Part shown: piece after piece, positions 1 through 64,000 of the stretch
Position numbering within the stretch: the stretch's first letter is position 1
How the letters are laid out: each line of letters opens with the position of its first letter
NCBI RefSeq assembly: GCF_013315695.1
Contig: NZ_CP054353.1
Length of the DNA: 64,000 bases
DNA from: Escherichia coli
GTDB taxonomy: Bacteria > Pseudomonadota > Gammaproteobacteria > Enterobacterales > Enterobacteriaceae
Reading direction: 5' to 3' (one strand)
Made by a program: the position numbers and the translations under genes
Notes under the pieces: generated by a model
Databases searched by the model: none
The model's input: the letters and a program-made list of their open reading frames with translations, nothing else
What the model was told of the DNA's origin: nothing

Positions 1-183
1 GGCAACGGTGCTTCTATTGGCGGTCTGAAAGTGATGACTGACAACGGCTGGTTCGCCGCGCGTCCGTCAGGCACGGAAGACGCATATAAGATCTACTGCG
101 AAAGCTTCCTCGGTGAAGAACATCGCAAGCAGATCGAGAAAGAAGCGGTTGAGATTGTTAGCGAAGTTCTGAAAAACGCGTAA
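1..183 (+). CDS. pgm: Phosphoglucomutase, 3' end (partial CDS entering the window)
   Basis: Frame 1 translates to ...[60 protein letters not shown], recognised as the Pgm C-terminus; stop at 181-183. Confidence 0.85.
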
Positions 184-200
184 ACACATTTAATAAGAAA

Positions 201-229
201 AAGGGCGGTCAGAAGATCGCCCTTTTTTA
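201..229. terminator. Probable bidirectional rho-independent terminator between convergent pgm and potE
   Basis: Inverted repeat GGGCGGTC...GATCGCCC followed by a T-run on the plus strand and an A-run on the other side. Confidence 0.5.
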
Positions 230-239
230 CTTTGCTTTA

Positions 240-1559
240 TTAACCGTGTTTATTTTTCAGTTCAAAGCGTGGTGATACCAGACCATACAGTGTCCAACCA
301 AGGAAGGTCACGATGGAACCGTACAGCATGGCTTCTTCCCCGGATGAGTACAGCGCATAGAAACTGTACATCGCACCAACAAAGGCAACAAAGTTTGCTA
401 CTTTCGCTTTTGACGGTGGCACATTGGCGACCTGCTGAATAATAACTAATGCTGCCATCGACAGAATATACGGGATGATATTGGTCACCACGGCCAGGTT
501 AACCAGCACGTTGAACTGGCTGTTCAGTGACGGGCTAATGGTCATCAGTGCCAATCCACTCTGAATAATCACAATGGTCAACATTCCCTGAACCGGTGCA
601 TCCACTTTGGTTACACGGGAGAAAATTTTAGGGAAGTAGCCTTCATCAGATGAAGATTTAAACACCTGGGCAATGGTGAACTGCCAGCCAAGCAGTGAAC
701 CGCAGCAGGACATCACCATCAGCGCCATAATGACTTTACCCACTTCTGGTGTGAACATCTGTGCGAAGACCAGGCCAAATGGTGCCGTTGAATTTACCAG
801 CTCCATATTGGGCACAATCCCGGCAATCACGTTGGTGGAGACGATATAAATCACTGCCGCACCTAACGTACCGCCAAGGACTGCTATTGGCACGTTACGT
901 TCCGGGTTTTCCACTACTTCGGCGTTGGCACAGGCTGACTCCAGACCAAGGAAAGCCCACAACGTCATAGCGATGGAAGAACCTACAGCGCTAAAGAACG
1001 GCACATGGTGCGGGTTCCATGAGTTAGCGTACAGCGTCGGGCTAAACCAGAACCAGCCGATAATGCACAGACCGACCACCGGAATGATTACCCCCCACAC
1101 AGTAATGCTACTGATTTGCCCGGTAATGCGCGCACCACCAAAGTTAGCCACGGTACAAATCCACAGCACCCCGATGGTCGCAAGACCAATCTGCACTGGT
1201 GACAAACTTGCGCCGAGCAATTCGGTGCCGTAACCAACCGCCGAAATAGCAATTGCGACGTTAGCAATCAGCAGCGAGACACCGTAGGTGTAGTTCGCCA
1301 TAAAGTTACCGGATTTACCGAAAGCATACTCGGCATAACCGCCCATACCACCTGATTTACGGCTGAACATGCCGCATTTTGCGAATGCCCATGCCAGCGC
1401 CATTGAGCCTACGGCAGTCACCAACCAGGAGATTATTGAGATTGTCCCAACTTCGGCAAGCTTTGTCGGCAGCATGATGATACCGGAGCCCATCATGTTG
1501 ACCATCGTCAGTATGGTTAACTGAACGACGCCCATTTTGTTCGATTTAGCCTGACTCAT
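240..1559 (-). CDS. potE: Putrescine-ornithine antiporter (APC family)
   Basis: 439 aa ORF with multi-pass membrane composition; recognised as PotE; sits immediately downstream of speF with a 4-nt overlap, as in the speF-potE operon. Confidence 0.93.
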   Translation of the reverse strand: MSQAKSNKMGVVQLTILTMVNMMGSGIIMLPTKLAEVGTISIISWLVTAVGSMALAWAFAKCGMFSRKSGGMGGYAEYAFGKSGNFMANYTYGVSLLIANVAIAISAVGYGTELLGASLSPVQIGLATIGVLWICTVANFGGARITGQISSITVWGVIIPVVGLCIIGWFWFSPTLYANSWNPHHVPFFSAVGSSIAMTLWAFLGLESACANAEVVENPERNVPIAVLGGTLGAAVIYIVSTNVIAGIVPNMELVNSTAPFGLVFAQMFTPEVGKVIMALMVMSCCGSLLGWQFTIAQVFKSSSDEGYFPKIFSRVTKVDAPVQGMLTIVIIQSGLALMTISPSLNSQFNVLVNLAVVTNIIPYILSMAALVIIQQVANVPPSKAKVANFVAFVGAMYSFYALYSSGEEAMLYGSIVTFLGWTLYGLVSPRFELKNKHG

Positions 1560-3754
1560 AATTTTTCCCCTTTCAACAGGATGCTTTGCGCATCACGAGG
1601 CTTGATGACATAGCACCAAACTTGCTTACGACCATCATGTTCTTCGATATAGACACCCTGAAGCTCCGGTGCAAAACCTGGCAGCAGGTTGATCCCTTCT
1701 TCCAGAGCGCTGAAGTAACGCAGAACAGCACCACCCCAGATTTCACCCGGAACAACACACAGCACACCCGGAGGATAAGGAAGCGCACCTTCTGCAGCGA
1801 TACGGCCTTCTGCATCCGGCAGACGAATCAGCTCCACTTCACCGCGTAAATAGGCGTGGTTGGCTTCTTGTGGATTCATGCTGACGCGTGGGAAGTGTTC
1901 CTTACGAAACATCTCTTTTTGCAGTTGTTTCACGTTGTGACGGGCATACAAATCATGCATTTCCTGACACAACTGACGCAGGGTATAACCGGTGTAGCGC
2001 TCTTCATGCTGTTTGTAGATGGAAGGCAGTACTTCTGATAATGGCGCGTCGGACTCAAGCAGTTTTTCGAAGCGTACCAGCAGAGCAGCAAGTTGCTGAA
2101 GTTTGGCCATATCTTCTGCCGGAGTCAGCAGAAAGAGGATGGAGTTAAGATCGCATTTTTCCGGCACTACGCCATTTTCGCGCAGGAAGTTAGCAAGAAT
2201 CGTCGCGGGTACACCGAACGCTTCATATTCACCGTTACGTGCATCAATACCTGGGGTTGTCAGCAACAGTTTGCACGGATCGACAAAGTATTGATTCTCT
2301 GCATAGCCTTCAAAAGAATGCCAGTGCTCACCTGGTACAAACTGGAAGAAGCGCAGATCAACCGCAATTTGCGCTGTTTCATACGACTGCCAGGGTTTAC
2401 CATCCACCAGTTCAGGTACGAATGGACGAATATGCTGACAGTTATCGAGGATCAGTTTGCGGGCATTAATGCCATTTACCACACAATCCATCCACATATT
2501 ACGACCGCTGACACCTTCATGCATTTTGGCGTTGATATCCAGTGCGGCAAACAGCGGATAGAACGGGCTGGTGGAGGCATGCATCATAAAGGCGTTGTTC
2601 ATGCGTTTGTGCGGTACATAACGCTGTTGCCCTTTGATATGGCAGTCTTTTTTATGGATTTGTGAAGTCTGGGAAAAACCAGCCTGCTGTTTATGCACAG
2701 ATTGCGTAACCAGAATACCCGGATCGTTCTCATTAAGATCCAGCAACAGTGGTGAACAGTCCGCCATCATCGGGATAAACTGCTCATAGCCGACCCATGC
2801 GGAGTCAAAGAGGATGTAGTCACACAGATGACCAATTTTATCCACCACCTGACGGGCGTTATAAATCGTACCGTCGTAAGTGCCTAGCTGAATAACGGCG
2901 AGGCGGAAAGGACGCGCCTCTTTTGCCCGCTGCGGTGCGACTTCTGTAATCAGTTCGCGCAGGTAATTTTCTTCGAAGCAGTGGGCATCAATACCACCGA
3001 TAAAGCCATACGGGTTGCGTGCGGTTTCCAGATAAACCGGTGTTGCACCAGCCTGTAGCAACGCTCCGTGGTGGTTAGACTTATGGTTATTACGGTCAAA
3101 CAGCACCAGATCACCCGGTGTCAGCAGGGCGTTTAAAACCACTTTGTTGGAAGATGAAGTGCCATTTAGAACGAAGTATGTTTTATCGGCATTAAACACT
3201 TTTGCCGCATGTTGCTGTGCAATGCATGGCGCGCCTTCGTGAATCAGCAGATCGCCCATTGCCACATCCGCGTTGCACAAGTCAGCACGGAACAGCGCCT
3301 CACCAAAGTATTCTACAAACTGATTCCCCGCCGGATGGCGACGGAAAAATTCGCCGCCCTGATGACCGGGGCAATCAAACGCGCTGTTACCCTGATTGAC
3401 ATAATCGACCAGTGCGCGGAAGAAGGGCGGGCGCAGTTGAGTTTCATAATGGCTGGCTGCGGTTTCTAACTGACGACCATAAAATTCTCGTCGCGATTCG
3501 CAATTCTCAAAGACACCCGAAATACGGGGCAAATACTCTGCGGGTACACGTTCTTGATTTTCAGTAGCAATAAATACCGGGATGCCATAACCCGTGGCAT
3601 CGATTTCATCGAGTTTTCCGCGTGTAACATCGTTGAGCGATAAAACTATTGCCGCCACATCGATATTACTGTTTTCATTAATATAGATACATTCTCGCTG
3701 CGTGGTAAAACAGTCCGGGCAAGAATCACTAACCGCAATTTTTAATTTTGACAT
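1556..3754 (-). CDS. speF: Inducible ornithine decarboxylase (PLP-dependent)
   Basis: ORF track gives 1556..3832; start moved to the internal ATG at 3754 (MSKLKIAVSDSCPDCF...), matching the SpeF N-terminus as recalled; fold-III decarboxylase family. Confidence 0.93.
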   Translation of the reverse strand: MSKLKIAVSDSCPDCFTTQRECIYINENSNIDVAAIVLSLNDVTRGKLDEIDATGYGIPVFIATENQERVPAEYLPRISGVFENCESRREFYGRQLETAASHYETQLRPPFFRALVDYVNQGNSAFDCPGHQGGEFFRRHPAGNQFVEYFGEALFRADLCNADVAMGDLLIHEGAPCIAQQHAAKVFNADKTYFVLNGTSSSNKVVLNALLTPGDLVLFDRNNHKSNHHGALLQAGATPVYLETARNPYGFIGGIDAHCFEENYLRELITEVAPQRAKEARPFRLAVIQLGTYDGTIYNARQVVDKIGHLCDYILFDSAWVGYEQFIPMMADCSPLLLDLNENDPGILVTQSVHKQQAGFSQTSQIHKKDCHIKGQQRYVPHKRMNNAFMMHASTSPFYPLFAALDINAKMHEGVSGRNMWMDCVVNGINARKLILDNCQHIRPFVPELVDGKPWQSYETAQIAVDLRFFQFVPGEHWHSFEGYAENQYFVDPCKLLLTTPGIDARNGEYEAFGVPATILANFLRENGVVPEKCDLNSILFLLTPAEDMAKLQQLAALLVRFEKLLESDAPLSEVLPSIYKQHEERYTGYTLRQLCQEMHDLYARHNVKQLQKEMFRKEHFPRVSMNPQEANHAYLRGEVELIRLPDAEGRIAAEGALPYPPGVLCVVPGEIWGGAVLRYFSALEEGINLLPGFAPELQGVYIEEHDGRKQVWCYVIKPRDAQSILLKGEKL

Positions 3755-4011
3755 TTTCCAACTCTTTATTTTTGGTAATAGCAGGTCCTCAATTTCTCGA
3801 ATGAGAAATCGATCGTGCCGGAAAAAAAGCAAAGTTACCCCGCTGATAAATTAATCAGAAGTTTGCTTTTTTCAGAATGCAGAAACCCTTATCAGTCCGG
3901 TGGCTGATAATACAAGGGTTAACAGAGAATGAGCACTGCGGAATACAGGCATATGCCTGTAATACAGAGAGTCAGGAAGACCTGTACGCTGAAGTGCCCT
4001 TAGTCGGTAGA

Positions 4012-4116
4012 CTAACGGGCATTGAAGAAGTGAAAGTCGAAGCTATTGCGATGAGCAAACTTCATAATATGAGTTGTCCGCCTTATATGGGGCATAGTGC
4101 GGCTGTTATTTTCCAT
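4012..4116 (-). CDS. speFL: speF leader arrest peptide (ornithine sensor)
   Basis: Minus-strand 34-codon ORF read by hand: MENNSRTMPHIRRTTHIMKFAHRNSFDFHFFNAR*, located in the speF 5' leader. It is below the ORF-track size cutoff. Confidence 0.85.
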   Translation of the reverse strand: MENNSRTMPHIRRTTHIMKFAHRNSFDFHFFNAR

Positions 4117-4349
4117 TTAATTTACCTTTCCTGATGTGAATGAAGGTGAAGGTATTCTATCCAGGAAATACGGTTGAACTGTGAAGGTGATCAATAAAAA
4201 ATGATCAATCTTAATTTATTTAATGATGAGCTTTTTACTCAGTAATATAAAATATTGAATTGTTATTTTTGTGTGTTGTTTAAGATAAAAAGCCGTATTT
4301 ATTATTACGGCTTTAATTAATAAAAGGCAGGATGTATTAAAATTAATAT

Positions 4350-5027
4350 TCAAAGCATAAACCGATACCCAATACCGGTTTCAGTAATGAAATGGCGGGG
4401 GCGGGCGGGATCTTGCTCCAGTTTTTGTCGCAGATGCCCCATATAAATACGCAAATAATGACTGTGTTCGACCGCGTTTGGTCCCCACACCTGATTGAGT
4501 AACTGGCGCTGGGTGAGCACTTTTCCGGCGTTGTTGAGCAGCACGGCCAGCAGGCGGAATTCAATCGGCGTGAGATGCACCTCTTCCTCACCCCGGTGAA
4601 TCACGCGGGCGGCTAAATCGACGGTCACATCGGAAAATTTCACCAGCGGATCGGGCGCGGTGGTGGCGGAGTGGCGGCGTAAAGCGACGCGCAGACGGGC
4701 CTGCAATTCGCCAATGCCAAACGGCTTACTCAGGTAATCATCCGCTCCGGCATCCAGCGCGGCGATTTTGTCGCTCTCTTCGCTGCGTGCGGAAAGCACA
4801 ATCACCGGCACCGCGCTCCACTGGCGCAGGTCGCGGATAAACTCAATCCCATCACCATCGGGCAGGCCGAGATCGAGAATAATCAAATCTGGCTTACGGG
4901 TTGCCGCTTCCAGCAAGCCGCGTTGCAGCGTTTCGGCCTCAAAGACGCGCATCCCGTCGCCCTCCAGCGCCGTGCGCAGAAAGCGACGAATAGCCTGTTC
5001 ATCTTCAACAATCAGAACGTTTGTCAC
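4350..5027 (-). CDS. kdpE: Response regulator of the Kdp two-component system (OmpR family)
   Basis: 225 aa; receiver domain (DLGLPDGDG) plus winged-helix C-terminus; 4-nt overlap with kdpD. Confidence 0.95.
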   Translation of the reverse strand: MTNVLIVEDEQAIRRFLRTALEGDGMRVFEAETLQRGLLEAATRKPDLIILDLGLPDGDGIEFIRDLRQWSAVPVIVLSARSEESDKIAALDAGADDYLSKPFGIGELQARLRVALRRHSATTAPDPLVKFSDVTVDLAARVIHRGEEEVHLTPIEFRLLAVLLNNAGKVLTQRQLLNQVWGPNAVEHSHYLRIYMGHLRQKLEQDPARPRHFITETGIGYRFML

Positions 5028-7708
5028 ATATCCTCATGAAATTCTTCAAGTTCAGGGGCAGTTTGCTGGGGAAGTGTAACACGAAAACAGGCACCACCTT
5101 CCGGTCGGTTGAATGCGGTAATGGTGCCGCCGTGTACATCCACAATCGCCCGACAAATTGCCAGCCCAAGCCCGACGCCCGGCACTGCCGACTCTTTATT
5201 CCCGCGGGCAAACTTATCGAATATCGTCTGCTCCTGGCCTGGCGGAAGACCGGGGCCGTTATCCCAGACATCCAGTTGTAGATTTTCGCCCTCAACGTGG
5301 GCATCGATACCAATTTCGGCCTGCGCACCCGCGTATTTCACCGCGTTCTCCAGCAGATTAATCAGCACCCGTTCAAAGAGTGGCCCATCAACGTGGATTA
5401 AGGTCAGCGGTTCTGGCAAAGACAGGTTGATGGGCGATGATAATCCCGGTTCCAGCATTTGCAGCGCGCTGCCGACCACTTCTTCCAGCGTTAACCACTC
5501 TTTCTTCAAATTAAAGCCGCCGGACTGAATTCGCGCCATATCCAGTAGATTATTCACCAGTCGGGTCGTGTTCAGCACATGCTGGCGAATCTCGCTGGCC
5601 TGGCGGGCGTGGGGCGATCCTTCGCTTGCCAGATCGAGCGTTAAGATTTCTGCCTGACCGAACAGCACCGTAAGCGGCGTGCGTAAATCATGCGAAAGTG
5701 CCGCCAGCAGGGCGTTGCGGATCTGTTCACGTTCGCTTGCCATCCGCGCCTGTTCTTCGCTGGCGGTCAGTGTCAGCCGCTCAAGCGCATTGGCGACTAA
5801 CAGCGTAAATGTCTCCAACAGGCGCTGTTGTTCCGGGATCATCAACTGACGCAGATTCCCCGGTTCTACCACCACCAGTCCGTAGGTTTTCTCGCCGCTT
5901 CTTAACGGCAGAATCTGGTACGGTACGCCGGGTAACGTGTCGGTGCCCGCGCCCGCAGGCTGACCTTTATCAAAACTCCACTGCGCGATGGCATCGTCCC
6001 ACGGCGTCATTCCTTGCGGATGTGTTAACGGCTGCAATTTACCGTTGTTATCGGGCAACAACACCTGACTGCGGGCATGAAACGTGGAGGCAATAAATTG
6101 TTCGCTGGTGGCGGCGATGTCCTGCGGACTGCGGCCCACAGCCAGAGCTTTGGACATTTCATATAAGTGCCGTGTGCGTTGTTCGCGGTAACGGGCTACC
6201 CGCGCCTGATAACGCACGCCAGCAGTAAGGTTCCCGATCACCAGCCCGACGGTTAACATCACCGCGAAGGTCAGCAGATATTGCACATCAGAGACGGCGA
6301 GCGTGCCGCGTGGGGTGATAAAAAAGAGATCGAAACTCACCACATTAATGACGGTGGCAACCACTGAAGGCCAGCGTCCATAAAATAGCGCCACCACCAC
6401 CACGCCAAGCAGATACAGCATCACCAGGTTGGCGGCATCAAACGCCATCAGCCACTGCATGGCAATTAAGGTGATAACGGCGCATAACGCGGCGGCAACC
6501 ACGCATCCCTGAATCTGTACCCGCCACTTGTCTTTAAAAGAGCGGCTATCCGGCGCGTTGTTAAGTGTGCGGGCGGGGGGGTCATCAAGTGCGACCAGCA
6601 CCTGATCGAGTTCGGGGGCGATACGCGCCAGTCGGTCAGCAAACGTTTCCCGACGCCACCAGCGGCGCGAGGCCGGGCGACCGAGAATAATCTTGCCGAG
6701 ATTATGTTCACGGGCATAACGCACTACTGCTTTTTCTTCCGCTGGATCAGAAAGTGTTGCCGTCTCCGCGCCCAGCTCCTGCGCCAGACGTAAGGCGCTG
6801 AGAATTGCCCGACGTTTTTTCTCCGGTAAGCGATGCAGGGCAGGGGTTTCAACATACACCGCGTGCCAGACACTGCCCAGGCGCGAGGCCAACCGCGCCG
6901 CCGCGCGGACCAGTTTCTCACTGCCGGTGTTATGCCCGATGCATAAAAGGATCGCGTCGCGTGTGTGCCAGACTTTCTCTTCGCCAGGATGCCCCCGCCA
7001 GGCGCGCATTTGCTCATCTACGCGATCGGCAGTACGGCGCAGTGCCAGTTCGCGCAGGGCGATCAGATTGCCTTTGCGAAAAAAATGTTCAATGGCGCGC
7101 TCCGCCTGCCCGGCAATATAGACTTTGCCTTCTTTCAGCCGCTGGCGCAGATCGTCCGGGGGCAAGTCCACCAGTACTACGTCGTCGGCGGCATCAAAAA
7201 AAGGATCGGGCACGGTCTCCCGTACCTGAATTCCGGTGACGCCGCTGACCACATCATTCAGACTTTCCAGATGCTGAACGTTAACGGTAGTGAAAACATC
7301 AATGCCAGCTTCCAGCAGCTCCTCAATGTCCTGCCAGCGTTTGGGATGACGAGAACCTGGCGCATTACTGTGCGCCAGTTCGTCCATTAAGATCAGTGCC
7401 GGACGGCGGGCGAGGGCGGCATCGAGATCAAACTCGCTGATATGCCGCCCACGGTACGCCTGGCGTTTGGGCGGCAGAACAGCCAGCCCTTCCAGCATTG
7501 CGGCGGTATCTTTCCGCCCGTGGGTTTCTACCACGCCAACCACAATATCCAGCCCTTGCGCCCGCAGTCGCTGGGCTTCCGCCAGCATCGCCCAGGTCTT
7601 CCCGACGCCTGCGCAGGCACCGAAGAAAACTTTCAGCTTCCCCCGATGCGGCGCGGCAGTTTGTTCCAGCAGACGATCGGGGTCGGGACGTAAGGGTTCG
7701 TTATTCAT
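5024..7708 (-). CDS. kdpD: Sensor histidine kinase KdpD
   Basis: Track ORF 5024..7741; start moved to [17 protein letters not shown] (ATG at 7708), giving 894 aa; Walker-like N-terminal KdpD domain, USP domain, TM segments and HisKA/HATPase C-terminus. Confidence 0.95.
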
Positions 7709-8273
7709 CAAGCTTATCCAGCGCCAGATTGAGTTCGACAATGTTGACGACCGGCTGGCCGATATAGTTCACCAGCGGTTGTTGGCTGTATTTTGCGATC
7801 AGTTGCGTGAGCTGTTCAACGCTGAGATTACGCGCTTTCGCCACGCGTGGGATCTGCCAGGCCGCCGCTTGCGGGGTGATGTTATTGTCCAGCCCGCTTG
7901 CCGACGCCGTCACCAGTTCAACCGGAACGCTCGTGCTGGCGTCCGGGTTAGCGGCCCGTAATGCGGCAACGCGTGCGGCTATCTGTTTATCCAGCTCCGG
8001 GTTACTGACTGCCAGATTGCTCCCGCCAGAAGCCTGTGGATTATAGGGCATTTCTGCCGTTGCCGATGGGCGACCATGAAAATAGCCGTTGCCGGTAAAA
8101 TTCTGCCCGATTAATGCTGAACCCCGCACCGTATCACCTTCACGAATCAACGAACCGTTGGCCTGCCAGGGAAACCACCATTGCCCCAGCACGGTGGTCA
8201 GCAGCGGGTAAACGCCGCCAGTGATCAATAACAGAAAGAGAAATGTTGATAATGCCGGACGTAATCCACTCAT
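7701..8273 (-). CDS. kdpC: K+-transporting ATPase subunit C
   Basis: Track ORF 7701..8297; start set at [16 protein letters not shown] (ATG 8273), 190 aa; overlaps the kdpD start. Confidence 0.92.
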
Positions 8274-8281
8274 GGTAAACC

Positions 8282-10330
8282 TCACACCAGACCGCAAACG
8301 GTCAGCAGTAAATCAATGACTTTGATACCAATAAACGGCACCAGCAGCCCACCCAGACCGTAAATCCATAAGTTACGGCGCAACATGGCAGAAGCGGTAA
8401 GCGGTTTATAACTCACGCCTTTTAACGCCAAGGGAATCAAAAAGACGATAATCAAGGCGTTGAAAATGACCGCACTGAGAATGGCGGAGTCGGGCGAATG
8501 CAGGCGCATGATGTTCAGCGCATTTAACTGCGGATACGTTGCCGCGAACGCCGCCGGAATAATGGCGAAGTATTTCGCCACATCGTTGGCAATGCTGAAG
8601 GTGGTCAGCGAGCCACGGGTCATCAGCATCTGTTTGCCAATATGTACCACCTCGATCAACTTGGTCGGATTAGAGTCGAGATCCACCATATTGCCCGCTT
8701 CTTTCGCCGCCTGAGTACCAGAGTTCATCGCCACCGCGACATCTGCCTGCGCCAGCGCCGGAGCATCGTTGGTGCCGTCGCCGGTCATCGCCACCAAACG
8801 GCCTTCCGCCTGATACTGACGAATCAATGCCAGCTTGGCCTCCGGTGTTGCTTCGGCGAGAAAATCATCGACACCCGCTTCCGCAGCTATCGCGGCGGCA
8901 GTCAGGCGGTTATCGCCGGTAATCATCACCGTTTTAATGCCCATTTTACGCAGCTGGGCGAAGCGCTCTTTAATACCGCCTTTGACGATATCTTTCAGCG
9001 CAATAACGCCCAGCACACGAGAACCTTCCACCACCACCAGCGGCGTGGCTCCCTGACGCGCAACCTGATCGACTTTTTGATCGACGTCGGCAGGGAAGTG
9101 ACCGCCGTTAGCCTCAACATGGCGGCGAATGGCATCGACAGAACCTTTACGGATCATGCGGTTGTCGATGTTGATCCCGCTCATCCGGCTTTGCGCAGTA
9201 AACGGTACAAAGGTGGCGTGAAGCGACTGCACATCGCGCTCACGCAGGTTAAAACGCTGCTTGGCGAGGATCACAATACTGCGGCCTTCCGGCGTTTCAT
9301 CAGCCAGCGAAGCCAGTTGTGCGGCGTCAGCCAGCGTTTTTTCATCCACGCCCTGCGCGGGGATAAACTCCGACGCCTGACGGTTACCGAGTGTGATGGT
9401 GCCGGTTTTATCCAGTAGCAGAACGTCAACGTCACCTGCCGCTTCAACTGCACGTCCGCTGGTGGCAATCACATTCGCGCCCAGCATCCGACTCATCCCG
9501 GCGACGCCGATCGCTGACAACAGGCCGCCAATAGTGGTTGGGATCAGACAGACCAGTAGCGCCACCAGTACCGTTACGCTGACCGCGTTGCCGCCCCACG
9601 CGGAAAACGGCCACAGCGTGGCGGTTGCCAGTAAAAAGACGATAGTCAGGGCAATCAGGAGAATGGTCAGGGCAATCTCGTTTGGCGTTTTGCGTCGCTG
9701 TGCGCCTTCCACCATCGCGATCATCCGATCCAGAAATGTCTCGCCGGGATTAACGCTGCACTCAATTACTAGCCAGTCAGAAAGAATACGCGTGCCGCCA
9801 GTGACGGAGGCAAAATCGCCGCCGGATTCACGGATCACCGGTGCCGATTCCCCGGTGATGGCGCTTTCATCGACCGATGCGCCCCCTTCAATGACTTCAC
9901 CATCGCAGGGGATAATATCGCCTGCTTCTACCAGCACGATATCGCCTTTACGCAGTTGATCGGCAGGAACTTTGTCCGCCGCAGCGCCATATTTCGGCTC
10001 ACGAAGCTTGCGGGCAAAGGCAGTTTTTTTCACCCCTTTCAGACTGTTGGCCTGCGCTTTACTGCGGCCTTCTGCCAGCGCCTCGGCGAAATTAGCGAAC
10101 AGTACGGTGACCCACAGCCAGCCGCTAATTGCCGCGCTAAACAGCGCATTGCCAGGCATCGCACCGCTTGCCATTGCGATGCAAATAAAGGTGGTTAACA
10201 GACTGCCGATCCAGACGATAAACATCACCGGATTGCGCCATTGCGCCTGCGGGTTTAATTTTTTCACCGCTTCTTTCAGCGCCTGAACGACAAGTGTTGG
10301 TTCGAATAGCGCCAGTTGTTTACGACTCAT
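8282..10330 (-). CDS. kdpB: K+-transporting P-type ATPase catalytic subunit B
   Basis: 682 aa; P-type ATPase motifs DKTGTLT and TGDN...[10 protein letters not shown] visible in the translation. Confidence 0.96.
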
Positions 10331-10352
10331 ATTCAGTGCTCACTCAATATCA

Positions 10353-12026
10353 TCAGGAGAGATATTCCGCCACCGGACCAAGCGCCAGGGCAGGGATAAA
10401 GGTCAGTGCGCCAACCAGCAACACGGTGCCGATTAACAGGCCAACAAACAGCGGGCCGTGCGTAGGCAGTGTACCGGAGCTGGCGGGTTGGCTCTTTTTA
10501 CTCACCAGCGAACCAGCAATTGCCATCACCGGAATAATCACCCCGAAGCGACCGACAAACATGCAGAACGCCAGCAAACAGTTCCAGAATGGAGAGTTGG
10601 CGCTTAATCCGGCAAAGGCGCTGCCGTTGTTGTTAGCGGCGGACGACACGGCGTACAGCACTTCGCTAAAACCATGCGGGCCAGGGTTGAGCATGGCGCT
10701 ACGTCCGGCGTCGGTCATCATTGCCAGCGCCGCGCCCATCAGCACCAGCGTTGGGGTGACCAGAATCGCCAGTGCAGTCAGTTTCATCTCACGTACGTCG
10801 ATTTTTTTACCCAGATATTCCGGTGTACGACCAATCATCAGCCCGGCAATAAACACCGCCAGCAGGACAAACAGCATCATGCCGTAAAGGCCGGAACCGA
10901 CGCCGCCGAATACCACTTCACCAATTTGCATCAACCACATCGGCACCATGCCACCAAGAGCGGTAAACGAATCATGCATCGCAATCACCGCGCCGCAGGA
11001 AGCCGCCGTAGTCACGACCGCAAACAGGCTACTGACCAGCACGCCGAAACGGCTCTCTTTACCTTCCATATTGATGCTGCTGTCCGCGCCCAGTGCCAGC
11101 AGATGCGGATTACCCTGAACTTCTGCCCACATCACCACGCCTGTGCAGATGATAAAAATCACTGACATCGCCCACAGCAACATGCGCCCCTGGCGACGAT
11201 CGCCCGCCACTTCACCAAAGGCAAAGCACAGCGCTGTTGGGATCAAGAAAATCGCCAGCATTTGCACGAAGTTGGTCAGTGCGGTTGGGTTTTCAAACGG
11301 ATGCGACGAGTTGGCATTAAAGAAGCCACCGCCGTTAGTACCGAGCATCTTGATCGCTTCCTGAGAAGCTACTGGCCCCATTGGTAACAGCTGTTGCGCT
11401 CCTTCAATTGTCGTCACAGCCTGATAAGGCTGAAAGTTTTGCAGTGCACCTTGTTGAATAAAAAACAGTGCGATCAACAATGCCACAGGGACTAGCACCC
11501 ATAACGTGATGCGTAGCAGATCGACCCAGGCATTCCCGAGTGTGCTCATGCTCTGGCGGGTAAATGCACGAATGAGGGCAAAAATCACCGCAATCCCGCT
11601 GGCGGCAGAAAGAAAGTTTTGTACCGTTAAGCCCGCCATCTGGCTGAAATAGCTCAACGTGGTTTCACCGCTATAAGATTGCCAGTTGGTATTCGTGACA
11701 AAGCTGACGGCGGTATTCAGCGCCAGATCCCATGACAGCCCTGGCAACTGCTGTGGATTAAGCGGCAGATAGTGCTGACCGAGCAACATAAAAAACAGCA
11801 CCGCCAGCCCCAGCATGTTCAGGCCGAGAATGGCACAGAGATACTGCTTCCAGTTCATCTCACTGTCAGAGACGCCAGGTAAACGAAAGAGTACGCGTTC
11901 AACACCCGCTGTACCGGGAAGAGGTATGTCATTAATCAGCCGCGCCAGCCCGCTGCCTAAAGGACGTGCCAGCACCATTAACACCAGTAAAAACGTGGCG
12001 ATCAGTAAGAACCCTTGCGCAGCCAT
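10353..12026 (-). CDS. kdpA: K+-transporting ATPase channel subunit A
   Basis: Track ORF extends to 12170; true start taken as the ATG at 12026 ([19 protein letters not shown]...), 557 aa, overlapping the kdpF stop. Confidence 0.95.
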
Positions 12027-12115
12027 CAGAACGCCTCCGCATTGATCAGGGCATAAACCAGATAACCCAGTAATAAAAACACCAGCAACACGCCGGCTAT
12101 CACGCCTGCACTCAC
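12026..12115 (-). CDS. kdpF: K+-transporting ATPase small subunit F
   Basis: 29-codon ORF, GTG start, [29 protein letters not shown], verified codon by codon on the minus strand; single TM helix. Confidence 0.8.
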
Positions 12116-12330
12116 AGTGCACCTCCAGTGGCCGAAAAGTGATATCGGAAGGGTAGAATTCTGGCTGCAAAGATTTCGCAAAAATCTGCGGGCGGGGTGT
12201 AAAAAAAGTATAAAAATGGCAAAAGCCATGATTTAACTGATGGTTAGTATTAATTTAACTTTTGTGTAACTTAATTACAGTGTGAATGTAAATAAACCAT
12301 CAATAAGCAAAAATAAGTGGTCGGATGAGT
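12116..12330 (-). promoter_or_regulatory. kdpFABC promoter / KdpE-binding region (location only)
   Basis: AT-rich non-coding interval immediately upstream of kdpF; individual sites not resolved by eye. Confidence 0.4.
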
Positions 12331-12427
12331 AGTAAAATTACACAAAAGGCGGTACTATTTTCATCAGATAAACAAATTCATTTTTCCGGTGCCATTCACC
12401 GGGTAGATACAACAGGGGGAGAAAAGT

Positions 12428-12634
12428 ATGGAACTTTACAGAGAATATCCTGCATGGCTTATCTTTTTACGCCGTACTTATGCGGTTGCAGCGGGCGTTC
12501 TGGCGCTGCCTTTCATGCTTTTCTGGAAAGACCGCGCCCGCTTTTACAGCTACCTGCACCGCGTCTGGTCGAAAACCAGCGAGAAACCGGTGTGGATGGA
12601 TCAGGCCGAAAAGGCAACTGGTGATTTTTACTGA
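12428..12634 (+). CDS. ybfA: Small inner-membrane protein YbfA (DUF2517)
   Basis: 68 aa [39 protein letters not shown]... matches YbfA as recalled. Confidence 0.8.
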
Positions 12635-12656
12635 TTGCTAAATATTACGTTCAAAG

Positions 12657-12694
12657 AAAACCGCCAGCGGAAACGCTGGCGGTTTTCTTTTTTC
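12657..12694 (+). terminator. Rho-independent terminator after ybfA
   Basis: AAAACCGCCAGCG-GAAA-CGCTGGCGGTTTTCTTTTTT hairpin plus T-run. Confidence 0.6.
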
Positions 12695-12734
12695 GGCGTC
12701 TACACTTACTCCTGTAAACCGTTCAGGAGCAGTA

Positions 12735-13244
12735 ATGAATCAACAACTTTTTGATGACAGCACCCTTATCCGCATTTTTGCTTTGCATGAGTTACACAAT
12801 CTCAAAGATCGAGGACTAACGCGCGGGGCGCTTCTCGATTATCACAGCCGCTATAAACTCGTCTTTCTGGCTCATTCCCAGCCGGAATACCGCAAACTTG
12901 GCCCGTTTGTGGCTGATATTCACCAGTGGCAAAATCTGGATGACTATTACAACCAGTACCGCCAACGCGTAATTGTTTTGCTTTCTCACCCTGCCAACCG
13001 GCGTGATCATACTAACGTTTTGATGCACGTTCAGGGTTATTTTCGCCCTCATATTGATTCCACAGAACGCCAGCAGCTGGCTGCGCTTATCGACAGTTAT
13101 CGCCGTGGCGAGCAACCACTTCTTGCGCCGCTGATGCGTATCAAACACTATATGGCGCTTTATCCTGACGCCTGGCTTTCAGGGCAGCGTTATTTCGAAC
13201 TTTGGCCGTGTGTGATTAACTTGCGCCATTCAGGAGTTTTATGA
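12735..13244 (+). CDS. ybgA: DUF1722-family protein YbgA
   Basis: 169 aa; overlaps the phr start by 4 nt as in the ybgA-phr operon. Confidence 0.85.
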   Translation: MNQQLFDDSTLIRIFALHELHNLKDRGLTRGALLDYHSRYKLVFLAHSQPEYRKLGPFVADIHQWQNLDDYYNQYRQRVIVLLSHPANRRDHTNVLMHVQGYFRPHIDSTERQQLAALIDSYRRGEQPLLAPLMRIKHYMALYPDAWLSGQRYFELWPCVINLRHSGVL

Positions 13245-14659
13245 CTACCCATCTGGTCTGGTTTCGCCAGGATTTACGTCAGCACGATAATCTCGCGCTG
13301 GCTGCCGCCTGCCGCAATTCGTCTGTGCGCGTGCTGGCGTTGTATATCGCTACCCCACGCCAGTGGGCGGCGCATAATATGTCGCCGCGTCAGGCTGAAT
13401 TTATCAATGCACAACTGAACGGGCTACAAATCGCGCTGGCGGAAAAAGGCATTCCTTTGCTGTTTCATGAAGTGGATGACTTTGCCGCCAGCGTCGAAAT
13501 AGTTAAACAGGTGTGCGCGGAAAATCGTGTTACCCATCTGTTTTATAACTATCAGTATGAGGTGAATGAGCGGGCGCGGGATGTGCAGGCTGAGAGGGCG
13601 CTGCGTAACGTGGTGTGTGAAGGATTTGACGACGGCGTGATCCTGCCGCCGGGGGCGGTGATGACTGGCAATCATGAGATGTACAAAGTCTTTACGCCAT
13701 TTAAAAACGCCTGGCTTAAACGGCTGCGAGAAGGGATGCCGGAGTGCGTCGCTGCGCCAAAAGTACGTAGTAGCGGATCGATAGATCCCGCGCCATCCAT
13801 TACGCTGAATTATCCTCGTCAGCCTTTCGATACTGCGCATTTCCCGGTGGAAGAGAAAGCGGCGATTGCGCAATTACGCCAGTTTTGCCAGAACGGTGCC
13901 GGAGAGTATGAGCAACAGCGAGATTTCCCTGCGGTAGAAGGCACCAGCCGTTTGTCCGCCAGCCTGGCAACGGGCGGGTTATCGCCTCGCCAGTGTTTGC
14001 ATCGCCTGTTGGCGGAACAGCCGCAGGCGCTGGACGGTGGGGCCGGTAGTATCTGGCTTAATGAGCTGATCTGGCGCGAGTTTTACCGTCATCTGATAAC
14101 GTATTACCCCTCGCTGTGTAAACATCGTCCGTTTATTGTCTGGACCGACCGCGTGCAGTGGCAGAGCAATTCCGCGCATTTAAAGGCCTGGCAGGAAGGC
14201 AAAACGGGATACCCGATTGTTGATGCTGCCATGCGTCAGCTTAACAGCACCGGCTGGATGCATAACCGGCTACGGATGATTACAGCCAGTTTTTTGGTGA
14301 AAGATTTATTGATCGACTGGCGCGAAGGTGAGCGATATTTCATGTCGCAGCTGATTGATGGTGATTTGGCAGCCAATAACGGTGGCTGGCAGTGGGCCGC
14401 TTCAACCGGAACCGATGCAGCGCCGTATTTTCGTATTTTTAACCCGACAACCCAGGGCGAGAAATTTGACCGTGAGGGCGAGTTTATCCGCCAGTGGCTA
14501 CCGGAACTGCGCGATGTGCCAGGGAAAGTGGTGCATGAGCCGTGGAAGTGGGCGCAGAAAGCAGGTGTGACGCTGGATTATCCGCAACCGATAGTTGATC
14601 ACAAAGAGGCAAGGCTGCGAACGCTGGCAGCGTACGAAGAAGCGAGGAAAGGAGCCTGA
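13241..14659 (+). CDS. phr: Deoxyribodipyrimidine photolyase
   Basis: 472 aa; photolyase/cryptochrome family with the FAD-binding C-terminal WxxxxxRxFNP-type region. Confidence 0.95.
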   Translation: MTTHLVWFRQDLRQHDNLALAAACRNSSVRVLALYIATPRQWAAHNMSPRQAEFINAQLNGLQIALAEKGIPLLFHEVDDFAASVEIVKQVCAENRVTHLFYNYQYEVNERARDVQAERALRNVVCEGFDDGVILPPGAVMTGNHEMYKVFTPFKNAWLKRLREGMPECVAAPKVRSSGSIDPAPSITLNYPRQPFDTAHFPVEEKAAIAQLRQFCQNGAGEYEQQRDFPAVEGTSRLSASLATGGLSPRQCLHRLLAEQPQALDGGAGSIWLNELIWREFYRHLITYYPSLCKHRPFIVWTDRVQWQSNSAHLKAWQEGKTGYPIVDAAMRQLNSTGWMHNRLRMITASFLVKDLLIDWREGERYFMSQLIDGDLAANNGGWQWAASTGTDAAPYFRIFNPTTQGEKFDREGEFIRQWLPELRDVPGKVVHEPWKWAQKAGVTLDYPQPIVDHKEARLRTLAAYEEARKGA

Positions 14660-14701
14660 TAAAACGCAGCGAGCGTCTTATCAGGCATCGGTGCTGGCCT
14701 G

Positions 14702-16366
<1,665 letters not shown>

Positions 16367-16453
16367 TTAATATGTCAAAAGATTGGCTATCGACGAACAG
16401 GCGAGGTAACGCTATGTTAACGGTGTAGCTATCAGAATACGGAAGGCGCGAAG

Positions 16454-17197
16454 ATGAAAAACACCGAACTGGAACAACTGATTAACGAAAAACTGAACAG
16501 CGCGGCGATTAGTGATTACGCGCCGAATGGTTTGCAGGTGGAAGGCAAAGAGACGGTGCAAAAAATTGTTACCGGTGTCACTGCCAGCCAGGCTTTGCTC
16601 GATGAGGCAGTGCGTCTGGGCGCGGATGCGGTCATTGTGCATCATGGCTACTTCTGGAAAGGTGAATCTCCGGTCATTCGCGGAATGAAGCGTAACCGTT
16701 TAAAAACGTTGCTGGCGAATGATATCAACCTGTATGGCTGGCATCTGCCCCTGGACGCGCATCCGGAGCTGGGTAATAACGCACAACTGGCGGCGTTACT
16801 GGGGATCACGGTCATGGGCGAAATTGAGCCGTTGGTGCCGTGGGGCGAACTGACCATGCCTGTGCCGGGACTGGAACTGGCCTCCTGGATTGAAGCGCGT
16901 CTGGGACGTAAGCCGTTATGGTGTGGCGATACCGGACCTGAGGTGGTCCAGCGCGTCGCCTGGTGCACGGGGGGCGGGCAAAGTTTTATCGATAGCGCCG
17001 CGCGTTTTGGCGTGGATGCTTTTATTACTGGCGAAGTTTCTGAACAGACCATTCATTCAGCCCGCGAGCAGGGATTGCATTTTTATGCTGCGGGTCACCA
17101 TGCCACTGAACGCGGTGGTATTCGCGCGTTGAGCGAGTGGCTGAATGAAAATACCGATCTTGATGTGACCTTTATTGATATTCCTAATCCTGCATAA
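16454..17197 (+). CDS. ybgI: NIF3-family metal-binding protein YbgI
   Basis: 247 aa; NIF3/YbgI family. Confidence 0.9.
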   Translation: MKNTELEQLINEKLNSAAISDYAPNGLQVEGKETVQKIVTGVTASQALLDEAVRLGADAVIVHHGYFWKGESPVIRGMKRNRLKTLLANDINLYGWHLPLDAHPELGNNAQLAALLGITVMGEIEPLVPWGELTMPVPGLELASWIEARLGRKPLWCGDTGPEVVQRVAWCTGGGQSFIDSAARFGVDAFITGEVSEQTIHSAREQGLHFYAAGHHATERGGIRALSEWLNENTDLDVTFIDIPNPA

Positions 17198-17219
17198 CGA
17201 ATAATCAGAGGGATCGAAA

Positions 17220-17876
17220 GTGCAACGAGCGCGTTGTTATCTGATAGGTGAAACGGCGGTAGTGCTGGAGCTGGAACCGCCGGTGACGCTGGCTAGCCAG
17301 AAACGGATCTGGCGACTGGCGCAGCGTCTGGTGGATATGCCAAATGTGGTTGAAGCGATACCGGGGATGAACAATATCACGGTGATTTTACGTAATCCTG
17401 AGTCGCTGGCGCTGGATGCCATAGAGCGTTTGCAACGCTGGTGGGAGGAGAGTGAGGCGCTGGAGCCGGAGTCTCGCTTTATTGAAATTCCGGTGGTTTA
17501 CGGTGGTGCAGGCGGACCGGATTTGGCGGTGGTCGCGGCGCATTGCGGGTTGAGCGAAAAACAGGTTGTTGAATTGCACTCCTCCGTGGAATACGTGGTC
17601 TGGTTTTTAGGTTTTCAACCGGGCTTCCCGTATCTCGGGAGTTTGCCGGAACAACTACACACGCCACGGCGCGCTGAACCGCGCTTGCTCGTTCCGGCAG
17701 GTTCTGTCGGGATCGGCGGGCCGCAGACCGGTGTTTATCCGCTGGCAACGCCGGGTGGCTGGCAGTTGATTGGTCATACCTCACTCAGCCTGTTTGATCC
17801 GGCGCGTGACGAACCCATCTTATTACGTCCGGGAGACAGCGTGCGCTTTGTACCGCAAAAGGAGGGAGTATGCTGA
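17220..17876 (+). CDS. pxpB: 5-oxoprolinase subunit B
   Basis: 218 aa; allophanate-hydrolase-subunit-1-like; former ybgJ. Confidence 0.88.
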
Positions 17877-18802
17877 AGATTATTCGTGCGGGCATGTATA
17901 CCACTGTGCAGGATGGCGGTCGTCACGGTTTTCGCCAGTCGGGTATCAGCCACTGCGGCGCACTGGATATGCCTGCGCTGCGCATTGCTAACCTGCTGGT
18001 GGGTAATGACGCCAATGCCCCCGCGCTGGAGATCACGCTCGGTCAGTTAACGGTTGAGTTCGAAACTGATGGGTGGTTTGCTCTGACGGGTGCCGGTTGC
18101 GAAGCGCGGCTGGATGATAACGCCGTCTGGACCGGCTGGCGATTGCCGATGAAAGCAGGCCAGCGTTTAACGCTTAAACGCCCGCAGCACGGGATGCGCA
18201 GTTATCTGGCGGTCGCGGGTGGTATTGATGTTCCGCCGGTAATGGGATCATGCAGCACCGATCTCAAAGTGGGGATTGGCGGGCTGGAAGGCCGTTTACT
18301 GAGGGATGGTGACCGACTCCCGATTGGCAAAGCGAAGCGTGATTTTATGGAAGCGCAGGGAGTTAAACAGCTGCTGTGGGGCAACCGCATTCGCGCCTTG
18401 CCGGGGCCGGAATATCATGAGTTCGATCGCGCCTCGCAGGATGCATTCTGGCGTTCTCCCTGGCAACTTAGCCCGCAAAGTAACCGCATGGGTTATCGCT
18501 TACAGGGGCAAATTTTAAAACGCACCACCGATCGCGAACTGTTATCTCATGGTTTGTTGCCGGGCGTGGTGCAGGTGCCGCATAACGGCCAGCCGATTGT
18601 ATTGATGAACGACGCACAGACCACCGGTGGTTATCCGCGTATTGCCTGTATCATTGAGGCTGATATGTACCATCTGGCGCAAATTCCGCTCGGTCAGCCG
18701 ATTCATTTTGTCCAGTGTTCACTGGAAGAGGCACTGAAAGCACGGCAAGATCAGCAACGTTATTTCGAACAATTAGCGTGGCGGCTGCACAATGAAAATT
18801 GA
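17870..18802 (+). CDS. pxpC: 5-oxoprolinase subunit C
   Basis: 310 aa; allophanate-hydrolase-subunit-2-like; former ybgK; overlaps pxpB and pxpA. Confidence 0.88.
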
Positions 18803-19526
18803 CCTGAACGCCGATCTGGGCGAAGGCTGTGTCATCGACGCAGAGCTATTAACGCTGGTTTCCTCTGCCAATATTGCCTGTGGATTTCATGCTGGCGATG
18901 CGCAAATCATGCACGCTTGCGTGCGTGAAGCAATAAAAAATGGTGTCGCGATTGGCGCTCATCCGAGTTTTCCTGACAGGGAAAATTTTGGTCGCAGCGC
19001 TATGCAGCTGCCGGCAGAAACCGTTTACGCCCAGACGCTGTATCAAATTGGCGCGCTGGCAGCGATTGCCCGTGCGCAAGGCGGCGTAATGCGTCATGTC
19101 AAACCGCACGGCATGTTATACAACCAGGCGGCGAAAGAGGCACAACTGGCAGACGCCATCGCCAGAGCGGTATACGCTTGCGATCCGGCATTGATTCTCG
19201 TCGGGCTGGCAGGAAGCGAGCTGATTCGTGTAGGCGAACGATATGGCCTGGTAACGCGCGAGGAAGTGTTTGCCGATCGCAGTTATCAGGCAGACGGTTC
19301 GCTGGTGCCGCGAAGCCAGCCAGGCGCGCTGATTGAAGACGAAGAACAGGCGCTGGCGCAAACGTTGGAGATGGTGCAACACGGCAGAGTCAAAAGTATC
19401 ACCGGCGAATGGGCAACGGTCACGGCGCAAACGGTCTGCCTGCATGGCGACGGCGAGCACGCACTGGCATTCGCCCGCCGACTACGCTCTACATTTGCCG
19501 AAAAGGGGATTGTTGTTGCAGCATAA
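18792..19526 (+). CDS. pxpA: 5-oxoprolinase subunit A (LamB/YcsF family)
   Basis: 244 aa; former ybgL. Confidence 0.88.
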
Positions 19527-19561
19527 CCCCGCTTAATAAAGAATGAAAAAAGGATATCACC

Positions 19562-20353
19562 ATGCCTGAAGGCCCGGAGATCCGCCGTGCAGCGGATAAC
19601 CTGGAGGCGGCGATCAAAGGCAAACCACTAACTGATGTCTGGTTTGCCTTCCCGCAGTTAAAATCTTATCAATCACAACTTATCGGTCAACACGTTACCC
19701 ATGTGGAAACGCGTGGCAAGGCGTTGTTAACTCATTTTTCCAACGAATTAACGCTCTACAGCCATAATCAGCTTTACGGCGTCTGGCGCGTGGTTGATAC
19801 CGGCGAAGAGCCGCAGACCACGCGAGTATTGCGGGTAAAACTGCAAACGGTTGACAAAACCATTCTGCTTTATAGCGCCTCGGATATTGAGATGTTGACC
19901 CCGGAACAACTGACCACGCATCCGTTTTTACAACGCGTTGGCCCCGATGTGCTGGATCCGAAACTGACGCCGGAGGTGGCGAAAGAACGGTTATTGTCGC
20001 CGCGCTTTCGTAACCGTCAGTTTGCTGGATTACTACTCGATCAGGCGTTTCTGGCTGGGCTTGGCAATTATTTGCGGGTGGAGATCCTCTGGCAGGTTGG
20101 GTTGACTGGAAATCATAAAGCGAAAGATCTCAATGCGGCGCAACTGGATGCACTCGCACACGCGTTACTGGAGATTCCTCGATTTTCCTACGCTACGCGG
20201 GGGCGGGTGGATGAGAATAAGCATCATGGGGCGCTGTTTCGCTTTAAGGTTTTTCATCGTGATGGCGAACTGTGCGAACGCTGTGGCGGCATCATTGAGA
20301 AAACCACGCTGTCATCTCGCCCGTTTTACTGGTGCCCTGGCTGTCAGCACTAG
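19562..20353 (+). CDS. nei: Endonuclease VIII (Fpg/Nei DNA glycosylase)
   Basis: 263 aa; N-terminal MPEGPEI and C-terminal zinc finger CxxC...CxxC. Confidence 0.94.
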
Positions 20354-21396
20354 GCCGTACGTTTCGGCGCATAGGTTGAAATAAACCGCGCAATGGCAGG
20401 TCCCGTCAGCAAAATACTGAACAGGCGCAGGGTTTGCATCGCCATAATGAGCGCCATATCGGCATTGCTCCCTGCGGCGATAACCGCCACGGTATCAAGC
20501 CCGCCGGGGCTGGTGGCGAGGTAGGCAGTCATAAAATCAATGTGCATAAACCGGGTCAGTCCCCACGCCATACCCGCACAAATAGCCAGCAGAGCAAAAA
20601 TCGACAGCAGGATTTGTGGCAGTGGGCGCAATGCCCGCAGTAATATTTGTTTATCGAAACCAAGACCAATCCGCCAGCCAATTGCCATATATGCTATCGC
20701 CAGCAGCCATTCCGGGAGTTCAATCGTGATGAGCTGACCAGACTGGAGCACTGCGCCCGCCAGCATCGGGATGAGCATCGTGCCGGAAGGAAGACGTAGC
20801 AAGCATCCCGCCGTACCGGCAACGACCGCGAGCATAATCGTAAGCAGTAGATTAATGCTCACTGGCGGGAACCAGACGATCTGCTGGTTAACCGCTTCAG
20901 CGTTATCACCCAGCATCATGCGGGTGACCAGAACAGCGGCCCCCGCGACGAACAGCACTCGCAGATATTGCATAAACGCCACCAGGCGAATATCTGCGCC
21001 GTAATCTTGCGCCATAGCGACCATTGCCGCCGCGCCGCCAGGAGAAGAACCCCAGGCACCGGTATTTCCAGGCAGTGAGCTATAGCGCACCAATAACCAA
21101 CCCACGATGGCGCTGGAAAGCAGCGTCACCAGTAAAATGGCTAACACTATCGGCCAGTTCACCGCTAGCGTGGTCAGGATCGAACCGGTCAGGTTTTGCG
21201 CAATCATGCAGCCAAGAATGGCCTGCGCGGCGAGAAAAGCGGAGCGGGGGAGTTGCAGGGTAACCCCGCGCATACTGAAGATGATCCCGGCGAGCATCGG
21301 CCCAAGTAATAGCGCCGCCGGGAGATGTAATCCGAGGAAGCCAATAGAAAGTAGAAGTGAGAGCACACATAACATTCCCCACTGCAAAACTGGCAT
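20350..21396 (-). CDS. abrB: AbrB-family membrane protein (putative regulator/transporter)
   Basis: Track ORF 20350..21441; start chosen at [14 protein letters not shown] (ATG 21396, AGGA-type RBS upstream), 348 aa. Start codon choice is uncertain. Confidence 0.75.
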
Positions 21397-21547
21397 CCTT
21401 CGCTTCCTCATTATTTTCTCTTTGGTGTATCGATACAGCATAAAGAAAGCTGGGTCTGGAAAAAATAACGGTAATCAAGGAAAAGGGGAAAATCAGCAAT
21501 AATCTGAATACGTTGCCCTTTCCGGCTGAAAAGGGCGTCGTGTTAAA

Positions 21548-21922
21548 TCAGTTATAGTTAATCTTAAAAAGTACCACTGTATCGAAGGGACCCGCCGCGA
21601 TGAGAGTGCCAGGTGTGGACGATAATTCAGCCGTATAGGTTTTTTCGTAGATCAGCATATCACTGGTGAAATCGGCGTATTCAGCATATTTATTGAATGT
21701 ATAAGGCGAGGCGTTTTCATCCAGCAAACGTAGCTTCAGACTATTACCAATCAACAATGCTTTATCTTCTTCAACCAACGTTTCTTCGGTATAAAAGGAG
21801 GAACTGACTTTAAATCCGTCGGTGCATTGGTCATTTTGTGATTTTGTCGTGTTAATACTGAATGTTTTCGACATTGTGTGGCGGCGAATATCCAGCAGAT
21901 TAAATTTACCAAAATCAATCAC
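21548..21922 (-). CDS. Hypothetical protein (orphan ORF where K-12 carries the ybgOPQD fimbrial operon)
   Basis: 124 aa ORF, no signal peptide or recognisable domain; may be real or a remnant of the deleted fimbrial locus. Confidence 0.3.
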   Translation of the reverse strand: MIDFGKFNLLDIRRHTMSKTFSINTTKSQNDQCTDGFKVSSSFYTEETLVEEDKALLIGNSLKLRLLDENASPYTFNKYAEYADFTSDMLIYEKTYTAELSSTPGTLIAAGPFDTVVLFKINYN

Positions 21923-22068
21923 CTGTGTTTCCGGTGAAATATTTTTTCACCTTATTAATGGGTATTTGCATCTGGTTTAATTTTTACAATTTTTTATGTT
22001 CAGCCATATAAAAAGAACCCGCTCTATTAAAGGCGGGTCCGGAAAGTGAACGGCTTAGCAATCAACCA

Positions 22069-23352
22069 TTAACGCTTGATATCGCTTTTAAAGTCGCGTT
22101 TTTCATATCCTGTATACAGCTGACGCGGACGGGCAATCTTCATACCGTCACTGTGCATTTCGCTCCAGTGGGCGATCCAGCCAACGGTACGCGCCATCGC
22201 GAAGATCACGGTGAACATAGAAGACGGAATACCCATCGCTTTCAGGATGATACCAGAGTAGAAATCGACGTTCGGGTAGAGTTTCTTCTCGATAAAGTAC
22301 GGGTCGTTCAGCGCGATGTTTTCCAGCTCCATAGCCACTTCCAGCAGGTCATCTTTGGTCCCCAGCTCTTTCAGCACTTCATGGCAGGTTTCACGCATTA
22401 CGGTGGCGCGCGGGTCGTAATTTTTGTACACGCGGTGCCCGAAGCCCATCAGGCGGAAAGAGTCATTTTTGTCTTTCGCACGACGAACAAATTCCGGAAT
22501 GTGTTTAACGGAGCTGATTTCTTCCAGCATTTTCAGCGCCGCTTCGTTAGCACCACCGTGCGCAGGTCCCCACAGTGAAGCAATACCTGCTGCGATACAG
22601 GCAAACGGGTTCGCCCCCGAAGAGCCAGCGGTACGCACGGTGGAGGTAGAGGCGTTCTGTTCATGGTCAGCGTGCAGGATCAGAATACGGTCCATAGCAC
22701 GTTCCAGAATCGGATTAACTTCATACGGTTCGCACGGCGTGGAGAACATCATATTCAGGAAGTTACCGGCATAGGAGAGATCGTTGCGCGGGTAAACGAA
22801 TGGCTGACCAATGGAATACTTGTAACACATCGCGGCCATGGTCGGCATTTTCGACAGCAGGCGGAACGCGGCAATTTCACGATGACGAGGATTGTTAACA
22901 TCCAGCGAGTCGTGGTAGAACGCCGCCAGCGCGCCGGTAATACCACACATGACTGCCATTGGATGCGAGTCGCGACGGAAAGCATGGAACAGACGGGTAA
23001 TCTGCTCGTGGATCATGGTATGACGGGTCACCGTAGTTTTAAATTCGTCATACTGTTCCTGAGTTGGTTTTTCACCATTCAGCAGGATGTAACAAACTTC
23101 CAGGTAGTTAGAATCGGTCGCCAGCTGATCGATCGGGAAACCGCGGTGCAGCAAAATACCTTCATCACCATCAATAAAAGTAATTTTAGATTCGCAGGAT
23201 GCGGTTGAAGTGAAGCCTGGGTCAAAGGTGAACACACCTTTTGAACCGAGAGTACGGATATCAATAACATCTTGACCCAGCGTGCCTTTCAGCACATCCA
23301 GTTCAACAGCTGTGTCCCCGTTGAGGGTGAGTTTTGCTTTTGTATCAGCCAT
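22069..23352 (-). CDS. gltA: Citrate synthase
   Basis: 427 aa [36 protein letters not shown]...; unmistakable type II citrate synthase. Confidence 0.97.
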
Positions 23353-24060
23353 TTAAGGTCTCCTTAGCGCCTTATTGCGTAAGACTGCCGGAACTTAAAT
23401 TTGCCTTCGCACATCAACCTGGCTTTACCCGTTTGTTATTTGGCTCGCCGCTCTGTGAAAGAGGGGAAAACCTGGGTACAGAGCTCTGGGCGCTTGCAGG
23501 TAAAGGATCCATTGATGACGAATAAATGGCGAATCAAGTACTTAGCAATCCGAATTATTAAACTTGTCTACCACTAATAACTGTCCCGAATGAATTGGTC
23601 AATACTTCCACACTGTTACATAAGTTAATCTTAGGTGAAATACCGACTTCATAACTTTTACGCATTATATGCTTTTCCTGGTAATGTTTGTAACAACTTT
23701 GTTGAACGATTGTCAAATTAGATGATTAAAAATTAAATAAATGTTGTTATCGTGACCTGGATCACTGTTCAGGATAAAACCCGACAAACTATATGTAGGT
23801 TAATTGTAATGATTTTGTGAACGGCCTATACTGCCGCCAGGTCTCCGGAACACCCTGCAATCCCGAGCCACCCAGCGTTGTAACGTGTCGTTTTCGCATC
23901 TGGAAGCAGTGTTTTGCATGACGCGCAGTTATAGAAAGGACGCTGTCTGACCCGCAAGCAGACCGGAGGAAGGAAATCCCGACGTCTCCTGGTAACAGAA
24001 AGTTAACCTCTGTGCCCGTAGTCCCCAGGGAATAATAAGAACAGCATGTGGGCGTTATTC
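23353..24060. promoter_or_regulatory. Divergent gltA / sdhCDAB-sucABCD promoter-regulatory region
   Basis: 708-bp AT-rich non-coding interval between divergent gltA and sdhC; individual operator sites not resolved. Confidence 0.6.
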
Positions 24061-24450
24061 ATGATAAGAAATGTGAAAAAACAAAGACCTGTTAATCTGG
24101 ACCTACAGACCATCCGGTTCCCCGTCACGGCGATAGCGTCCATTCTCCATCGCGTTTCCGGTGTGATCACCTTTGTTGCAGTGGGCATCCTGCTGTGGCT
24201 TCTGGGTACCAGCCTCTCTTCCCCTGAAGGTTTCGAGCAAGCTTCCGCGATTATGGGCAGCTTCTTCGTCAAATTTATCATGTGGGGCATCCTTACCGCT
24301 CTGGCGTATCACGTCGTCGTAGGTATTCGCCACATGATGATGGATTTTGGCTATCTGGAAGAAACATTCGAAGCGGGTAAACGCTCCGCCAAAATCTCCT
24401 TTGTTATTACTGTCGTGCTTTCACTTCTCGCAGGAGTCCTCGTATGGTAA
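24061..24450 (+). CDS. sdhC: Succinate dehydrogenase cytochrome b556 subunit
   Basis: Start placed at [15 protein letters not shown] (ATG 24061), 129 aa. Confidence 0.95.
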
Positions 24451-24791
24451 GCAACGCCTCCGCATTAGGACGCAATGGCGTACATGATTTCATCCTCGTT
24501 CGCGCTACCGCTATCGTCCTGACGCTCTACATCATTTATATGGTCGGTTTTTTCGCTACCAGTGGCGAGCTGACATATGAAGTCTGGATCGGTTTCTTCG
24601 CCTCTGCGTTCACCAAAGTGTTCACCCTGCTGGCGCTGTTTTCTATCTTGATCCATGCCTGGATCGGCATGTGGCAGGTGTTGACCGACTACGTTAAACC
24701 GCTGGCCTTGCGCCTGATGCTGCAACTGGTGATTGTCGTTGCTCTGGTGGTTTACGTGATTTATGGATTCGTTGTGGTGTGGGGTGTGTGA
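24444..24791 (+). CDS. sdhD: Succinate dehydrogenase membrane anchor subunit
   Basis: 115 aa; overlaps sdhC. Confidence 0.95.
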
Positions 24792-26557
24792 TGAAATTGC
24801 CAGTCAGAGAATTTGATGCAGTTGTGATTGGTGCCGGTGGCGCAGGTATGCGCGCGGCGCTGCAAATTTCCCAGAGCGGTCAGACCTGTGCGCTGCTCTC
24901 TAAAGTCTTCCCGACCCGTTCCCATACCGTTTCTGCACAAGGCGGCATTACCGTTGCGCTGGGTAATACCCATGAAGATAACTGGGAATGGCATATGTAC
25001 GACACCGTAAAAGGTTCGGACTATATCGGTGACCAGGACGCGATTGAATATATGTGTAAAACCGGGCCGGAAGCGATTCTGGAACTGGAACATATGGGCC
25101 TGCCGTTCTCGCGTCTTGATGATGGTCGTATCTATCAACGTCCGTTTGGCGGTCAGTCGAAAAACTTCGGCGGCGAGCAGGCGGCACGTACTGCGGCGGC
25201 AGCTGACCGTACCGGTCACGCACTGTTGCACACGCTTTATCAGCAGAACCTGAAAAACCACACCACCATTTTCTCCGAGTGGTATGCGCTGGATCTGGTG
25301 AAAAACCAGGATGGCGCAGTGGTCGGTTGTACTGCACTGTGCATCGAAACTGGTGAAGTGGTTTATTTCAAAGCCCGCGCTACCGTGCTGGCGACTGGCG
25401 GGGCAGGGCGTATTTATCAGTCCACCACTAACGCCCACATTAACACTGGCGACGGCGTCGGCATGGCTATCCGCGCAGGCGTACCGGTGCAGGATATGGA
25501 AATGTGGCAGTTCCACCCGACCGGTATTGCCGGTGCGGGCGTACTGGTCACCGAAGGTTGCCGTGGTGAAGGCGGTTATCTGCTGAACAAACATGGCGAA
25601 CGCTTTATGGAACGTTATGCGCCGAACGCCAAAGACCTGGCGGGCCGTGATGTGGTGGCGCGTTCCATCATGATCGAAATCCGTGAAGGTCGCGGCTGTG
25701 ATGGTCCGTGGGGGCCACACGCGAAACTGAAACTTGACCACCTGGGTAAAGAAGTTCTCGAATCCCGTCTGCCGGGTATCCTGGAACTCTCCCGTACCTT
25801 CGCTCACGTTGATCCGGTGAAAGAGCCGATTCCGGTTATCCCAACCTGTCACTACATGATGGGCGGTATTCCGACCAAAGTGACCGGTCAGGCGCTGACT
25901 GTGAACGAGAAAGGCGAAGATGTGGTTGTTCCGGGGCTGTTTGCCGTTGGTGAAATCGCTTGTGTATCGGTACACGGCGCTAACCGTCTGGGCGGCAACT
26001 CGCTGCTGGACCTGGTGGTCTTTGGTCGCGCAGCGGGTCTGCATCTGCAAGAGTCTATCGCCGAGCAGGGCGCACTGCGCGATGCCAGCGAGTCTGATGT
26101 TGAAGCGTCTCTGGATCGCCTGAACCGCTGGAACAATAACCGTAACGGTGAAGATCCGGTGGCGATCCGTAAAGCACTGCAAGAATGTATGCAGCATAAC
26201 TTCTCGGTCTTCCGTGAAGGTGATGCGATGGCGAAAGGGCTTGAGCAGTTGAAAGTTATCCGCGAGCGTCTGAAAAATGCCCGTCTGGATGACACTTCCA
26301 GCGAGTTCAACACCCAGCGCGTTGAGTGCCTGGAACTGGATAACCTGATGGAAACGGCGTATGCAACGGCTGTTTCTGCCAACTTCCGTACCGAAAGCCG
26401 TGGCGCGCATAGCCGCTTCGACTTCCCGGATCGCGATGATGAAAACTGGCTGTGCCACTCCCTGTATCTGCCAGAGTCGGAATCCATGACGCGCCGAAGC
26501 GTCAACATGGAACCGAAACTGCGCCCGGCATTCCCGCCGAAGATTCGTACTTACTAA
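24791..26557 (+). CDS. sdhA: Succinate dehydrogenase flavoprotein subunit
   Basis: Start at ATG 24791 ([21 protein letters not shown]), 588 aa; FAD-binding GxGxxG. Confidence 0.97.
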
Positions 26558-26572
26558 TGCGGAGACAGGAAA

Positions 26573-27289
26573 ATGAGACTCGAGTTTTCAATTTATCGCT
26601 ATAACCCGGATGTTGATGATGCTCCGCGTATGCAGGATTACACCCTGGAAGCGGAAGAAGGTCGCGACATGATGCTGCTGGATGCGCTTATCCAGCTGAA
26701 AGAGAAAGATCCCAGCCTGTCGTTCCGCCGCTCCTGCCGCGAAGGTGTGTGCGGTTCCGACGGTCTGAACATGAACGGCAAGAATGGTCTGGCCTGTATT
26801 ACCCCGATTTCGGCACTCAACCAGCCGGGCAAGAAGATTGTGATTCGCCCGCTGCCAGGTTTACCGGTGATCCGCGATTTGGTGGTAGACATGGGACAAT
26901 TCTATGCGCAATATGAGAAAATTAAGCCTTACCTGTTGAATAATGGACAAAATCCGCCAGCTCGCGAGCATTTACAGATGCCAGAGCAGCGCGAAAAACT
27001 CGACGGGTTGTATGAATGTATTCTCTGCGCATGTTGTTCAACCTCTTGTCCGTCTTTCTGGTGGAATCCCGATAAGTTTATCGGCCCGGCAGGCTTGTTA
27101 GCGGCATATCGTTTCCTGATCGATAGCCGTGATACCGAGACTGACAGCCGCCTCGACGGTTTGAGCGATGCATTCAGTGTATTCCGCTGTCACAGCATCA
27201 TGAACTGCGTCAGTGTATGTCCGAAGGGGCTGAACCCGACGCGCGCCATCGGCCATATCAAGTCGATGTTGTTGCAACGTAATGCGTAA
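26573..27289 (+). CDS. sdhB: Succinate dehydrogenase iron-sulfur subunit
   Basis: 238 aa; Cys clusters for 2Fe-2S/4Fe-4S/3Fe-4S. Confidence 0.97.
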   Translation: MRLEFSIYRYNPDVDDAPRMQDYTLEAEEGRDMMLLDALIQLKEKDPSLSFRRSCREGVCGSDGLNMNGKNGLACITPISALNQPGKKIVIRPLPGLPVIRDLVVDMGQFYAQYEKIKPYLLNNGQNPPAREHLQMPEQREKLDGLYECILCACCSTSCPSFWWNPDKFIGPAGLLAAYRFLIDSRDTETDSRLDGLSDAFSVFRCHSIMNCVSVCPKGLNPTRAIGHIKSMLLQRNA

Positions 27290-27489
27290 TTAAATGTTGA
27301 TGCCGGGGAAATCCCCCGGCTATTCAGGAAATCTTTAAAAACTGCCCCTGACACTAAGACAGTTTTTAAAGGTTCCTTCGCGAGCCACTACGTAGACAAG
27401 AGCTCGCAAGTGAACCCCGGCACGCACATCACTGTGCGTGGTAGTATCCACGGCGAAGTAAGCATAAAAAAGATGCTTAAGGGATCACG

Positions 27490-30291
27490 ATGCAGAACAG
27501 CGCTTTGAAAGCCTGGTTGGACTCTTCTTACCTCTCTGGCGCAAACCAGAGCTGGATAGAACAGCTCTATGAAGACTTCTTAACCGATCCTGACTCGGTT
27601 GACGCTAACTGGCGTTCGACGTTCCAGCAGTTACCTGGTACGGGAGTCAAACCGGATCAATTCCACTCTCAAACGCGTGAATATTTCCGCCGCCTGGCGA
27701 AAGACGCTTCACGTTACTCTTCAACGATCTCCGACCCTGACACCAATGTGAAGCAGGTTAAAGTCCTGCAGCTCATTAACGCATACCGCTTCCGTGGTCA
27801 CCAGCATGCGAATCTCGATCCGCTGGGACTGTGGCAGCAAGATAAAGTGGCCGATCTGGATCCGTCTTTCCACGATCTGACCGAAGCAGACTTCCAGGAG
27901 ACCTTCAACGTCGGTTCATTTGCCAGCGGCAAAGAAACCATGAAACTCGGCGAGCTGCTGGAAGCCCTCAAGCAAACCTACTGCGGCCCGATTGGTGCCG
28001 AGTATATGCACATCACCAGCACCGAAGAAAAACGCTGGATCCAACAGCGTATCGAGTCTGGTCGCGCGACTTTCAATAGCGAAGAGAAAAAACGCTTCTT
28101 AAGCGAACTGACCGCCGCTGAAGGCCTTGAACGTTACCTCGGCGCAAAATTCCCTGGCGCAAAACGCTTCTCGCTGGAAGGCGGTGACGCGTTAATCCCG
28201 ATGCTTAAAGAGATGATCCGCCACGCTGGCAACAGCGGCACCCGCGAAGTGGTTCTCGGGATGGCGCACCGTGGTCGTCTGAACGTGCTGGTGAACGTGC
28301 TGGGTAAAAAACCGCAAGACTTGTTCGACGAGTTTGCCGGTAAACATAAAGAACACCTCGGCACGGGCGACGTGAAATACCACATGGGCTTCTCGTCTGA
28401 CTTCCAGACCGATGGCGGCCTGGTGCACCTGGCGCTGGCGTTTAACCCGTCTCACCTTGAGATTGTCAGCCCGGTCGTTATCGGTTCTGTTCGTGCCCGT
28501 CTGGACAGACTCGATGAGCCGAGCAGCAACAAAGTGCTGCCAATCACCATCCACGGTGACGCCGCAGTGACCGGGCAGGGCGTGGTTCAGGAAACCCTGA
28601 ACATGTCGAAAGCGCGTGGTTATGAAGTTGGCGGTACGGTACGTATCGTTATCAACAACCAGGTTGGCTTCACCACCTCTAATCCGCTGGATGCTCGTTC
28701 TACACCGTACTGTACTGATATCGGTAAGATGGTTCAGGCACCGATTTTCCACGTAAACGCGGATGATCCGGAAGCCGTTGCTTTTGTGACCCGTCTGGCG
28801 CTCGATTTCCGTAACACCTTTAAACGTGATGTCTTCATCGACCTGGTGTGCTACCGCCGTCACGGCCACAACGAAGCCGACGAGCCGAGCGCAACCCAGC
28901 CGCTGATGTATCAGAAAATCAAAAAACATCCGACGCCGCGCAAAATCTACGCTGACAAGCTGGAGCAGGAAAAAGTCGCGACGCTGGAAGATGCCACCGA
29001 GATGGTTAACCTGTACCGCGATGCGCTGGATGCTGGCGATTGCGTTGTAGCAGAGTGGCGTCCGATGAACATGCACTCTTTCACCTGGTCGCCGTACCTC
29101 AACCACGAATGGGACGAAGAGTACCCGAACAAAGTTGAGATGAAGCGCCTGCAGGAACTGGCTAAACGCATCAGCACGGTGCCGGAAGCGGTTGAAATGC
29201 AGTCTCGCGTTGCCAAGATTTATGGCGATCGCCAGGCGATGGCAGCCGGTGAGAAACTGTTCGACTGGGGCGGCGCGGAAAACCTCGCTTACGCCACGCT
29301 GGTTGACGAAGGCATTCCGGTTCGCCTGTCGGGTGAAGACTCCGGTCGCGGTACCTTCTTCCACCGCCACGCGGTGATCCACAACCAGTCTAACGGTTCC
29401 ACTTACACGCCGCTGCAACACATCCATAACGGCCAGGGCGCGTTCCGTGTCTGGGACTCCGTACTGTCTGAAGAAGCCGTGCTGGCGTTTGAATACGGTT
29501 ATGCCACCGCAGAACCACGCACTCTGACTATCTGGGAAGCGCAGTTCGGTGACTTCGCTAACGGTGCTCAGGTGGTTATCGACCAGTTCATCTCCTCTGG
29601 CGAACAGAAATGGGGCCGGATGTGTGGCCTGGTGATGTTGCTGCCGCACGGTTACGAAGGGCAGGGGCCGGAGCACTCCTCCGCGCGTCTGGAACGTTAT
29701 CTGCAACTTTGCGCTGAGCAAAACATGCAGGTGTGCGTACCGTCTACCCCGGCACAGGTTTACCACATGCTGCGTCGTCAGGCGCTGCGCGGGATGCGTC
29801 GTCCGCTGGTCGTGATGTCGCCGAAATCCCTGCTGCGTCATCCGCTGGCGGTTTCCAGCCTCGAAGAACTGGCGAACGGCACCTTCCTGCCAGCCATCGG
29901 TGAAATCGACGAGCTTGATCCGAAGGGCGTGAAGCGCGTAGTGATGTGTTCTGGTAAGGTTTATTACGACCTGCTGGAACAGCGTCGTAAGAACAATCAA
30001 CACGATGTCGCCATTGTGCGTATCGAGCAACTCTACCCGTTCCCGCATAAAGCGATGCAGGAGGTGTTGCAGCAGTTTGCTCACGTCAAGGATTTTGTCT
30101 GGTGCCAGGAAGAGCCGCTCAATCAGGGCGCATGGTACTGCAGCCAGCATCATTTCCGTGAAGTGATTCCGTTTGGGGCTTCTCTGCGTTATGCAGGCCG
30201 CCCGGCCTCCGCCTCTCCGGCGGTAGGGTATATGTCCGTTCACCAGAAACAGCAACAAGATCTGGTTAATGACGCGCTGAACGTCGAATAA
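27490..30291 (+). CDS. sucA: 2-oxoglutarate dehydrogenase E1 component
   Basis: 933 aa [38 protein letters not shown]... Confidence 0.97.
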
Positions 30292-30305
30292 ATAAAGGAT
30301 ACACA

Positions 30306-31523
30306 ATGAGTAGCGTAGATATTCTGGTCCCTGACCTGCCTGAATCCGTAGCCGATGCCACCGTCGCAACCTGGCATAAAAAACCCGGCGACGCAGTCGT
30401 ACGTGATGAAGTGCTGGTAGAAATCGAAACTGACAAAGTGGTACTGGAAGTACCGGCATCAGCAGACGGCATTCTGGATGCGGTTCTGGAAGATGAAGGT
30501 ACAACGGTAACGTCTCGTCAGATCCTTGGTCGCCTGCGTGAAGGCAACAGCGCGGGTAAAGAAACCAGCGCCAAATCTGAAGAGAAAGCGTCCACTCCGG
30601 CGCAACGCCAGCAGGCGTCTCTGGAAGAGCAAAACAACGATGCGTTAAGCCCGGCGATCCGTCGCCTGCTGGCTGAACATAACCTCGACGCCAGCGCCAT
30701 TAAAGGCACCGGTGTGGGTGGTCGTCTGACCCGTGAAGATGTGGAAAAACATCTGGCGAAAGCCCCGGCGAAAGAGTCTGCTCCGGCAGCGGCTGCTCCG
30801 GCGGCGCAACCGGCTCTGGCTGCACGTAGCGAAAAACGTGTCCCGATGACTCGCCTGCGTAAGCGTGTGGCAGAGCGTCTGCTGGAAGCGAAAAACTCCA
30901 CCGCCATGCTGACCACGTTCAACGAAGTCAACATGAAGCCGATTATGGATCTGCGTAAGCAGTACGGTGAAGCGTTTGAAAAACGCCACGGCATCCGTCT
31001 GGGCTTTATGTCCTTCTACGTGAAAGCGGTGGTTGAAGCTCTGAAACGTTACCCGGAAGTGAACGCGTCTATCGACGGCGATGACGTGGTTTACCACAAC
31101 TATTTCGACGTCAGCATGGCGGTTTCTACGCCGCGCGGCCTGGTGACGCCGGTACTGCGTGATGTCGATACCCTCGGTATGGCAGACATTGAGAAGAAAA
31201 TTAAAGAGCTGGCTGTTAAAGGTCGTGACGGCAAGCTGACGGTTGAAGATCTGACCGGTGGCAACTTCACCATCACCAACGGTGGTGTGTTCGGTTCCCT
31301 GATGTCTACGCCTATCATCAACCCGCCGCAGAGCGCAATTTTGGGTATGCACGCTATCAAAGATCGTCCGATGGCGGTGAATGGTCAGGTTGAGATCCTG
31401 CCGATGATGTACCTGGCGCTGTCCTACGATCACCGTCTGATCGATGGTCGCGAATCCGTGGGCTTCCTGGTAACGATCAAAGAGTTGCTGGAAGATCCGA
31501 CGCGTCTGCTGCTGGACGTGTAG
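30306..31523 (+). CDS. sucB: Dihydrolipoyllysine-residue succinyltransferase (E2)
   Basis: 405 aa; lipoyl domain ([11 protein letters not shown]), Ala/Pro linker, catalytic DHRLIDG. Confidence 0.97.
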
Positions 31524-31616
31524 TAGTTTAAGTTTCACCTGCACTGTAGACCGACGTGGATAGGGTGTCGGTCTACGGTTTAAAAGATAACGATTACTGA
31601 AGGATGGACAGAACAC

Positions 31617-32783
31617 ATGAACTTACATGAATATCAGGCAAAACAACTTTTTGCCCGCTATGGCTTACCAGCACCGGTGGGTTATGCCTGTACTACTCCG
31701 CGCGAAGCAGAAGAAGCCGCTTCAAAAATCGGTGCCGGTCCGTGGGTAGTGAAATGTCAGGTTCACGCTGGTGGCCGCGGTAAAGCGGGCGGTGTGAAAG
31801 TGGTAAACAGCAAAGAAGACATCCGTGCTTTTGCAGAAAACTGGCTGGGCAAGCGTCTGGTAACGTATCAAACAGATGCCAATGGCCAACCGGTTAACCA
31901 GATTCTGGTTGAAGCAGCGACCGATATCGCTAAAGAGCTGTATCTCGGTGCCGTTGTAGACCGTAGTTCACGTCGCGTGGTCTTTATGGCCTCCACCGAA
32001 GGCGGCGTGGAAATCGAAAAAGTGGCGGAAGAAACTCCGCACCTGATCCACAAAATTGCGCTTGATCCGCTGACTGGCCCGATGCCGTATCAGGGACGCG
32101 AGCTGGCGTTCAAACTGGGTCTGGAAGGTAAACTGGTTCAGCAGTTCACCAAAATCTTCATGGGCCTGGCGACCATTTTCCTGGAGCGCGACCTGGCGCT
32201 GATCGAAATCAACCCGCTGGTCATCACCAAACAGGGCGATCTGATTTGCCTCGACGGCAAACTGGGCGCTGATGGCAACGCACTGTTCCGCCAGCCTGAT
32301 CTGCGCGAAATGCGTGACCAGTCGCAGGAAGATCCGCGTGAAGCACAGGCTGCACAGTGGGAACTGAACTACGTTGCGCTGGACGGTAACATCGGTTGTA
32401 TGGTTAACGGCGCAGGCCTGGCGATGGGCACCATGGACATCGTTAAACTGCACGGCGGCGAACCAGCTAACTTCCTGGACGTTGGCGGCGGCGCAACCAA
32501 AGAGCGCGTAACCGAAGCGTTCAAAATCATCCTCTCTGACGACAAAGTGAAAGCCGTTCTGGTTAACATCTTCGGCGGTATCGTTCGTTGCGACCTGATC
32601 GCTGACGGTATCATCGGCGCGGTAGCGGAAGTGGGTGTTAACGTACCGGTCGTGGTACGTCTGGAAGGTAACAACGCCGAACTCGGCGCGAAGAAACTGG
32701 CTGACAGCGGCCTGAATATTATTGCAGCAAAAGGTCTGACGGATGCAGCTCAGCAGGTTGTTGCCGCAGTGGAGGGGAAATAA
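31617..32783 (+). CDS. sucC: Succinyl-CoA synthetase beta subunit
   Basis: 388 aa [18 protein letters not shown]... Confidence 0.97.
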
Positions 32784-33652
32784 TGTCCATTTTAATTGAT
32801 AAAAACACCAAGGTTATCTGCCAGGGCTTTACCGGTAGCCAGGGGACTTTCCACTCAGAACAGGCTATTGCATACGGCACTAAAATGGTTGGCGGCGTAA
32901 CCCCAGGTAAAGGCGGCACCACCCACCTCGGCCTGCCGGTGTTCAACACCGTGCGTGAAGCTGTTGCTGCTACTGGCGCTACCGCTTCTGTTATCTACGT
33001 ACCAGCACCGTTCTGCAAAGACTCCATTCTGGAAGCTATTGATGCAGGCATCAAACTGATTATCACCATCACTGAAGGCATCCCGACGCTGGATATGCTG
33101 ACCGTGAAGGTGAAACTGGATGAAGCGGGCGTTCGCATGATCGGCCCGAACTGCCCGGGCGTTATCACTCCGGGTGAATGCAAAATCGGTATCCAGCCTG
33201 GTCACATTCACAAACCGGGTAAAGTGGGTATCGTTTCCCGTTCCGGTACACTGACCTATGAAGCGGTTAAACAGACCACGGATTACGGTTTCGGTCAGTC
33301 GACCTGTGTTGGTATCGGCGGCGACCCGATCCCTGGCTCTAACTTTATCGACATCCTCGAAATGTTCGAAAAAGATCCGCAGACCGAAGCGATCGTGATG
33401 ATCGGTGAGATCGGCGGTAGCGCTGAAGAAGAAGCGGCTGCGTACATCAAAGAGCACGTTACCAAGCCTGTTGTGGGTTACATCGCTGGTGTGACTGCGC
33501 CGAAAGGCAAACGTATGGGCCACGCGGGTGCCATCATTGCCGGTGGGAAAGGGACTGCGGATGAGAAATTTGCTGCTCTGGAAGCCGCAGGCGTGAAAAC
33601 CGTTCGCAGCCTGGCTGATATCGGTGAAGCACTGAAAACTGTTCTGAAATAA
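32783..33652 (+). CDS. sucD: Succinyl-CoA synthetase alpha subunit
   Basis: 289 aa [33 protein letters not shown]... Confidence 0.97.
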
Positions 33653-33751
33653 ATATCTGTAATAAGAAATAGCCCTCGCCGCTTCCCTCTACAGGAATGG
33701 CGAAGGGCTGTCGGTTTCGACATGGTTGGCCATCATATGATGGCCTTTTTT
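33653..33751 (+). ncRNA. sdhX: Probable 3'UTR-derived sRNA of the sdh-suc operon (SdhX/RybD-like), ending at the sucD terminator
   Basis: About 100 nt between the sucD stop and a strong terminator (GGCCATCATATGATGGCC + T6, 33728-33751); assignment from memory of the K-12 arrangement, not a sequence alignment. Confidence 0.45.
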
Positions 33752-33857
33752 ATTCGGGCACTAATCTGAAAAGTTTGCCCACTGCTTTTTTTCCCCATCC
33801 TCTGCGCAATAATGCCCGGCGAAATATCTCCTCTCCGTTCTGTAAAAGGATTTATAC

Positions 33858-35051
33858 ATGAAGAAAATTGTTCTGCCGGTTGCTCTGGCCCTGATGGGTA
33901 TAAATGCGGACGTTTATGCGGCCGATGTAAAGATCGATATTTTAAGTGCAACAGTGAAAGATAAACGCATTGAGGGGGCATCGGTGACGCTGCAACGCAA
34001 TGGCGCACAATCTGTTTCTGGCACCACAAATGCCTCGGGCAGCATTAATCTGGGCTCTTCCTTTGCCGATGATCAAGATGCTTTGTTAATCGTCAAAAAA
34101 GAGGGCTATTCTAATCTGGTGGTCAAATGCCCGTGTGCGGGCATGACTTATGCGATTAGTCCGGTAATGACTAGTCTGGATGGCATGCGTGTCGTATTGA
34201 GCTGGGGCGAAAAGCCTTTTGATCTTGATTCGCATTTGATCTTCCCTGGCGGACATATTTATTTTGATAGTAAAGAGGGGACTGATGCCAATCTGGATGT
34301 TGATGATACGGATAGCTATGGACCAGAAACTGTCACTATCAGCAAAAAGCATTTTGGCGAAAGTTACATCTATGCCGTGCAGGACTATAGCAATAAAGGG
34401 TTGCCCAACAGTAATTATCTCTCTGCCAGTAAGGCAAAAGTGTTTGTTTATGTAGGGGGCTCCCTGGTGCGTAGTTATAGTGTCCCTGCTGGAAAACGAG
34501 GGAACATCTGGACCGTGTTTAAACTCAATCCAAACGGCGAGTTTGAAGATATCAACTCTGTTACCACCGCCAATTTTAACGACACCACATTAGGCGTCAG
34601 GGATTTAGCCACTGTGATAATGCCTGCGACGGGTTCTTCAACTCCGGCTTCACCTGCGATGCAAAACAGTGGATATACTCAACTGGCAAGAAAATATAAT
34701 CGTGAAGGCGAAGCTGTTTACAAAACCGGTCAACTTGAGCAAGCCATTCAACTCTTCCAACAGGCAACAGAATTAGACGGCAATTACGGTCAGGCATTTA
34801 GTAACCTGGGTCTGGCTTATCAGAAAAATGGCAACATCGCGGAAGCGATTTGGGCAAATCGTAAAGCGATCTCGTTAGCCAGTGGAGCAAATGCGGCGAC
34901 AACGCGCGCTAACTCCTATTATAACATTGCCAAAATTTATGAAACTGCAGGACAGAACGCTGATGCATTGCAGCATTATCAACTCGCTTATGCGGAAAAA
35001 AATAAGCCCTCTTATGAAGAGGCCATCGCACGGGTAAAAGCGAAAATGTAG
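33858..35051 (+). CDS. Secreted protein with YfaP-like (DUF2135-type) central domain and C-terminal TPR repeats
   Basis: 397 aa; Sec signal peptide MKKIVLPVALALMGINADVYAA; motif LSWGEKPFDLDSHL...DANLDVDDTDSYGPETVTI as in YfaP-family proteins; C-terminal TPR-like repeats (AIQLFQQATELDGNYGQAFSNLGLAYQKNGNIAEAI...). First gene of the island. Confidence 0.7.
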   Translation: MKKIVLPVALALMGINADVYAADVKIDILSATVKDKRIEGASVTLQRNGAQSVSGTTNASGSINLGSSFADDQDALLIVKKEGYSNLVVKCPCAGMTYAISPVMTSLDGMRVVLSWGEKPFDLDSHLIFPGGHIYFDSKEGTDANLDVDDTDSYGPETVTISKKHFGESYIYAVQDYSNKGLPNSNYLSASKAKVFVYVGGSLVRSYSVPAGKRGNIWTVFKLNPNGEFEDINSVTTANFNDTTLGVRDLATVIMPATGSSTPASPAMQNSGYTQLARKYNREGEAVYKTGQLEQAIQLFQQATELDGNYGQAFSNLGLAYQKNGNIAEAIWANRKAISLASGANAATTRANSYYNIAKIYETAGQNADALQHYQLAYAEKNKPSYEEAIARVKAKM

Positions 35052-35428
35052 CGGTTAGCAAACAGGAGGCTATGTGGTGTTAGCCTCCTTACCCCCAGGC
35101 CAGTGGGAATATAGTAATCATCGTTTTTAACATTCAACGTCCAGATTCTGCTTGAGCGTAAAAACAAGTCTTTAGATATTTTATAAATGATGAAGGGCTG
35201 GAAAGTGGTTGATGTCACCGACTCACGATCGTTATCGCCAGCAAAGCTTTTTTGCCATTGCACCAGACGCACCTTCAACCATTTTGGCGACGAATCAACT
35301 GCTACCGCCACCAGGCTTGTTTGCCATTTTCCCGTACCTAATTCGTCGCTTGCCGCACTGTTGGCTGTAATCAATGGCCCAATGCCCAACCAGATACTTC
35401 TATATCCGATTGGGTTTTGTTAATTGCG

Positions 35429-36025
35429 TTACCCCTTAAACGTTAACCTCGGTCGAAATCTGACCGCTGGCTGAATTAATCCGGCTTCTTGTTGGGCTTC
35501 GATAACCGGACCAATATCTTTATAAGCAGCTGGCGCTTCTTCAATACGCCGTTCTTCGCGCAATGTGACGCATTGCCACGGCAACGTTGACTCTGCAGTC
35601 GCGCGTGAGCGCATGGCCTGCCGACGCTGGCTGCGTCCTGCTCCGTGACTGCAAGACCACAGCCACTCCGGGTTGCCGCAACCAACCGCAAGCCAGGAAT
35701 AATCACCCATGGAACCGGGGATTAACGCCAGATCGCCCGCGCGTGCCGGTGTTGTGGCCACCACAGCGCCAACGGGGACGCCATTGCCGGGATGAAAATC
35801 TGGCGTCGCGCACGTCTGGCGCACATAACCTGGGTGGTCTGGTAGCTTCACTTCTGCAAAATCAAGCAGTTGTGTTACTGCTTTTTCTTCCAGCGGCAGT
35901 TCGTCCGGCAGCAGTACGCGGGCACTGGCACCTGATGGACGAGATAATGAAACAATATTGTTGGCGCGGGAAAGTTGGATCCCTTTGCGCAGAAAGGCTT
36001 TATCAAGCCTTGAAAGATGATGCAT
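35429..36025 (-). CDS. Shortened RtcB-like protein (RNA-ligase family motifs, central region absent)
   Basis: 198 aa; N-terminal PDFHPGNGVPVGAV resembles the RtcB PDxHxG metal-binding motif, and the C-terminus (IPGSMG...CSHGAGR...AYKDI...FKG) resembles the RtcB C-terminus, but the motifs are about 50 aa apart instead of about 300. Confidence 0.55.
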   Translation of the reverse strand: MHHLSRLDKAFLRKGIQLSRANNIVSLSRPSGASARVLLPDELPLEEKAVTQLLDFAEVKLPDHPGYVRQTCATPDFHPGNGVPVGAVVATTPARAGDLALIPGSMGDYSWLAVGCGNPEWLWSCSHGAGRSQRRQAMRSRATAESTLPWQCVTLREERRIEEAPAAYKDIGPVIEAQQEAGLIQPAVRFRPRLTFKG

Positions 36026-36614
36026 AACGCTGTCCTGAAATATAGACGTTAAACAACCCCCTGTATTGCGAGGGTAATTTTGTCTTTCCGGTCAGCAGCC
36101 AGCAAAAGGGAAAGAAAACGCGCGTAGTGTATGTGGCGATAGCAAGTTTTACAAGTGGTAAATCTGGCTTATTGTTAAAGAGGAATTATCTTTTGTGAAG
36201 TCTTTTAAGGCCATGACTCATTCAATTTAACCGGACATAGATAATATATAACATAGGGTATATAAATTTATCATTGTATACTTGTCATAATTCAAGTTGC
36301 ATGTGCTGCATCGATGTTCGCTCACCCAGGTCACTTACTTATGTAAGTTTCTGGAAATTCATTATTTGTTCCCTTCCTGCAACTTGACTTATTTAGAGTA
36401 TATTCATGTATATGAATAATATTCTTGCAATAATAGCTTTAAAGTATTGCATGCGGATAACTGAGGTGAAATTCCTGTTTTAGGATTATTGTCACTTTAT
36501 TTTCCTGGTTAGACATATAGCTGACTGGTTTGTTTATTTGAATTATGATATTCATTAGTGCTACTGTTTTTTATAAAATAATTTTTGAATTGTTATTTTT
36601 TCACGGACGGCATT

Positions 36615-37520
36615 ATGCGAGGAAAAATACCTAAAACGGAACTGCTGGTGACTTTTGAGGTCGTCGCACGTCATGAAAGTTATACCAGAGCGGCAGAGGA
36701 GTTAGCGTTAACCCAAAGTGCAGTATTCAGACAAGTAAGTGCGCTGGAGGAATTTTTACATACTCCGTTATTTTCACACTCTAAAAAACGCATTTTTCTT
36801 AATGATGCAGGGAAGTATTACCTGGGGATAGTAAAAGAAACATTAAATAAGCTGGAACGCGATACCAATACCATTATGACCTGGCAGCCTACGGTTCAGG
36901 TTATTGAACTTGCCGTTAATCCTACTTTTAGTACCCACTGGTTAATCCCAAATTTACATGAATTCACAAAGTTACATCCCGATATTATTGTTAATATTCA
37001 TTCTTTAGCTAATAACGGCGACTTTCTTAATCGGGAGTACGATGCTGTCATTATGCGCGAAAATTTTTGCGCGCCCTGGGCGGAAGTAGAGTATCTCTTT
37101 GAAGAGGAGATTTTGCCGGTATGCAGCGGCAGTTTGCTTGCAATGTCCGATCAAAAACTGTCAGTGGCAGAACTGCTTACTGAGTTACCACTTCTGCATC
37201 AAAGCACCCGTATTACTGGCTGGGAAGAGTGGTTTGCTTTATCTGGCGTTAGCAGTCCGCTGGTCAATAACGGACCACGTTTCGATTTGCTTTCAATGCT
37301 GATTGCCGCCGTGCGCTCTAATCTCGGCGTGGCGCTGTTACCACGGTTCGCTATTCAACATGATTTGGATAGTGGCGATATGGTGATTCCCTGTGATGTG
37401 CCTATTCGTACCGGTAATCGTTTTATTATGACGTGGCAGGAAGAGAAGTCTGACTCACCGCACTTGCAGCAATTTCGTGAATGGTTGCTGGCGAAATCGG
37501 TCGTACCGCAGGAGATGTAA
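36615..37520 (+). CDS. LysR-family transcriptional regulator
   Basis: Start chosen at MRGKIPKTELLVTFEVVARHESYTRAAEELALTQSAVFRQVSALEE (N-terminal HTH) followed by a substrate-binding domain; divergent from the RtcB-like ORF and convergent with the cobA-like gene. Confidence 0.8.
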   Translation: MRGKIPKTELLVTFEVVARHESYTRAAEELALTQSAVFRQVSALEEFLHTPLFSHSKKRIFLNDAGKYYLGIVKETLNKLERDTNTIMTWQPTVQVIELAVNPTFSTHWLIPNLHEFTKLHPDIIVNIHSLANNGDFLNREYDAVIMRENFCAPWAEVEYLFEEEILPVCSGSLLAMSDQKLSVAELLTELPLLHQSTRITGWEEWFALSGVSSPLVNNGPRFDLLSMLIAAVRSNLGVALLPRFAIQHDLDSGDMVIPCDVPIRTGNRFIMTWQEEKSDSPHLQQFREWLLAKSVVPQEM

Positions 37521-37553
37521 AACCTGCGCCTGGCGGGATGCCAGGCGCAGTTA

Positions 37554-38156
37554 TTACCAGTCGATACCCGGCTGGGCCTGAATGCCGTTATCAAAAGCAT
37601 GTTTGACGGGGCGGATTTCGCTTACCGTATCCGCCATTTTTAATATCTGACTGTGGCAACCGCGTCCGGTGACAATGACACTTTGTTGTGCCGGGCGGTT
37701 TTGCAGAGAAGCGATCACTTCTTCGGTGTCCAGATAATGGTAAGCCAGCATATAGGTCAGCTCATCAAGCACCACTAAGTCGTAACGCTTGTCAGCCAGC
37801 ATCCGTTTGCTTTCCGACCAGACCTCTTTCGCCGCGTCGATATCCGCTTGCCGGTTCTGTGTCTCCCAGGTAAAACCGGTTCCCATAATATGAAACTCAA
37901 CCCCCAGCGGCTGGAGAAGGTTGTATTCGCCGTTGTCCCATTGCCCCTTGATGTACTGCGCAACCCCCACCGTTTTGCCATGACCCACCGCGCGCGTCAC
38001 AGTACCAAACGCGGCAGTGGATTTCCCTTTGCCGTTGCCGGTGAAAACAATCAAGATCCCTTTTTTCTCTATCGCCGCCGCGACGCGCGTATCGACCTGT
38101 TCCTTCAATTTCTGCTGGCGCTGCACATGCCGTTCAGTTGAAATTCGCGCTTCCAT
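37554..38156 (-). CDS. Cob(I)alamin adenosyltransferase (BtuR/CobA family paralog)
   Basis: 200 aa; P-loop GNGKGKSTAA and overall strong similarity to BtuR as recalled (...VFTGNGKGK.TAAFG...RAVGHGK.VGV.Q.IKG.W.NGE...); probably supplies adenosylcobalamin for glutamate mutase. Confidence 0.85.
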   Translation of the reverse strand: MEARISTERHVQRQQKLKEQVDTRVAAAIEKKGILIVFTGNGKGKSTAAFGTVTRAVGHGKTVGVAQYIKGQWDNGEYNLLQPLGVEFHIMGTGFTWETQNRQADIDAAKEVWSESKRMLADKRYDLVVLDELTYMLAYHYLDTEEVIASLQNRPAQQSVIVTGRGCHSQILKMADTVSEIRPVKHAFDNGIQAQPGIDW

Positions 38157-38165
38157 TCATTTTCC

Positions 38166-39818
38166 TTAATGTCCCGCAGGGCAACTGGCGCAGCGGTGTT
38201 TCTGCTCAAACTGACTAAAGAAATTATTGCCTTTATCATCTACCAGGATGAATGCGGGTAAATTTTCCACTTCCATCATCCACACCGCTTCCATACCCAG
38301 CTCCGGGTATTCCAGGCAACGCAGACTTTTGACATATTCTTGCGCCAGTAACGCAGCTGCACCGCCAATACTTCCCAGATTGAAGCCGCCATGTTTGTGA
38401 CAGGCATCGGTGACCTGCTGGCTGCGGTTACCTTTCGATAACATCACCAGACTGCCGCCAGCCGCCTGGAAGGTATCGACATAACCGTCCATTCGACCGC
38501 CCGTGGTTGGACCCAGTGAACCGCAGGCCATGTTCTCCGGTGTTTTCGCCGGGCCAGCGTAATAGACAATATGATGCTTCAGGTAATCCGGCATCGGTTC
38601 GCCGCTATCCAGCCGCGCTTTTATTTTGGCGTGGGCGATATCGCGCGCCACTACGATGGGACCACTTAACGACACGCGGGTGCCTACCGGTAATCTGGCG
38701 AGATCCTGCATCACGTCACGCAACGGACGATTTAGATCCAGCTGTACATGTTGCGCGTGATTTTCTTCCCGCAGTGAGGCTGGAATATATTGCCCCGGAT
38801 TGTGTTCGAGTTTTTCCAGCCAGATACCGTGCTTGTTAATTTTTGCTTTGATATTGCGATCCGCAGAACAGGAGAGCGTCATAGCTATCGGGCAAGAGCC
38901 ACCGTGACGCGGCAGACGAATGACGCGAATATCATGAGCGAAATATTTACCCCCAAATTGCGCACCAATACCAAATTGCTGACTGGCCTCGAGCAATACT
39001 TTTTCCAGCTCAATATCACGGAATGCTTGTCCTTGCTCGTTTCCGCTGGTGGGCAAATTGTCGTAATATTTCGTTGAGGCCAGCTTGGCAACTTTTAAGG
39101 TTTGATCGGCTGAAAGCCCTCCGACGACAAAGGCGATGTGGTAAGGCGGGCAGGCAGCGGTGCCCAGCGATTTCATTTTTTCGATTAAAAATGCGGTCAG
39201 TTTTTCTGGTTGCAATAGGGATTGGGTTTCCTGATAAAGCGCGGCTTTATTGGCAGAGCCGCCCCCTTTATTAATACAGAGAAAATGGTACTCATCACCA
39301 GCGACGGCGCTGATATCAATCTGCGCCGGGAGATTGGTTTGCGTATTGACTTCGGTAAACATATCCAGTGGCGCATTTTGTGAAAAGCGCAGATTATTTT
39401 CCTGAAAAGTGGTGTAAATGCCTTTGCTTAAGGCTTCAGCGTCGTTACCTCCGGTCCATATCTGTTGCCCTTTACTGGCAACAATAGTTGCGGTGCCGGT
39501 ATCCTGACAGTTGGGTAATACCCCTTTTGCTGAGACTTCAGCATTACGTAATAACTGCAACGCAACGTATTTATCATTACTACTGGCGTGCGGATCGTTA
39601 AGAATGCTGGCGACCTGTTGCAAATGAGCGGAACGTAAGAAAAAAGAGGCTTCATAAAATGCCTGCCGGGCAAGCAGCGTTAATGCTTCAGGAGCGATTT
39701 TTATCACTTCTTCGCCGTCTAATTCCGTTACTGTAATATGTTGATCGCTAATTAATGTATATTCTGTACCGTCTTTATTTTGTAGAAACGGTTCTTGCCA
39801 GATAAATGGTTTGGACAT
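38166..39818 (-). CDS. fumD: Class I (Fe-S) fumarate hydratase paralog; mesaconase/fumarase
   Basis: 550 aa, collinear with FumA/FumB ([11 protein letters not shown]...[12 protein letters not shown]...[14 protein letters not shown]...[13 protein letters not shown]...). I recall a mesaconase named FumD from an E. coli O157:H7 glutamate-mutase cluster; symbol given on that basis. Confidence 0.88.
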
Positions 39819-39925
39819 ATTTCACTTTTCACCTTAAACGTTAGTTTTACTTAATTGCCGTCTAACTTCATGATCCGGCTTATAAAAATGCGTAGTCATT
39901 GGCTTCTGATTGCTTAAGATCCCCC

Positions 39926-41206
39926 TCAGGGCAGAGCAACGTTCGATTCATTGGGTTTTAATGCTTTACCCCGACAGCCCTCGCCGAAATGTTCGCCTTC
40001 CCACCGACTCACCATCGCAGCGCCCATTGCGTTGCTCATGACGTTTGTCGCGGAACGCCCCATATCAAGGAACGGATCAACGCCCATCAGCAAGATCAGC
40101 CCCGCTTCCGGAATATTGAACTGGTTGAGCGTGGCGGCGATAACCACCATTGAGGCGCGTGGTACGCCAGCCATTCCTTTCGAGGTCAACATCAGGATCA
40201 ACAGCATGGTGATTTGCTCACCGATGGATAAATGGATATTGCAGGCCTGGGCGATGAAAACTGTGGCGAAGGAGCAGTAGGCCATTGATCCAACGAGATT
40301 AAATGAGTAGCCAATGGGTAAGACAAAGCTGGCAATTTTGGGGGAAACGCCAAATTGCTCCAGTTTTTCAAGCGTTCCCGGAAAAGCCGCTTCAGAACTG
40401 GATGTGGTAAATGCCAGCAGGGCGGGTTCCGAAAGGGCACGGGTCAGGCGTCTGATGCAGGGGCCGACATAAACGATGGCCAGACCGATAAGCAGCACCC
40501 AAAGTAACAACATGGTGAAATAAAATTCACCCATAAAGATCCCGGCGCTCACCATAACTGCCAGTCCTCGTTCAGCAATCAATGCTGAAATAGCGGCGAA
40601 TACGGTCAGGGGAGCGAAGAGCATGACGTAGCCAGTGAGCTTTAACATGGCATGTGCCAGCGAATCTAAGGCGTGAACGATGGCGCTGCCTTTCTCACCA
40701 ATCGCCGTCAGGCTACAGCCGAGGAAAATTGAGAACACCACGATTTGCAAAATTTCATTGTGCGCCATGGCATCGACAATGCTGGTGGGGAAAGCATGCG
40801 AAATAAATACTTTTAGTGTAAAGGGTTCTGACGCGACCACTCCGGTGGTTTCGGCACCGTGTGCAACAAAATTAATTCCTGTGCCTGGCATGAAGAAATT
40901 TACCGTTATCAAGCCTAAGGCAATTGACAGCAATGAGGCGCAAATAAATAAAAAGAGTGTTTTAGAAAAAATACGACCAAGGGCTTTGGCATCTCCCATT
41001 TTAGCTATACCTACCACCAGGGTAGAGACCACTAACGGAGCGATAATCATTTTTATCAGTCGTAAGAAAATCGTCGTGAATATCGATATTTCTTGCGCAT
41101 AGAGTTTTGCGGTTTCCGGTGAAGCAGTGTTATTGAGCACTACGCCGATAATCATTCCAAGTACCAGCGCCAAAAGAATCATCGTGGTTAAACTTATTTT
41201 CTTCAT
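39926..41206 (-). CDS. Dicarboxylate/amino acid:cation symporter (DAACS; GltP/DctA-like)
   Basis: Start at MKKISLTTMILLALVLG (ATG 41206, GGAGG RBS); polytopic membrane protein with DAACS-type conserved segments; substrate (glutamate, mesaconate or citramalate) is not decidable from sequence. Confidence 0.85.
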   Translation of the reverse strand: MKKISLTTMILLALVLGMIIGVVLNNTASPETAKLYAQEISIFTTIFLRLIKMIIAPLVVSTLVVGIAKMGDAKALGRIFSKTLFLFICASLLSIALGLITVNFFMPGTGINFVAHGAETTGVVASEPFTLKVFISHAFPTSIVDAMAHNEILQIVVFSIFLGCSLTAIGEKGSAIVHALDSLAHAMLKLTGYVMLFAPLTVFAAISALIAERGLAVMVSAGIFMGEFYFTMLLLWVLLIGLAIVYVGPCIRRLTRALSEPALLAFTTSSSEAAFPGTLEKLEQFGVSPKIASFVLPIGYSFNLVGSMAYCSFATVFIAQACNIHLSIGEQITMLLILMLTSKGMAGVPRASMVVIAATLNQFNIPEAGLILLMGVDPFLDMGRSATNVMSNAMGAAMVSRWEGEHFGEGCRGKALKPNESNVALP

Positions 41207-41366
41207 TTTTTCCTCCATCAGGTGCACGGCGATAAATCAGAATCAGGAGAAGTAGATGCCTGAATAGAGATTCAGGCATCTACCTGCTATTACAACCTTA
41301 CAAATAGCTGAAGTGTTGAACTGCAATAAGTGACGGGATGTCAGTTGGCTAAAAGTATTCGGATTT

Positions 41367-41684
41367 TTACAAATCGAAACTCATATTTAATAAAGGTGCA
41401 TGTTGCTGTGCACCATAGACATCATTGTCACCTACATTCCCGGAGATAATATCTCGTGGCATGACGATTTTTACTGCGTTAGAAGGATCAAACCAGACAA
41501 TACGGTGAATAAAGTCAGGTTCAACATGATATAAGCGCGCAATCAGTTCTGGGGTTAATTGCCCTGATGATTTAACTCGCTCATAGTTTTCTTTCGTTTT
41601 AAATAAAATATCTAAAACCAGTTCGTAAGGTCCGGCATTTTTCGAACGAATGACTTGCGCCAGTGAGACAATTGACTGTTTCAT
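41367..41684 (-). CDS. Small conserved protein, DUF4387-like partner of the AtuA-like protein
   Basis: 105 aa; start overlaps the stop of the upstream DUF1446 ORF by 4 nt (translational coupling); family assignment from memory. Confidence 0.55.
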   Translation of the reverse strand: MKQSIVSLAQVIRSKNAGPYELVLDILFKTKENYERVKSSGQLTPELIARLYHVEPDFIHRIVWFDPSNAVKIVMPRDIISGNVGDNDVYGAQQHAPLLNMSFDL

Positions 41685-43051
41685 GCCTGAACTCCTTCTG
41701 GCGTCACCTGTTCAATATGGAAATCAAAACGCAGAGCGTCGTTGGCTTCAATCAGGTGATATATGGAAAATTCGTATACCGGCCCGCCCTGGATATCAGA
41801 AGGGGAGAACGGGAACGCCAGATTGCCTGCGGTAGCGATGCGGTTTTCATAGCCGTAGTGCAGCATGGTAGAGCGCACCAGCGAGCAAACGCTATTGGCA
41901 ATTTCCTGGGTCGGTGCAACTACATCAAGGACAATCCCCAGCTCATGCCCGGCAGTTTGCATCGGTTCATGGTCGCCCATCACCCCGTTTTTGCCGTACA
42001 GGTGGAAATTGATGCGAATGCTGTCATCGTCGAGCGACAGGTTACGCCAAACGCTGGTTTTGACTTCATCGATGATTTTATCGATCCCGGCGATCATGAT
42101 CGGGTCGCGCGTTCCTGCGATGGTCAGACAGCGGAAGCCCACCCGTCGCGCACCTTCCAGTTTCAGGGCATACGGCGTTTCTTCATGCTTAGAACCGCTG
42201 ACGTACACTTCGCCGTCATTGACCGCTTTAAATGTGCAGCCTTTCAGGTTCAACACGCCGCCAGGTCCAGGCAGGAAGTAGGGATCGGATTTCTCATACA
42301 GTGTGTGTGCAGCCGCTGACGTTTCGGTAAATTTACGCTTCGGATTAAATGTCTTCAGCGTAAAGCCGTTGTCATCAATGATGCCCATCGCACAGTCAGA
42401 GCCTGAGCCGGGCGTTGCGGCGATTGCCGCGCATTCAAGGATTTTCCCACAATGCAGCGCCAGACCTTCATCAAAGCCTTGCATGATCGGGAGCGCAGCA
42501 AAGCAGGCCGGGTCGTAAGCGCGCCCGCCCAGCACCACTTGCGCGCCTTCTTTCAGCGCCCGCTGGAAGGGTTCGATGCCCATTTGCGCGACGATATACG
42601 TACTTTCGTCAATCGCGTCGTGGGTTAACGGCGGGACAAAATCCAGCGCCGTGATTTTGCCGTTATCCAGCGCCTGGTGGACGATGGCTTTGTCAACGTC
42701 TGCCGGGATCAACGCCATCGAGAACGAGAGGTGCTCTTCCTGGGCAATCTCATGAATTATTTCTCGGCACCACTCCAGGTGTGGTGCGGCACCAGAACCG
42801 CCAGCTGTTCCGATCACCACCGGTATATTATTTTGCACGCCTGCGGTGATCATATAGCGCAGATCGCGCTTGACCCCTGCGCGATCGGTAAACGGTTTGC
42901 CTGCCCCGAGGTAGTGGGGGCCTGGATCGGAAGAGCCTGCATCAACGGCGATCAGATCGGGCGATTCTGCCATCGCTTTGCGGAAGCTCTCTTCCGGGAA
43001 TCCATACCCGAGGATTGCCGTTGGCGATAAGACTTTAAAAGAACGAGCCAT
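41681..43051 (-). CDS. AtuA-like protein (DUF1446 family), function unknown
   Basis: 456 aa; N-terminal G-Y-G-F...D-A-G-S region resembling the DUF1446 signature; starts 3 nt after the methylaspartase stop. Confidence 0.65.
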   Translation of the reverse strand: MARSFKVLSPTAILGYGFPEESFRKAMAESPDLIAVDAGSSDPGPHYLGAGKPFTDRAGVKRDLRYMITAGVQNNIPVVIGTAGGSGAAPHLEWCREIIHEIAQEEHLSFSMALIPADVDKAIVHQALDNGKITALDFVPPLTHDAIDESTYIVAQMGIEPFQRALKEGAQVVLGGRAYDPACFAALPIMQGFDEGLALHCGKILECAAIAATPGSGSDCAMGIIDDNGFTLKTFNPKRKFTETSAAAHTLYEKSDPYFLPGPGGVLNLKGCTFKAVNDGEVYVSGSKHEETPYALKLEGARRVGFRCLTIAGTRDPIMIAGIDKIIDEVKTSVWRNLSLDDDSIRINFHLYGKNGVMGDHEPMQTAGHELGIVLDVVAPTQEIANSVCSLVRSTMLHYGYENRIATAGNLAFPFSPSDIQGGPVYEFSIYHLIEANDALRFDFHIEQVTPEGVQA

Positions 43052-43054
43052 TTG

Positions 43055-44296
43055 TTAATCCTTAGCCTGCAACAGCGCGATAGTACGATTCATTTCGTTG
43101 AAGACGATATCGAGGCCTTCGTCAAAGCCCATCCCTGGCTTTACCAGCATACGCATAGGGCGAGCGGCAAGGGCGACGTGGACACAGGTGCGGGCACTGA
43201 CATCAGTTTCATTGCAGGTGCCGCCCTGGTACGCTTCCATGCTGTGGCTGTTGCAGTAAAGAACCGCATCGACGATGTTGTGAATACTGCCCAGATCCGG
43301 GGTTTTGATTTGCACCATGTGACAACTGGCGGCATCAGTGAAATCAACAATATCCTGGTAGGTGTTACACCATTCATCGGCCACAATTTTCACGCCGGAA
43401 CCGAGGCGCGTCAGCTCTTTGGTAATCGCGGTCAGCAGGCGAATTTGATCGGGCTTGTTACCGGCATCGACCGGCCCTTCAATGTAGAGCGGCAGGCCTT
43501 GCGCTTCTTTTTCCAGGCTGGCGATGTATTGCGCACAGCGAAGCGGATCCATATCGAAGATCAGGCCGATAGTGCCGTATACATCGATGTGCAGGGTTGG
43601 GTGGTAGCGTGCGCTGGTGCGCTTGCTCAGAATACGATCCGACAGCCAGCGGACATATTCGCGCAGTTTTTCACCTTTAAAGCCCAGTTTCTCTTCGACG
43701 TTATTAATCAGTGCATGGGGCAGCACGTCGATGCCCTTAAGGATCATCTTATCGACGGCGATATATCGATCGTCCCCGCTCTGACCAAATAATGGAATGG
43801 ATTCCGCCACGCGTGGCAACTGCCATTCATCACAGACCACTTCAGTTTTCAGACGGCCGGTTGCCAGCGCGGTAGCATCAAGCAGCGCCTGTGATAATCC
43901 GTAGCGCACGGCGGTATGCAGCAAGTTGCCGTCAATACGCAATTTGTCGAAGAAACGGGCATTCGGCAGGAAAGCATCCACATCGCGGCCTATCAGTAAT
44001 GGCTTGATATGGTCGTTGAGGAACGGAATAAAGTGCTCAGCGAGGAACAGTGGATCGCGACCACCTGCCCCGGAATACTGTACGGCAGCACAGTCACCTA
44101 CGGCGACCGCGCCGTTTTCCAGAATCAACTGTACCGATACGCACTCCCCGGCCTGACGAACGGCGTTAAACCCCTGTGTTACCGGCTCCCCGGTATAAAA
44201 AAAGCCGTCATGACCCGCTCCGTTTTTTATCGCCTGCTGGTCATCGAAATAGAATGAGGAGTAGCCAGCAGTGAACAGAGCCTGTTTTATTTTCAT
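43055..44296 (-). CDS. 3-methylaspartate ammonia-lyase (beta-methylaspartase)
   Basis: 413 aa; very close to clostridial MAL as recalled: ...YFDDQ.AIK.GAGHDGF.YTG...AVQYSGAGGRDPLFLA...QSGDDRY..VDKMI.K..DVLPHALINNVEEKLG.KGEKL...HMVQIKTPDLG...GGTCNET. Confidence 0.92.
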   Translation of the reverse strand: MKIKQALFTAGYSSFYFDDQQAIKNGAGHDGFFYTGEPVTQGFNAVRQAGECVSVQLILENGAVAVGDCAAVQYSGAGGRDPLFLAEHFIPFLNDHIKPLLIGRDVDAFLPNARFFDKLRIDGNLLHTAVRYGLSQALLDATALATGRLKTEVVCDEWQLPRVAESIPLFGQSGDDRYIAVDKMILKGIDVLPHALINNVEEKLGFKGEKLREYVRWLSDRILSKRTSARYHPTLHIDVYGTIGLIFDMDPLRCAQYIASLEKEAQGLPLYIEGPVDAGNKPDQIRLLTAITKELTRLGSGVKIVADEWCNTYQDIVDFTDAASCHMVQIKTPDLGSIHNIVDAVLYCNSHSMEAYQGGTCNETDVSARTCVHVALAARPMRMLVKPGMGFDEGLDIVFNEMNRTIALLQAKD

Positions 44297-45741
44297 TATG
44301 GTCTTCCTATTAATTTACTGTGGGATACAGCATTGATGTCATCTACAACCATCTGGAATGTCGGTTGGCGTCCTTCAAAGCGTGCGCGTTCCGCAACGTA
44401 ATCGTGGTGGAGGTCGAGAATATCTTTTGGCAATGGAACGGCTCCGGCTTCCAGTACGCGTATCGCGCCGGTGTTGTCACGGACCGGAAGAATTTTGCCC
44501 GCGTTGCAGGCGGCTGGCGCAAACGGCACATCCAGTACGCCCGCTTCAAATGCCAGCACCGTACCGCGCGCAATATCACCATTACCCAGTTCGAACACTT
44601 TATTCAGTACCGCGTGAACCTCGCTCTTAATCAGTTCAATTTCCAGTTCAACCGCAGGGCACGGCGGGAATTTCTGCTCGTTGACCATGTTGAGCATCTG
44701 GCGGGAGGCTTTCAGCCCCTGAATGTTGGCAGCGGCAGTCGGGATGCCCCAGGCTTCGTGCGGACTTTTGGTGATGACTTTGGTGGCACCAGACATCCCC
44801 GCGACGGCTGCGCCCCAGGAGATAATAGCGAACGCTTTCGATTCGTCTTCCGGAAAGCCGCCCATCCACTGGTGAAACACGGTACTTAATTCATAGTCGG
44901 TATAGCCATAGCTCTGAAAATATTCGTGTGCAAGTTCACGCAGAGACTGGATCGCCGCAACATCCTGCGTCAGGCTGCCGACCTGTCCATAACCAACGGT
45001 GATAGATTTCACACCCTGTTCCAGCGCCAGTAATCCTTCGATTATCGCGATAGAGTGCGAGATAAACGGCGGGATCAGGGTACCCGTTAGTGGGCCAAAC
45101 GGTTCGCGGTTGATGCGGATCCCGTGTTCTTCATACATCCCCATTAAACGGTCGCAGTACTGCCAGTCGCGGATCGATTTTTCCAGCGTTACGCGCTTGG
45201 CATACGGAATGTTGTAGGAAATGCCGCCGCCTTCATAACTGGTAAAGCCGCTGGCCATCGAGATTTCAGCCAGCAGACGCGCATCTGGCGTGCCGTGGCG
45301 GATCTGTAGCGGTTTTTGCAAAGTTTCGGTGAGGCGACGGCAAGCTGCGACGCCGTGGTTAACGACCGGTAAACCGTTCAGTTTAGAGGTTCCGGCTTCG
45401 ATGGATTTTTTAATCCCTACAGCCGCTTCTTCGTACCGATTCAGACGGGTATATGCGTCGATGGTGCTCGGCAGCAGATCGCATTCTTCTTGTAGTGTTT
45501 TCAGTAGTTCGATGTGTTCGTCCATCAGCGCCACGCCTGCGCGCGGTTGGCTAAGAGTTTTACCTTCCTTGTCTGCTTTCAGCAGGGCAAGAGAGAAGCG
45601 TTTATGCTCAGGAATGGTTTGTTGGTATTTAACGCCATCTTCAAAGTTTTCAACATCCTTGCCGGTTTCCCAGGTTTTCAGTACCTGTTGCCGCTCGGTC
45701 ATGAATTCGTCATGGGTTAATTTCTTATTTCGAAGTTCCAT
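44296..45741 (-). CDS. Glutamate mutase epsilon (E, catalytic) subunit
   Basis: 481 aa; collinear with clostridial GlmE/MutE (MELRNKK...QPRAGVAL.DEHIELL...LPSTIDAYTR.NRYE...GTPD.RLLAEI...EGGGISYN.PYAK...FQMV.DDI.AV). Confidence 0.92.
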   Translation of the reverse strand: MELRNKKLTHDEFMTERQQVLKTWETGKDVENFEDGVKYQQTIPEHKRFSLALLKADKEGKTLSQPRAGVALMDEHIELLKTLQEECDLLPSTIDAYTRLNRYEEAAVGIKKSIEAGTSKLNGLPVVNHGVAACRRLTETLQKPLQIRHGTPDARLLAEISMASGFTSYEGGGISYNIPYAKRVTLEKSIRDWQYCDRLMGMYEEHGIRINREPFGPLTGTLIPPFISHSIAIIEGLLALEQGVKSITVGYGQVGSLTQDVAAIQSLRELAHEYFQSYGYTDYELSTVFHQWMGGFPEDESKAFAIISWGAAVAGMSGATKVITKSPHEAWGIPTAAANIQGLKASRQMLNMVNEQKFPPCPAVELEIELIKSEVHAVLNKVFELGNGDIARGTVLAFEAGVLDVPFAPAACNAGKILPVRDNTGAIRVLEAGAVPLPKDILDLHHDYVAERARFEGRQPTFQMVVDDINAVSHSKLIGRP

Positions 45742-45759
45742 TGATTGCAGCCTTAATTG

Positions 45760-47148
45760 TTATAGGGTTAAGCATTGAATACTGGTGCGCGCGGCGGCCA
45801 GCGGATCGACTCTGGCGACGTTTGCCAGCAGTGGTAATAGCCCCCGGGAATCGCGGTAATATTCAAATTCGGTCGGTAAGAGAATGCGTTTACCGTCGTC
45901 GTTTAACTCGCGGTATTTCAACCAGTGATGCATATCGAACTGACTGGCACGCGAGAGCCATCCGCCGGATCCGACGACTTTACGCACGGTTGTCAGGTCA
46001 CGTCCCATCTGTAAATCGACATTGCCGACGCAGGTGCAGACCTCTTTTTTGGTGCCCGCATGTCTTTCGGTGGCATAACCCACACACAGTCCGGCCAGGA
46101 CTGTATCGAAATATTTTTCTTCTGCATTCGCGGGTAAGTAGTCGGGATGAGCGACTAGATGACGGAGGTAATGATAAAAAGCGTCCAGCTGTGCGGGTTG
46201 CTGAGCAAAATTCACATTGACTAACTCTTTCGCACTTTCACCAACCACCATTGCCGAGACGCGCATTCCCAGATCGCCTTCCACCGTCCGTTTCACGAAG
46301 GGTTCCGGTACGCCGTGTAAAACGGTGTCGGGCGAGAGCGTGTTGGCACAGGCGGAATAGACATCGGTGGTTGCGCCACCCATGTCGATCAGTATGAACT
46401 CTTTCCAGCTGTGATCGACATTACTGATTGCCTTAACCAGTTCAAAGACTGTCCACGGTGTCGGCATTGGTTCTTCGCCTGTTTTATCAACAACGACATC
46501 CAGCCCTTTCCCTTTAACGATGCGTTTAAGGAATATGTCGCAGATAGCCTGGCGTGCAGCTAAAGGGTTCGGATGGTCAAGATCGGGCAGAACGTTGTCG
46601 ACGATGGTCAGGTCTTTATGCCCTAGGATCTCCTGCACCTCGTCCTGAATATCCCGGTTTCCGGCATAAATAATGGCGCAGTCGAGTTTGGATTCTGCCA
46701 GCACACGGGCGTTATTCAGGCCGTAGCTTTCTTCTCCGCCGTCGGTGCCGCCGGTGAACAAGAGAATATCGGGCTGCGTTTCTTCCAGTGCCTGGATATC
46801 ACGGCGGTTCAGCTTGTAGGAGTAATATTGCGCAATTTTAGCCCCCGCAGAGTGAGCGGTTACTTTCGCGGTTTCCAGGGTGATAGAAGGCACCAATCCC
46901 ATTGCGGCAACCGCCAGCCCACCTTTGGCAGAGGAGGAATACTTCAATGCAACCTCACCGTTGTTAAACAGGGGGAGGGTATTATCTACGTTTAACACCA
47001 GGTTCAGGCTGGAGAAAAACCCCTTCGCCAGATGATGGGTGGTGGTTGGGGTCAGTACGTGGTTAACCAACGTTAACGCGTCCCCCTCCCGGGCGAAGAG
47101 GGCTGCTTTGGTCCACGTCGATCCAATATCGACAGAGACGATTTGCAT
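45760..47148 (-). CDS. Glutamate mutase-associated protein L (GlmL/MutL-type putative chaperone or reactivase)
   Basis: 462 aa; N-terminal [18 protein letters not shown] (ASKHA/actin-like ATPase start); sits between the S and E subunit genes as in clostridial mutS-mutL-mutE. Confidence 0.8.
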   Translation of the reverse strand: MQIVSVDIGSTWTKAALFAREGDALTLVNHVLTPTTTHHLAKGFFSSLNLVLNVDNTLPLFNNGEVALKYSSSAKGGLAVAAMGLVPSITLETAKVTAHSAGAKIAQYYSYKLNRRDIQALEETQPDILLFTGGTDGGEESYGLNNARVLAESKLDCAIIYAGNRDIQDEVQEILGHKDLTIVDNVLPDLDHPNPLAARQAICDIFLKRIVKGKGLDVVVDKTGEEPMPTPWTVFELVKAISNVDHSWKEFILIDMGGATTDVYSACANTLSPDTVLHGVPEPFVKRTVEGDLGMRVSAMVVGESAKELVNVNFAQQPAQLDAFYHYLRHLVAHPDYLPANAEEKYFDTVLAGLCVGYATERHAGTKKEVCTCVGNVDLQMGRDLTTVRKVVGSGGWLSRASQFDMHHWLKYRELNDDGKRILLPTEFEYYRDSRGLLPLLANVARVDPLAAARTSIQCLTL

Positions 47149-47597
47149 CAGATTGCCTCTTCAAGAATACGAGTATCAACGTCATGACGTTGGTTGATAT
47201 CGTGTGCCATCAGCTGACAAACATCTTCTAAGTCATGACTTGGGGCAAAGACGCGATCAAATCCCATCTCTTTGAATTTGGTTTCCACGTCAGCGAAGTC
47301 ATGTTTTCCGACCACCAGGTTACCGCCCACATAGAGCAGGATGTCCCCCAGTCCACGCTCGATGCAGCGTTCGCGCATGCCCAGACAGTCGATATCGCCA
47401 TGCCCATAGATAGAGGAGACGACAATCGCGTCAGCGCCAGTTTCAATGGCCGCATCAATATATTCGTCCTGGCTGACCATTACGCCCAGATTAATGACTC
47501 TGAAGCCATGGTTGCTAAAAACGCGGTCCAGAACTTTATTGCCTACTGCATGGCAGTCCGCGCCAATAACGCCAATCACAAGTGTTGCTTTCTTCAT
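47148..47597 (-). CDS. Glutamate mutase sigma (S, B12-binding) subunit
   Basis: Start at ATG 47597 ([27 protein letters not shown]...), 149 aa; B12-binding DxHxxG motif; AAGGA RBS. Track ORF with the longer N-terminus is rejected. Confidence 0.9.
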
Positions 47598-48143
47598 GGG
47601 TAATCCTTTGTAAGACAGAGAGTAAAATAAGTTACACACGTCGTATTTATGGCCGTTCATAACGGCACAGGTTTAATATCACAGGAGTGTCTTTATCTGA
47701 CCGTAATGTTGCAATTGATCTATTTTCAAAATGTCTTTCGGGAAATGATTGTTTAAAGTATGTTGTTAAATTCTCATGTTAATTCAGTGTGTTATGTCAA
47801 CTAATGTCATGAATGTTAAATTTTTAAAATTAACTTGATTTGGTGTATTGAGGTATTTGTGATCTACTTCTAATTTGCATTTTAGTGATATGGGTTTAGC
47901 CATGAGTAAATGCATTTCATAAAATTTAAGTCGAATTTCACTGCAATTCATCTCTGCTTAATGTAAAAATAATGTTGAAAATAACAAATGGTTAATGATT
48001 CATGCGAATTATGACCTTAGTTAGCTCTTTTGATTTTTCGTAAAAAAGAGAGGTACATGAAGGTGCTACCAGTATGAGTAACGTTAATCAAAGGTTTTAT
48101 TACGTCTGGCAATAACGCAGGCCATTTTCGCGACTGGGTGGAT

Positions 48144-48566
48144 TTAATCAGTATAATCCTCATACAATAGTTCACGATTAACTGAACCGTTAACGGGGAT
48201 TTGGTGTTGAAATTTAGAAATGGCGGAGTCAATTAATGAAGACAATATCGAAAAAATGACAGTGTCAGAATTAATTTCAATTAATCCTTCTCGTTGTTGA
48301 CCAAAAAAGATATTTATCTTGATTTCATTTGTACTACGGCAATCAATATGTAGTAATTTTTGATCGCTGAGATTTTCTGTTTCATAAATGTTTTTGGCGA
48401 TAGTCGGATGTATTGATGCCAGACATCTGCTCAGATAAGCCAGATCCTTTAGGGAACACCCCGCTGAGTAGAGGATGTCAGAGAATTTTTGTGTGTTAAC
48501 TGTTGTCTCTGAAGCGTATGTTGCATTGACAGGAAGGGTGTTGAAAGAGATTTGAGATGGGAGCAT
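48144..48566 (-). CDS. Hypothetical protein (low-GC, no recognisable domain)
   Basis: 140 aa ORF 80 bp downstream of the 314-aa ORF on the same strand; no signal peptide or TM helix apparent. Confidence 0.4.
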   Translation of the reverse strand: MLPSQISFNTLPVNATYASETTVNTQKFSDILYSAGCSLKDLAYLSRCLASIHPTIAKNIYETENLSDQKLLHIDCRSTNEIKINIFFGQQREGLIEINSDTVIFSILSSLIDSAISKFQHQIPVNGSVNRELLYEDYTD

Positions 48567-48646
48567 TATTTAAATCTTTCCGTGAGTAATAAAAATTAAT
48601 CCCCGGGCATTGTTTAGCAATATTTGCCACAGGTAATATATAAAAA

Positions 48647-49591
48647 TTAAAGTATTTGATTGGCATCGGTTAACTGATCAATAACCAGTGCCAGATTGGT
48701 AAACATTTTGAAAAAGCGATACTGGCTCGGAATATCTCTTTCAAAGACGAAACATTCAATGTCATTGTTTGAAAAATAAAGGACTAGTGTTGCTGATTCG
48801 TCAGGAAAAATATGGAAATATATCTGGTTACCAGAAGGAGGATAGTCCAGAAGAAGGGTATCTTTGCCCGTCACATACCTGTTGTGGTCGTGGATGCTGC
48901 GCTCACACTTCATCAGAGGTGTCATGATACTCATGTATTCATCTGATGTTAATATATTAAAATCACCATCCATTTTAAAGAAACGATAAAGTAACAGTAC
49001 ATCCTCTTGCGTAACCGGTTCGTTTGTTTTTAGAGGGAAATAAGTGGGAACCAGAAGATGAGGTTCTAATCTATTTTGTTGAGCGCTATAACTAAATTTG
49101 AACATAAATTCCGGATCGCTCATCAATTGAGCGACATAATTATGCCTGGCTTCAAAAATTTTAACTTTTATCAGGTTAAATAAGTCTGTTTCGTCATCCT
49201 GTATTAAAAGACATTGGCCATAGCAGCCAGGCTTTTTTTCATTATAAGCAGAAACGGTTATTCTGTCAGGAGTGTCAACGTTATATCCAAAAGCCAGATA
49301 GTGACCGTCCTCATCGAGATTTGTTTCCAGGTTATTTAAATTTATCACATGAAGTGTTTGCAATGCTGATTCAATGAGCTGTTGACTCTCTGAGGTAAAT
49401 GTTTCGCGCTGCGTTGTATAAAGTGTATCGATTCCAACGACTATCCGATATGGGTCAAGGATGGCGGCAATCATCTTTATTACCTGCACAGCCACGGGTG
49501 ATGTCATTGATTCGTTATCTGTTTTTAGAGGATCATTAGATGGCCAACCTGAGAAGCGATTGACAGCCGAACCGATATTATCAGGACTCAT
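48647..49591 (-). CDS. Hypothetical protein (low-GC, no recognisable domain)
   Basis: 314 aa ORF in a strongly AT-rich stretch (roughly 38-40 percent GC by eye); acidic, apparently soluble; no family recognised. Confidence 0.5.
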   Translation of the reverse strand: MSPDNIGSAVNRFSGWPSNDPLKTDNESMTSPVAVQVIKMIAAILDPYRIVVGIDTLYTTQRETFTSESQQLIESALQTLHVINLNNLETNLDEDGHYLAFGYNVDTPDRITVSAYNEKKPGCYGQCLLIQDDETDLFNLIKVKIFEARHNYVAQLMSDPEFMFKFSYSAQQNRLEPHLLVPTYFPLKTNEPVTQEDVLLLYRFFKMDGDFNILTSDEYMSIMTPLMKCERSIHDHNRYVTGKDTLLLDYPPSGNQIYFHIFPDESATLVLYFSNNDIECFVFERDIPSQYRFFKMFTNLALVIDQLTDANQIL

Positions 49592-50045
49592 AGCAGCAAC
49601 CTCATTGTAATCAAGCGAGGCGCTGAGCGTACTCGGCTATAGAAAAACTAACTTGCAAAAATCGCTCATTTTTCATTTATCAGGCGAAAGTGGTCTCTGT
49701 TCACTCAGAAACAATCACTCCCGCTAAGTCATACCTGTTTCATCGATACACTTAAGTGATTATTACTAATGAAACAATAACATAACGGGCTTACGGCCGG
49801 TGCTCATAAAGGCAACAATCAATTAACTTTGATAAAAATATGTTATGTAAAATAGCAACAAATTGGCTAATCTAATCAATTGGTATTATAAAAAGTGGAT
49901 AAGGCGGTTCTGTTAAATAAAACACTGGTTTTTTATCTATACCTTTTCATTGTAATAATTGTGTTGCATAAATATTTCACAATAAATTAACAATAAAATC
50001 ACCAATGATCTATGGTTTATACATAATTAACATATTTGGTTGGTT

Positions 50046-50059
50046 TTGATATAAATCAA
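50046..50059. promoter_or_regulatory. FNR-type box (TTGAT-N4-ATCAA) in the cydAB upstream region
   Basis: Perfect palindrome TTGATATAAATCAA about 340 bp upstream of cydA; a second half-matched site TTGATCACTGTCGAA lies near 50150. Confidence 0.5.
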
Positions 50060-50396
50060 TTTTTAATTCTTGAAAAAAATCTGCAAAACACGATAAATTG
50101 TCGTAGATCAAATTGGTGAGATCGTGACAATTTCGCTATAAATTGATCACTGTCGAAAAATGCAAATTTGCTCAATAAAAACCTGTTTATTGTAAGGATT
50201 TTGCGGCGTAATATAATTACGGGATCAATTTGGTTTATTCATTAACATATTTGTAACTTTTTTATCATTGTCTTTTCCTCTTTTGATGAAATGGCAACGA
50301 TAGAGGCGAGCAAATAATTTTGTATTGGGGCATGCGTGTGACCCTTTCTAACGGGGTTCACTCTCGGAGTCTTCATGCGATGAGCAAGGAGTCATG

Positions 50397-51965
50397 ATGT
50401 TAGATATAGTCGAACTGTCGCGCTTACAGTTTGCCTTGACCGCGATGTACCACTTCCTTTTTGTGCCACTGACGCTCGGTATGGCGTTCCTGCTGGCCAT
50501 TATGGAAACGGTCTACGTCCTTTCCGGCAAACAGATTTATAAAGATATGACCAAGTTCTGGGGCAAGTTGTTTGGTATCAACTTCGCTCTGGGTGTGGCT
50601 ACCGGTCTGACCATGGAGTTCCAGTTCGGGACTAACTGGTCTTACTATTCCCACTATGTAGGGGATATCTTCGGTGCGCCGCTGGCAATCGAAGGTCTAA
50701 TGGCCTTCTTCCTCGAATCCACCTTTGTAGGTCTGTTCTTCTTCGGTTGGGATCGTCTGGGTAAAGTTCAGCATATGTGTGTCACCTGGCTGGTGGCGCT
50801 CGGTTCAAACCTGTCCGCACTGTGGATTCTGGTTGCGAACGGCTGGATGCAAAACCCAATCGCGTCCGATTTCAACTTTGAAACTATGCGTATGGAGATG
50901 GTGAGCTTCTCCGAGCTGGTGCTTAACCCGGTTGCTCAGGTGAAATTCGTTCACACTGTAGCGTCTGGTTATGTGACTGGCGCGATGTTCATCCTCGGTA
51001 TCAGCGCATGGTATATGCTGAAAGGTCGTGACTTCGCCTTCGCTAAACGCTCCTTTGCTATCGCTGCCAGCTTCGGTATGGCTGCCGTTCTGTCTGTTAT
51101 TGTTCTGGGTGATGAATCTGGTTACGAAATGGGCGACGTGCAGAAAACCAAACTGGCTGCTATTGAAGCCGAGTGGGAAACGCAACCTGCGCCTGCTGCC
51201 TTTACTCTGTTCGGCATTCCTGATCAGGAAGAGGAGACGAACAAATTTGCGATCCAGATCCCTTACGCGCTGGGCATCATTGCAACGCGTTCCGTGGATA
51301 CTCCAGTTATCGGCCTGAAAGAACTGATGGTGCAGCATGAAGAACGCATTCGTAACGGGATGAAGGCGTACTCTCTGCTCGAGCAACTGCGTTCTGGTTC
51401 TACCGACCAGGCGGTTCGTGACCAGTTCAATAGCATGAAGAAAGACCTCGGTTACGGTCTGCTGCTGAAACGCTATACGCCAAACGTGGCTGATGCGACT
51501 GAAGCGCAGATTCAACAGGCAACCAAAGACTCCATTCCGCGTGTAGCGCCGCTGTACTTCGCGTTCCGTATTATGGTGGCGTGTGGCTTCCTGCTGCTGG
51601 CAATCATCGCGCTCTCTTTCTGGAGTGTCATCCGCAACCGCATTGGCGAGAAAAAATGGCTGCTGCGCGCCGCGCTGTACGGTATTCCGCTGCCGTGGAT
51701 TGCTGTAGAAGCGGGCTGGTTCGTGGCTGAATATGGCCGCCAACCGTGGGCTATCGGTGAAGTGCTGCCGACAGCTGTGGCGAACTCGTCACTGACCGCA
51801 GGCGATCTCATCTTCTCAATGGTGCTGATTTGCGGCCTGTATACCCTGTTCCTGGTGGCAGAATTGTTCTTAATGTTCAAGTTTGCACGCCTCGGCCCAA
51901 GCAGCCTGAAAACCGGTCGCTATCACTTTGAGCAGTCTTCCACGACTACTCAGCCGGCACGCTAA
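50397..51965 (+). CDS. cydA: Cytochrome bd-I ubiquinol oxidase subunit I
   Basis: Start at second ATG ([28 protein letters not shown]), 522 aa. Confidence 0.97.
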
Positions 51966-51980
51966 GACAGGAGTCGTCAA

Positions 51981-53120
51981 ATGATCGATTATGAAGTATT
52001 GCGTTTTATCTGGTGGCTGCTGGTTGGCGTTCTGCTGATTGGTTTTGCAGTCACTGACGGTTTCGACATGGGGGTGGGCATGCTCACCCGTTTCCTCGGT
52101 CGTAACGACACCGAGCGTCGAATTATGATTAACTCCATTGCACCACACTGGGACGGTAACCAGGTTTGGCTGATCACCGCGGGCGGCGCACTCTTTGCTG
52201 CCTGGCCGATGGTCTATGCCGCTGCGTTCTCCGGCTTCTATGTGGCGATGATCCTCGTGCTGGCGTCTTTGTTCTTCCGTCCGGTCGGTTTTGACTACCG
52301 CTCCAAGATTGAAGAAACCCGCTGGCGTAACATGTGGGACTGGGGCATCTTCATTGGTAGCTTCGTTCCGCCGCTGGTGATTGGTGTGGCGTTCGGTAAC
52401 CTGTTGCAGGGCGTACCGTTCAACGTTGATGAATATCTGCGTCTGTACTACACCGGTAACTTCTTCCAGCTGCTTAACCCGTTCGGCCTGCTGGCAGGCG
52501 TGGTGAGCGTTGGGATGATCATTACTCAGGGCGCGACTTACCTGCAAATGCGTACCGTGGGCGAACTGCACCTGCGTACCCGTGCAACGGCTCAGCTGGC
52601 GGCACTGGTGACACTGGTCTGCTTCGCACTGGCTGGCGTATGGGTGATGTACGGTATCGATGGTTATGTCGTGAAATCGACAATGGACCATTACGCAGCC
52701 TCTAACCCGCTGAATAAAGAAGTGGTTCGTGAAGCTGGCGCATGGCTGGTTAACTTCAACAACACGCCGATTCTGTGGGCTATTCCTGCACTGGGTGTGG
52801 TTCTGCCGCTGCTGACCATCCTGACTGCACGTATGGATAAAGCCGCGTGGGCGTTTGTGTTCTCCTCCCTGACGCTGGCCTGCATCATCCTGACTGCCGG
52901 TATTGCAATGTTCCCGTTTGTGATGCCGTCCAGCACCATGATGAACGCAAGTCTGACAATGTGGGATGCAACTTCCAGCCAGCTGACGCTTAACGTCATG
53001 ACCTGGGTTGCGGTGGTTCTGGTACCGATCATTCTGCTCTACACCGCCTGGTGTTACTGGAAAATGTTCGGTCGTATCACCAAAGAAGATATTGAACGTA
53101 ACACCCACTCTCTGTACTAA
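51981..53120 (+). CDS. cydB: Cytochrome bd-I ubiquinol oxidase subunit II
   Basis: 379 aa MIDYEVLRFIWWLLVGVLLIGFAVTDGFDMG... Confidence 0.97.
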   Translation: MIDYEVLRFIWWLLVGVLLIGFAVTDGFDMGVGMLTRFLGRNDTERRIMINSIAPHWDGNQVWLITAGGALFAAWPMVYAAAFSGFYVAMILVLASLFFRPVGFDYRSKIEETRWRNMWDWGIFIGSFVPPLVIGVAFGNLLQGVPFNVDEYLRLYYTGNFFQLLNPFGLLAGVVSVGMIITQGATYLQMRTVGELHLRTRATAQLAALVTLVCFALAGVWVMYGIDGYVVKSTMDHYAASNPLNKEVVREAGAWLVNFNNTPILWAIPALGVVLPLLTILTARMDKAAWAFVFSSLTLACIILTAGIAMFPFVMPSSTMMNASLTMWDATSSQLTLNVMTWVAVVLVPIILLYTAWCYWKMFGRITKEDIERNTHSLY

Positions 53121-53134
53121 GTAAGGAGCTAAAA

Positions 53135-53248
53135 ATGTGGTATTTCGCATGGATTCTGGGAACGCTTCTTGCCTGTTCGTTTGGGGTAATCACCGCGCTG
53201 GCGCTTGAGCACGTCGAATCAGGCAAAGCCGGTCAAGAAGACATCTGA
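53135..53248 (+). CDS. cydX: Cytochrome bd-I oxidase small subunit CydX
   Basis: 37-codon ORF MWYFAWILGTLLACSFGVITALALEHVESGKAGQEDI* read by hand (below track cutoff); stop overlaps the ybgE start. Confidence 0.85.
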   Translation: MWYFAWILGTLLACSFGVITALALEHVESGKAGQEDI

Positions 53249-53541
53249 TGAGTAAGATTATCGCAACCTTGTATGCGGTAATGGACAAGCGCCCCCTGCG
53301 GGCGCTTTCCTTCGTGATGGCGCTTCTGTTAGCAGGATGTATGTTTTGGGACCCATCACGTTTCGCCGCGAAGACCAGTGAACTGGAAATCTGGCATGGT
53401 TTATTGCTGATGTGGGCCGTCTGTGCTGGTGTGATTCACGGCGTGGGCTTTCGTCCGCAGAAGGTTCTTTGGCAAGGGATTTTTTGCCCATTGCTTGCCG
53501 ATATTGTTCTCATTGTCGGGCTGATTTTCTTCTTCTTTTAA
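53248..53541 (+). CDS. ybgE: Small membrane protein YbgE (cyd operon)
   Basis: 97 aa, hydrophobic; immediately downstream of cydX. Confidence 0.85.
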   Translation: MSKIIATLYAVMDKRPLRALSFVMALLLAGCMFWDPSRFAAKTSELEIWHGLLLMWAVCAGVIHGVGFRPQKVLWQGIFCPLLADIVLIVGLIFFFF

Positions 53542-53690
53542 ATCAGAATTCTCTTTAAAAAATTATGGGCCGCTCCAGGCCCATAAATTTTTACGCTCCC
53601 TTAACTTGCCCTCATTCCCAAACCTCAATCGCGCGCGTATAGTAGCAGCGTTTAAAAGCTCTAACTTTTGTTGCATTACCGGGATGTAAA

Positions 53691-54784
<1,094 letters not shown>

Positions 54785-54787
54785 GCC

Positions 54788-55216
54788 ATGGCCAGAGCGC
54801 GTGGACGAGGTCGTCGCGATCTCAAGTCCGAAATCAACATTGTACCGTTGCTGGACGTACTGCTGGTGCTGTTGCTGATCTTTATGGCGACAGCGCCCAT
54901 CATCACCCAGAGCGTGGAGGTCGATCTGCCAGACGCTACTGAATCACAGGCGGTGAGCAGTAACGATAATCCGCCAGTGATTGTTGAAGTGTCTGGTATT
55001 GGTCAGTACACCGTGGTGGTTGAGAAAGATCGCCTGGAGCGTTTACCACCAGAGCAGGTGGTGGCGGAAGTGTCCAGCCGTTTCAAGGCCAACCCGAAAA
55101 CGGTCTTTCTGATCGGTGGCGCAAAAGATGTGCCTTACGATGAAATAATTAAAGCACTGAACTTGTTACATAGTGCGGGTGTGAAATCGGTTGGTTTAAT
55201 GACGCAGCCTATCTAA
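54788..55216 (+). CDS. tolR: Tol-Pal system protein TolR
   Basis: 142 aa; ExbD/TolR family. Confidence 0.95.
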   Translation: MARARGRGRRDLKSEINIVPLLDVLLVLLLIFMATAPIITQSVEVDLPDATESQAVSSNDNPPVIVEVSGIGQYTVVVEKDRLERLPPEQVVAEVSSRFKANPKTVFLIGGAKDVPYDEIIKALNLLHSAGVKSVGLMTQPI

Positions 55217-55280
55217 ACATCTGCGTTTCCCTTGCTTGAAAGAGAGCGGGTAACAGGCGAACAGTTTTTGGAAACCGAGA

Positions 55281-56531
55281 GTGTCAAAGGCAACCGAACA
55301 AAACGACAAGCTCAAGCGGGCGATAATTATTTCAGCAGTGCTGCATGTCATCTTATTTGCGGCGCTGATCTGGAGTTCGTTCGATGAGAATATAGAAGCT
55401 TCAGCCGGAGGCGGCGGTGGTTCGTCCATCGACGCTGTCATGGTTGATTCAGGTGCGGTAGTTGAGCAGTACAAACGCATGCAAAGCCAGGAATCAAGCG
55501 CGAAGCGTTCTGATGAGCAGCGCAAGATGAAGGAACAGCAGGCTGCTGAAGAGCTGCGTGAGAAACAAGCGGCTGAACAGGAACGCCTGAAGCAACTTGA
55601 GAAAGAGCGGTTAGCGGCTCAGGAGCAGAAAAAGCAGGCTGAAGAAGCCGCAAAACAGGCCGAGTTAAAGCAGAAGCAAGCGGAAGAGGCGGCAGCGAAA
55701 GCGGCGGCAGATGCTAAAGCGAAGGCTGAAGCGGATGCAAAAGCTGCGGAAGAAGCAGCGAAGAAAGCGGCTGCAGACGCGAAGAAAAAAGCAGAAGCAG
55801 AAGCCGCCAAAGCCGCAGCCGAAGCGCAGAAAAAAGCCGAGGCAGCCGCGGCGGCACTGAAGAAGAAAGCGGAAGCGGCAGAAGCAGCTGCAGCTGAAGC
55901 AAGAAAGAAAGCGGCAACTGAAGCTGCTGAAAAAGCCAAAGCAGAAGCTGAGAAGAAAGCGGCTGCTGAAAAGGCTGCAGCTGATAAGAAAGCGGCAGCC
56001 GACAAAAAAGCAGCAGAAAAAGCGGCTGCTGAAAAGGCAGCAGCTGATAAGAAAGCAGCGGCAGAAAAAGCCGCCGCAGACAAAAAAGCGGCAGCGGCAA
56101 AAGCAGCAGCTGAAAAAGCCGCTGCAGCAAAAGCTGCCGCAGAGGCAGATGATATTTTCGGTGAGCTAAGCTCTGGTAAGAATGCACCGAAAACGGGGGG
56201 AGGGGCGAAAGGGAACAATGCTTCGCCAGCCGGGAGTGGTAATACTAAAAACAATGGCGCATCAGGGGCCGATATCAATAACTATGCCGGGCAGATTAAA
56301 TCTGCTATCGAAAGTAAGTTCTATGACGCATCGTCCTATGCAGGCAAAACCTGTACGCTGCGCATAAAACTGGCACCCGATGGTATGTTACTGGATATCA
56401 AACCTGAAGGTGGCGATCCCGCACTTTGTCAGGCTGCGTTGGCAGCAGCTAAACTTGCGAAGATCCCGAAACCACCAAGCCAGGCAGTATATGAAGTGTT
56501 CAAAAACGCGCCATTGGACTTCAAACCGTAA
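55281..56531 (+). CDS. tolA: Tol-Pal system protein TolA
   Basis: 416 aa, GTG start; N-terminal TM anchor, long Ala/Lys/Glu-rich helical domain II, C-terminal domain III. Confidence 0.95.
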   Translation: MSKATEQNDKLKRAIIISAVLHVILFAALIWSSFDENIEASAGGGGGSSIDAVMVDSGAVVEQYKRMQSQESSAKRSDEQRKMKEQQAAEELREKQAAEQERLKQLEKERLAAQEQKKQAEEAAKQAELKQKQAEEAAAKAAADAKAKAEADAKAAEEAAKKAAADAKKKAEAEAAKAAAEAQKKAEAAAAALKKKAEAAEAAAAEARKKAATEAAEKAKAEAEKKAAAEKAAADKKAAADKKAAEKAAAEKAAADKKAAAEKAAADKKAAAAKAAAEKAAAAKAAAEADDIFGELSSGKNAPKTGGGAKGNNASPAGSGNTKNNGASGADINNYAGQIKSAIESKFYDASSYAGKTCTLRIKLAPDGMLLDIKPEGGDPALCQAALAAAKLAKIPKPPSQAVYEVFKNAPLDFKP

Positions 56532-56663
56532 TCGCGATGTTGACTGTTCCGACGGTCAACATCAGGCACCGGTTGCCACGGGGTTCTGGTAGTTTTGTGT
56601 ATTTTAGTTTGTTAACATTCTGCTAAATTATCGTGGGCCATCGGTCCAGATAAGGGAGATATG

Positions 56664-57956
56664 ATGAAGCAGGCATTACGAGTAGCATTTGGTTTTCTCA
56701 TACTGTGGGCATCAGTTCTGCATGCTGAAGTCCGCATTGTGATCGACAGCGGTGTAGATTCCGGTCGTCCTATTGGAGTTGTTCCTTTCCAGTGGGCGGG
56801 CCCTGGTGCGGCACCTGAAGATATTGGCGGCATCGTTGCTGCCGACTTGCGTAACAGCGGTAAATTTAATCCGTTAGATCGCGCTCGTCTGCCACAGCAG
56901 CCGGGTAGTGCGCAGGAAGTACAACCAGCTGCATGGTCCGCGCTGGGTATTGACGCTGTAGTTGTCGGTCAGGTCACTCCGAATCCGGATGGTTCTTACA
57001 ATGTTGCTTATCAACTTGTTGACACTGGCGGCGCACCGGGTACTGTACTTGCTCAGAACTCGTACAAAGTGAACAAGCAGTGGCTGCGTTATGCTGGTCA
57101 TACCGCCAGTGATGAAGTGTTTGAAAAACTGACCGGCATTAAAGGTGCGTTCCGTACCCGTATTGCCTACGTTGTTCAGACCAACGGCGGTCAGTTCCCG
57201 TATGAACTGCGCGTATCTGACTATGACGGTTACAACCAGTTTGTCGTTCACCGTTCACCGCAGCCGCTGATGTCTCCGGCGTGGTCACCAGACGGTTCTA
57301 AACTGGCTTATGTGACCTTCGAAAGCGGTCGTTCCGCGCTGGTCATCCAAACGCTGGCAAATGGCGCTGTACGTCAGGTGGCTTCATTCCCGCGTCACAA
57401 CGGTGCACCTGCATTCTCGCCAGACGGCAGCAAACTGGCATTCGCCTTGTCGAAAACCGGTAGTCTGAACCTGTACGTAATGGATTTGGCTTCTGGTCAG
57501 ATCCGCCAGGTGACTGATGGTCGCAGTAACAATACCGAACCGACCTGGTTCCCGGATAGCCAGAACCTGGCATTTACTTCTGACCAGGCCGGTCGTCCAC
57601 AGGTTTATAAAGTGAATATCAACGGCGGTGCGCCACAACGTATTACCTGGGAAGGTTCGCAGAACCAGGATGCGGATGTCAGCAGCGACGGTAAATTTAT
57701 GGTAATGGTCAGCTCCAATGGTGGGCAGCAGCACATTGCCAAACAAGATCTGGCAACGGGAGGCGTACAAGTTCTGTCGTCCACGTTCCTGGATGAAACG
57801 CCAAGTCTGGCACCTAACGGCACTATGGTAATCTACAGCTCTTCTCAGGGGATGGGATCCGTGCTGAATTTGGTTTCTACAGATGGGCGTTTCAAAGCGC
57901 GTCTTCCGGCAACTGATGGACAGGTCAAATTCCCTGCCTGGTCGCCGTATCTGTGA
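56664..57956 (+). CDS. tolB: Tol-Pal system periplasmic protein TolB
   Basis: Start at second ATG ([21 protein letters not shown] signal peptide), 430 aa; beta-propeller. Confidence 0.95.
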
Positions 57957-57966
57957 TAATAATTAA

Positions 57967-58512
<546 letters not shown>

Positions 58513-58521
58513 GAGAATTGC

Positions 58522-59313
58522 ATGAGCAGTAACTTCAGACATCAACTATTGAGTCTGTCGTTACTGGTTGGTATAGCGGCCCCCTGGGCCGCTTTTGCTC
58601 AGGCACCAATCAGTAGTGTCGGCTCAGGCTCGGTCGAAGACCGCGTCACTCAACTTGAGCGTATTTCTAATGCTCACAGCCAGCTTTTAACCCAACTCCA
58701 GCAACAACTCTCTGATAATCAATCCGATATTGATTCCCTGCGTGGTCAGATTCAGGAAAATCAGTATCAACTGAATCAGGTCGTGGAGCGGCAAAAGCAG
58801 ATCCTGTTGCAGATCGACAGCCTCAGCAGCGGTGGTGCAGCGGCGCAATCAACCAGCGGTGATCAAAGCGGTGCGGCGGCATCAACGACGCCGACAGCTG
58901 ATGCTGGTACTGCGAATGCTGGCGCGCCGGTGAAAAGCGGTGATGCAAACACGGATTACAATGCAGCTATTGCGCTGGTGCAGGATAAATCCCGCCAGGA
59001 TGACGCAATGGTGGCATTTCAGAATTTCATCAAAAATTACCCTGATTCAACTTTCCTGCCAAACGCCAATTATTGGCTGGGTCAGTTAAACTACAACAAG
59101 GGTAAAAAAGATGATGCGGCGTACTATTTTGCTTCGGTAGTGAAAAACTATCCGAAGTCACCAAAGGCTGCAGATGCGATGTTTAAAGTCGGCGTCATCA
59201 TGCAGGACAAAGGTGACACCGCAAAAGCGAAAGCCGTATACCAGCAGGTTATCAGTAAATACCCTGGTACTGATGGTGCTAAACAGGCGCAAAAACGTCT
59301 GAACGCGATGTAA
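58522..59313 (+). CDS. cpoB: Cell division coordinator CpoB (YbgF), TPR protein
   Basis: 263 aa; signal peptide, coiled-coil, TPR repeats. Confidence 0.93.
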   Translation: MSSNFRHQLLSLSLLVGIAAPWAAFAQAPISSVGSGSVEDRVTQLERISNAHSQLLTQLQQQLSDNQSDIDSLRGQIQENQYQLNQVVERQKQILLQIDSLSSGGAAAQSTSGDQSGAAASTTPTADAGTANAGAPVKSGDANTDYNAAIALVQDKSRQDDAMVAFQNFIKNYPDSTFLPNANYWLGQLNYNKGKKDDAAYYFASVVKNYPKSPKAADAMFKVGVIMQDKGDTAKAKAVYQQVISKYPGTDGAKQAQKRLNAM

Positions 59314-59477
59314 TGCATAACACACGACCAGAAGTCGCATTATTTCTGGTCGTGTCGTGCGAATCATAAGCAGTTGAGTGATCTACATCGAAATTTTTGT
59401 TGCGCTCAAGTCTGAAATCAGTAATATATGCCGCCGTTGCCACGGGATATCAAACAAACCGAAAGCAACGAAAAAGT

Positions 59478-59553
59478 GGGTCGTTAGCTCAGTTGGTAGA
59501 GCAGTTGACTTTTAATCAATTGGTCGCAGGTTCGAATCCTGCACGACCCACCA
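59478..59553 (+). tRNA. lysT: tRNA-Lys (anticodon UUU)
   Basis: 76-nt GGGTCGTTAGCTCAGTTGGTAGAGCAGTTGACTTTTAATCAATTGGTCGCAGGTTCGAATCCTGCACGACCCACCA with encoded CCA; anticodon loop cTTTTaa. Confidence 0.95.
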
Positions 59554-59599
59554 ATCGCTAAGGTGGAAGCGGTAGTAAAACGTGAAGGATAACGTTGCG

Positions 59600-59653
59600 T
59601 CAGCAACGGCCCGAAGGGCGAGACGAAGTCGAGTCATCCTGCACGACCCACCA
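59600..59653 (+). repeat. tRNA-Lys 3'-fragment relic in the lysT-valT spacer
   Basis: ...GGCCCGAAGGGCGAGACGAAGTCGAGTCATCCTGCACGACCCACCA repeats the tRNA-Lys acceptor/T-arm 3' end and is near-identical to the segment at 60380-60437. Confidence 0.55.
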
Positions 59654-59688
59654 CTAACATAGTTAGTTGTAGTATCCAGCGTAGTATT

Positions 59689-59764
59689 GGGTGATTAGCT
59701 CAGCTGGGAGAGCACCTCCCTTACAAGGAGGGGGTCGGCGGTTCGATCCCGTCATCACCCACCA
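59689..59764 (+). tRNA. valT: tRNA-Val (anticodon UAC)
   Basis: 76-nt GGGTGATTAGCTCAGCTGGGAGAGCACCTCCCTTACAAGGAGGGGGTCGGCGGTTCGATCCCGTCATCACCCACCA. Confidence 0.95.
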
Positions 59765-59766
59765 CC

Positions 59767-59842
59767 GGGTCGTTAGCTCAGTTGGTAGAGCAGTTGACTT
59801 TTAATCAATTGGTCGCAGGTTCGAATCCTGCACGACCCACCA
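59767..59842 (+). tRNA. lysW: tRNA-Lys (anticodon UUU)
   Basis: Identical 76-nt tRNA-Lys sequence. Confidence 0.95.
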
Positions 59843-59893
59843 CTAATGACGGTGGGTTCGGTGGAAGTAGTTTGTAGTATCCAGCGCAGTATC

Positions 59894-59969
59894 GGGTGAT
59901 TAGCTCAGCTGGGAGAGCACCTCCCTTACAAGGAGGGGGTCGGCGGTTCGATCCCGTCATCACCCACCA
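59894..59969 (+). tRNA. valZ: tRNA-Val (anticodon UAC)
   Basis: Identical 76-nt tRNA-Val sequence. Confidence 0.95.
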
Positions 59970-59972
59970 CTC

Positions 59973-60048
59973 GGGTCGTTAGCTCAGTTGGTAGAGCAGT
60001 TGACTTTTAATCAATTGGTCGCAGGTTCGAATCCTGCACGACCCACCA
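59973..60048 (+). tRNA. lysY: tRNA-Lys (anticodon UUU)
   Basis: Identical 76-nt tRNA-Lys sequence. Confidence 0.95.
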
Positions 60049-60096
60049 ATTTTAAAGATTGGTTCCGAGTAGAAATCTTTCAGGTAACACCCGTAT

Positions 60097-60172
60097 GGGT
60101 CGTTAGCTCAGTTGGTAGAGCAGTTGACTTTTAATCAATTGGTCGCAGGTTCGAATCCTGCACGACCCACCA
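60097..60172 (+). tRNA. lysZ: tRNA-Lys (anticodon UUU)
   Basis: Identical 76-nt tRNA-Lys sequence. Confidence 0.95.
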
Positions 60173-60205
60173 TCCTGAATGATTAAAGCAGCATAATCCC
60201 GCAAG

Positions 60206-60281
60206 GGGTCGTTAGCTCAGTTGGTAGAGCAGTTGACTTTTAATCAATTGGTCGCAGGTTCGAATCCTGCACGACCCACCA
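60206..60281 (+). tRNA. lysQ: tRNA-Lys (anticodon UUU)
   Basis: Identical 76-nt tRNA-Lys sequence; last tRNA of the array. Confidence 0.95.
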
Positions 60282-60285
60282 ATGT

Positions 60286-60312
60286 AAAAAAGCGCCCTAA
60301 AGGCGCTTTTTT
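60286..60312 (+). terminator. Rho-independent terminator of the tRNA operon
   Basis: AAAAAAGCGCC-CTAA-AGGCGCTTTTTT hairpin with T-run directly after lysQ. Confidence 0.75.
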
Positions 60313-60473
60313 GCTATCTGCGATACTCAAAGATTCGAACCTGCTGCAGGTTCGAGTTGAGCGCAGCGAAACAACGGAGCCGCTCGCGGCGACGGCCCGT
60401 AGGGCGAGCGAAGCGTGTCATCCTGCACGACCCACCAATGTAAAAAAGCGCCCTAAAGGCGCTTTTTTGCTAT
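60313..60473 (+). repeat. Duplicated tRNA-derived fragment plus second copy of the terminator
   Basis: Contains a T-arm-like ATTCGAACCTGCTGCAGGTTCGAG, then GGCCCGTAGGGCGAGCGAAGCGTGTCATCCTGCACGACCCACCA followed by an exact second copy of ATGTAAAAAAGCGCCCTAAAGGCGCTTTTTTGCTAT. Confidence 0.6.
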
Positions 60474-60595
60474 TCAGGTATCCTCAATTTCACTTTGTAA
60501 ACCTGATGACATCGTCAGAGCTTACTGTGCAAGCAACTCTACGTCGGTGGAATTAGGCGTAATTCGAGTGACTTTTCCCCACCATTCGACTATCT

Positions 60596-60614
60596 TGTTT
60601 AGCATATAAAACAA
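60596..60614. promoter_or_regulatory. NadR-type NAD box upstream of nadA
   Basis: Palindromic TGTTTAGCATATAAAACAA (TGTTTA...TAAACA-like) about 70 bp upstream of the nadA start. Confidence 0.45.
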
Positions 60615-60685
60615 ATTTCACCGATAACAGCGAATATTACGCTCATGTCGGTTTTAACGTTAAGCCTGTAAAACGAGATGGTAAG

Positions 60686-61729
60686 ATGAGCGTGATGTTT
60701 GATCCAGACACGGCGATTTATCCTTTCCCCCCGAAGCCGACGCCGTTAAGCATTGATGAAAAAGCGTATTACCGCGAGAAGATAAAACGTCTGCTAAAAG
60801 AACGTAATGCGGTGATGGTTGCCCACTACTATACCGATCCCGAAATTCAACAACTGGCAGAAGAAACCGGTGGCTGTATTTCTGATTCTCTGGAAATGGC
60901 GCGCTTCGGTGCAAAGCATCCCGCTTCTACGTTATTAGTCGCTGGGGTGAGATTTATGGGAGAAACCGCCAAAATTCTCAGTCCGGAAAAAACAATTCTG
61001 ATGCCGACACTTCAGGCTGAATGTTCACTGGATCTCGGCTGCCCTGTTGAAGAATTTAACGCATTTTGCGATGCCCATCCCGATCGTACTGTCGTCGTCT
61101 ACGCCAACACTTCTGCTGCGGTAAAAGCGCGCGCAGATTGGGTGGTAACTTCAAGCATTGCCGTCGAACTTATTGATCATCTGGATAGTTTGGGTGAAAA
61201 AATCATCTGGGCACCCGACAAACATCTGGGGCGTTACGTGCAAAAACAGACGGGCGCAGACATTTTATGCTGGCAGGGTGCCTGCATTGTGCATGATGAA
61301 TTTAAGACTCAGGCGTTAACCCGCTTGCAAGAAGAATACCCGGATGCTGCCATACTGGTGCATCCAGAATCACCACAAGCTATTGTCGATATGGCGGATG
61401 CGGTCGGTTCCACCAGTCAACTGATCGCTGCTGCGAAAACATTGCCACATCAGCGGCTTATCGTGGCAACCGATCGGGGCATTTTCTACAAAATGCAGCA
61501 GGCGGTGCCATATAAAGAGTTACTGGAAGCACCAACCGCGGGTGAGGGCGCAACCTGCCGCAGCTGCGCGCATTGTCCGTGGATGGCCATGAATGGCCTT
61601 CAGGCTATCGCAGAGGCATTAGAACAGGAAGGAAGCAATCACGAGGTTCATGTTGATGAAAGGCTGCGAGAGAGGGCGCTGGTGCCGCTCAATCGTATGC
61701 TGGAATTTGCGGCTACACTACGTGGATAA
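60686..61729 (+). CDS. nadA: Quinolinate synthase A
   Basis: 347 aa [33 protein letters not shown]... Confidence 0.96.
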
Positions 61730-61766
61730 CGAATAATAAGGCGTAACGTTACGCTTTGGGGGAAAG

Positions 61767-62486
61767 ATGGATTTTTTTAGTGTGCAGAATATCCTGGTAC
61801 ATATACCAATAGGGGCAGGCGGTTATGATCTCTCATGGATCGAAGCGGTAGGCACAATCGCCGGGTTGCTGTGTATTGGCCTTGCCAGTCTGGAGAAGAT
61901 CAGCAACTACTTTTTTGGCCTGATCAACGTCACCTTGTTTGGCATTATTTTCTTTCAGATTCAGCTGTATGCCAGCCTGCTATTACAGATGTTTTTCTTT
62001 GCCGCGAATATTTACGGCTGGTATGCGTGGTCGCGACAAACCAGTCAGAACGAGGCGGAGTTGAAAATTCGCTGGTTGCCATTGCCGAAGGCGCTAAGCT
62101 GGTTGGCGGTTTGCGTTGTTTCGATTGGTCTGATGACGGTATTTATCAATCCGGTGTTTGCATTTTTGACCCGCGTGGCAGTCATCATCATGCAAGCATT
62201 AGGATTACAGGTTGCGATGCCTGAACTGCAACCGGACGCTTTCCCGTTCTGGGATTCCTGCATGATGGTGTTATCTATCGTGGCAATGATTCTGATGACG
62301 CGTAAATATGTGGAAAACTGGCTGTTGTGGGTGATTATTAACGTGATTAGCGTCGTTATTTTTGCACTTCAGGGCGTTTACGCCATGTCTCTGGAGTACA
62401 TCATCCTGACCTTTATTGCGCTCAACGGCAGCCGGATGTGGATCAACAGCGCACGCGAAAGAGGCTCACGCGCGCTGTCCCATTAA
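61767..62486 (+). CDS. pnuC: Nicotinamide riboside transporter PnuC
   Basis: 239 aa polytopic membrane protein [30 protein letters not shown]... Confidence 0.93.
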
Positions 62487-63424
62487 TGGTAATGATGTGA
62501 ATGGCCAGACACCCCTTCATTCAGGTGGCAGTCTGGCCCATGACAAGGTTGATATTCCATCTGAATGGTGGCGTGCTCAATCTGATAGTGATCCATCAGG
62601 TAGTGTTGGATCTGATCCAACAAGGCATCGTGATCGTGTGGCGGGATCACCTGCACATGCAGCGTCATCACCGGCTTCTCACCTACCATCCATACATGTA
62701 CATGGTGCACATTGCGGACTTCCGGGATTTCCCGGCACATACGACGCTTCAGTTCAGCGATATCCAGCGATACCGGTGCACCTTCAAGTAATTCATTCAC
62801 ACTATCTTTCAACAGTCGCCACGCGCTACGCAGAACCAGAAGCGACACCAGTATTGAGAGAATGGGGTCAGCAGGTGTCCAGCCGGTCCAGATAATAATC
62901 AACGCGGCAATAATAGCCCCAACCGAACCCAGCAGGTCCCCGAGCACATGCAGTGCCGCTGCTCGCACGTTGAGGTTTTTCTCTTCGCTGCCGTGATGAA
63001 GTAACCAGAAAGAAAGTATATTTGCCAGCAATCCAGCCACGGCAATTGCCATCATCATGCCGCCCTCGACCGGACGCGGCGTGCGGAAGCGTTCTATCGC
63101 CTCCCAGACAATCAAAATAGTAATCACCACCAGGGCGATGGCATTCACAAACGCCGCGAGCGTGGTCAATCTTAGCCAACCGAAAGTGTGGCGAATGGTG
63201 GGAGGTCGACGTGAAAATTGCACTGCGAGTAGGGCGAAAAGCAGGGCGGCAGTATCGGTCAACATATGACCCGCATCGGCCAGCAATGCCAGAGAACCGG
63301 AAAGAAAACCACCAATGACTTCTACGAGCATAAACCCGGCAGTCACGCCGAAAGCATACAACAAGCGACGAGCATTATTATCTTCTGGCAGGTGTGAGGA
63401 AGTGTGTGAGTGTGAGTGCGCCAT
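62483..63424 (-). CDS. zitB: Zinc efflux transporter (cation diffusion facilitator)
   Basis: 313 aa; His-rich N-terminus [11 protein letters not shown] and C-terminus HSHHYH; CDF family TM core. Confidence 0.93.
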
Positions 63425-63537
63425 GACGAGTCATCCCTTAATTATTCTCACTTAACTTTATGACATCATACTGCTTTTAGAAGGGAAAAATTAAAAGGGA
63501 GAGACTCCGCTCTCCCATTATTGGCTATTTCGCAGGG

Positions 63538-63918
63538 TTACTGCGTGGTACCGTCGGTTTTGGTATCGACATCATTGTTGATGCCATCACCGGTTTGGAC
63601 TTTTTTATTGATATCCGGGCAGCGACCATCTTTGCACATGGTGTTCTTGTGCTCTTCATCTTTGGTCATGCCGTCATTGTTCATTGAAGAACCATCCGGA
63701 TGCAGCATTGTGCCGCCAGAACCGGTATTTACCCCGTTATTGTCGACGTTATTTGGCGCGACATTTTCACGGGCATCAGGGGCTACCTGGCCCGCATCAG
63801 CTGCGGCGTTTGCCTGGCCGTTATTGCTTTGCGCTCCGCTATCGGCAGCCAGTGCGGCACCGCTGGCAAGGCTTAGAGTGGCAGTCAAAAATAGTGTGGC
63901 CAGTTTTGTCATTTTCAT
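63538..63918 (-). CDS. ybgS: Secreted low-complexity protein YbgS
   Basis: 126 aa; signal peptide [24 protein letters not shown] followed by Asn/Gly/Asp-rich sequence. Confidence 0.85.
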
Positions 63919-64000
63919 AGGATGCTCCTGTTATGGTCGTTATGTCGGATAACCTCTTCCAACAGTGCATTTGCAGGTGAATATAAGGCAATGGTTTAAG

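Follow-up and report, generated by a model that had tools for sequence, protein, structure and literature searches.

The 64-kb stretch of Escherichia coli DNA analysed here (hereafter the window) has the island-free state at two old presence/absence polymorphisms; its ybfA–ybgA allele is very probably ancestral, and its compact pgm–potE allele may be the older or at least a co-ancestral state. The missing K-12 insertions are a common, documented strain difference, and the rhs polymorphism is already published. The window is 96.4% identical to K-12 over 12.5 kb in alignment, its nearest relatives (98.0–98.4% identical) include IAI39, CE10 and SMS-3-5, and only five genomes reach at least 99% identity. 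As so few genomes are this close, the kdp region might have been imported from a divergent lineage of Escherichia, but this was rejected because the window is 96–97% identical to K-12 and O157 throughout and is farther from the divergent lineages L006 and L007.

As the original prediction stated, pgm and potE end 56 bp apart around one hairpin (pgm stop TAA at 181–183, potE stop on the minus strand at 240–242), and ybfA is separated from ybgA by 100 bp. The K-12 gene order that it gave agrees with the K-12 annotation at both junctions, and alignment to K-12 together with tblastn of the 64-kb window confirmed that both K-12 insertions are absent. The proposal that the junctions mark a non-K-12 lineage held in that the window is not K-12, but as lineage markers they are weak, since they occur in 59% and 24% of complete E. 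coli genomes: among 5,426 such genomes, the compact pgm–potE junction occurs in 3,196 and the K-12-type island in 1,851, while the compact ybfA–ybgA junction occurs in 1,309 and the left junction of ybfA plus Rhs in 3,697. That the clean junctions are an assembly artefact of collapsed repeats is hardly conceivable; both Rhs cores and ISAs1 copies recur within E. coli genomes and can fragment assemblies made from short reads, but the same junctions are found as single uninterrupted alignments in those 3,196 and 1,309 complete genomes, well-known reference strains among them, and repeat collapse would not yield a spacer colinear with outgroups.

The two polymorphisms flank the speFL-speF-potE/kdpFABCDE block of E. 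coli, whose features are listed in the table. An Rfam scan of positions 1–14000 at the gathering threshold matched no family.

Features of the two junctions and of the block between them (window coordinates)
Feature	Position	Strand	Basis
pgm 3' end (last 60 codons and stop)	1..183	+	RefSeq annotation of the near-identical MSB1_4I record; tblastn 100%
pgm–potE spacer, 56 bp, convergent genes	184..239		alignment and tblastn
Single T1-type hairpin, core GGGCGGTCAGAAGATCGCCC at 203–222	197..228		fold and alignment
potE, putrescine-ornithine antiporter, intact	240..1559	-	annotation; tblastn
speF, inducible ornithine decarboxylase, intact	1556..3754	-	annotation; tblastn
speFL leader peptide	4012..4116	-	MSB1_4I annotation, locus 7012–7116 less 3000
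kdpE	4350..5027	-	annotation; alignment
kdpD, kdpC, kdpB, kdpA, kdpF, all intact	5024..12115	-	annotation; tblastn
ybfA	12428..12634	+	annotation; tblastn
ybfA–ybgA spacer, 100 bp, the unoccupied rhsC ("position 5") site	12635..12734		alignment
ybfA intrinsic terminator hairpin (predicted), 17 pairs, then T-run	12653..12690	+	fold
~10 bp CTTTTTTCGG, replaced by the Rhs element in K-12, O157:H7 and E. albertii	12687..12696		alignment
ybgA	12735..13244	+	annotation; tblastn

According to its annotation, K-12 carries rhsC, ybfB, an orphan rhs fragment, ybfC and three ISAs1 pseudogenes in the ybfA–ybgA interval; the rhsC toxin element amounts to 9,568 bp, compared with 7,788 bp for the element of O157:H7. 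RhsC, YbfB, YbfC and the ISAs1 transposase gave zero tblastn matches in the whole 64-kb window, which has neither a core ORF of ~1,400 aa some 245 bp after ybfA, nor ybfB/ybfC, nor ISAs1/H-repeat copies. Alignment to K-12 breaks at window positions 12686/12697, and the Rhs-type left junction after the ybfA terminator, GGCGGTTTTTT followed by GTATCAGGAAG (also written GGCGGTTTTTTGTATCAGG), is absent from the window, which reads GGCGGTTTTCTTTTTTCGGCGTCTACAC. No remnant of rhs, ISAs1, ybfP or DUF2625 was found in 184–239 or 12635–12734, nor did the Rhs boundaries show any target-site duplication. The 100-nt spacer as a whole has a folding energy of −41.7 kcal/mol (z = −7.0). The comparison with O157:H7 that the original prediction proposed, made with strain 2-6-2 (NZ_CP038419.1), separated the two sites: the 56-bp pgm–potE spacer with its T1-type hairpin is shared, whereas O157:H7 has a 7.8-kb Rhs core, ybfC and an ISAs1 element at ybfA–ybgA, as well as ~94 extra bp between speFL and kdpE.

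The ybfA–ybgA spacer of the window aligns base for base with the divergent Escherichia lineages L006 and L007, and also L003, and its match to Raoultella terrigena and Klebsiella spallanzanii is still recognisable. The aligned spacer contains the ~10 bp that Rhs-bearing alleles lack. The site is thus colinear with species that never carry the insertion, with no scar or target duplication. In a set of 80 species-representative loci around kdpD, none outside E. coli had ybfP, ybfG/H, ybfB, ybfC or ISAs1, and Rhs was found outside E. coli only in E. albertii. Judged from these alignments, the ybfA–ybgA junction of the window is a true ancestral, uninterrupted empty site. A clade-I Rhs element accompanied by ISAs1/H-repeat copies would have inserted in other lineages, just past the T-run of the ybfA terminator, and taken away ~10 bp, and the window would either never have received the element or have inherited the uninterrupted allele.

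The rhs locus between kdpA and phr is the variable "position 5" of Jackson et al. 2009 (PMC2935791), and the same locus, rhsC of K-12, has been listed as b0699-b0706 (Archer et al. 2011, PMC3032704); in such surveys, the window represents the unoccupied state that is scored "absent" at the same chromosomal site. The occurrence of rhs at position 5 in E. albertii led Jackson et al. to infer its presence there in ancestral E. coli as well, so that absence would be a later state in some lineages (PMC2935791). In contrast, the window lacks any relic, and the outgroup alignment indicates that the empty allele is the uninterrupted ancestral sequence. That the window lost an Rhs element formerly present accords with the published inference (PMC2935791) and with the E. 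albertii Rhs core, which has 91% protein identity to K-12 RhsC and the same insertion point, 247 bp after ybfA. Such a loss is nevertheless improbable, as the window has kept the ~10 bp and is colinear with divergent Escherichia lineages and other genera; since excision cannot restore lost bases, the element could only have been lost through homologous replacement with an uninterrupted, and therefore still ancestral, allele.

The pgm–potE spacer contains a 14-pair hairpin preceded by an A-run and followed by a T-run, 13–19 bp from each stop codon. Its folding energy as RNA is −21.1 kcal/mol (z = −5.8) on the plus strand and −16.2 kcal/mol (z = −3.9) on the minus strand, with a U-tract after the hairpin on both strands, and no shuffled sequence folds as well. 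In common with bidirectional intrinsic (Rho-independent) terminators, it combines a GC-rich stem with an A-run on one side and a T-run on the other, which means that the transcript of either strand ends in a hairpin and U-tract downstream of the convergent stops; it differs in that the minus-strand stem contains a mismatch and is weaker (−16.2 versus −21.1 kcal/mol). By these sequence features, the hairpin is probably a bidirectional intrinsic terminator, shared by the convergent pgm and potE and ending transcription from both directions.

In K-12, the annotation shows a block of ~1.7 kb between pgm and potE that consists of the lipoprotein gene ybfP, the DUF2625 pseudogene ybfG/H and ybfI, a winged-helix fragment that is a piece of kdpE: the last 145 bp of kdpE (window 4349–4493) are copied as ybfI beside potE in K-12-type genomes. 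In these genomes, one hairpin (T1) follows pgm and a related one (T2) lies beside potE; between them are REP sequences, ybfP, ybfG/H and the 145-bp kdpE 3' fragment. The match of the window to K-12 runs as far as the T-run of the pgm terminator and resumes at that of the potE terminator, but the window has one hairpin, of T1 type, instead of two, with no T2-type hairpin beside potE and only one copy of the kdpE 3' end (4349–4493). YbfP and YbfG/H have no tblastn match anywhere in the 64-kb window, and alignment and tblastn found no trace of ybfP, ybfG/H, ybfI or REP sequence in 184–239. A literature search on ybfP/ybfG found nothing specific to the pgm–potE junction.

The breakpoints of the alignment to K-12 fall at window 200–230, a stretch that occurs twice in K-12: window 1–230 aligns to K-12 T1, and 200 onward to K-12 T2. 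This 31-bp overlap fits another possible origin of the compact junction, namely a secondary deletion from an ancestor with the order pgm-T1-REP-ybfP-ybfG/H-kdpE'-T2-potE, in which recombination between the hairpins, which share ATCGCCCTTTTTTA(C) (14–15 bp), removed the interior. The predicted product is a T1 hairpin joined to the potE flank, as in the window, whose hairpin is identical, loop included, to T1 of the island-bearing IAI39. T1 is found in 6/6 sampled compact E. coli junctions, while T2 is the hairpin next to potE wherever a genome has two, and the only one in E. albertii, which is the pattern that such a deletion would leave. The island is also old: the pgm–potE islands of K-12 (phylogroup A) and IAI39 are colinear at 94.9% identity. 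The deletion is a real possibility, though not the probable course of events, as the compact junction is the majority state (59%) and typical of outgroups, and the deletion would have to have happened independently at least three times, or else to have spread by recombination. A recent deletion in situ from an IAI39-like ancestor is unsupported despite the identical T1, because the 10 bp to the right of the T-run contain four differences from the IAI39 T2 flank and the last 250 bp of pgm differ too.

Outgroup potE–pgm spacers are short, with a single hairpin (63 bp in E. albertii, 77–80 in Citrobacter, 54–154 in Enterobacter and 121 in Raoultella), although the compact hairpin of E. coli is of T1 type and that of E. 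albertii of T2 type. A synthetic compact junction with T2, used as a query, revealed no T2 compact junction with window-like flanks in E. coli genomes, in a search that is blind to T2-type junctions with diverged flanks; its best full-length match was the window's own lineage at 97.2%, that is, the T1 hairpin.

It is also possible, if rather doubtful, that the K-12-type island is a hybrid junction and not a simple insertion, and that the compact T1–potE junction of the window, the majority "empty" allele in E. coli, is derived. Here, a recipient without speF-potE (pgm-T1-REP-ybfP-ybfG/H-kdpE, like today's L003 and L007) would have re-acquired speFL-speF-potE together with the donor's E. albertii-like pgm/potE terminator T2, through recombination, either Campbell-type or one-sided and illegitimate, within the final 145 bp of kdpE. 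The outcome would have been direct kdpE 3' repeats (ybfI and kdpE) together with a pair of diverged terminators descended from a single ancestor, and a later scarless T1–T2 deletion would have created the fusion of T1 to the potE flank in the window.

The window hairpin, T1 joined to the potE flank, fits an ancestral junction and a T1–T2 deletion alike. More E. coli genomes have the compact junction than any other type, and it is usual in related genera with speF-potE; it is therefore treated as older or at least co-ancestral; a point against its being ancestral is that the K-12-type island is old within E. coli and present in the close relative IAI39. The term "reference empty sites" of the original prediction, in its never-occupied sense, is thus borne out for ybfA–ybgA only, by outgroup colinearity, the pgm–potE junction being compatible with a T1×T2 deletion.

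For two polymorphic sites of E. coli, the window provides clean reference alleles without the islands, which help to set the exact boundaries of the rhsC element and the ybfP–ybfG/H–ybfI block, and has little import otherwise. The rhs site is of modest interest in that an ancestral empty allele existed alongside an Rhs-bearing one, which is found in E. albertii too, and the polymorphism would therefore be older than the species or have spread by flanking homologous recombination.

The pgm-potE spacer (184-239) and the ybfA-ybgA spacer (12635-12734) are 56 bp and 100 bp long respectively, as the original prediction had them. Over 1-14000, the window is near-identical to the E. coli MSB1_4I chromosome (NZ_LR898874.1), from which it differs at two positions (8959 and 9770), and the annotation of that record supplied the gene order. 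Only five mismatches occur over 1-60465, after which the two diverge past a tRNA-Lys/Val cluster, where MSB1_4I carries a phage integrase and prophage genes; window 60466-64000 contains candidate nadA, pnuC and zitB genes, by ORF size and order alone.

Genes around the two junctions and blocks aligned with the K-12 locus
Feature	Window position	Strand	Source or K-12 (L002) position
pgm	ends 183	+	MSB1_4I annotation
potE	240-1559	-	MSB1_4I annotation
speF	1556-3754	-	MSB1_4I annotation
speFL	4012-4116	-	MSB1_4I annotation
kdpE	4350-5027	-	MSB1_4I annotation
kdpD, kdpC, kdpB, kdpA, kdpF	5024-12115	-	MSB1_4I annotation
ybfA	12428-12634	+	MSB1_4I annotation
ybgA	12735-13244	+	MSB1_4I annotation
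phrB	after ybgA		MSB1_4I annotation
BLAST block 1	1-230		12111-12339
BLAST block 2	200-12686		14001-26487
BLAST block 3	12697 onward		36058 onward

The three BLAST blocks place a K-12 surplus at both junctions, of ~1.7 kb at pgm-potE and 9,568 bp at ybfA-ybgA. In the MG1655-derived record the first holds the lipoprotein gene ybfP, the DUF2625 pseudogene ybfG/H and the winged-helix fragment ybfI, and the second holds rhsC, ybfB, an orphan rhs fragment, ybfC and three ISAs1 pseudogenes; this annotation and the alignment agree with the K-12 gene order given in the original prediction. YbfP, YbfG/H, RhsC, YbfB, YbfC and an ISAs1 transposase have no tblastn match in the entire 64-kb window, which, with the alignment, bears out the proposed absence of ybfP/ybfGH and the rhsC element. 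O157:H7 (strain 2-6-2, NZ_CP038419.1) shares the compact pgm-potE junction with the window, but its ybfA-ybgA junction holds a 7,788-bp element (Rhs core, ybfC and ISAs1). Between speFL and kdpE, O157:H7 (locus L004 19754-20444 versus window 3755-4349) has ~94 bp more and an additional small annotated ORF, and identity falls to 87% in the 1-kb bin covering this interval.

Elsewhere, a ~16-kb block from sucD to cydA (33894-49591; from locus L092 14410-30107) encodes methylaspartate mutase (S, L and E subunits), methylaspartate ammonia-lyase, class I fumarate hydratase, cobO, a LysR regulator, an RtcB fragment and a TPR protein; since K-12 has mngR-mngAB at this place, the block would be another non-K-12 island. 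The interval between gltA and abrB, where K-12 carries the ybgOPQD fimbrial operon, contains nothing more than a partial type 1 fimbrial pseudogene (21548-21943; from L092 42058-42453).

The pgm-potE spacer contains a 14-pair hairpin (197-228) with a 5' A-run and a 3' T-run. The folding energy of its RNA is -21.1 kcal/mol (z = -5.8) for the + strand and -16.2 kcal/mol (z = -3.9) for the - strand, with a U-tract after each fold. The hairpin of the original prediction is thus present, and since the fold is stable with a U-tract on both strands, it fits a predicted bidirectional intrinsic terminator common to pgm and potE, a function that we infer. The ybfA-ybgA spacer, which folds as a whole at -41.7 kcal/mol (z = -7.0), includes a predicted 17-pair ybfA terminator (12653-12690). 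No Rfam family matches the region.

A KdpD scan of species-representative genomes gave 80 loci, annotated by tblastn, in which the backbone ybfF-seqA-pgm ... kdpEDCBA-ybfA-(ybgA)-phrB-dtpD is kept across Enterobacteriaceae, and in which no genus besides Escherichia has Rhs, ybfB, ybfC or ISAs1 adjoining ybfA. The window spacer can be aligned position by position to those of PS_131_S11 (L003) and of L006 and L007, two divergent Escherichia lineages, and its match to Raoultella terrigena and Klebsiella spallanzanii is recognisable, the common order being ybfA stop, terminator hairpin, T-run, ~8-10 bp, CGTCTACACTTACTCC... and ybgA start. The Rhs element of K-12, O157:H7 and E. albertii starts directly past the T-run, between GGCGGTTTTTT and GTATCAGG, and ends immediately before CGTCTACAC, with no target duplication at its boundaries; all three lack the ~10 bp found at window 12687-12696. 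Because excision cannot restore these ~10 bp, the compact allele is, on the alignments, uninterrupted ancestral sequence. The description as an empty site is therefore secure at ybfA-ybgA, given outgroup colinearity and the retained bases, and only operational at pgm-potE.

Past the ybfA terminator, E. albertii NBRC 107761 carries an Rhs core (1149-5340 of its locus) whose protein is 91% identical to K-12 RhsC; its insertion point is exactly that of E. coli, so the occupied allele is common to both species. The locus has been catalogued as rhs 'position 5' (kdpA-phr), with a complete gene in E. albertii and the same inferred for ancestral E. coli (Jackson et al. 2009, PMC2935791), and a strain table lists it as b0699-b0706 (PMC3032704). 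An old two-allele polymorphism fits the ybfA-ybgA data better than simple loss.

At pgm-potE, K-12-type genomes carry two related hairpins, T1 (GGGCGGTC-nnAAG-ATCGCCC) after pgm and T2 (GGGCGATC-ATTCr-ATCGCCC) beside potE, whose right arms and T-runs are the same, ATCGCCCTTTTTTA(C). A deletion between T1 and T2 is a possible, if somewhat doubtful, origin of the compact junction. It would account for the window's single hairpin, which is T1, identical to that of IAI39 including the loop, joined to the potE-side flank; the T1 type occurs in all six compact E. coli junctions sampled (window, O157:H7, ATCC 25922, FORC_041, Z0117EC0148 and 2022H047), whereas the potE-side hairpin is T2 in K-12, IAI39 and L006, as is the single hairpin of E. 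albertii. The island is also old, its IAI39 and K-12 copies being colinear at 94.9%, and L006 has T1-REP-REP-T2 with no genes in between. Against such a deletion, most E. coli have the compact junction (3,196 of 5,426 complete genomes, 59%, versus 1,851, 34%, with the K-12-type island), a short spacer with a single hairpin is found in all outgroups that have speF-potE (63 bp in E. albertii, 77-80 in Citrobacter, 54-154 in Enterobacter and 121 in Raoultella), and ybfP and ybfG/H were found in no other sampled species. Nothing points to a recent deletion in situ, because the T-run-adjacent bases and the pgm 3' end differ between the window and IAI39. A synthetic compact junction with T2 as query gave no match better than the window's own T1 lineage.

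K-12 ybfI (L002 13815-13959) is a 145-bp, ~90% identical copy of the kdpE 3' end (window 4349-4493), its truncated end facing T2 and potE, so that direct kdpE-3' repeats bracket speFL-speF-potE-T2 in K-12, as expected from Campbell-type or one-sided illegitimate insertion of a cassette. Between pgm and kdpE, speF-potE is variably present across Enterobacteriaceae and within E. coli (loci L003 and L006-L085), being absent from PS_131_S11 and SCPM-O-B-8794. Its loss from Klebsiella indica is a clear deletion, as a ~73-bp potE 3' remnant is fused to the kdpE stop in the pgm-kdpE spacer (L012). Together, these observations suggest a possible hybrid origin of the K-12-type arrangement, in which a speF-potE-less lineage would have re-acquired the cassette.

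Among the same 5,426 genomes, ybfA-ybgA is compact in 1,309 (24%) and ybfA is joined to the Rhs left end in 3,697 (68%). O157:H7, ATCC 25922 and ST131 all have the compact pgm-potE junction, ATCC 25922 being compact at both; the few per cent with neither pgm-potE allele include genomes that lack speF-potE altogether, PS_131_S11 (pgm-ybfP-kdpE) being one. No more than five genomes reach at least 99.9% identity across the 14 kb. The next tier (98.0-98.4%) comprises TCM3e1-type genomes, compact at both junctions, and IAI39, CE10 and SMS-3-5, which we take to be phylogroup F. IAI39 has the pgm-potE island and a compact ybfA-ybgA; CE10 and SMS-3-5 span the same extra 1.68 kb, the island content having been inspected in IAI39 alone. 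The junctions show that the window is not K-12, but are weak lineage markers. The junction observation is confirmed and its interpretation was essentially right; such island-free junctions are ordinary in E. coli and already documented.

Follow-up and report, generated by a model that had tools for sequence, protein, structure and literature searches.

The closest described system is the leader peptide gene speFL of Escherichia coli K-12, whose sequence, identical to the one considered here, was studied by Herrero del Valle et al. and gave ornithine-dependent, puromycin-resistant stalling of ribosomes whose P site was at codon 33 or 34 (10.1101/604074). Residues 1–13 of SpeFL form a sensor domain, with the motif HIRRXXH at residues 10–16, that traps one L-ornithine against the 23S rRNA; residues 14–34 form an effector domain built on Phe20, Phe26, Phe28, Phe30 and Phe31, and Asn32 pushes U2585 into an RF1-blocking position (10.1101/604074). 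Point mutations of H10, I11, R12, R13, H16, F26, F28, F30 and F31 abolished or impaired stalling, and a double-frameshifted speFL lost ornithine-dependent stalling altogether (10.1101/604074). In the same study, a speF'-lacZ fusion preceded by speFL and a 257-nt spacer was under Rho-dependent control, sensitive to bicyclomycin, in K-12, and the authors described a rut site overlapping speFL, a role for the stop-codon hairpin, and a contribution of the rare Arg codons 12 and 13 to keeping ribosomes off the rut site (10.1101/604074).

In Salmonella, Ben-Zvi et al. (PLoS Genet 2019; PMC6386406) mapped the transcription start 31 nt upstream of the AUG of orf34 (AUG at +32), with AGGA as the orf34 Shine-Dalgarno sequence and a Rho-terminated short transcript of ~157 nt. 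Compensatory mutations confirmed that the 3' part of orf34 pairs with the speF ribosome-binding site to form a helix; when orf34 translation was abolished or truncated, Rho-dependent termination followed and the speF ribosome-binding site stayed closed. Unmasking of that ribosome-binding site, as well as a layer involving arginine and RNase G, were also described (PMC6386406).

We analyzed a 64,000-nt stretch of E. coli DNA (hereafter, the window), in which the gene order is kdpE–speFL–speF–potE, all on the minus strand, with the kdpE stop at 4350 and the speF ATG at 3754. A first-pass annotation had placed a 34-codon ORF at 4012–4116; these coordinates were exact, stop codon included, and the peptide it quoted matched the translation of the minus strand (MENNSRTMPHIRRTTHIMKFAHRNSFDFHFFNAR). 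The strand, which it had left unstated, is minus, as for speF and potE (Table 1). Alignment with annotated speFL of E. coli K-12 MG1655 (b4803) revealed zero differences across the whole ORF, with DNA and protein both 100% identical, no frameshift and an unaltered C-terminal arrest motif, in agreement with the name speFL that the annotation had given. The layout in K-12 is the same, speFL lying 257 nt upstream of speF on the same strand. Furthermore, the SpeFL chain in the cryo-EM structures of the ornithine-stalled 70S ribosome, 6TBV/6TC3, was identical to the window peptide at 34/34 residues (E = 7.6e-20), and RefSeq/PGAP applies the name "leader peptide SpeFL" (speFL) to the same ORF, between kdpE and speF, in genomes with a 100%-identical leader. 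We conclude that the 34-codon ORF is almost certainly speFL, the arrest-peptide leader gene of the speF–potE operon, in its K-12 sequence form, and we found no evidence in this analysis contradicting this identification. The gene is already known and annotated; it is an ordinary feature correctly recognized, and no discovery.

Table 1 Features of the speFL–speF–potE locus in the window.
Feature	Position	Strand	Details
speFL coding sequence	4012..4116	(-)	34 codons plus TAG stop (4012-4014), ATG start; ORF list and translation
HIRRTTH ornithine-recognition motif (HIRRXXH), codons 10-16	4069..4089	(-)	codon list; motif per 10.1101/604074
Rare Arg codons 12 and 13	AGG 4081-4083, CGG 4078-4080	(-)	codon list
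Effector domain, codons 14-34	4015..4077	(-)	Phe20, Phe26, Phe28, Phe30, Phe31, Asn32, Ala33, Arg34 present
Shine-Dalgarno region AGGAAAGG, purine-rich	4125..4132	(-)	8-15 nt upstream of speFL ATG; assigned by position only
Inferred promoter-proximal region	4147..4159	(-)	TAGAAT -10-like hexamer 4154-4159; start tentatively near 4147
Stem-loop UGCCC-G-UUAGUC-UACC-GACUAA-GGGCA	3995..4021	(-)	predicted; spans last two sense codons and speFL stop
C-rich, G-poor stretch	3991..4060	(-)	40-nt windows: C 11-13 vs G 5-7; overlaps speFL 3' half and hairpin
speFL-speF spacer, 257 nt	3755..4011	(-)	identical to K-12 at 4011-3899; 10 differences at 3898-3758
5' arm of predicted long-range helix, speFL codons 27-31	4025..4038	(-)	minimum-free-energy pairs
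3' arm of predicted sequestering helix, speF Shine-Dalgarno/start region (AAGAG..UGGAA..AUG GUC)	3750..3766	(-)	
speF, inducible ornithine decarboxylase, 732 aa	1556..3754	(-)	intact: K-12 length, no internal stop
potE, putrescine-ornithine antiporter, 439 aa	240..1559	(-)	intact: K-12 length, no internal stop; overlaps speF stop by 4 nt

The statement that size-filtered ORF calling misses speFL proved correct, as a default 60-aa filter would skip an ORF of 34 aa. The sole Pfam match was PF10940 (Leader peptide SpeFL), which scored 23.8 bits (E = 4e-5; gathering cut-off, 25); because the K-12 reference peptide has the identical sequence, this shortfall is a property of the model or its threshold and not of the ORF. 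A search of the 34-aa peptide against NCBIfam returned zero matching HMMs, and the SpeFL name in RefSeq must therefore stem from another rule. Similarly, an Rfam search of 3600–4400 at E values up to 1 returned zero families, the enterobacterial speF leader having no Rfam family.

Translation showed that Pro9 directly precedes the recognition motif (P9-H10-I11-R12-R13-T14-T15-H16), and codons 12–13 read AGG-CGG, as in K-12 and Salmonella. The effector domain is Phe-rich and closes with NAR at its C-terminal end, followed by the UAG stop.

Comparison of 606 nt (3755–4360) with K-12 revealed 12 differences: positions 4332 and 4152, upstream of speFL, and ten sites of the distal spacer (3898–3758). 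The intervening 253 nt (3899–4151) match K-12 at every base. They run from the presumed transcription start through the ribosome-binding site, speFL and its stop-codon hairpin, cover the expected Rho termination zone, and end 113 nt beyond the stop. Three of the spacer differences (3773, 3761 and 3758) lie within 20 nt of the speF ATG and adjoin its ribosome-binding site. The length of the spacer is the same as in the K-12 reporter construct, 257 nt (10.1101/604074).

A scan of 3700–4400 for sigma-70 consensus promoters gave zero matches; we therefore infer the promoter position only from the Salmonella start site and from the block TGGATAGAATA, which lies in the putative promoter region and is kept between two otherwise diverged E. 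coli haplotypes (see below). By analogy with Salmonella, transcription might start near 4147, 31 nt upstream of the ATG, a tentative placement; if so, the end of the ~157-nt Salmonella transcript would correspond to ~3991 in the window. Just past kdpE, at 4289–4314 on the minus strand, we observed a hairpin resembling an intrinsic terminator (AAAGCCGTAATAATAAATACGGCTTT with a T-rich tail), presumed to be the end of the kdp operon, which would insulate the speFL promoter from read-through.

The predicted stem-loop over the speFL stop codon is a candidate pause hairpin for RNA polymerase. In this hairpin, 87% of cells were paired across 37 Enterobacteriaceae leaders vs 27–43% with slid partners, and three pairs changed on both sides, chiefly from C-G to U-A at the outermost pair. 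The C-rich stretch at 3991–4060 is, by composition only, a candidate rut site and Rho termination zone. The leader as a whole folded better than shuffled sequences (z = −3.7), and the minimum-free-energy folds of three sequences (window, K-12 and alternative E. coli haplotype) all contained a helix between speFL codons 27–31 and the speF ribosome-binding site, which corresponds to the one validated in Salmonella (PMC6386406). We also observed a terminator-like stem-loop and T-run (AGCGGGGTAACTTTGCT TTTTTTCCGG) within the speF leader, at 3822–3877 on the minus strand (core 3828–3844), kept in both E. coli haplotypes; its core lies ~75 nt upstream of the speF ATG and is part of a longer predicted hairpin, GAAAAAAGCAAA...UUUGCUUUUUUUC.

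Both downstream genes are close to their K-12 counterparts, SpeF with 13 and PotE with 8 amino acid differences, and both score above the NCBIfam equivalog cut-offs (SpeF against TIGR04301, 1427 bits, cut-off 1310; PotE against NF007938, 851 bits, cut-off 409). As a separate observation, divergence from K-12 is mosaic across 240–4360, DNA identity being 100% in speFL, ~98% in the leader, 96.4% in speF and 94.5% in potE, and over a 1.2-kb segment of speF just 88 genomes reached 99% identity or more with the window. This pattern suggests recombination within the speF locus.

Every published cis element is present in the window: the sensor motif, the rare codons, the effector, the hairpin, the C-rich stretch, the 257-nt spacer and the predicted helix. 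Given identity with the tested K-12 sequence over 3899–4151, these elements would be expected to act in this strain as they do in K-12, and the steps proposed below are taken from the published work on that sequence and on Salmonella orf34. Transcription of the leader would begin at a promoter immediately following the kdpE terminator, and the 34 codons would be translated. At low ornithine, the ribosome would terminate at UAG and leave, exposing the C-rich rut region over the 3' half of speFL; Rho would then terminate transcription just past the stop-codon hairpin, keeping speF–potE off. At high ornithine, one L-ornithine would be held between the 23S rRNA and the N-terminal sensor (Pro9, Arg12 and Arg13 within HIRRXXH), the Phe-rich C-terminal effector would compact, and Asn32 would displace U2585, blocking RF1. 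The ribosome would stall with Arg34 in the P site and the following ribosomes would queue behind it, masking the rut site and letting transcription run on into speF–potE. Translation through codons 27–31 would also open the helix that sequesters the speF ribosome-binding site. The first-pass annotation had described ornithine-dependent control of speF–potE as intact in this strain, and sequence identity supports this reading as far as the cis elements and the intact speF and potE genes are concerned; the annotation named the ornithine layer only, and two others have been described in Salmonella (PMC6386406).

We surveyed conservation with the first 250 SpeF residues as the query, fetching 80 speF-like loci from one-genome-per-species contigs, 79 of which were usable. 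A SpeFL-like uORF was found in 74 of the 79, and, with the window's own, in 75 of 80 leaders from Enterobacterales and Aeromonas, including Citrobacter, Salmonella, Enterobacter, Kluyvera, Raoultella, Hafnia, Edwardsiella, Morganella, Proteus, Serratia and Yersinia. The consensus of 37 distinct 34-aa peptides was mENNn..mpHIRR.tHiMm..hR..FdFh.fn.. (capitals invariant, lower case at least 80%): HIRR and H16 were invariant, and F26 and the FdFh.fn core were conserved. The first Arg of HIRR was encoded by AGG in 54 of the 75 leaders, CGA in 11, AGA in 7 and CGG in 3, all of which are rare codons in E. coli.

A clear SpeFL uORF was missing at five of the 79 loci (L055, L058, L064, L065 and L083), at three of which none was detectable within 900 nt; these five could be paralogues or cases of lost regulation. 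The other two, in Yersinia proxima and Aeromonas veronii, had degenerate SpeFL versions (HIQR..., or no MENN start). Two further loci are unusual in other ways. In strain NR2550 (L005, NZ_AP040168.1), an IS1 abuts a 5'-truncated speF, the 5' part of speF and the leader are missing from the fetched stretch, the upstream neighbor there is gltA and not kdpE, and potE is left without promoter and leader; as read from this arrangement, the locus appears to be a natural loss of the speFL switch. A 2225-bp contig labeled 'MAG: Collinsella sp.', an actinobacterium bin (L006, JAIJJM010000551.1), carries an E. coli-type speFL–speF with an identical SpeFL peptide, a 257-nt spacer and a SpeF 99% identical, and most likely reflects contamination of the metagenome bin.

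When positions 3700–4360 (661 nt) were megablasted against complete E. coli genomes, a match was obtained in 1708 of 5426 genomes. Widespread absence of the leader was considered as an explanation and rejected, the cause being a second, diverged leader haplotype. Complete E. coli genomes thus hold two deeply diverged speF leader haplotypes, the window belonging to the minority K-12 type (at least 80% query coverage in 1700 genomes) and the second type reaching the same coverage in 3318. The alternative haplotype (e.g., ESC53083 and JX21CE33; SpeFL WP_001312672.1) has a peptide of the same length with the same motifs, rare Arg codons and TAG stop; the pairing predicted for the speF ribosome-binding site, like the stop-codon hairpin, is the same as in the window. 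Its SpeFL carries two substitutions relative to that of the window, S5N and T7L, neither within a published motif. The spacer of this haplotype measures 309 nt against 257 nt in the window, owing to a dispersed-repeat insertion of ~51 nt, and the flanks are heavily diverged. Within speFL, 15 of 105 bases differ between the haplotypes, 12 of them at third codon positions, and 11 codons differ synonymously and 2 non-synonymously. This substitution pattern argues for strong purifying selection on the SpeFL peptide.

Aligned over 3755–4360, the window and two majority-haplotype loci (L003:1259-1946 and L004) were identical in ~82% of leader alignment columns, with the peptide almost unchanged. The extra ~51 nt of the majority haplotype (L003:1735-1794) are a dispersed repeat, of which E. 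coli genomes have a median of 4 occurrences, and the ends of the insertion match the ends of an element of ~125 bp at 36277–36399 of the window. That element contains ...AAGTAAGTGACCTGGGTGAGCG... and resembles an ERIC/IRU repeat; the regulatory leader of the majority haplotype thus seems to contain an ERIC copy with an internal deletion. In majority-haplotype genomes (L003:1420-1554, L004:1419-1553), RefSeq lists a 44-aa 'hypothetical protein' encoded on the speFL strand and overlapping the speFL start; the annotations of K-12 and of the genome with a window-identical leader contain no such entry.

Several other readings of the locus were weighed against the identification as speFL. The ORF could be intact and regulation nevertheless differ quantitatively from K-12 through the polymorphisms in the distal spacer and at the speF ribosome-binding site, a possible outcome being weaker sequestration of that site and higher basal translation of speF. 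We regard this as unlikely, although it can draw on the ten differences at 3758–3898, of which three are no more than 20 nt from the speF ATG, and on a drop in the predicted probability of the sequestering helix from ~0.9 in K-12 to ~0.3 in the window, ensemble values that come from thermodynamic prediction over 423 nt and are soft. The helix remains the minimum-free-energy structure in the window, the relevant A-to-G change converts an A-U pair to G-U and creates no mismatch, and the haplotype is common in nature, the leader at 3700–4360 being 100% identical over 661 nt in at least 20 of the complete E. coli genomes listed and at least 99% identical in 260. A further reading is that the uORF acts through translation alone, by Rho protection and unmasking of the ribosome-binding site, with a peptide whose sequence is irrelevant and no arrest. 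Translation itself does matter, since its loss in Salmonella orf34 led to Rho termination and a closed ribosome-binding site (PMC6386406); the published toeprints of the frameshift and point mutants already refute irrelevance of the peptide (10.1101/604074), and the excess of synonymous over non-synonymous changes (11 vs 2) and the near-invariance of the motifs across genera speak in the same direction, making this reading very improbable.

An 85-aa ORF (3877–4134, plus strand) runs antisense to speFL and the proximal spacer; that it is the true gene, and the 34-codon ORF its accidental shadow, is scarcely conceivable. The antisense ORF is the longer of the two and is open in both the window and K-12, but it is broken by stop codons in the alternative haplotype (3318 genomes), current RefSeq annotation of K-12 lists no gene there, and, in the minus-strand frame, the bases that differ between haplotypes occupy third positions. 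We rejected it as a gene on the basis of the stops in the majority haplotype. We give the same negligible credence to speFL as a chance ORF without function. ORFs this short are common by chance (98 of at least 20 aa in 6 kb in the ORF list), and the significance of speFL must therefore come from sequence comparison; such comparison shows a peptide identical to one characterized experimentally and structurally, with position and sequence conserved upstream of speF across genera, by which a chance origin is already refuted.

speFL is too short for many gene callers, and once it is recognized the speF leader is no longer taken for empty intergenic sequence; beyond correct annotation, this recognition matters little here. 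At the sequence level, the strain keeps the cis elements, the enzyme and the antiporter of an ornithine-inducible polyamine module. Mildly new material is found solely at the population level, in the coexistence of two deep leader haplotypes in E. coli. These two old haplotypes, together with the window's sub-variant near the ribosome-binding site, may set different basal or ornithine-induced speF–potE levels between lineages, a suggestion we consider speculative and rather doubtful. If true, the haplotype differences would represent natural tuning of an arrest-peptide switch, and we have seen no examination of such tuning.

Among the known systems, K-12 is the nearest: its 105-nt speFL coding sequence and 34-aa peptide are identical to those of the window, and gene order and spacer length are the same. 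The Salmonella Typhimurium uORF orf34 likewise has 34 codons, two successive arginine codons being AGG-CGG; Rho terminates transcription shortly after this uORF, and a long-range helix joins its 3' end to the speF ribosome-binding site (PMC6386406). The type strains of Salmonella enterica subsp. diarizonae (L015) and arizonae (L016) carry MENNNRFMPHIRRTTHIMMFAHRNSFDFHFFNAR; the Salmonella peptide differs from that of the window at residues 5, 7 and 19, and the Salmonella spacer is longer (speF AUG at +516; 378–379 nt in L015 and L016). The stop codon of S. Typhimurium orf34 is UGA according to a legend in the paper (PMC6386406), whereas that of the window is UAG, and the arginine/RNase G layer has been shown in Salmonella only. 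TnaC of the tnaCAB operon, to which SpeFL has been likened, follows the same logic: release-factor action at the stop codon is blocked by a leader peptide together with a free amino acid, and Rho cannot terminate transcription because the stalled ribosome covers a rut site (10.1101/604074). The TnaC peptide is unrelated, however, and both its ligand, L-Trp, and its binding site differ, with RF2 acting at UGA in TnaC and RF1 at UAG in SpeFL; TnaC is thus an analogue of SpeFL and not a member of the same family.

Follow-up and report, generated by a model that had tools for sequence, protein, structure and literature searches.

The interval between abrB and gltA in the 64,000-nucleotide stretch of Escherichia coli DNA that was analysed (the window) is very probably the scar of one clean, illegitimate deletion of about 4.75 kb that removed the ybgOPQD fimbrial operon and left a non-functional ybgO pseudogene. 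The homology of this remnant to ybgO, the position of the breakpoints, the identity of the junction among carriers and the distribution of the scar across sequenced genomes are described below. The strain is predicted to be unable to make Ybg fimbriae. The genes on either side should be unaffected, because the gltA terminator and abrB itself are untouched.

The abrB-gltA interval and its ybgO remnant

On its left the interval is bounded by abrB (ybgN), which is placed on the minus strand at 20350-21396 when the PGAP coordinates of strains ECCNB12-2 and MS 21-1 are transferred to the window. This start (21396) was carried over through matches of 100%, which cover 21300-22200 for ECCNB12-2 and 20350-22068 for MS 21-1; the longest abrB ORF in the ORF list uses an upstream ATG at 21441 and spans 20350-21441 on the minus strand. 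On the right, gltA, encoding citrate synthase, is intact on the same strand (22069-23352, according to both the ORF list and PGAP), and its product carries the same accession as in K-12 (WP_000785834.1). The gap measures 627 bp with the abrB start used in the original prediction or 672 bp with the PGAP start, in agreement with the roughly 630 bp and the single ORF reported there: the only ORF of at least 60 aa that lies wholly inside the gap is one of 124 aa with a GTG start (21548-21922, minus strand). The order in the K-12 record (DH10B) is abrB-ybgO-ybgP-ybgQ-ybgD-gltA, and the proposed absence of these four genes from between abrB and gltA in the window is borne out.

The 124-aa ORF had been described as an orphan, a view that does not hold, as it is part of a truncated ybgO pseudogene and is covered by a PGAP annotation to that effect. 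In the alignment to K-12 YbgO the remnant frame (21551-21943, minus strand) is identical at 124 of 130 residues (95%), without gaps and with E = 1e-90. The remnant that contains the ORF extends over 21548-21940 on the minus strand, as delimited by the YbgO alignment, Pfam and PGAP; it comprises 130 codons and a stop that correspond to YbgO residues 224-353 (the pilin domain), and over its 393 bp it follows the ybgO 3' end collinearly at 92-94% nucleotide identity. The ORF is thus similar to a fimbrial gene, a homology that is based on the YbgO alignment and not on the Pfam score. The Pfam Fimbrial domain (PF00419) spans residues 218-353 of full-length YbgO, and the 124-aa ORF alone scores 17.9 bits (E = 0.0039), under the gathering threshold of 25.6; even the full-length K-12 protein reaches no more than 25.3 bits, which places this subfamily at the edge of the model. 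The ORF lacks a signal peptide, as originally noted, because the N-terminal 223 residues of ybgO are gone: it begins inside the C-terminal pilin domain, and a full-length ybgO of 353 aa is not present in the window, where residues 1-223, including the signal peptide and the N-terminal domain, have been deleted.

The original prediction had offered two alternatives, a deletion scar or an ancestral empty site, and only the first of these stands. The second would have the operon never present in the lineage and the 124-aa ORF an unrelated orphan, and the sub-threshold Pfam score of the ORF alone is the sole point in its favour. Against it stand the 95% amino acid identity and the collinear nucleotide identity over all 393 bp to the ybgO 3' end, a sharp breakpoint in mid-codon sequence, and the continuation, to the right of that breakpoint, of the ybgD-gltA spacer found in operon-bearing strains, so that an empty site can be given virtually no credence. 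The remnant has kept the position of the orthologue, beside abrB, convergent with no gene and on the strand of gltA, with its stop 151 bp from the abrB start, as is also the case in K-12. Just 3' of this stop a hairpin has been retained (GCCCUUUUC-AGCC-GGAAAGGGC; 21515-21536, minus strand) with a folding energy of -17.9 kcal/mol and z = -4.3. It probably represents the structure at the 3' end of what was the ybg operon, and a role as terminator may be supposed, although a strong T-run is missing.

Several observations identify the remnant as a pseudogene within a deletion scar. Its truncation lies at a sharp breakpoint that is shared among carriers of the scar, and in one of these, GN02323, the remnant contains an internal stop codon, the frame being open in nine of ten sampled remnants. 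The PGAP annotation reads "type 1 fimbrial protein; incomplete; missing N-terminus", with pseudogene status, in all of the carriers looked at, i.e., ECCNB12-2, UM146, GN02323, E7-1N7, MS 21-1, SMS-3-5, CFSAN061771, RM14723, and 2014C-3075. A non-coding RNA in the interval was considered and rejected, as Rfam gave no match at E <= 1 over 21300-22200, and so was a promoter driving the remnant, as a consensus scan of the same 21300-22200 found no sigma-70-like site. Reading of the sequence upstream of the GTG (TTTCACCGGAAACACAG) disclosed no convincing Shine-Dalgarno sequence.

The truncated ORF might nonetheless have been kept in a functional role, either as a small protein that consists of a pilin-domain fragment in the cytoplasm or at the level of a regulatory RNA, considering that its frame is open in nine of the ten sampled carriers despite a divergence of about 5% and that pN/pS is below 1. 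By our estimate, however, an open frame after 19 substitutions is expected by chance in about 40% of cases and does not, at this divergence, speak for constraint, and exchange with intact alleles by recombination accounts for the low pN/pS (see below). With neither signal peptide nor chaperone nor usher, with no promoter-like site, convincing Shine-Dalgarno sequence or Rfam match in the interval, with a location downstream of the gltA terminator, and with the internal stop in GN02323, a retained function appears extremely unlikely. The remnant is therefore regarded as non-functional, since it lacks a signal peptide, chaperone, usher and detected promoter and lies past the gltA terminator, and it would not be expected to be made or assembled as a protein.

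Breakpoints of the deletion

The window aligns with K-12 over 20301-21940 (93.6%) and 21976-23400 (97.3%), which leaves 35 bp (21941-21975) unmatched in K-12. Filler DNA at this position was considered and rejected, because many strains that have the operon, S43 among them, match 21941-22068 at 97.7% identity within their ybgD-gltA spacer; it is K-12 itself that is divergent over the 35 bp, and there is no filler in the window. In the alignment with S43 the left part stops at 21941 and the right part begins at 21941. The deletion junction is accordingly placed at 21940-21941, where GGTGAAAT is joined to ATTTTTTCACC with 1 bp of microhomology (A), and 4,747 bp of S43 are absent (reference for the deletion size: strain S43, locus L003, positions 2254-7000).

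The segment removed comprises ybgO codons 1-223, ybgP, ybgQ, ybgD, and the 260 bp upstream of ybgD. A single illegitimate deletion would account for the loss of all of these, i.e., of the 5' two-thirds of ybgO, the gene for the terminal fimbrial subunit or adhesin, together with the chaperone (ybgP), usher (ybgQ) and subunit (ybgD) genes and the adjacent 260 bp, and would have brought ybgO codon 224 up against the final 128 bp of the spacer between ybgD and gltA. These gltA-proximal 128 bp are retained at 21941-22068 on the minus strand (97.7% identical to operon-bearing strains), and they include the intrinsic terminator of gltA (about 22010-22040, minus strand), which consists of a hairpin followed by UUUUU with a folding energy of -23.7 kcal/mol and z = -2.9. 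With respect to the organization of a fimbrial operon, no adjacent chaperone or usher gene (ybgP, ybgQ) was found, gltA being reached 128 bp past the junction, and neither was a major subunit gene with an upstream promoter, as ybgD and its 260 bp of upstream sequence are gone and the promoter scan was negative.

Neither IS sequence nor terminal repeats were found within the scar. The sole repeat is a perfect 7-bp inverted repeat with a 5-nt loop (GGTGAAA-TATTT-TTTCACC, 21933-21951) that is made by the junction, with one arm derived from ybgO and the other from the spacer upstream of ybgD. Excision of an IS element or transposon was rejected, as the arms of this repeat lie outside the deleted segment, which is the wrong geometry. 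A stem of at least 7 bp was encountered in 0.3% of simulated random junctions in the region, a figure of uncertain significance for an observation made post hoc. We know of no mechanism that uses an inverted repeat created by the junction itself, and its occurrence may be due to chance.

Distribution and history of the scar

Among 5,426 complete E. coli genomes, the scar, aligned across its junction, is present in 557 (10.3%). In about 4,190 genomes the ybgO 3' end runs on into more ybgO, as calculated from the 4,750 genomes covering the homologous 242 bp minus the 557 carriers. A further 661 genomes (12.2%) have an unrelated 8-kb sugar-acid/TRAP island between abrB and gltA and no ybgO remnant, and a handful show other states at this site (e.g., NR2550). 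Carriers of the scar include SMS-3-5, which we take to belong to phylogroup F, as well as UM146 and the type strain DSM 30083 = ATCC 11775, which we both take to be B2. The junction is identical, base for base, in all ten carriers that were sampled.

The remnants share one haplotype in one part and fall into two types in another, as determined by a mosaic comparison of window positions 21549-21924 with loci L004, L006, L010, L015, and L016. Over the 3'-proximal 150 bp (21549-21698) all scar carriers examined have a common haplotype, set apart by about 11% from each of the K-12-like (A/B1-type) intact alleles compared; the O157 ybgO allele diverges by about 22% when all 393 bp are taken together. 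The junction-proximal 200 bp occur as a B2-type, present in about 506 genomes (e.g., UM146), and an F-type, present in about 50 genomes in all, to which the window and SMS-3-5 belong. Between the two types there are 19 differences in 393 sites, with a pN/pS of 0.19, and five of them fall in the 45 bp next to the junction. In the segment 21725-21924 only 4 sites separate the F-type from the intact allele of strain 2013C-3181, and no intact ybgO closer than about 94% to either remnant type was found among the 5,426 genomes.

The identical junction and the common haplotype over 21549-21698 argue for common descent of the scar. The deletion allele would then be an old one that is identical by descent among its carriers, which make up roughly 10% of the sequenced E. 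coli and include B2 and F strains. Pure neutral drift after one deletion was rejected as the source of the differences between F- and B2-type remnants, in view of the pN/pS of 0.19 and their patchy distribution; being mostly synonymous, these differences cannot have accrued in a pseudogene. Recombination with an intact ybgO allele is the preferred source. In one lineage such an exchange would later have overwritten the junction-proximal 200 bp of the remnant, with the tract halting at the junction, where homology ends. Given the five differences so close to the junction, a single origin requires that the later recombination tract ended within 16 bp of it.

Alternatively, the identical deletion may have arisen at least twice, on F-type and on B2-type ybgO, steered by local sequence or structure such as the 7-bp inverted repeat. 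This would fit an identical junction on haplotypes that differ at five sites so close to it, a pN/pS that indicates that the differences arose in functional genes, and the rarity of a junction-spanning stem of this length in the simulations. However, the direct microhomology is only 1 bp, the inverted repeat was noticed post hoc, and to our knowledge no mechanism deletes the DNA between the arms of an inverted repeat and yet keeps both arms. Moreover, the 21549-21698 haplotype is common to all carriers and was seen in no intact allele examined, and the 5,426 genomes contain no intact ybgO nearer than the above 94% to either type. Recurrence is consequently considered very unlikely. A related reading is that an allele conferring loss of Ybg spread horizontally among ExPEC lineages (B2, F, and relatives) because it is advantageous, or that the deletion recurred at a structure-directed hotspot. 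It is suggested by the presence of an identical junction on two diverged haplotypes that bear the mark of purifying selection, and we judge it unlikely. A single deletion followed by recombination with an intact allele is preferred here over both.

With respect to the sequence adjoining the remnant, abrB (20350-21396) is unusually divergent and differs between E. coli lineages at 43-60 positions per 1,047 bp (4-6%), as compared to 1.3-2% in the neighbouring gltA, and the abrB end of the interval is a divergence or recombination hotspot.

Other states of the locus and comparison with known strains

The 8-kb island was inspected in strain S4 (NZ_CP107140; L007:8096-16126), where it occupies the abrB-gltA site and ends only 46 bp from the gltA stop. 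It encodes a GntR regulator, an RraA-family protein, a Zn-dependent alcohol dehydrogenase, an SDR oxidoreductase, two UxaA-family hydrolase subunits, and a TRAP transporter. The abrB genes of S4 and UM146 differ at 15 of 1,047 positions, and the island and scar states are therefore both found on closely related abrB alleles. In NR2550 (NZ_AP040168; L008:6417-9215) a deletion bounded by IS1 runs from speF to gltA. The IS1 element directly links what is left of speF, which is annotated as a pseudogene of an Orn/Lys/Arg family decarboxylase, to the gltA 3' end; the whole stretch from kdp to abrB and ybg has been lost, and the C-terminus of GltA is changed, with a CDS of 1,296 bp versus 1,284. The O157:H7 strain ATCC 43890 (L017:8154-10613) has kept all four ybg genes, but a stop codon interrupts the gene for the usher, ybgQ, which is annotated as a pseudogene, and the strain represents an independent route to loss of Ybg fimbriae.

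Over positions 350-64000 the window is 99.96% identical to MS 21-1, a human colon isolate. Elsewhere in the window, an island of about 16 kb (about 33,890-49,600) lies between sucD and cydA, where K-12 has mngR-mngA-mngB. Its genes encode methylaspartate mutase (glmS/glmL/glmE), methylaspartate ammonia-lyase, a class I fumarate hydratase, a dicarboxylate symporter, CobO, AtuA/DUF4387 proteins, and a TPR protein; in addition there are a short gene of 198 aa that is annotated as RtcB and a LysR pseudogene interrupted by a stop codon. The whole has the look of an island for glutamate fermentation via the mesaconate pathway. The region 58413-60289 has an ordinary, K-12-like content, with the cpoB/ybgF RNA thermometer (RF02782), a seven-gene tRNA-Lys/tRNA-Val array, and an RtT element. 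In the tRNA array the alignment to MS 21-1 breaks at 60317-60420, which possibly reflects a difference in repeat units or an alignment artefact.

The ybg scar is an ordinary feature, already present in public annotation as a pseudogene and in line with published surveys. Ybg is a cryptic chaperone-usher system whose frequent disruption has been reported before. Wurpel et al. 2013 (PMC3559732) placed it among the core-associated fimbrial loci, with a fixed position, and described it as "not intact in many strains" and as present for the most part in strains that are commensal or diarrhoeagenic, and its absence from ExPEC-type lineages is likewise known from that survey. The predicted inability to make Ybg fimbriae would extend to about one in ten of the E. 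coli genomes sequenced, some of them from well-known B2 and F strains. The locus provides a tidy example of gene loss that raises no new biological question, and its exact breakpoints could be used to mark lineages, as could the three-state polymorphism of operon, scar, and 8-kb catabolic island.

In comparison with K-12, the position between abrB and gltA is common to both, and the remnant in the window is the orthologous ybgO 3' end. Besides 130 of the 353 ybgO codons, the window retains the gltA-proximal part of the ybgD-gltA intergenic region, whereas ybgP, ybgQ, ybgD, and the region upstream of ybgD, all present in K-12, have been lost. The pseudogenes annotated by PGAP as ECSMS35_RS03615 (SMS-3-5), UM146_RS14530, V9Z47_RS18840 (MS 21-1), and others are the identical feature with the identical junction; the MS 21-1 sequence is 100% identical to that of the window, and the SMS-3-5 remnant is identical to the remnant in the window. 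In the genomes with the 8-kb island, in NR2550, and in O157:H7 ATCC 43890, the Ybg operon has likewise been abolished or replaced, in each case by a route that differs from the scar in the window.

Follow-up and report, generated by a model that had tools for sequence, protein, structure and literature searches.

The 64,000-nucleotide stretch of Escherichia coli DNA analyzed here (contig NZ_CP054353.1; hereafter, the window) carries an intact sdhX gene directly after sucD, and this small RNA (sRNA) gene is likely to be the fixed left edge of an old, modular, and multi-allelic interval between sucD and cydA, rather than the border of a site-specific integration. The initial annotation of the region had described an accessory island inserted immediately behind the terminator of the sdh-suc operon; what it observed is confirmed, being correct but ordinary, and its reading as an insertion is K-12-centered and only partly supported. 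The features concerned are collected in Table 1.

Table 1. Features of the window between sucD and the region upstream of cydA
Feature	Position	Strand	Basis
sucD	32783..33652	+	ORF list; RefSeq annotation of matching region, strain MS 21-1
sdhX (SdhX/RybD), 101 nt	33653..33753	+	homology to MG1655 b4764
5′ stem-loop of long SdhX form, contains C34 (33686)	33671..33709	+	minimum-free-energy fold
SdhX seed UUCGACAUGGU, just before terminator stem	33716..33726	+	exact match to PMC6393394 seed
Intrinsic terminator of operon and SdhX; GGCCATC/GATGGCC 7-bp stem, ATAT loop, T6	33728..33751	+	terminator scan; fold
Common post-terminator tail ATTC	33752..33755	+	junction sequences, 12 loci
TPR-gene leader, 102 nt	33756..33857	+	no K-12 sequence; junction comparison
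Module T: 397-aa TPR protein, signal-peptide-like N-terminus, C-terminal TPR repeats	33858..35051	+	ORF; Pfam
Module X: 383-bp remnant of minus-strand gene; 125-aa ORF at 35012-35389	35052..35433	-	
rtcB remnant, 198 aa, native C-terminus ...TFKG-stop	35429..36025	-	Pfam RtcB; BLAST vs 2017-02-2CC
Rest of module G, then cydA upstream region	36026..49755		RefSeq annotation of matching region

The gene sucD, whose TAA stop codon occupies 33650-33652, is the last gene of the sdhCDAB-sucABCD operon, which is found upstream in the window. In the RefSeq annotation of MG1655, the noncoding RNA gene sdhX (b4764; 765050-765150, 101 nt) has its first base right after sucD and its 3′ end 2 nt short of the mngR CDS, so that only those 2 nt of the sucD-mngR spacer lie outside it and K-12 has no intergenic DNA to spare there. 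The corresponding stretch of the window matches b4764 at 99/101 positions, and the 99 nt from the sucD stop codon to the end of the T run contain a single mismatch to a K-12-type genome, at 33735 (A here, G in K-12). From its sequence, 33653-33753 is best identified as the known sRNA gene sdhX, comprising the sucD 3′ untranslated region (3′UTR) and the intrinsic terminator of the sdh-suc operon, intact. The putative SdhX sRNA of the initial annotation therefore corresponds to the annotated MG1655 gene, with the seed, G62, and C34 all present.

[quoted passage not shown] It represses ackA via the seed listed in Table 1. Its further targets in E. coli are fdoG, repressed by way of G62, and katG, repressed by way of C34; both pairing bases are E. 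coli-specific (PMC6393394). In the window, the fdoG-pairing base (position 33714) is still a G, and the katG-pairing base is still a C. The entire 3′UTR folds with z = -5.0. The seed and both arms of the terminator stem are invariant in 12/12 aligned Escherichia loci, across which no more than 4 substitutions are found in the 93 nt that run from the stop codon through the hairpin, and loop base 33735 (A/G/T) is the only hairpin position that varies. In E. albertii, C28→U and G47→A (window positions 33680 and 33699) co-occur, and pairing is kept in the 5′ stem-loop of the long SdhX form; the two substitutions read as a compensatory change in the predicted 5′ stem.

Searching the region against Rfam 15 gave no family at the gathering score and, at E ≤ 10, just a weak, terminator-only resemblance to RyhB. 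We set this outcome aside as uninformative, since the annotated K-12 sdhX is 99% identical. Because a 99%-identical copy of an annotated gene gives no match, Rfam probably lacks an SdhX model.

The terminator hairpin itself (33728-33745, followed by T6 at 33746-33751) has a predicted energy of -12.7 kcal/mol (z = -4.6), the same as that of the K-12 allele. It was recovered by a terminator scan at 33728-33751, and the statement that the 3′UTR and its strong terminator are intact is borne out. By BLAST, homology to K-12 ends at 33751, and homology to the other arrangements of the locus ends at 33753-33755. The four bases that follow T6 are AT[G/T]C in most arrangements, GTGC in K-12, and ATTT in E. 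albertii. The last bases common to all arrangements end at 33755, which places the breakpoint at 33755/33756, 4 nt past T6 and 2 nt beyond the annotated 3′ end of the sRNA. Past this shared tail, TPR-type genomes read GGGCRCTAATCTG, rtcB-type genomes CTTAAACG, mngR-type genomes TTATCGCG, and E. albertii CAGCAT. Every alternative occupant (mngRAB, the TPR gene, the rtcB-led methylaspartate cluster, and the remnant gene of E. albertii) begins within 4 nt after the T run. Short indels are seen directly after T6 in E69 and E4385. It had been claimed that non-K-12 DNA starts about 100 nt past the sucD stop codon, right behind the terminator, and this holds, with no K-12 sequence beyond; the exact breakpoint, for whose definition an alignment to K-12 had been proposed, lies outside both the terminator and the sRNA.

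The contents of the interval in other strains were assessed with junction-specific BLAST queries against 5,426 complete E. coli genomes. At the sucD terminator, 3,884 genomes (72%) have the mngR junction, 838 an rtcB-deleted junction of the O157/O55 type, 545 the TPR junction, and 154 a junction with intact rtcB; together, these four types account for 5,421/5,426 genomes. Approximately 569 of the genomes with the mngR junction have TPR beyond mngB too, a number inferred from the second BLAST place per genome. The arrangements are exemplified by K-12 (mngRAB only), AR_0055 (mngRAB + TPR), P4 (TPR only; Nissle 1917 also has a P4-type TPR 3′ end), 2017-02-2CC (full rtcB and the methylaspartate cluster), and O55:H7 and O157:H7 (cluster with rtcB deleted). 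No empty site at sucD-cydA was seen among the E. coli genomes; the interval always holds an alternative module.

The window is without mngR, mngA, and mngB, which occupy this place in K-12, and its DNA from 33752 to approximately 50020 is all different from K-12. Its arrangement of TPR, X, rtcB, and cluster, as recognized by the X segment and the X/rtcB junction, was found in only 5 genomes. It is the rarest and most complete E. coli arrangement, made up of the TPR gene, the X remnant, the rtcB remnant, and the methylaspartate cluster.

Genomes that combine mngRAB with TPR show a further peculiarity. Their mngB terminator (GGTCATCTCCGGATGGCC-T5, -12.4 kcal/mol; AR_0055 locus 7868-7900) is a diverged copy of the sucD/SdhX terminator, with a likewise diverged copy of the TPR leader behind it. 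As the mngB terminator is such a copy, mngRAB is bracketed in these genomes by two terminator copies. The mngRAB alleles of AR_0055 (L006 2151-7819) and K-12 (L007 1402-7070) are 91.4% identical, a divergence that is unusually deep for E. coli.

In the window, the first occupant is the TPR gene, which in other strains adjoins mngB (mngRAB + TPR genomes) or sucD (TPR-only genomes). Matches to Pfam TPR_1/2/11/12 fall at residues 278-380 of the 397-aa protein, and a Pfam search with the N-terminal 248 aa returned nothing beyond a sub-threshold match to CarboxypepD_reg. The 397-aa form is present on 915 contigs. RefSeq/PGAP places the start codon at 33894 (385 aa), ATG 33858 gives the 397-aa protein with the N-terminus MKKIVLPVALALMGINADVYA, and both lengths circulate in protein databases. 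A good Shine–Dalgarno sequence, AAAGGA, sits 7 nt before ATG 33858, and the annotated start codon is probably 12 codons too late. A 54-aa ORF at 33697-33861 starts inside SdhX, crosses the terminator, and ends in an ATGA that overlaps the TPR start codon. It was set aside as probably due to chance, being frameshifted in E69, and the alleles that keep it open (E4385/E4694) are 98% identical anyway.

The leader between the shared tail and the TPR start codon is 98% identical to that of the window in Escherichia sp. E4385/E4694, 93% in P4, and 89% in E69, and it has no significant predicted RNA structure (z = 0.10). A scan of 33752-33857 for sigma-70 promoters found no match of 9/12 or better; on manual inspection, AATAAT at 33808-33813 was considered, but its -35 is poor, and we do not claim a promoter. 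The gene is co-directional with sdh-suc and starts 106 nt past the T run. Terminators of the Hfq-dependent sRNAs SgrS and RyhB are often read through in growing cells (PMC4509938). Read-through from sdh-suc into the TPR gene is therefore a reasonable idea, although the hairpin in the window is as stable as that of K-12; a literature search on SdhX read-through found nothing specific.

Behind the TPR gene lies the X remnant, a module present in only 5/5,426 complete E. coli genomes. Homologs with 82-89% amino-acid identity occupy the same position in Escherichia sp. E4385/E4694, and in E. albertii a 72% identical X stretch abuts the sucD terminator without TPR. Neither the remnant nor its E. 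albertii homolog was assigned to a family by Pfam. The segment 35051-35433 is 100% identical to NZ_OZ547117 and NZ_LR898874 and 99.2% identical to MS 21-1.

The adjoining rtcB gene has an internal deletion of approximately 793 bp compared with full-length alleles, its 3′ end and 5′ part being joined near 35746-35754 with a 9-nt overlap. Escherichia sp. E4385/E4694 share this 198-aa remnant, which points to an old deletion. The C-terminus of the protein is informative. In E4385/E4694, as in the window, RtcB ends in ...TFKG-stop, and this closing KG lines up with the C-terminal residues of Thermus thermophilus RtcB, whereas RtcB ends in ...TFKA-stop where rtcB abuts the terminator; the canonical KG is found only with TPR and X in between. 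In the rtcB-abutting genomes, it is the ATGC tail together with the final two T of the T run that supplies the GCA codon and the TAA stop codon, and mngR-type genomes carry this terminator tail as well. Judging by this pattern of C-termini, the rtcB-adjacent junction looks like a deletion of TPR, X, and the last rtcB codon.

The remainder of the interval contains the other genes of module G, namely, those for a LysR regulator, cobO, a class I fumarase (FumD-type mesaconase), a dicarboxylate/amino acid:cation symporter, DUF4387 and AtuA-like proteins, methylaspartate ammonia-lyase, glmE, glmL, and glmS, and two hypothetical genes. Homology with TPR-only and mngRAB + TPR genomes picks up again at 49756. 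The G+C content is 46% in the TPR region and 34-37% in some spacers, and most of the enzyme genes are at 50-59%, like the core. No mobility genes (integrase, recombinase) are present between sucD and cydA in the RefSeq annotation, the left junction shares no direct or inverted word of more than 8 nt with any module end, and the nearest tRNAs are 25 kb away. A literature search for an O-island description of the methylaspartate cluster found nothing specific.

Three further differences in and around the region deserve to be recorded. The upstream (regulatory) region of cydA (50021-50500) is 84.5% identical to K-12 and approximately 91-92% identical to B2-type genomes, far below the flanking genes. 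The sucB-sucC spacer (31523-31617) is 94 bp in the window versus 275 bp in K-12. In the annotation of the near-identical genome MS 21-1, the ybgOPQD fimbrial operon between abrB and gltA (approximately 21.5-22 kb) is a pseudogene fragment.

The same modules are found beyond E. coli. A search of genome contigs with a degenerate pattern for the SucD C-terminus returned 5 loci, all Escherichia-type, and the comparison used for polarity is accordingly one within Escherichia. The unclassified Escherichia E4385 and E4694 have sucD, SdhX, the 397-aa TPR gene, the 125-aa X ORF, and the 198-aa rtcB remnant in the order of the window, with the TPR gene 96.5-97% and sucC/sucD 97-98% identical to it. Module G of Escherichia sp. 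E1V33, which lies at the sucD terminator, is 87-88% identical, and this rtcB junction recurs in E. whittamii. The junction of the sucD terminator with TPR also occurs in B2-type E. coli and in the divergent E. coli E69, and the X homolog fused to the terminator in E. albertii is accompanied by the two hypothetical genes, next to cydA. Other Escherichia lineages thus carry the TPR, X, rtcB, and methylaspartate modules at this same terminator, and the modules are not absent from sister species. Small glmS and rtcB fragments also persist downstream of TPR in genomes without module G (AR_0055, P4, and E69). Between the rtcB remnant and the LysR gene, E4385/E4694 have an 8.6-kb histidine-utilization cluster (hutU, a transporter, hutD, hutI, hutG, and hutH; loci L016 861-8602 and L018 860-8601), which is one more module of the sucD-cydA interval.

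These comparisons bear on the age of the arrangements. RtcB looks old rather than newly gained, because its canonical C-terminus is kept only in the arrangement of the window. This arrangement cannot itself be the ancestor, because full-length rtcB occurs only in rtcB-adjacent (G-type) genomes; a common ancestor with TPR, X, and full rtcB is thus inferred rather than observed. As the G-type junction is also found across species, the question of which arrangement is older rests mainly on the RtcB C-terminus and the small remnants. One should also consider, against the reading as an old block, that E4385/E4694 are close to E. coli (sucC approximately 98%) and that recombination between lineages could move the whole block.

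The explanation that we favor, and regard as probable, is that of a fixed left edge. Purifying selection on SdhX and its terminator would set the left limit of the variable region, differential deletion or replacement of modules would generate the variety behind it, and homologous recombination within the conserved flanks, sdh-suc and cyd, would exchange whole alleles. The arrangement of the window would then be near an old Escherichia state and not a fresh insertion into a K-12-like genome, and site-specific integration would play no part. The whole sucD-cydA interval holds deep allelic lineages.

It is very improbable, by comparison, that a K-12-like chromosome received a single accessory island, spanning everything from the TPR gene to the methylaspartate cluster, by insertion just past the sucD terminator. 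Such an island would fit the stretch from 33752 to approximately 50020 that is unlike K-12, the low G+C content (34-46%) of parts of it, and the predominance of the mngR junction (72% of complete E. coli genomes). However, the absence of mngRAB turns the difference into a replacement, which contradicts the model, and the TPR gene is found without the methylaspartate cluster and vice versa, TPR also together with mngRAB. The same junctions are present in other Escherichia species at core-like divergence, genomes without the cluster retain glmS and rtcB remnants, and no mobility genes or att repeats were found. The initial annotation held that the accessory DNA was gained without disturbing the sRNA: SdhX and its terminator are indeed undisturbed, but the gain by insertion does not stand, mngRAB having been replaced and the modules being separable. 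The notion of a specific insertion point fares no better, there being neither an integrase, nor a tRNA target, nor flanking repeats, and the same junctions recurring in other Escherichia. We also think it unlikely that only the TPR + X segment (33756-35433) is a newcomer that entered an older G-type arrangement by insertion between its terminator and rtcB stop codon. Compared with 2017-02-2CC, the window has exactly 1.68 kb extra between the terminator tail and the rtcB 3′ end, the G-type junction is shared by E. whittamii, E1V33, and E. coli, and full-length rtcB is seen only in G-type genomes, all of which this proposal accommodates. It would, however, require the canonical C-terminal Gly of RtcB and its stop codon to have been re-created by chance, and the last G-type codon (GCA) and stop derive from a terminator tail that is shared with mngR-type genomes. 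Nor does it sit well with the rtcB/glmS remnants downstream of TPR in mngRAB + TPR, TPR-only, and E69 genomes, or with the X gene of E. albertii, which is fused to the terminator without TPR.

What counts against the fixed left edge is that selection alone leaves unexplained why several independent junctions fall in the same 4 nt and not deeper in the 102-nt leader. This coincidence is the starting point for viewing the SdhX terminator hairpin and T run as a structure-directed hotspot for the endpoints of deletions, duplications, and insertions, which could arise by hairpin-associated deletion, template switching, or terminator-targeted insertion. At least 3-4 independent junctions, namely, the mngR side, the TPR leader, and the fusions of rtcB and of the E. 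albertii X gene, lie no more than 4 nt past T6; mngRAB + TPR genomes have mngRAB between the sucD terminator and its diverged second copy, which is followed by the diverged TPR leader; and the indels of E69 and E4385 lie right behind T6. We nonetheless consider a hotspot quite unlikely: terminal repeats, target-site duplications, and mobility genes are all absent; two of the neighbors are convergent genes, whose ends would lie beside a shared terminator anyway; and the independent events are few, with recombination able to spread one junction widely. The coincidence of junctions at the base of the terminator remains one modest curiosity. If a hotspot did exist, the intrinsic terminators of 3′UTR-derived sRNAs would be the physical markers of where genes can be exchanged with the sRNA left unharmed.

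For those annotating this locus, we recommend handling the TPR gene separately from the methylaspartate cluster, as a module of its own. The mngRAB genes of K-12 are one of several alternative occupants, and part of what was called an island has long resided at the locus. The SdhX sRNA was already known, and the current understanding of SdhX and of genome plasticity is unchanged. SdhX, which links the operon of the TCA cycle to acetate metabolism, is kept across Escherichia within a few substitutions, and the DNA from 2 nt beyond it is exchangeable.

Compared with K-12, SdhX in the window has the same place after the sucD stop codon and the same seed, G62, C34, terminator stem, and U tail. Besides the loop base 33735, it differs in the first base past the T run (33752 is A in the window and G in K-12 sdhX) and in its downstream neighbor, a co-directional TPR gene in the window versus a convergent mngR in K-12. 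The methylaspartate/mesaconate cluster of the window, for glutamate fermentation and with a FumD mesaconase, is the one described in E. coli O157:H7 (PMC4682846). The cobO, fumarase, methylaspartate ammonia-lyase, and glmE/L/S genes of the window are 98% identical to those of O55:H7 and lie in the same sucD-cydA interval. In O157/O55, however, the cluster abuts the sucD terminator via the deleted rtcB remnant, whereas the window has the TPR gene and X remnant in between. Regions of genome plasticity and integration hotspots in E. coli hold alternative gene sets between conserved core genes. The sucD-cydA interval resembles the regions of plasticity in being a single interval bounded by core operons with different gene sets in each strain; unlike integration hotspots, it has no integrase, tRNA, or phage remnants, and its modules are metabolic genes long resident in the genus. 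Differential loss and allelic exchange account for the pattern better than repeated integration does.

Follow-up and report, generated by a model that had tools for sequence, protein, structure and literature searches.

Clostridia (Clostridium tetanomorphum, C. cochlearium and C. tetani) convert glutamate to pyruvate and acetate through methylaspartate, relying on MesAB, a mesaconase of two subunits, and on a citramalate lyase complex of the CitDEF type that has CitCXG as maturation genes (PMC4682846); in the haloarchaeal methylaspartate cycle, mesaconate is activated to mesaconyl-CoA via Mct and Mch (PMC4682846). The closest described system is the FumD cluster of Escherichia coli O157:H7 (Kronen & Berg, 2015, PLoS One, PMC4682846). 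In that work the activity of FumD was measured, the citramalate-cleaving step was not located, and it was proposed that citramalate might serve as an effector. The O157:H7 strain did not grow on glutamate, showed no methylaspartate ammonia-lyase (MAL) activity and yielded no inducing condition, and because of these null results the function of the cluster in E. coli itself is unproven. A preprint (10.64898/2026.01.16.699985) states, and makes use of, a citramalate lyase activity of CmlAB and reports that FumD and CmlAB alone permit engineered E. coli to grow on mesaconate.

Here we analyzed 64,000 nt of E. coli DNA (the window), in which the interval between sucD and cydA carries this already known cluster of previously described enzymes: genes and gene order are identical to those of O157:H7, the proteins are 98–100% identical, and the sucD–cydA neighbourhood is alike. 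The first-pass annotation had named FumD and the gene set as reported for O157:H7 and considered the core enzymes probably not new, and the published cluster bears out both statements. We put at roughly 85% the probability that the interval holds a complete, intact enterobacterial methylaspartate-pathway cluster for glutamate catabolism, with a route ending in pyruvate and acetate. Its GlmS, GlmE, GlmL and MAL are homologous to the clostridial proteins and the chemistry would be alike, but the island encodes FumD, a fused class I fumarase, and an unrelated CmlAB, and neither NCBIfam models nor the RefSeq annotation revealed a CitDEF homologue in the interval. Glutamate mutase and MAL are also common to the haloarchaeal cycle, whereas the interval contains no CoA-transferase or hydratase genes and has mesaconase and lyase in their place.

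A mosaic interval between sucD and cydA

Homology to K-12 (blastn) stops at 33751, directly past the sdhX terminator, and restarts at 50021, leaving 33752–50020 without a counterpart in K-12. The sdhX terminator is accordingly the left border of the variable interval. The final 373 nt ahead of cydA are the cydA promoter region common to K-12 and the present strain; thus, of the limits first proposed for the island (33752–50393), the left one stands and the right one does not. The interval contains neither an integrase or transposase gene nor a tRNA or flanking repeat, in line with the first-pass annotation, and mngRAB was found nowhere in the window. That the island lies where K-12 carries mngR-mngAB holds for the present strain but not as an account of the island's origin: strain XJ6.1 has the order sucD-mngR-mngAB-rtcB-island-cydA, and since XJ6.1 and other strains hold both, allelic replacement of mngRAB by the island was rejected.

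In the present strain mngRAB is instead replaced by a separate 1.67-kb module (33754–35427) of a TPR gene and a small ORF, complete in only 5 of 5,426 genomes; in strain EC9682 the TPR gene is the sole occupant between sucD and cydA. Next to it lies an rtcB remnant in which an in-frame deletion of 792 bp joins residues 1–91 to 359–465 of a protein that has 465 aa in other strains, and which is probably inactive. This left flank, together with an XJ6.1-type region upstream of LysR, differs from that of O157:H7, where rtcB is reduced to scraps and the ~450 bp preceding LysR are of unrelated sequence. At the other end are two low-GC orphan ORFs. The 140-aa ORF has no match in NCBIfam, PADLOC or Pfam, is restricted to Escherichia and missing from non-Escherichia loci, and has a pN/pS of 0.2–0.4; the 314-aa ORF is matched by only five protein clusters among 5.8 billion proteins and, judged by a pN/pS of ~0.6, is under relaxed constraint. 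The interval is thus a mosaic, with the TPR gene and small ORF, the rtcB remnant and both orphan ORFs outside the conserved pathway cluster.

Table 1. Features of the sucD–cydA interval and the evidence for each
Feature	Position	Strand	Evidence
sdhX terminator hairpin (sucD 3'UTR small RNA)	33728..33745	+	terminator scan; K-12 sdhX annotation at homologous position; blastn boundaries
TPR-repeat protein, signal-peptide-like N-terminus	33894..35051	+	RefSeq annotation of identical strain; weak TPR matches only
RtcB-family gene remnant	35429..36025	-	blastn vs XJ6.1; BLASTP; NCBIfam partial match
LysR-type transcriptional regulator, GcvA-like subfamily	36615..37520	+	NF008352, 221 bits (NCBIfam)
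Hairpin, 11 bp, 9 G-C	37524..37550	.	terminator scan; inverted repeat
cobO, CobA-type cob(I)yrinic acid a,c-diamide / cob(I)alamin adenosyltransferase	37554..38156	-	NF004637, 296 bits (cut-off 185), full length; TIGR00708, 247 bits
fumD, class I (Fe-S) fumarase paralogue, promiscuous mesaconase	38166..39818	-	NF011921, 1279 bits (cut-off 1060), full length (NCBIfam); O157:H7 identity
DAACS-family dicarboxylate/amino acid:cation symporter	39926..41206	-	DctA model 314 bits, GltP model 304 bits, each under its cut-off
cmlB (DUF4387), small subunit of citramalate lyase	41367..41684	-	Pfam PF14330, E 3e-39; PDB 9erq_B
cmlA (DUF1446/AtuA family), large subunit of citramalate lyase	41681..43051	-	Pfam AtuA/DUF1446, E 1e-18; PDB 9erq_A/9evf_A
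mal, 3-methylaspartate ammonia-lyase (methylaspartate to mesaconate + NH3)	43055..44296	-	TIGR01502, 544 bits (cut-off 286), full length; PDB 1KKO
glmE, catalytic (epsilon) subunit of glutamate mutase	44296..45741	-	TIGR01503, 864 bits (cut-off 390), full length; PDB
glmL (= mutL), glutamate mutase accessory/reactivating protein	45760..47148	-	NF040745, 509 bits (cut-off 475); TIGR01319, 884 bits (NCBIfam, full length)
glmS, B12-binding (sigma) subunit of glutamate mutase	47148..47597	-	NF002612, 253 bits (cut-off 110), full length (NCBIfam)
19-nt element TTGAAAATAGATCAATTGC	47711..47729	-	alignment, exact-match and mismatch scans
Second conserved upstream block, CRP-like site TTAGAAGTAGATCACA	47858..47873	-	alignment; pattern scan
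Orphan ORF, 140 aa, ~36% GC	48144..48566	-	no family match
Orphan ORF, 314 aa, ~37% GC	48647..49591	-	no family match

Nine intact genes for a proposed route from glutamate to pyruvate and acetate

Nine minus-strand genes, glmS-glmL-glmE-mal-DUF1446-DUF4387-DAACS transporter-fumD-cobO, form an intact unit without frameshifts, disruption by which had been raised at the outset; the ORFs are situated as in the first-pass annotation. Each is preceded by a Shine-Dalgarno sequence, and the spacings from glmS to cobO are -1, 18, -1, 3, -4, 160, 107 and 9 nt (cmlB and cmlA overlap by 4 nt), so that the tight abutting or overlapping first noted is seen from glmS to cmlB. The nine genes are probably a single transcription unit, and the strong hairpin between the LysR and cobO stop codons is probably a bidirectional terminator at its end.

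Glutamate mutase S, L and E, MAL, fumarase and CobO all gave full-length matches to curated NCBIfam models above cut-off, and family models likewise agree with the transporter, FumD-like mesaconase, adenosyltransferase, nearby LysR and DUF1446/DUF4387-like ORFs of the first-pass annotation (Table 1). GlmS carries the DxHxxG motif (D14-C-H16-A-V-G19); membership of an unrelated family, in particular a methylmalonyl-CoA mutase fragment, was rejected, as the C-terminal domain model of that enzyme scored only 52 bits against 253 for NF002612. GlmE matches the solved glutamate mutase (PDB 6H9E/1CCW) with 635 bits, and MAL matches Citrobacter amalonaticus MAL (PDB 1KKO) with an E value of 5e-270 and keeps all catalytic residues (Q172, H194, D238, E273, D307, Q329, K331 and C361). 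The fumarase paralogue was tried as FumA and as FumB, and both models fell under their cut-offs; it is 98% identical to O157:H7 FumD, from whose published activity we take it that FumD of the present strain hydrates mesaconate to (S)-citramalate. CobO is 100% identical to the O157:H7 protein and is predicted to supply the adenosylcobalamin cofactor of glutamate mutase. The symporter gene comes after cmlB in almost every Enterobacterales locus and presumably serves glutamate uptake, although its about equal scores on the DctA and GltP models weigh against this; Kronen & Berg named it GltP, and their Fig. 5 puts a glutaminase gene at the position where, in many loci, an insert of ~1–1.4 kb separates transporter and fumD (PMC4682846).

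The DUF1446/DUF4387 pair had been described as poorly characterised, a description that no longer applies. The larger protein matches 9erq_A/9evf_A with an E value of 9e-293 and ~91% identity across 456/456 residues, its AF2 model superposes on 9EVF ('Citramalate lyase - ADP - pyruvate complex') with a TM of 0.94, and the smaller matches 9erq_B ('Citramalate lyase, subunit B (cmlB)') with an E value of 5e-57 over 104 residues. PDB entries 9ERQ and 9EVF, released 2025-10-08, are CmlA/CmlB of Raoultella planticola, a different genus with the same two-gene arrangement and a like fold, to which E. coli CmlAB was compared by sequence and model. By this resemblance a function can now be assigned to the pair, which corresponds to a named enzyme, citramalate lyase CmlA/CmlB, predicted from the PDB molecule names, the entry title and the usage of one preprint to cleave (S)-citramalate to pyruvate and acetate. 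The ADP bound in 9EVF, for which we can offer no role, was counted against that reading.

Conservation and a candidate operator

Among 5,426 complete E. coli genomes, 1,135 carry the core operon (21%, similar to the 26.5% in PMC4682846), and 1,121 genomes have at least 80% of its sequence. The order glmS-glmL-glmE-mal-cmlA-cmlB is kept in 50 of 55 glmS-bearing loci across Enterobacterales, Rhodocyclales, Firmicutes and Dictyoglomaceae. Core pN/pS values of 0.00–0.20 against O157 and 0.04–0.11 against a distant Escherichia indicate purifying selection; against XJ6.1 they are higher for GlmL (0.71) and FumD (0.29). B12-biosynthesis genes immediately precede the cluster in Yersinia, Budvicia and Morganella, which fits B12 dependence; no cobalamin riboswitch is present, which counts against the proposed reading.

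The LysR gene, convergent with cobO, has a pN/pS of 0.04–0.11, accompanies the cluster in Escherichia, Citrobacter, Klebsiella, Salmonella, Enterobacter, Buttiauxella and Yersinia, and in Aromatoleum and Azoarcus has a divergent orientation relative to glmS, making it a candidate regulator of the operon. The 19-nt element, 114–132 nt upstream of the glmS ATG, has a TGA-N7-TCA core forming a T-N11-A dyad. It is invariant across 10 aligned loci of 7 genera, in an alignment with a mean column identity of 61%, is exact in 34 loci, and occurs once in the window even when 3 mismatches are allowed (chance expectation 0.01); Yersinia and Budvicia hold variants. This dyad may be the LysR operator and is the one result of our analysis that may be new. 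The evidence for the link is mixed, as the box occurs in Budvicia and strain B14 with LysR missing from the surrounding 10 kb, and the E. coli LysR gene is not divergent from glmS. The putative CRP-like site has 2 mismatches to TGTGA-N6-TCACA, with the TCACA half invariant in the aligned sequences.

Alternative readings of the cluster

The cluster might chiefly serve C5-dicarboxylates taken up from outside (mesaconate, methylaspartate or citramalate, supplied for instance by other gut microbes) and imported by the DAACS protein in place of glutamate. The slightly better score of the transporter on the C4-dicarboxylate model DctA than on GltP (both sub-cut-off), the lack of growth stimulation by glutamate (Kronen & Berg, PMC4682846) and the sufficiency of FumD and CmlAB for growth of engineered E. 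coli on mesaconate (10.64898/2026.01.16.699985) point this way. However, glutamate mutase, its reactivase and a dedicated adenosyltransferase lie in the same unit with low pN/pS and would be pointless unless glutamate were the entry substrate, and the insert of many loci sits at the glutaminase position; we regard this reading as unlikely.

That the island is silent and decaying in E. coli, a leftover of horizontal transfer without present function, would accord with the fact that E. coli is not known to synthesise B12, with the eroding neighbours (the rtcB deletion, the loss of mngRAB and the high pN/pS of the 314-aa ORF) and with the failure to elicit expression or activity in O157:H7 (PMC4682846). 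Yet the nine genes and LysR have kept their full length here, most of the core is kept in over a thousand genomes, pN/pS is at most 0.2 against O157 and a distant Escherichia (the GlmL and FumD values against XJ6.1 excepted), and the candidate operator is invariant, all of which makes decay very improbable. Finally, the pathway could stop at (S)-citramalate, secreted as an effector, with the DUF pair unrelated to it. O157:H7 extracts indeed lacked citramalate lyase activity, but the cluster was unexpressed in those cells (PMC4682846), and the pair is translationally coupled to mal and closely resembles a solved, pyruvate-bound enzyme named citramalate lyase, so we give this reading hardly any credence.

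A proposed redox-neutral pathway dependent on external corrinoid

We infer from the genes how a glutamate-degrading cluster would work in E. coli in vivo. Transcription would begin downstream of the dyad, to which LysR is proposed to bind, from a promoter that depends on an activator, and would stop at the terminal hairpin. Glutamate would enter through the symporter, and glutamate mutase (GlmS and GlmE), which requires adenosylcobalamin, would convert L-glutamate to (2S,3S)-3-methylaspartate, with GlmL maintaining its activity and CobO adenosylating imported corrinoid. To our knowledge, E. coli is incapable of de novo B12 synthesis, and the pathway would therefore rely on external corrinoid. 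MAL would then strip ammonia from methylaspartate to give mesaconate, FumD would hydrate this to (S)-citramalate, and CmlAB would split citramalate into pyruvate and acetate. The route first proposed, from glutamate through methylaspartate and mesaconate to citramalate, thus stands as far as it goes but not in its endpoint: CmlAB would fill the step missing in Kronen & Berg (2015), making the encoded route one from glutamate to pyruvate, acetate and NH3. Overall, glutamate + H2O would yield NH3 + pyruvate + acetate in a redox-neutral conversion, and, judging from what is established about the physiology of E. coli, ATP could afterwards be gained anaerobically through pyruvate formate-lyase and Pta-AckA.

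Gene content of the sucD-cydA island

The products of glmS, glmL, glmE, mal, the class I fumarase gene and cobO gave end-to-end matches to NCBIfam equivalog or subfamily models, all above the curated cut-offs, and these matches uphold the glutamate mutase, methylaspartate ammonia-lyase (MAL), FumD-like and CobO assignments that a first-pass annotation had made from the sequence. GlmS scored 253 bits against the methylaspartate-mutase S model NF002612 (cut-off 110) and only 52 bits against the methylmalonyl-CoA mutase C-terminal domain, so that a reading of these genes as methylmalonyl-CoA mutase fragments fails; its DxHxxG motif is present as D14-x-H16-x-x-G19. GlmE reached 864 bits against TIGR01503 (cut-off 390) and 635 bits against the solved glutamate mutase (PDB 6H9E/1CCW). 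MAL scored 544 bits against TIGR01502 and gave an ungapped alignment to the Citrobacter amalonaticus enzyme 1KKO (E 5e-270). Its active site is intact, with 8/8 residues kept of those that we take, from MAL structures, to be catalytic or metal-binding. The fumarase matched NF011921, the third enterobacterial class I model, at 1279 bits (cut-off 1060), fell short of the cut-offs set for FumA and FumB, and shares 98% identity with FumD of O157:H7.

The nine genes lie between cydA and the terminator of sdhX that follows sucD. From glmS to cobO the intergenic distances are -1, 18, -1, 3, -4, 160, 107 and 9 nt, and a Shine-Dalgarno sequence is present at all nine operon genes. No frameshift was found in any island gene, and a disrupted operon, which had been considered earlier, is thereby excluded. 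Furthermore, an 18-kb query spanning sucD-cydA (33000-51000) was 100% identical to strain MSB1_4I. The accessory set, comprising GlmL, a GltP-like transporter, a CobA-type adenosyltransferase and a LysR-type regulator, is as in the cluster described by Kronen and Berg (2015; PMC4682846).

Features of the sucD-cydA interval (window positions)
Feature	Coordinates	Strand	Remark
sdhX small RNA	33653-33753	+	sucD 3'UTR
TPR module	33754-35427		1.67 kb
rtcB remnant	35429-36025	-	
LysR regulator gene	36615-37520	+	convergent with cobO
hairpin	37524-37550		strong; separates LysR gene and cobO
cobO	37554-38156	-	
fumD (class I fumarase)	38166-39818	-	
DAACS symporter	39926-41206	-	
cmlB (DUF4387 gene)	41367-41684	-	
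cmlA (DUF1446/AtuA gene)	41681-43051	-	
mal	43055-44296	-	
glmE	44296-45741	-	
glmL	45760-47148	-	
glmS	47148-47597	-	
19-nt dyad	47711-47729		candidate operator
CRP-like block	47858-47873	-	
hyp140	48144-48566	-	140 aa
hyp314	48647-49591	-	314 aa

The DUF1446 and DUF4387 genes are predicted to encode a citramalate lyase

The first-pass annotation had placed the DUF1446- and DUF4387-like genes among poorly characterised accessories, a view that is now outdated, as matches to PDB entries 9ERQ and 9EVF identify the pair as CmlAB. Along its full length (residues 1-456 of 456) the DUF1446 product matched 9erq_A/9evf_A, 'Citramalate lyase, subunit A (cmlA)', with about 91% identity (E 9e-293), and the DUF4387 product matched 9erq_B, 'subunit B (cmlB)', with an E-value of 5e-57; de novo function prediction for the two as unknowns was dropped after this match. 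An AlphaFold model of CmlA (pLDDT 85.6) superposed on 9EVF in Foldseek with a TM of 0.94, whereas all other PDB folds gave TM 0.2 or less. cmlB lies directly downstream of cmlA with a 4-nt overlap, and the pair is kept in all loci that reach beyond cmlA. In contrast to the clostridial CitDEF-type citramalate lyase, with its CitD acyl-carrier, CitE beta and CitF alpha subunits and CitCXG maturation genes, no CitD, CitE, CitF or CitCXG ORF is found between 33752 and 50020.

A nucleotide is unexpected in a simple aldol-type lyase; the solved CmlAB complex 9EVF, released 2025-10-08 under the title 'Citramalate lyase - ADP - pyruvate complex', has ADP beside pyruvate. The cleavage of (S)-citramalate to pyruvate and acetate is stated only for the R. 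planticola CmlAB (10.64898/2026.01.16.699985), and citramalate cleavage by CmlAB is also implied by the PDB titles of 9ERQ and 9EVF. Kronen and Berg (2015; PMC4682846) characterised FumD and described the cluster, but did not find a citramalate lyase and called the fate of (S)-citramalate unclear. By homology, CmlAB would fill this gap, and the encoded route would therefore run through to pyruvate and acetate: glutamate would be converted to 3-methylaspartate, mesaconate and (S)-citramalate before cleavage, with adenosylcobalamin supplied by CobO and the mutase maintained by GlmL. The island is confirmed and the pathway reading proposed for it at first pass is supported, with two corrections, the naming of the DUF pair as CmlAB and the relation of the island to mngRAB.

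The operon core is widespread and appears to be under selection

The core operon is present in 1,135 of 5,426 complete E. coli genomes, in 1,121 of them at a coverage of at least 80%. A scan for CmlA with one genome per species returned 61 loci, and a tblastn matrix showed the order glmS-glmL-glmE-mal-cmlA-cmlB in the enterics Escherichia, Citrobacter, Klebsiella, Raoultella, Salmonella arizonae/diarizonae, Enterobacter, Lelliottia, Buttiauxella, Yersinia, Morganella, Hafnia and Budvicia, as well as in Aromatoleum, Azoarcus, Telmatospirillum, Desulfotomaculum, a Clostridiales MAG and Dictyoglomaceae; the exception is a Bacillota MAG (L057), where mal follows cmlB. The transporter, fumD, cobO and the LysR gene are enterobacterial additions to this core. 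Cluster proteins 98-100% identical to those of E. coli were also seen in MAGs labelled 'Collinsella sp.' (L005) and 'Citrobacter sp.' (L004), contigs that are most likely mis-binned E. coli. As to plasmid carriage, the only convincing case found was a 416-kb megaplasmid of Salmonella Macclesfield (H46, NZ_CP022118.1), whose glmS-cmlB operon shows 80% identity; of three E. coli 'plasmid' matches, two were chromosome-sized records.

Genes of cobalamin biosynthesis stand immediately ahead of the glm-mal-cml operon in Budvicia, Yersinia and Morganella (L038 1367-4812; L041 3241-4926; L042 4034-4738), namely those for uroporphyrinogen-III methyltransferase, CobD, a GHMP-type kinase and a CysG-N-like precorrin-2 dehydrogenase. 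In place of such genes the E. coli island carries only the adenosyltransferase gene cobO, and E. coli is not known to make B12 de novo.

Compared with O157:H7, pN/pS of the nine genes and the LysR gene was 0.00-0.20, and compared with one divergent Escherichia it was 0.04-0.11, with FumD and the transporter unscored there owing to gapped alignments. Values against strain XJ6.1 were higher for GlmL (0.71) and FumD (0.29), at low divergence. Selection thus seems to preserve the genes of the pathway, even though their induction in E. coli has yet to be achieved.

The sucD-cydA interval is a mosaic

Homology to K-12 ends at 33751 and restarts at 50021, 373 nt before the cydA ATG. Of the island limits first drawn, 33752-50393, the start was correct and the end was not, since K-12 homology has already returned at 50021. 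K-12 carries mngR-mngAB and 475 bp of unique sequence at this position, and mngRAB is indeed missing from its site in the window, as had been pointed out; however, the island is not a replacement of mngRAB, as strain XJ6.1 has both, in the order sucD-mngR-mngAB-rtcB (465 aa)-LysR-...-cydA. O157:H7 lacks mngRAB and nearly all of rtcB, and strain EC9682 has the TPR gene alone between sucD and cydA. The position of mngRAB in the window is taken by the TPR module, followed by an rtcB gene that has lost 792 bp in frame, so that residues 1-91 of the 465-aa XJ6.1 protein run directly into residues 359-465; at the junction the aligned segments share a 9-nt overlap (35746-35754). RefSeq labels this remnant 'RNA-splicing ligase RtcB' and not a pseudogene. 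The sdhX small RNA is conserved here, and is annotated at the homologous position in K-12.

At least five arrangements of the interval were seen: mngRAB only; mngRAB, rtcB and island; island only; TPR only; and TPR, rtcB remnant and island. The last, that of the window, was confined to 5 of the 5,426 complete genomes and looks like a recombinant of TPR-type and island-type alleles. An integrase-type island or other mobile-element origin was rejected: annotation and detection revealed no integrase, transposase, tRNA or attachment site, or flanking repeats, which bears out the earlier remark on this point. There are no repeats at the island junctions, and the sole direct repeat, an imperfect pair of 19 nt, is internal.

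Directly upstream of glmS, and on its strand, two orphan ORFs of about 36% GC, hyp140 and hyp314, had no Pfam or NCBIfam match. For hyp314 only five matching protein clusters were found in 5.8 billion proteins, and its pN/pS is about 0.6. The TPR gene and both low-GC ORFs are restricted to Escherichia. A defence-system identity of the TPR gene, hyp125, hyp140 and hyp314 was dismissed on zero PADLOC matches; hyp140 and hyp314 could be H-NS-silenced cargo.

A conserved dyad upstream of glmS is a candidate LysR operator

The regions upstream of glmS from ten loci in seven genera were aligned, with a mean column identity of 61%. Within this alignment the 19-nt block TTGAAAATAGATCAATTGC, which in E. 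coli precedes the ATG by 114-132 nt, was invariant; it is exact in 34 loci and has no second match in the 64-kb window when three mismatches are allowed (0.01 expected by chance). Yersinia and Budvicia have the variant CTGAyAATAwATCAATTG. The core of the block, TGA-N7-TCA, forms a dyad of the T-N11-A type that is classical for LysR-family boxes. The LysR gene co-occurs with the cluster in most loci, and Morganella and Hafnia have neither the box nor a nearby LysR gene. In Budvicia and strain B14 the box occurs with no LysR gene within 10 kb, so that a link between dyad and LysR is no more than plausible. No further copy of the 19-mer was found before the transporter, fumD or LysR genes at up to three mismatches; a weak two-mismatch match to the core lies near the LysR start (36591-36603).

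FNR and CRP fit the dyad poorly. As TTGA-N7-TCAA it differs from the FNR site TTGAT-N4-ATCAA, and no FNR match with two or fewer mismatches occurs upstream of glmS; its spacing is also unsuitable for CRP. A second conserved upstream block is CRP-like: its right half, TAGATCACA, matches a CRP half-site perfectly, and its left half only weakly. This block lies about 145 nt upstream of the dyad, too far for a standard class I/II CRP position at the inferred promoter. Across 32500-51000, cmscan in E-value mode reported no Rfam RNA at E of 1 or below, cobalamin riboswitches included, in a search that likewise left the conserved sdhX unreported.

Kronen and Berg could not induce the cluster in O157:H7 (PMC4682846), and a literature search for inducing conditions returned nothing past that study. 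The DNA ahead of the LysR gene in O157:H7 (compared over L065 8684-9230), where about 450 bp of unrelated sequence lie, does not resemble that of the window (36026-36596) or of XJ6.1; homology between O157:H7 and the window starts only 18 nt before the LysR ATG. Lineages may thus express LysR differently, and the unrelated upstream sequence might be relevant to the lack of induction in those experiments. We tentatively propose, with a probability of roughly 0.3, that the dyad serves as the operator through which LysR would activate all nine genes once an effector specific to the pathway is present, and that strain differences in the LysR promoter would explain the apparent silence of the operon in E. 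coli. If so, the strains in which glutamate fermentation is inducible would be those with an XJ6.1-type or window-type LysR region.

Altogether, the system is already described, by Kronen and Berg and by the CmlAB structures of 2025, and the literature and the PDB now cover essentially all of its enzymology. Possibly new here are the candidate operator and the differences between strains in the sequence upstream of LysR, which we offer as a modest, inferred lead on expression and not as a discovery. Glutamate is abundant in the gut. On textbook E. coli metabolism the net reaction would be redox-neutral, and PFL and Pta-AckA could draw on it to make ATP. A B12-dependent, redox-neutral glutamate route could add an anaerobic source of carbon, nitrogen and energy in about one fifth of E. 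coli strains, O157:H7 among them.

Follow-up and report, generated by a model that had tools for sequence, protein, structure and literature searches.

The closest named relative of the protein described here is Escherichia coli YfaP (b2225; COG4676), whose gene sits in the yfaS alpha-2-macroglobulin operon of K-12. Searches of the literature on YfaP, DUF2135, TerD-like proteins and sucD/cydA/TPR retrieved no functional study. A second point of reference is the cytoplasmic TerD family; TerD of O157 has no signal peptide and belongs to a terZABCDE locus, and the Ca1 ligands of Klebsiella TerD are given as residues 40, 41, 42, 78, 79 and 89 in a passage of PMC8779313 that cites Pan 2011. The third is PgaA, in which polymer binding and the modulation of PgaB are both functions of the TPR domain (PMC9384988), a precedent for a TPR scaffold paired with a deacetylase. 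Here we analyze, within a 64,000-nucleotide stretch of E. coli DNA (contig NZ_CP054353.1; hereafter the window), a gene downstream of sucD that the original prediction described as encoding a secreted YfaP-like protein with C-terminal TPRs, and titled the first gene of a glutamate-fermentation island.

Results

A conserved gene downstream of the suc operon

The open reading frame occupies 33858..35051 on the plus strand, begins with ATG and encodes 397 amino acids, so that coordinates and length agree exactly with those first reported. It is a real gene and not a chance reading frame, because the same protein is found on more than 900 contigs, is carried in the RefSeq annotation, and evolves under purifying selection. 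Overall dN/dS is 0.10-0.20, measured between alleles whose dS reaches 0.28, and within each of the three regions it is 0.08-0.12. Substitutions are biased over the codon positions (8, 8 and 26). The placement of a Shine-Dalgarno sequence, AAGGA at 33846..33850 (plus strand), read from the sequence 7 nt 5' of the ATG at 33858, favors the 397-residue start over the M13 start chosen by PGAP. The annotation of EC958 uses the same 397-residue start, and the N-terminal hydrophobic segment is retained across all orthologues in the alignment.

A terminator-like intrinsic hairpin with a T run, GGCCATCATATGATGGCC then TTTTTTATTC at 33728..33755 (plus strand), follows sucD and sets the gene apart from the suc operon; no sigma-70-like plus-strand promoter was called 5' of the gene by a promoter scan. 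A perfect 9-bp hairpin with an 8-nt loop, AGGAGGCTA / TAGCCTCCT at 35064..35089 (plus strand), lies 13 nt past the stop codon. It was found by strand folding, has no T tract and was not called by the terminator scan, and it may be a transcript-end structure. Rfam gave no match over 33500-36700.

The gene and the glutamate island are inherited separately

The 377-bp gap between the gene and the next reading frame (35052-35428) holds, as had been reported, a 125-residue minus-strand reading frame (35012..35389), which starts with TTG, overlaps the 3' end of the gene by 40 bp and is annotated in RefSeq as a 'hypothetical protein'. Its substitutions are spread evenly over the codon positions (10, 8 and 14; 5, 6 and 7) and accumulate roughly twice as fast as in the flanking genes, its homologues are confined to Escherichia, and neither Pfam nor NCBIfam contains a family that matches it. 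The reading frame is most likely non-coding, and the RefSeq entry is probably no gene. An origin as an outer-membrane protein remnant was rejected on the same grounds, namely the failed family matches, the Escherichia-only homologues and the missing coding signature. The module is bounded by a 198-residue minus-strand reading frame at 35429..36025 that corresponds to Pfam RtcB positions 316-426 of 426, a C-terminal fragment separate from the 397-residue gene; strain 222 has a full-length rtcB at the same site.

Proximity could be taken to mean that the gene is a functional, co-inherited part of the glutamate (methylaspartate) island, for example a periplasmic accessory in substrate handling or regulation, since it lies 1.5 kb from the LysR regulator of the island and this layout is at least 99.8% identical in five complete genomes. 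Those five, however, are the only complete genomes in which the arrangement of the window occurs, although 1,112 of 5,426 complete E. coli genomes (about 20%) carry the gene and 1,131 carry the island, as marked by glmE. The island is present without the gene in O55:H7 (CB9615)/O157:H7, MS14385 and strain 222, whereas ATCC 11775 and EC958 have the gene but no island; in most genomes the two are found apart, with no co-inheritance of the gene with glmS/glmL/glmE, mal, fumD, gltP, cobA and the LysR regulator. The rtcB remnant and the non-coding stretch lie between the two, and the published enterobacterial glutamate (methylaspartate) cluster includes no such protein (PMC4682846). This distribution effectively refutes a role as an island component, which we regard as exceedingly improbable.

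The gene is thus 'first' in the island by position only, and the accompanying suspicion that it stands apart from the glutamate pathway as a module of its own proved correct. Orthologues are found 3' of sucD in Pectobacterium, Enterobacter sp. and Pseudocitrobacter as well. We conclude that the gene is independent of the island and is an older resident of the sucD-cydA interval, which is a mosaic, multi-state recombination hotspot in Escherichia. It should not be counted with the glutamate-fermentation island or its regulation, which removes a false lead, and the hotspot bears on the typing of the B2/ExPEC lineages that carry the gene.

An exported protein with an N-terminal beta-sandwich

Residues 1-21 (33921 being the first nucleotide past the segment, which spans 33858..33920 on the plus strand) form a predicted Sec signal peptide of the SPI type, MKKIVLPVALALMGINADVYA, with cleavage before AD. 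Its n-region reads MKK, its hydrophobic core runs from I4 to I15 (Kyte-Doolittle values up to 2.9) and its cleavage site has V-Y-A at -3/-1 followed by A; a lipobox cysteine is absent. The assignment was made by inspection and a hydropathy scan, and an equivalent N-terminus could be aligned in all 33 of 33 orthologues, in line with the signal peptide originally proposed. The product is predicted to be a soluble, Sec-exported periplasmic protein of about 41 kDa once the signal peptide is removed.

The mature protein begins with a CarboxypepD_reg/transthyretin-like beta-sandwich (residues 22-95; 33921..34142, plus strand) that is all-beta in the AF2 model at a pLDDT of about 90 and closes with a conserved C91-P92-C93 motif. 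Pfam CarboxypepD_reg (PF13620) matches residues 32-85 below threshold (15.4 bits, E 0.025; gathering score 32.3 bits). The family was matched in 16 of 34 orthologues, with a best E of 1.8e-5, and many multi-domain relatives have a clear PF13620 domain N-terminal to the central domain.

The central domain is related to YfaP

The central YfaP-type domain spans residues 96-240 (about 145 residues; 34143..34577, plus strand) and contains both motifs named in the original prediction, LSWGEKPFDLDSHL at residues 114-127 and DVDDTDSYGPETVTI at residues 147-161. Its conserved residues include an acidic cluster (D122, D124, D147, D149, D150, E157) together with H126, W116 and W218. BLASTP aligned it with K-12 YfaP at 34% identity over 65 residues (E 4e-8), and a profile HMM of the domain matched YfaP residues 142-222 with 40.0 bits (E 1.7e-14, calculated for this one comparison); the two proteins have in common the motif R-[VL]-VLSW...DLD.H...LD.D.T..YGPE. 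The identical protein goes under the name 'YfaP (DUF2135 family)' at JGI. At the level of sequence, these matches show that the domain is homologous to YfaP, and the proposed YfaP-like core therefore stands.

Pfam DUF2135 (PF09906, gathering score 22 bits), by contrast with YfaP itself, matched neither the whole protein (cutoff E<=1) nor the isolated domain (cutoff E<=10), and it was not among the top 25 families of the 34 orthologues. The PF09906 model has 48 positions and spans just YfaP residues 199-244, C-terminal to the shared motif, a segment whose counterpart in the 397-residue protein is too divergent to match. The failed match is a model artefact, since all of the YfaP domain except its final 48 residues lies outside the model. 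The domain searches on which the assignment had been staked were thus formally negative for DUF2135, a partial model, and positive for YfaP itself and for the TPR models.

The relationship raises the alternative that the protein works in the manner of YfaP, assisting an anti-protease or envelope-defence system in the periplasm like that of the yfaS alpha-2-macroglobulin operon, with its TPRs recruiting it to another envelope complex. YfaP is its closest named relative and has a similar layout, in which a Sec signal peptide is followed by a weakly Pfam-matched region without a confident domain match and the same C-terminal domain; weak matches to the bacterial alpha-2-macroglobulin MG3 domain were also obtained in the N-terminal region of 6 of 34 orthologues. 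However, yfaS, yfaT, yfaA and yfaQ adjoin neither the gene nor its orthologues at any locus examined, the similarity spans only about 80 residues, and YfaP has no TPR module. Because YfaP is itself uncharacterized, this reading predicts little, and we consider it quite unlikely.

A TerD fold with a putative metal site

The AF2 model of the central domain (pLDDT 91.3) retrieved only TerD-family entries in Foldseek at E<=1e-3, each with a probability of 1.00. The model thus shows a TerD beta-sandwich fold, with 15-18% identity over structural alignments to Klebsiella TerD (2KXT) and to Streptomyces SCO6318 (2QZ7) and SAV2460 (2QNG). The domain HMM aligned in register to TerE with 10.6 bits (E 1.7e-5 when this comparison is taken singly), and hhalign of the domain against an eight-sequence TerD profile gave P 1.2e-4 and a probability of 56%; against one TerD sequence, the domain profile was not significant (E 0.23). 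Neither the whole protein nor the isolated domain gave a TerD or DUF2135 match in Pfam and NCBIfam scans. A PDB sequence search with the domain profile yielded nothing significant (best E 0.32), and with the full-length profile TPR proteins dominated the matches. Sequence-level support for TerD homology, given the hhalign probability, is moderate.

The Ca1 positions of TerD align to D122, L123, D124, D149, D150 and E157. Among 164 copies of the domain, 134-161 conserve these positions, and H126, next to the putative site, is conserved in 150. Judged from this alignment, which keeps acidic residues at the TerD Ca1 positions, the domain would most probably bind Ca2+ or some other divalent metal. 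Compared with the TerD family, the protein is exported rather than cytoplasmic, lacks a ter operon and is fused to TPRs, and it has an extra conserved histidine and a GPET motif where TerD has GDGDDE.

The fold, the conserved acidic ligands and the additional H126 beside the site would also suit a TerD-like metal or tellurite stress protein that senses or buffers periplasmic Ca2+ or metals and has no glycan or partner-enzyme role. No ter genes were found near the gene or at the orthologue loci, though, and TerD has no signal peptide whereas this protein is exported. The central-type domain, represented by 5,515 clusters at 50% identity, is moreover mostly repeated within giant surface proteins with PKD, FG-GAP and T9SS domains, a pattern more in keeping with a structural or binding module than with a stress sensor. 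A stress-protein role is, in our judgement, improbable.

A C-terminal TPR module with a variable end

A poorly conserved, low-confidence linker (residues 241-270; 34578..34667, plus strand; pLDDT 59-70) with one short helix at residues 247-254 leads into three TPR motifs and a C-terminal capping helix (residues 271-397 and the stop codon; 34668..35051, plus strand). The TPR repeats of the original prediction were recovered over residues 278-390 above the Pfam gathering thresholds: TPR_1 scored 44.5 bits (threshold 27.8), TPR_2 41 bits (27) and TPR_12 39.9 bits (30.1). TPR families were matched in 22 of 34 orthologues. In the AF2 full-length model (pLDDT 90.2, pTM 0.86), residues 271-396 fold into seven helices that form a superhelix of antiparallel helical pairs.

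Modules built in this way, from three TPRs and a capping helix, belong to a class known for gripping short peptides or partner proteins. The carboxylate-clamp modules of Hop/STI1 (TPR1/2A/2B), PP5, CHIP and SGT show 17-21% identity and belong to cytosolic eukaryotic co-chaperones.

In about 540 of 1,111 E. coli carriers, a recombination junction inside the gene replaces the last 20 residues, and with them the capping helix, by 6, a hint that constraint may be relaxed at the TPR end. ST95 and ST73 are among the backgrounds with the replaced end. This replacement invites the reading that the gene is decaying in E. coli, a relic left by an ancestral resident of the sucD-cydA interval that has no current function and is lost or shortened lineage by lineage. 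Consistent with such decay, only about a fifth of complete genomes carry the gene, its usual operon partner (see below) is missing, and its GC content is low (45.8%, GC3 44%, as against 55% in the suc genes). Yet dN/dS is equally low in all three regions, the frame is intact at 397 residues in ST131, the lineage of the window and the cryptic clades, and the architecture is the same across phyla. We judge a relic unlikely.

Some orthologues outside Enterobacterales are paired with a secreted deacetylase

Orthologue loci were found by a profile search of genome contigs with a 10-sequence alignment. Directly 3' of the orthologue, 31 of 80 loci, under 14 taxon labels and all outside Enterobacterales, encode a secreted NodB/CE4 polysaccharide deacetylase (NodB/PgdA-like; E 1e-13 to 1e-17 against PF01522); these loci belong to other Proteobacteria and a myxobacterium. 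The deacetylase gene is on the same strand as the orthologue and usually 9-130 bp downstream, with about three of the 18 listed loci falling outside that range (Archangium, 284 bp; Sideroxydans, 1,329 bp; two apparent overlaps); at one metagenome locus the two genes overlap by 4 bp. The two presumably share an operon.

No deacetylase neighbor was present at any Enterobacterales locus seen (E. coli, Pectobacterium, Enterobacter sp., Pseudocitrobacter and Limnobaculum), no homologue of the partner was found within the 64-kb window, and the neighbor is missing at about three quarters of Pseudomonas loci. E. coli YadE was rejected as the partner, its similarity being of the generic NodB kind. Since the partner is absent at the Enterobacterales loci seen, the functional link may not apply to E. 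coli. Outside this order, the adjacency suggests a possible role as an envelope-glycan adaptor.

Discussion

Taken together, the data lead us to favor, as the probable reading, an exported three-domain protein in which a beta-sandwich, a putatively metal-binding YfaP-type domain of TerD fold and a TPR module make up a periplasmic adaptor. The metal-stabilized beta-domain would recognize an envelope glycan, and a partner enzyme, in the classic case a CE4 deacetylase, would sit in the groove of the TPRs, by analogy with TPR scaffolds that organize polysaccharide-modifying enzymes. In Enterobacterales, the gene would have become uncoupled from its deacetylase partner.

A broader proposal, which we put forward tentatively and consider doubtful as a whole, is that the TerD superfamily has a large extracytoplasmic branch, so far all but unannotated, which the YfaP-type domain defines and in which it acts as a Ca2+-dependent glycan-recognition module. 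Proteins with the order signal peptide, sandwich, TerD fold and TPR would then be dedicated periplasmic adaptors, and the envelope glycan that they present to the CE4 deacetylase encoded beside them would be peptidoglycan or a polymer containing GlcNAc.

With the present assignments, a predicted fold and a putative metal site can be given both to YfaP, a K-12 protein still awaiting characterization, and to a very large family of surface modules that is covered in Pfam only by a 48-residue fragment model. Cupriavidus, Dyella and Pseudomonas offer hosts for work on the conserved two-gene unit of a 397-residue-type protein and a secreted CE4 deacetylase.

Among known systems, the adaptor reading most resembles PgaA-PgaB and PelB-PelA, in that a periplasmic TPR module is paired genetically with a CE4/NodB deacetylase in the orthologues of 14 non-enterobacterial taxa. 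No synthase, glycosyltransferase or porin genes were seen among the conserved neighbors of the gene or its orthologues. Compared with the PgaA, PelB, BcsC and AlgK scaffolds, the 397-residue protein has three TPRs only and ends at the TPR capping helix, with no outer-membrane beta-barrel.

Start site, leader and domain layout

The gene under study, here the TPR gene (33858-35051, ATG start, 397 aa), lies downstream of sucD (32783-33652), the last gene of the E. coli sdh-suc operon in the window, with a terminator-like hairpin (33728-33755) between the two. AAGGA was found by sequence inspection 7 nt 5' of the ATG. The predicted protein begins with MKKIVLPVALALMGINADVYA, followed by AD; in this leader a basic n-region is followed by a hydrophobic core and a V-x-A cleavage site, and there is no lipobox cysteine. 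An equivalent leader is kept in all aligned orthologues, consistent with the secretion proposed in the original prediction. RefSeq/PGAP starts are inconsistent between records: in the window lineage (AF3-like genomes) the CDS starts at M13 (33894, 385 aa), which removes most of the signal peptide, and in EC958 it starts at M1 (33858, 397 aa). It is the 397-aa form that carries a leader and is preceded by a ribosome-binding site. The protein's only two cysteines form a C-P-C (C91-P92-C93, 34128-34136) at the junction of two beta-domains. Of 34 orthologues, 26 share CPC and five have xPC; in the exported protein the motif may be redox-active or bind metal. A perfect 9-bp inverted repeat without a T tract (AGGAGGCTA...TAGCCTCCT, 35064-35089) is located 13 nt past the stop codon; the folding z-score of the 91 nt around it is only -1.5.

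TPR families exceed the Pfam threshold at aa 278-390, as had been proposed for the C-terminus, and CarboxypepD_reg gives a weak Pfam match at aa 32-85; NCBIfam returned generic TPR similarities only. Residues 110-172 align by BLASTP with residues 143-207 of K-12 YfaP (34% identity, E 4e-8), YfaP scores 40 bits against an HMM of the central domain, and an identical protein is labeled 'YfaP (DUF2135 family)' by JGI. At the sequence level the core is thus YfaP-like, as had been proposed, and the motifs quoted for it are present in the ORF. The search for DUF2135 itself gave no Pfam match in the protein, because PF09906 (DUF2135) spans just 48 positions and covers only YfaP aa 199-244, the final third of the YfaP domain, and the shared motif lies before that segment. 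The reason being technical, this missing match, which the original prediction would have counted against the assignment, does so formally only. PF09906 misses the conserved W...DLD.H...D.D.T..YGPE core (K-12 yfaP, locus L005, 5368-6144), and a family of thousands of proteins is therefore under-detected.

The central domain resembles TerD

With aa 22-262 as query, exhaustive HMMER searching recovered 5,515 cluster representatives at E<=1e-3, of which 3,062 reach E<=1e-10. One group of relatives consists of 380-410 aa proteins with the same four-part architecture and 35-56% identity; the other contains multi-domain proteins reaching 3,375 aa in length, with one to five domain copies, usually preceded by CarboxypepD_reg and accompanied by PKD, FG-GAP, thermolysin, DUF4214 and T9SS sorting domains. 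In these large relatives the YfaP-type domain itself is covered by none of the Pfam models.

When a domain-only AF2 model (pLDDT 91.3) was compared with solved structures by Foldseek, the only entries at E<=1e-3 belonged to the TerD family: SAV2460 and SCO6318 (prob 1.00), both TerD relatives by sequence. TerE aligns in register with the domain HMM over 123 positions (10.6 bits, E 1.7e-5 in a single comparison), and hhalign of the domain profile against an eight-sequence TerD profile gave P 1.2e-4 and a probability of 56%; this sequence support for TerD kinship is weaker than the structural support but consistent with it. The Ca1 ligands of TerD, listed as residues 40, 41, 42, 78, 79 and 89 in an account quoting Pan et al. 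2011 (PMC8779313), align to D122, L123, D124, D149, D150 and E157. These positions, together with R111, W116, H126, D147, G155-P156, T158 and W218, are conserved in 134-163 of 164 domain copies. The predicted structure shows the YfaP-type domain as an exported module of the TerD fold, in which a divalent-metal site is probably retained. The TerD-fold assignment with its conserved putative metal site and the size of this unannotated domain family go beyond the original prediction.

A resident gene in a mosaic interval

The TPR gene is present in 1,112 of 5,426 complete E. coli genomes, at one copy per chromosome, and glmE, the marker of the glutamate-fermentation island, in 1,131 of the same set, yet the full 1.8-kb stretch from the TPR gene to the start of the island side matches only five genomes. 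The framing of the gene as the first of the island is therefore wrong. Its proposed separateness from the glutamate pathway is upheld by these differing distributions and by the published enterobacterial cluster, described as glutamate mutase, methylaspartase, DUF1446, GltP, FumD, CobA and LTTR, with no YfaP/TPR protein (PMC4682846). Orthologues with 63-77% identity occur directly 3' of sucD in Pectobacterium, Enterobacter sp. and Pseudocitrobacter, and in the first two directly before cydA; the gene therefore looks like an old resident of the sucD-cydA site and not island cargo. Its GC content (45.8%; GC3 44%) is nevertheless below that of the suc genes.

Between sucD and cydA lies a mosaic region and recombination hotspot, in which five modules (the TPR gene, the glutamate-fermentation cluster, mngRAB, rtcB and hut genes) are combined in seven or more gene arrangements (window 33653-37520; comparison loci L001-L004, L011, L012, L097). 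ATCC 11775 has sucD-gene-cydA, EC958 sucD-mngRAB-gene-cydA, O55:H7 sucD-LysR-island-cydA, MS14385 hut genes plus the island, and strain 222 sucD-mngRAB-rtcB-LysR-island. Cryptic-clade Escherichia have sucD-gene-ORF125-RtcB198-hut and the window sucD-gene-ORF125-RtcB198-LysR-island.

ORF125 (35012-35389, minus strand, 125 aa) and the 377-bp gap are as first described. The ORF has no Pfam or NCBIfam match and homologues in Escherichia only, and the 376 bp holding it occur, among complete E. coli genomes, only in the five window-like ones. Between the window and the cryptic-clade copies its substitutions are even over codon positions (10, 8, 14 and 5, 6, 7) and about twice as dense as in neighboring genes; the TPR gene shows third-position bias (8, 8, 26). 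ORF125 is regarded as probable non-coding sequence open by chance. From 35428 on the window matches rtcB, full-length in other strains, including strain 222 (1,398 nt at this site). The C-terminal fragment RtcB198 (35429-36025, minus strand, 198 aa; 5365-5961 in both L012 and L014) is unchanged in length in cryptic-clade Escherichia, and its strong third-position bias (3, 3, 20 and 5, 4, 29) makes it look selectively maintained. The deletion point relative to full-length rtcB lies within 36026-36584, a very AT-rich segment (GC 33.8%) between the fragment and the LysR regulator.

For the TPR gene, comparison with the ST131 allele gives a Nei-Gojobori dN/dS of 0.10 at dS 0.27, and comparison with cryptic-clade alleles gives 0.18-0.20 at dS 0.08-0.10; taken separately, the protein's three regions have values of 0.08-0.12. 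The window allele is thus much nearer to cryptic-clade Escherichia than to ST131 (33858-36025 versus L012, L014, L097), which, with the shared gene-ORF125-RtcB198 block, suggests that the block was imported by recombination. In about 540 of 1,111 carriers, ATCC 11775 and ATCC 25922 among them, the last 20 residues are swapped for LHDAIL (...QHYQLA-LHDAIL*) and the capping helix is lost; homology ends at 34988, 63 bp ahead of the stop codon (L002, 9337-9358). The other 571 carriers have an intact C-terminus.

A conserved deacetylase neighbor and a possible role

One genome per species was scanned for full-length orthologues, which yielded 80 loci from Gamma- and Betaproteobacteria and one Archangium. 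Clustering of neighboring ORFs identified one family conserved across lineages: a ~380-aa protein with a predicted signal peptide, encoded in the same direction and in most cases 9-130 bp downstream (overlapping by 4 bp in a metagenome locus), in 31 of the 80 loci and 14 of 17 non-enterobacterial taxon labels. By sequence it belongs to the Polysacc_deac_1 (NodB/CE4) family, closest to chitooligosaccharide and peptidoglycan GlcNAc deacetylases, below equivalog cut-offs. Identity with E. coli YadE was rejected after sequence comparison, and the 64-kb window contains no homologue. A ~180-aa N-terminal region (from around ...DR.TWP..LDS...) with no Pfam match precedes the CE4 domain (L028 7228-8361; L077 7150-8322; L073 7161-8327). 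This conserved pairing outside Enterobacterales likewise goes beyond the original prediction.

The pairing, together with the PgaA-PgaB precedent for a periplasmic TPR domain that organizes a CE4 deacetylase (PMC9384988), makes a periplasmic adaptor the best mechanistic reading: a Ca2+-stabilized beta-domain would recognize an envelope glycan, and a partner would be held in the TPR groove. The adaptor reading may fail in Enterobacterales, because the deacetylase pairing is absent there.
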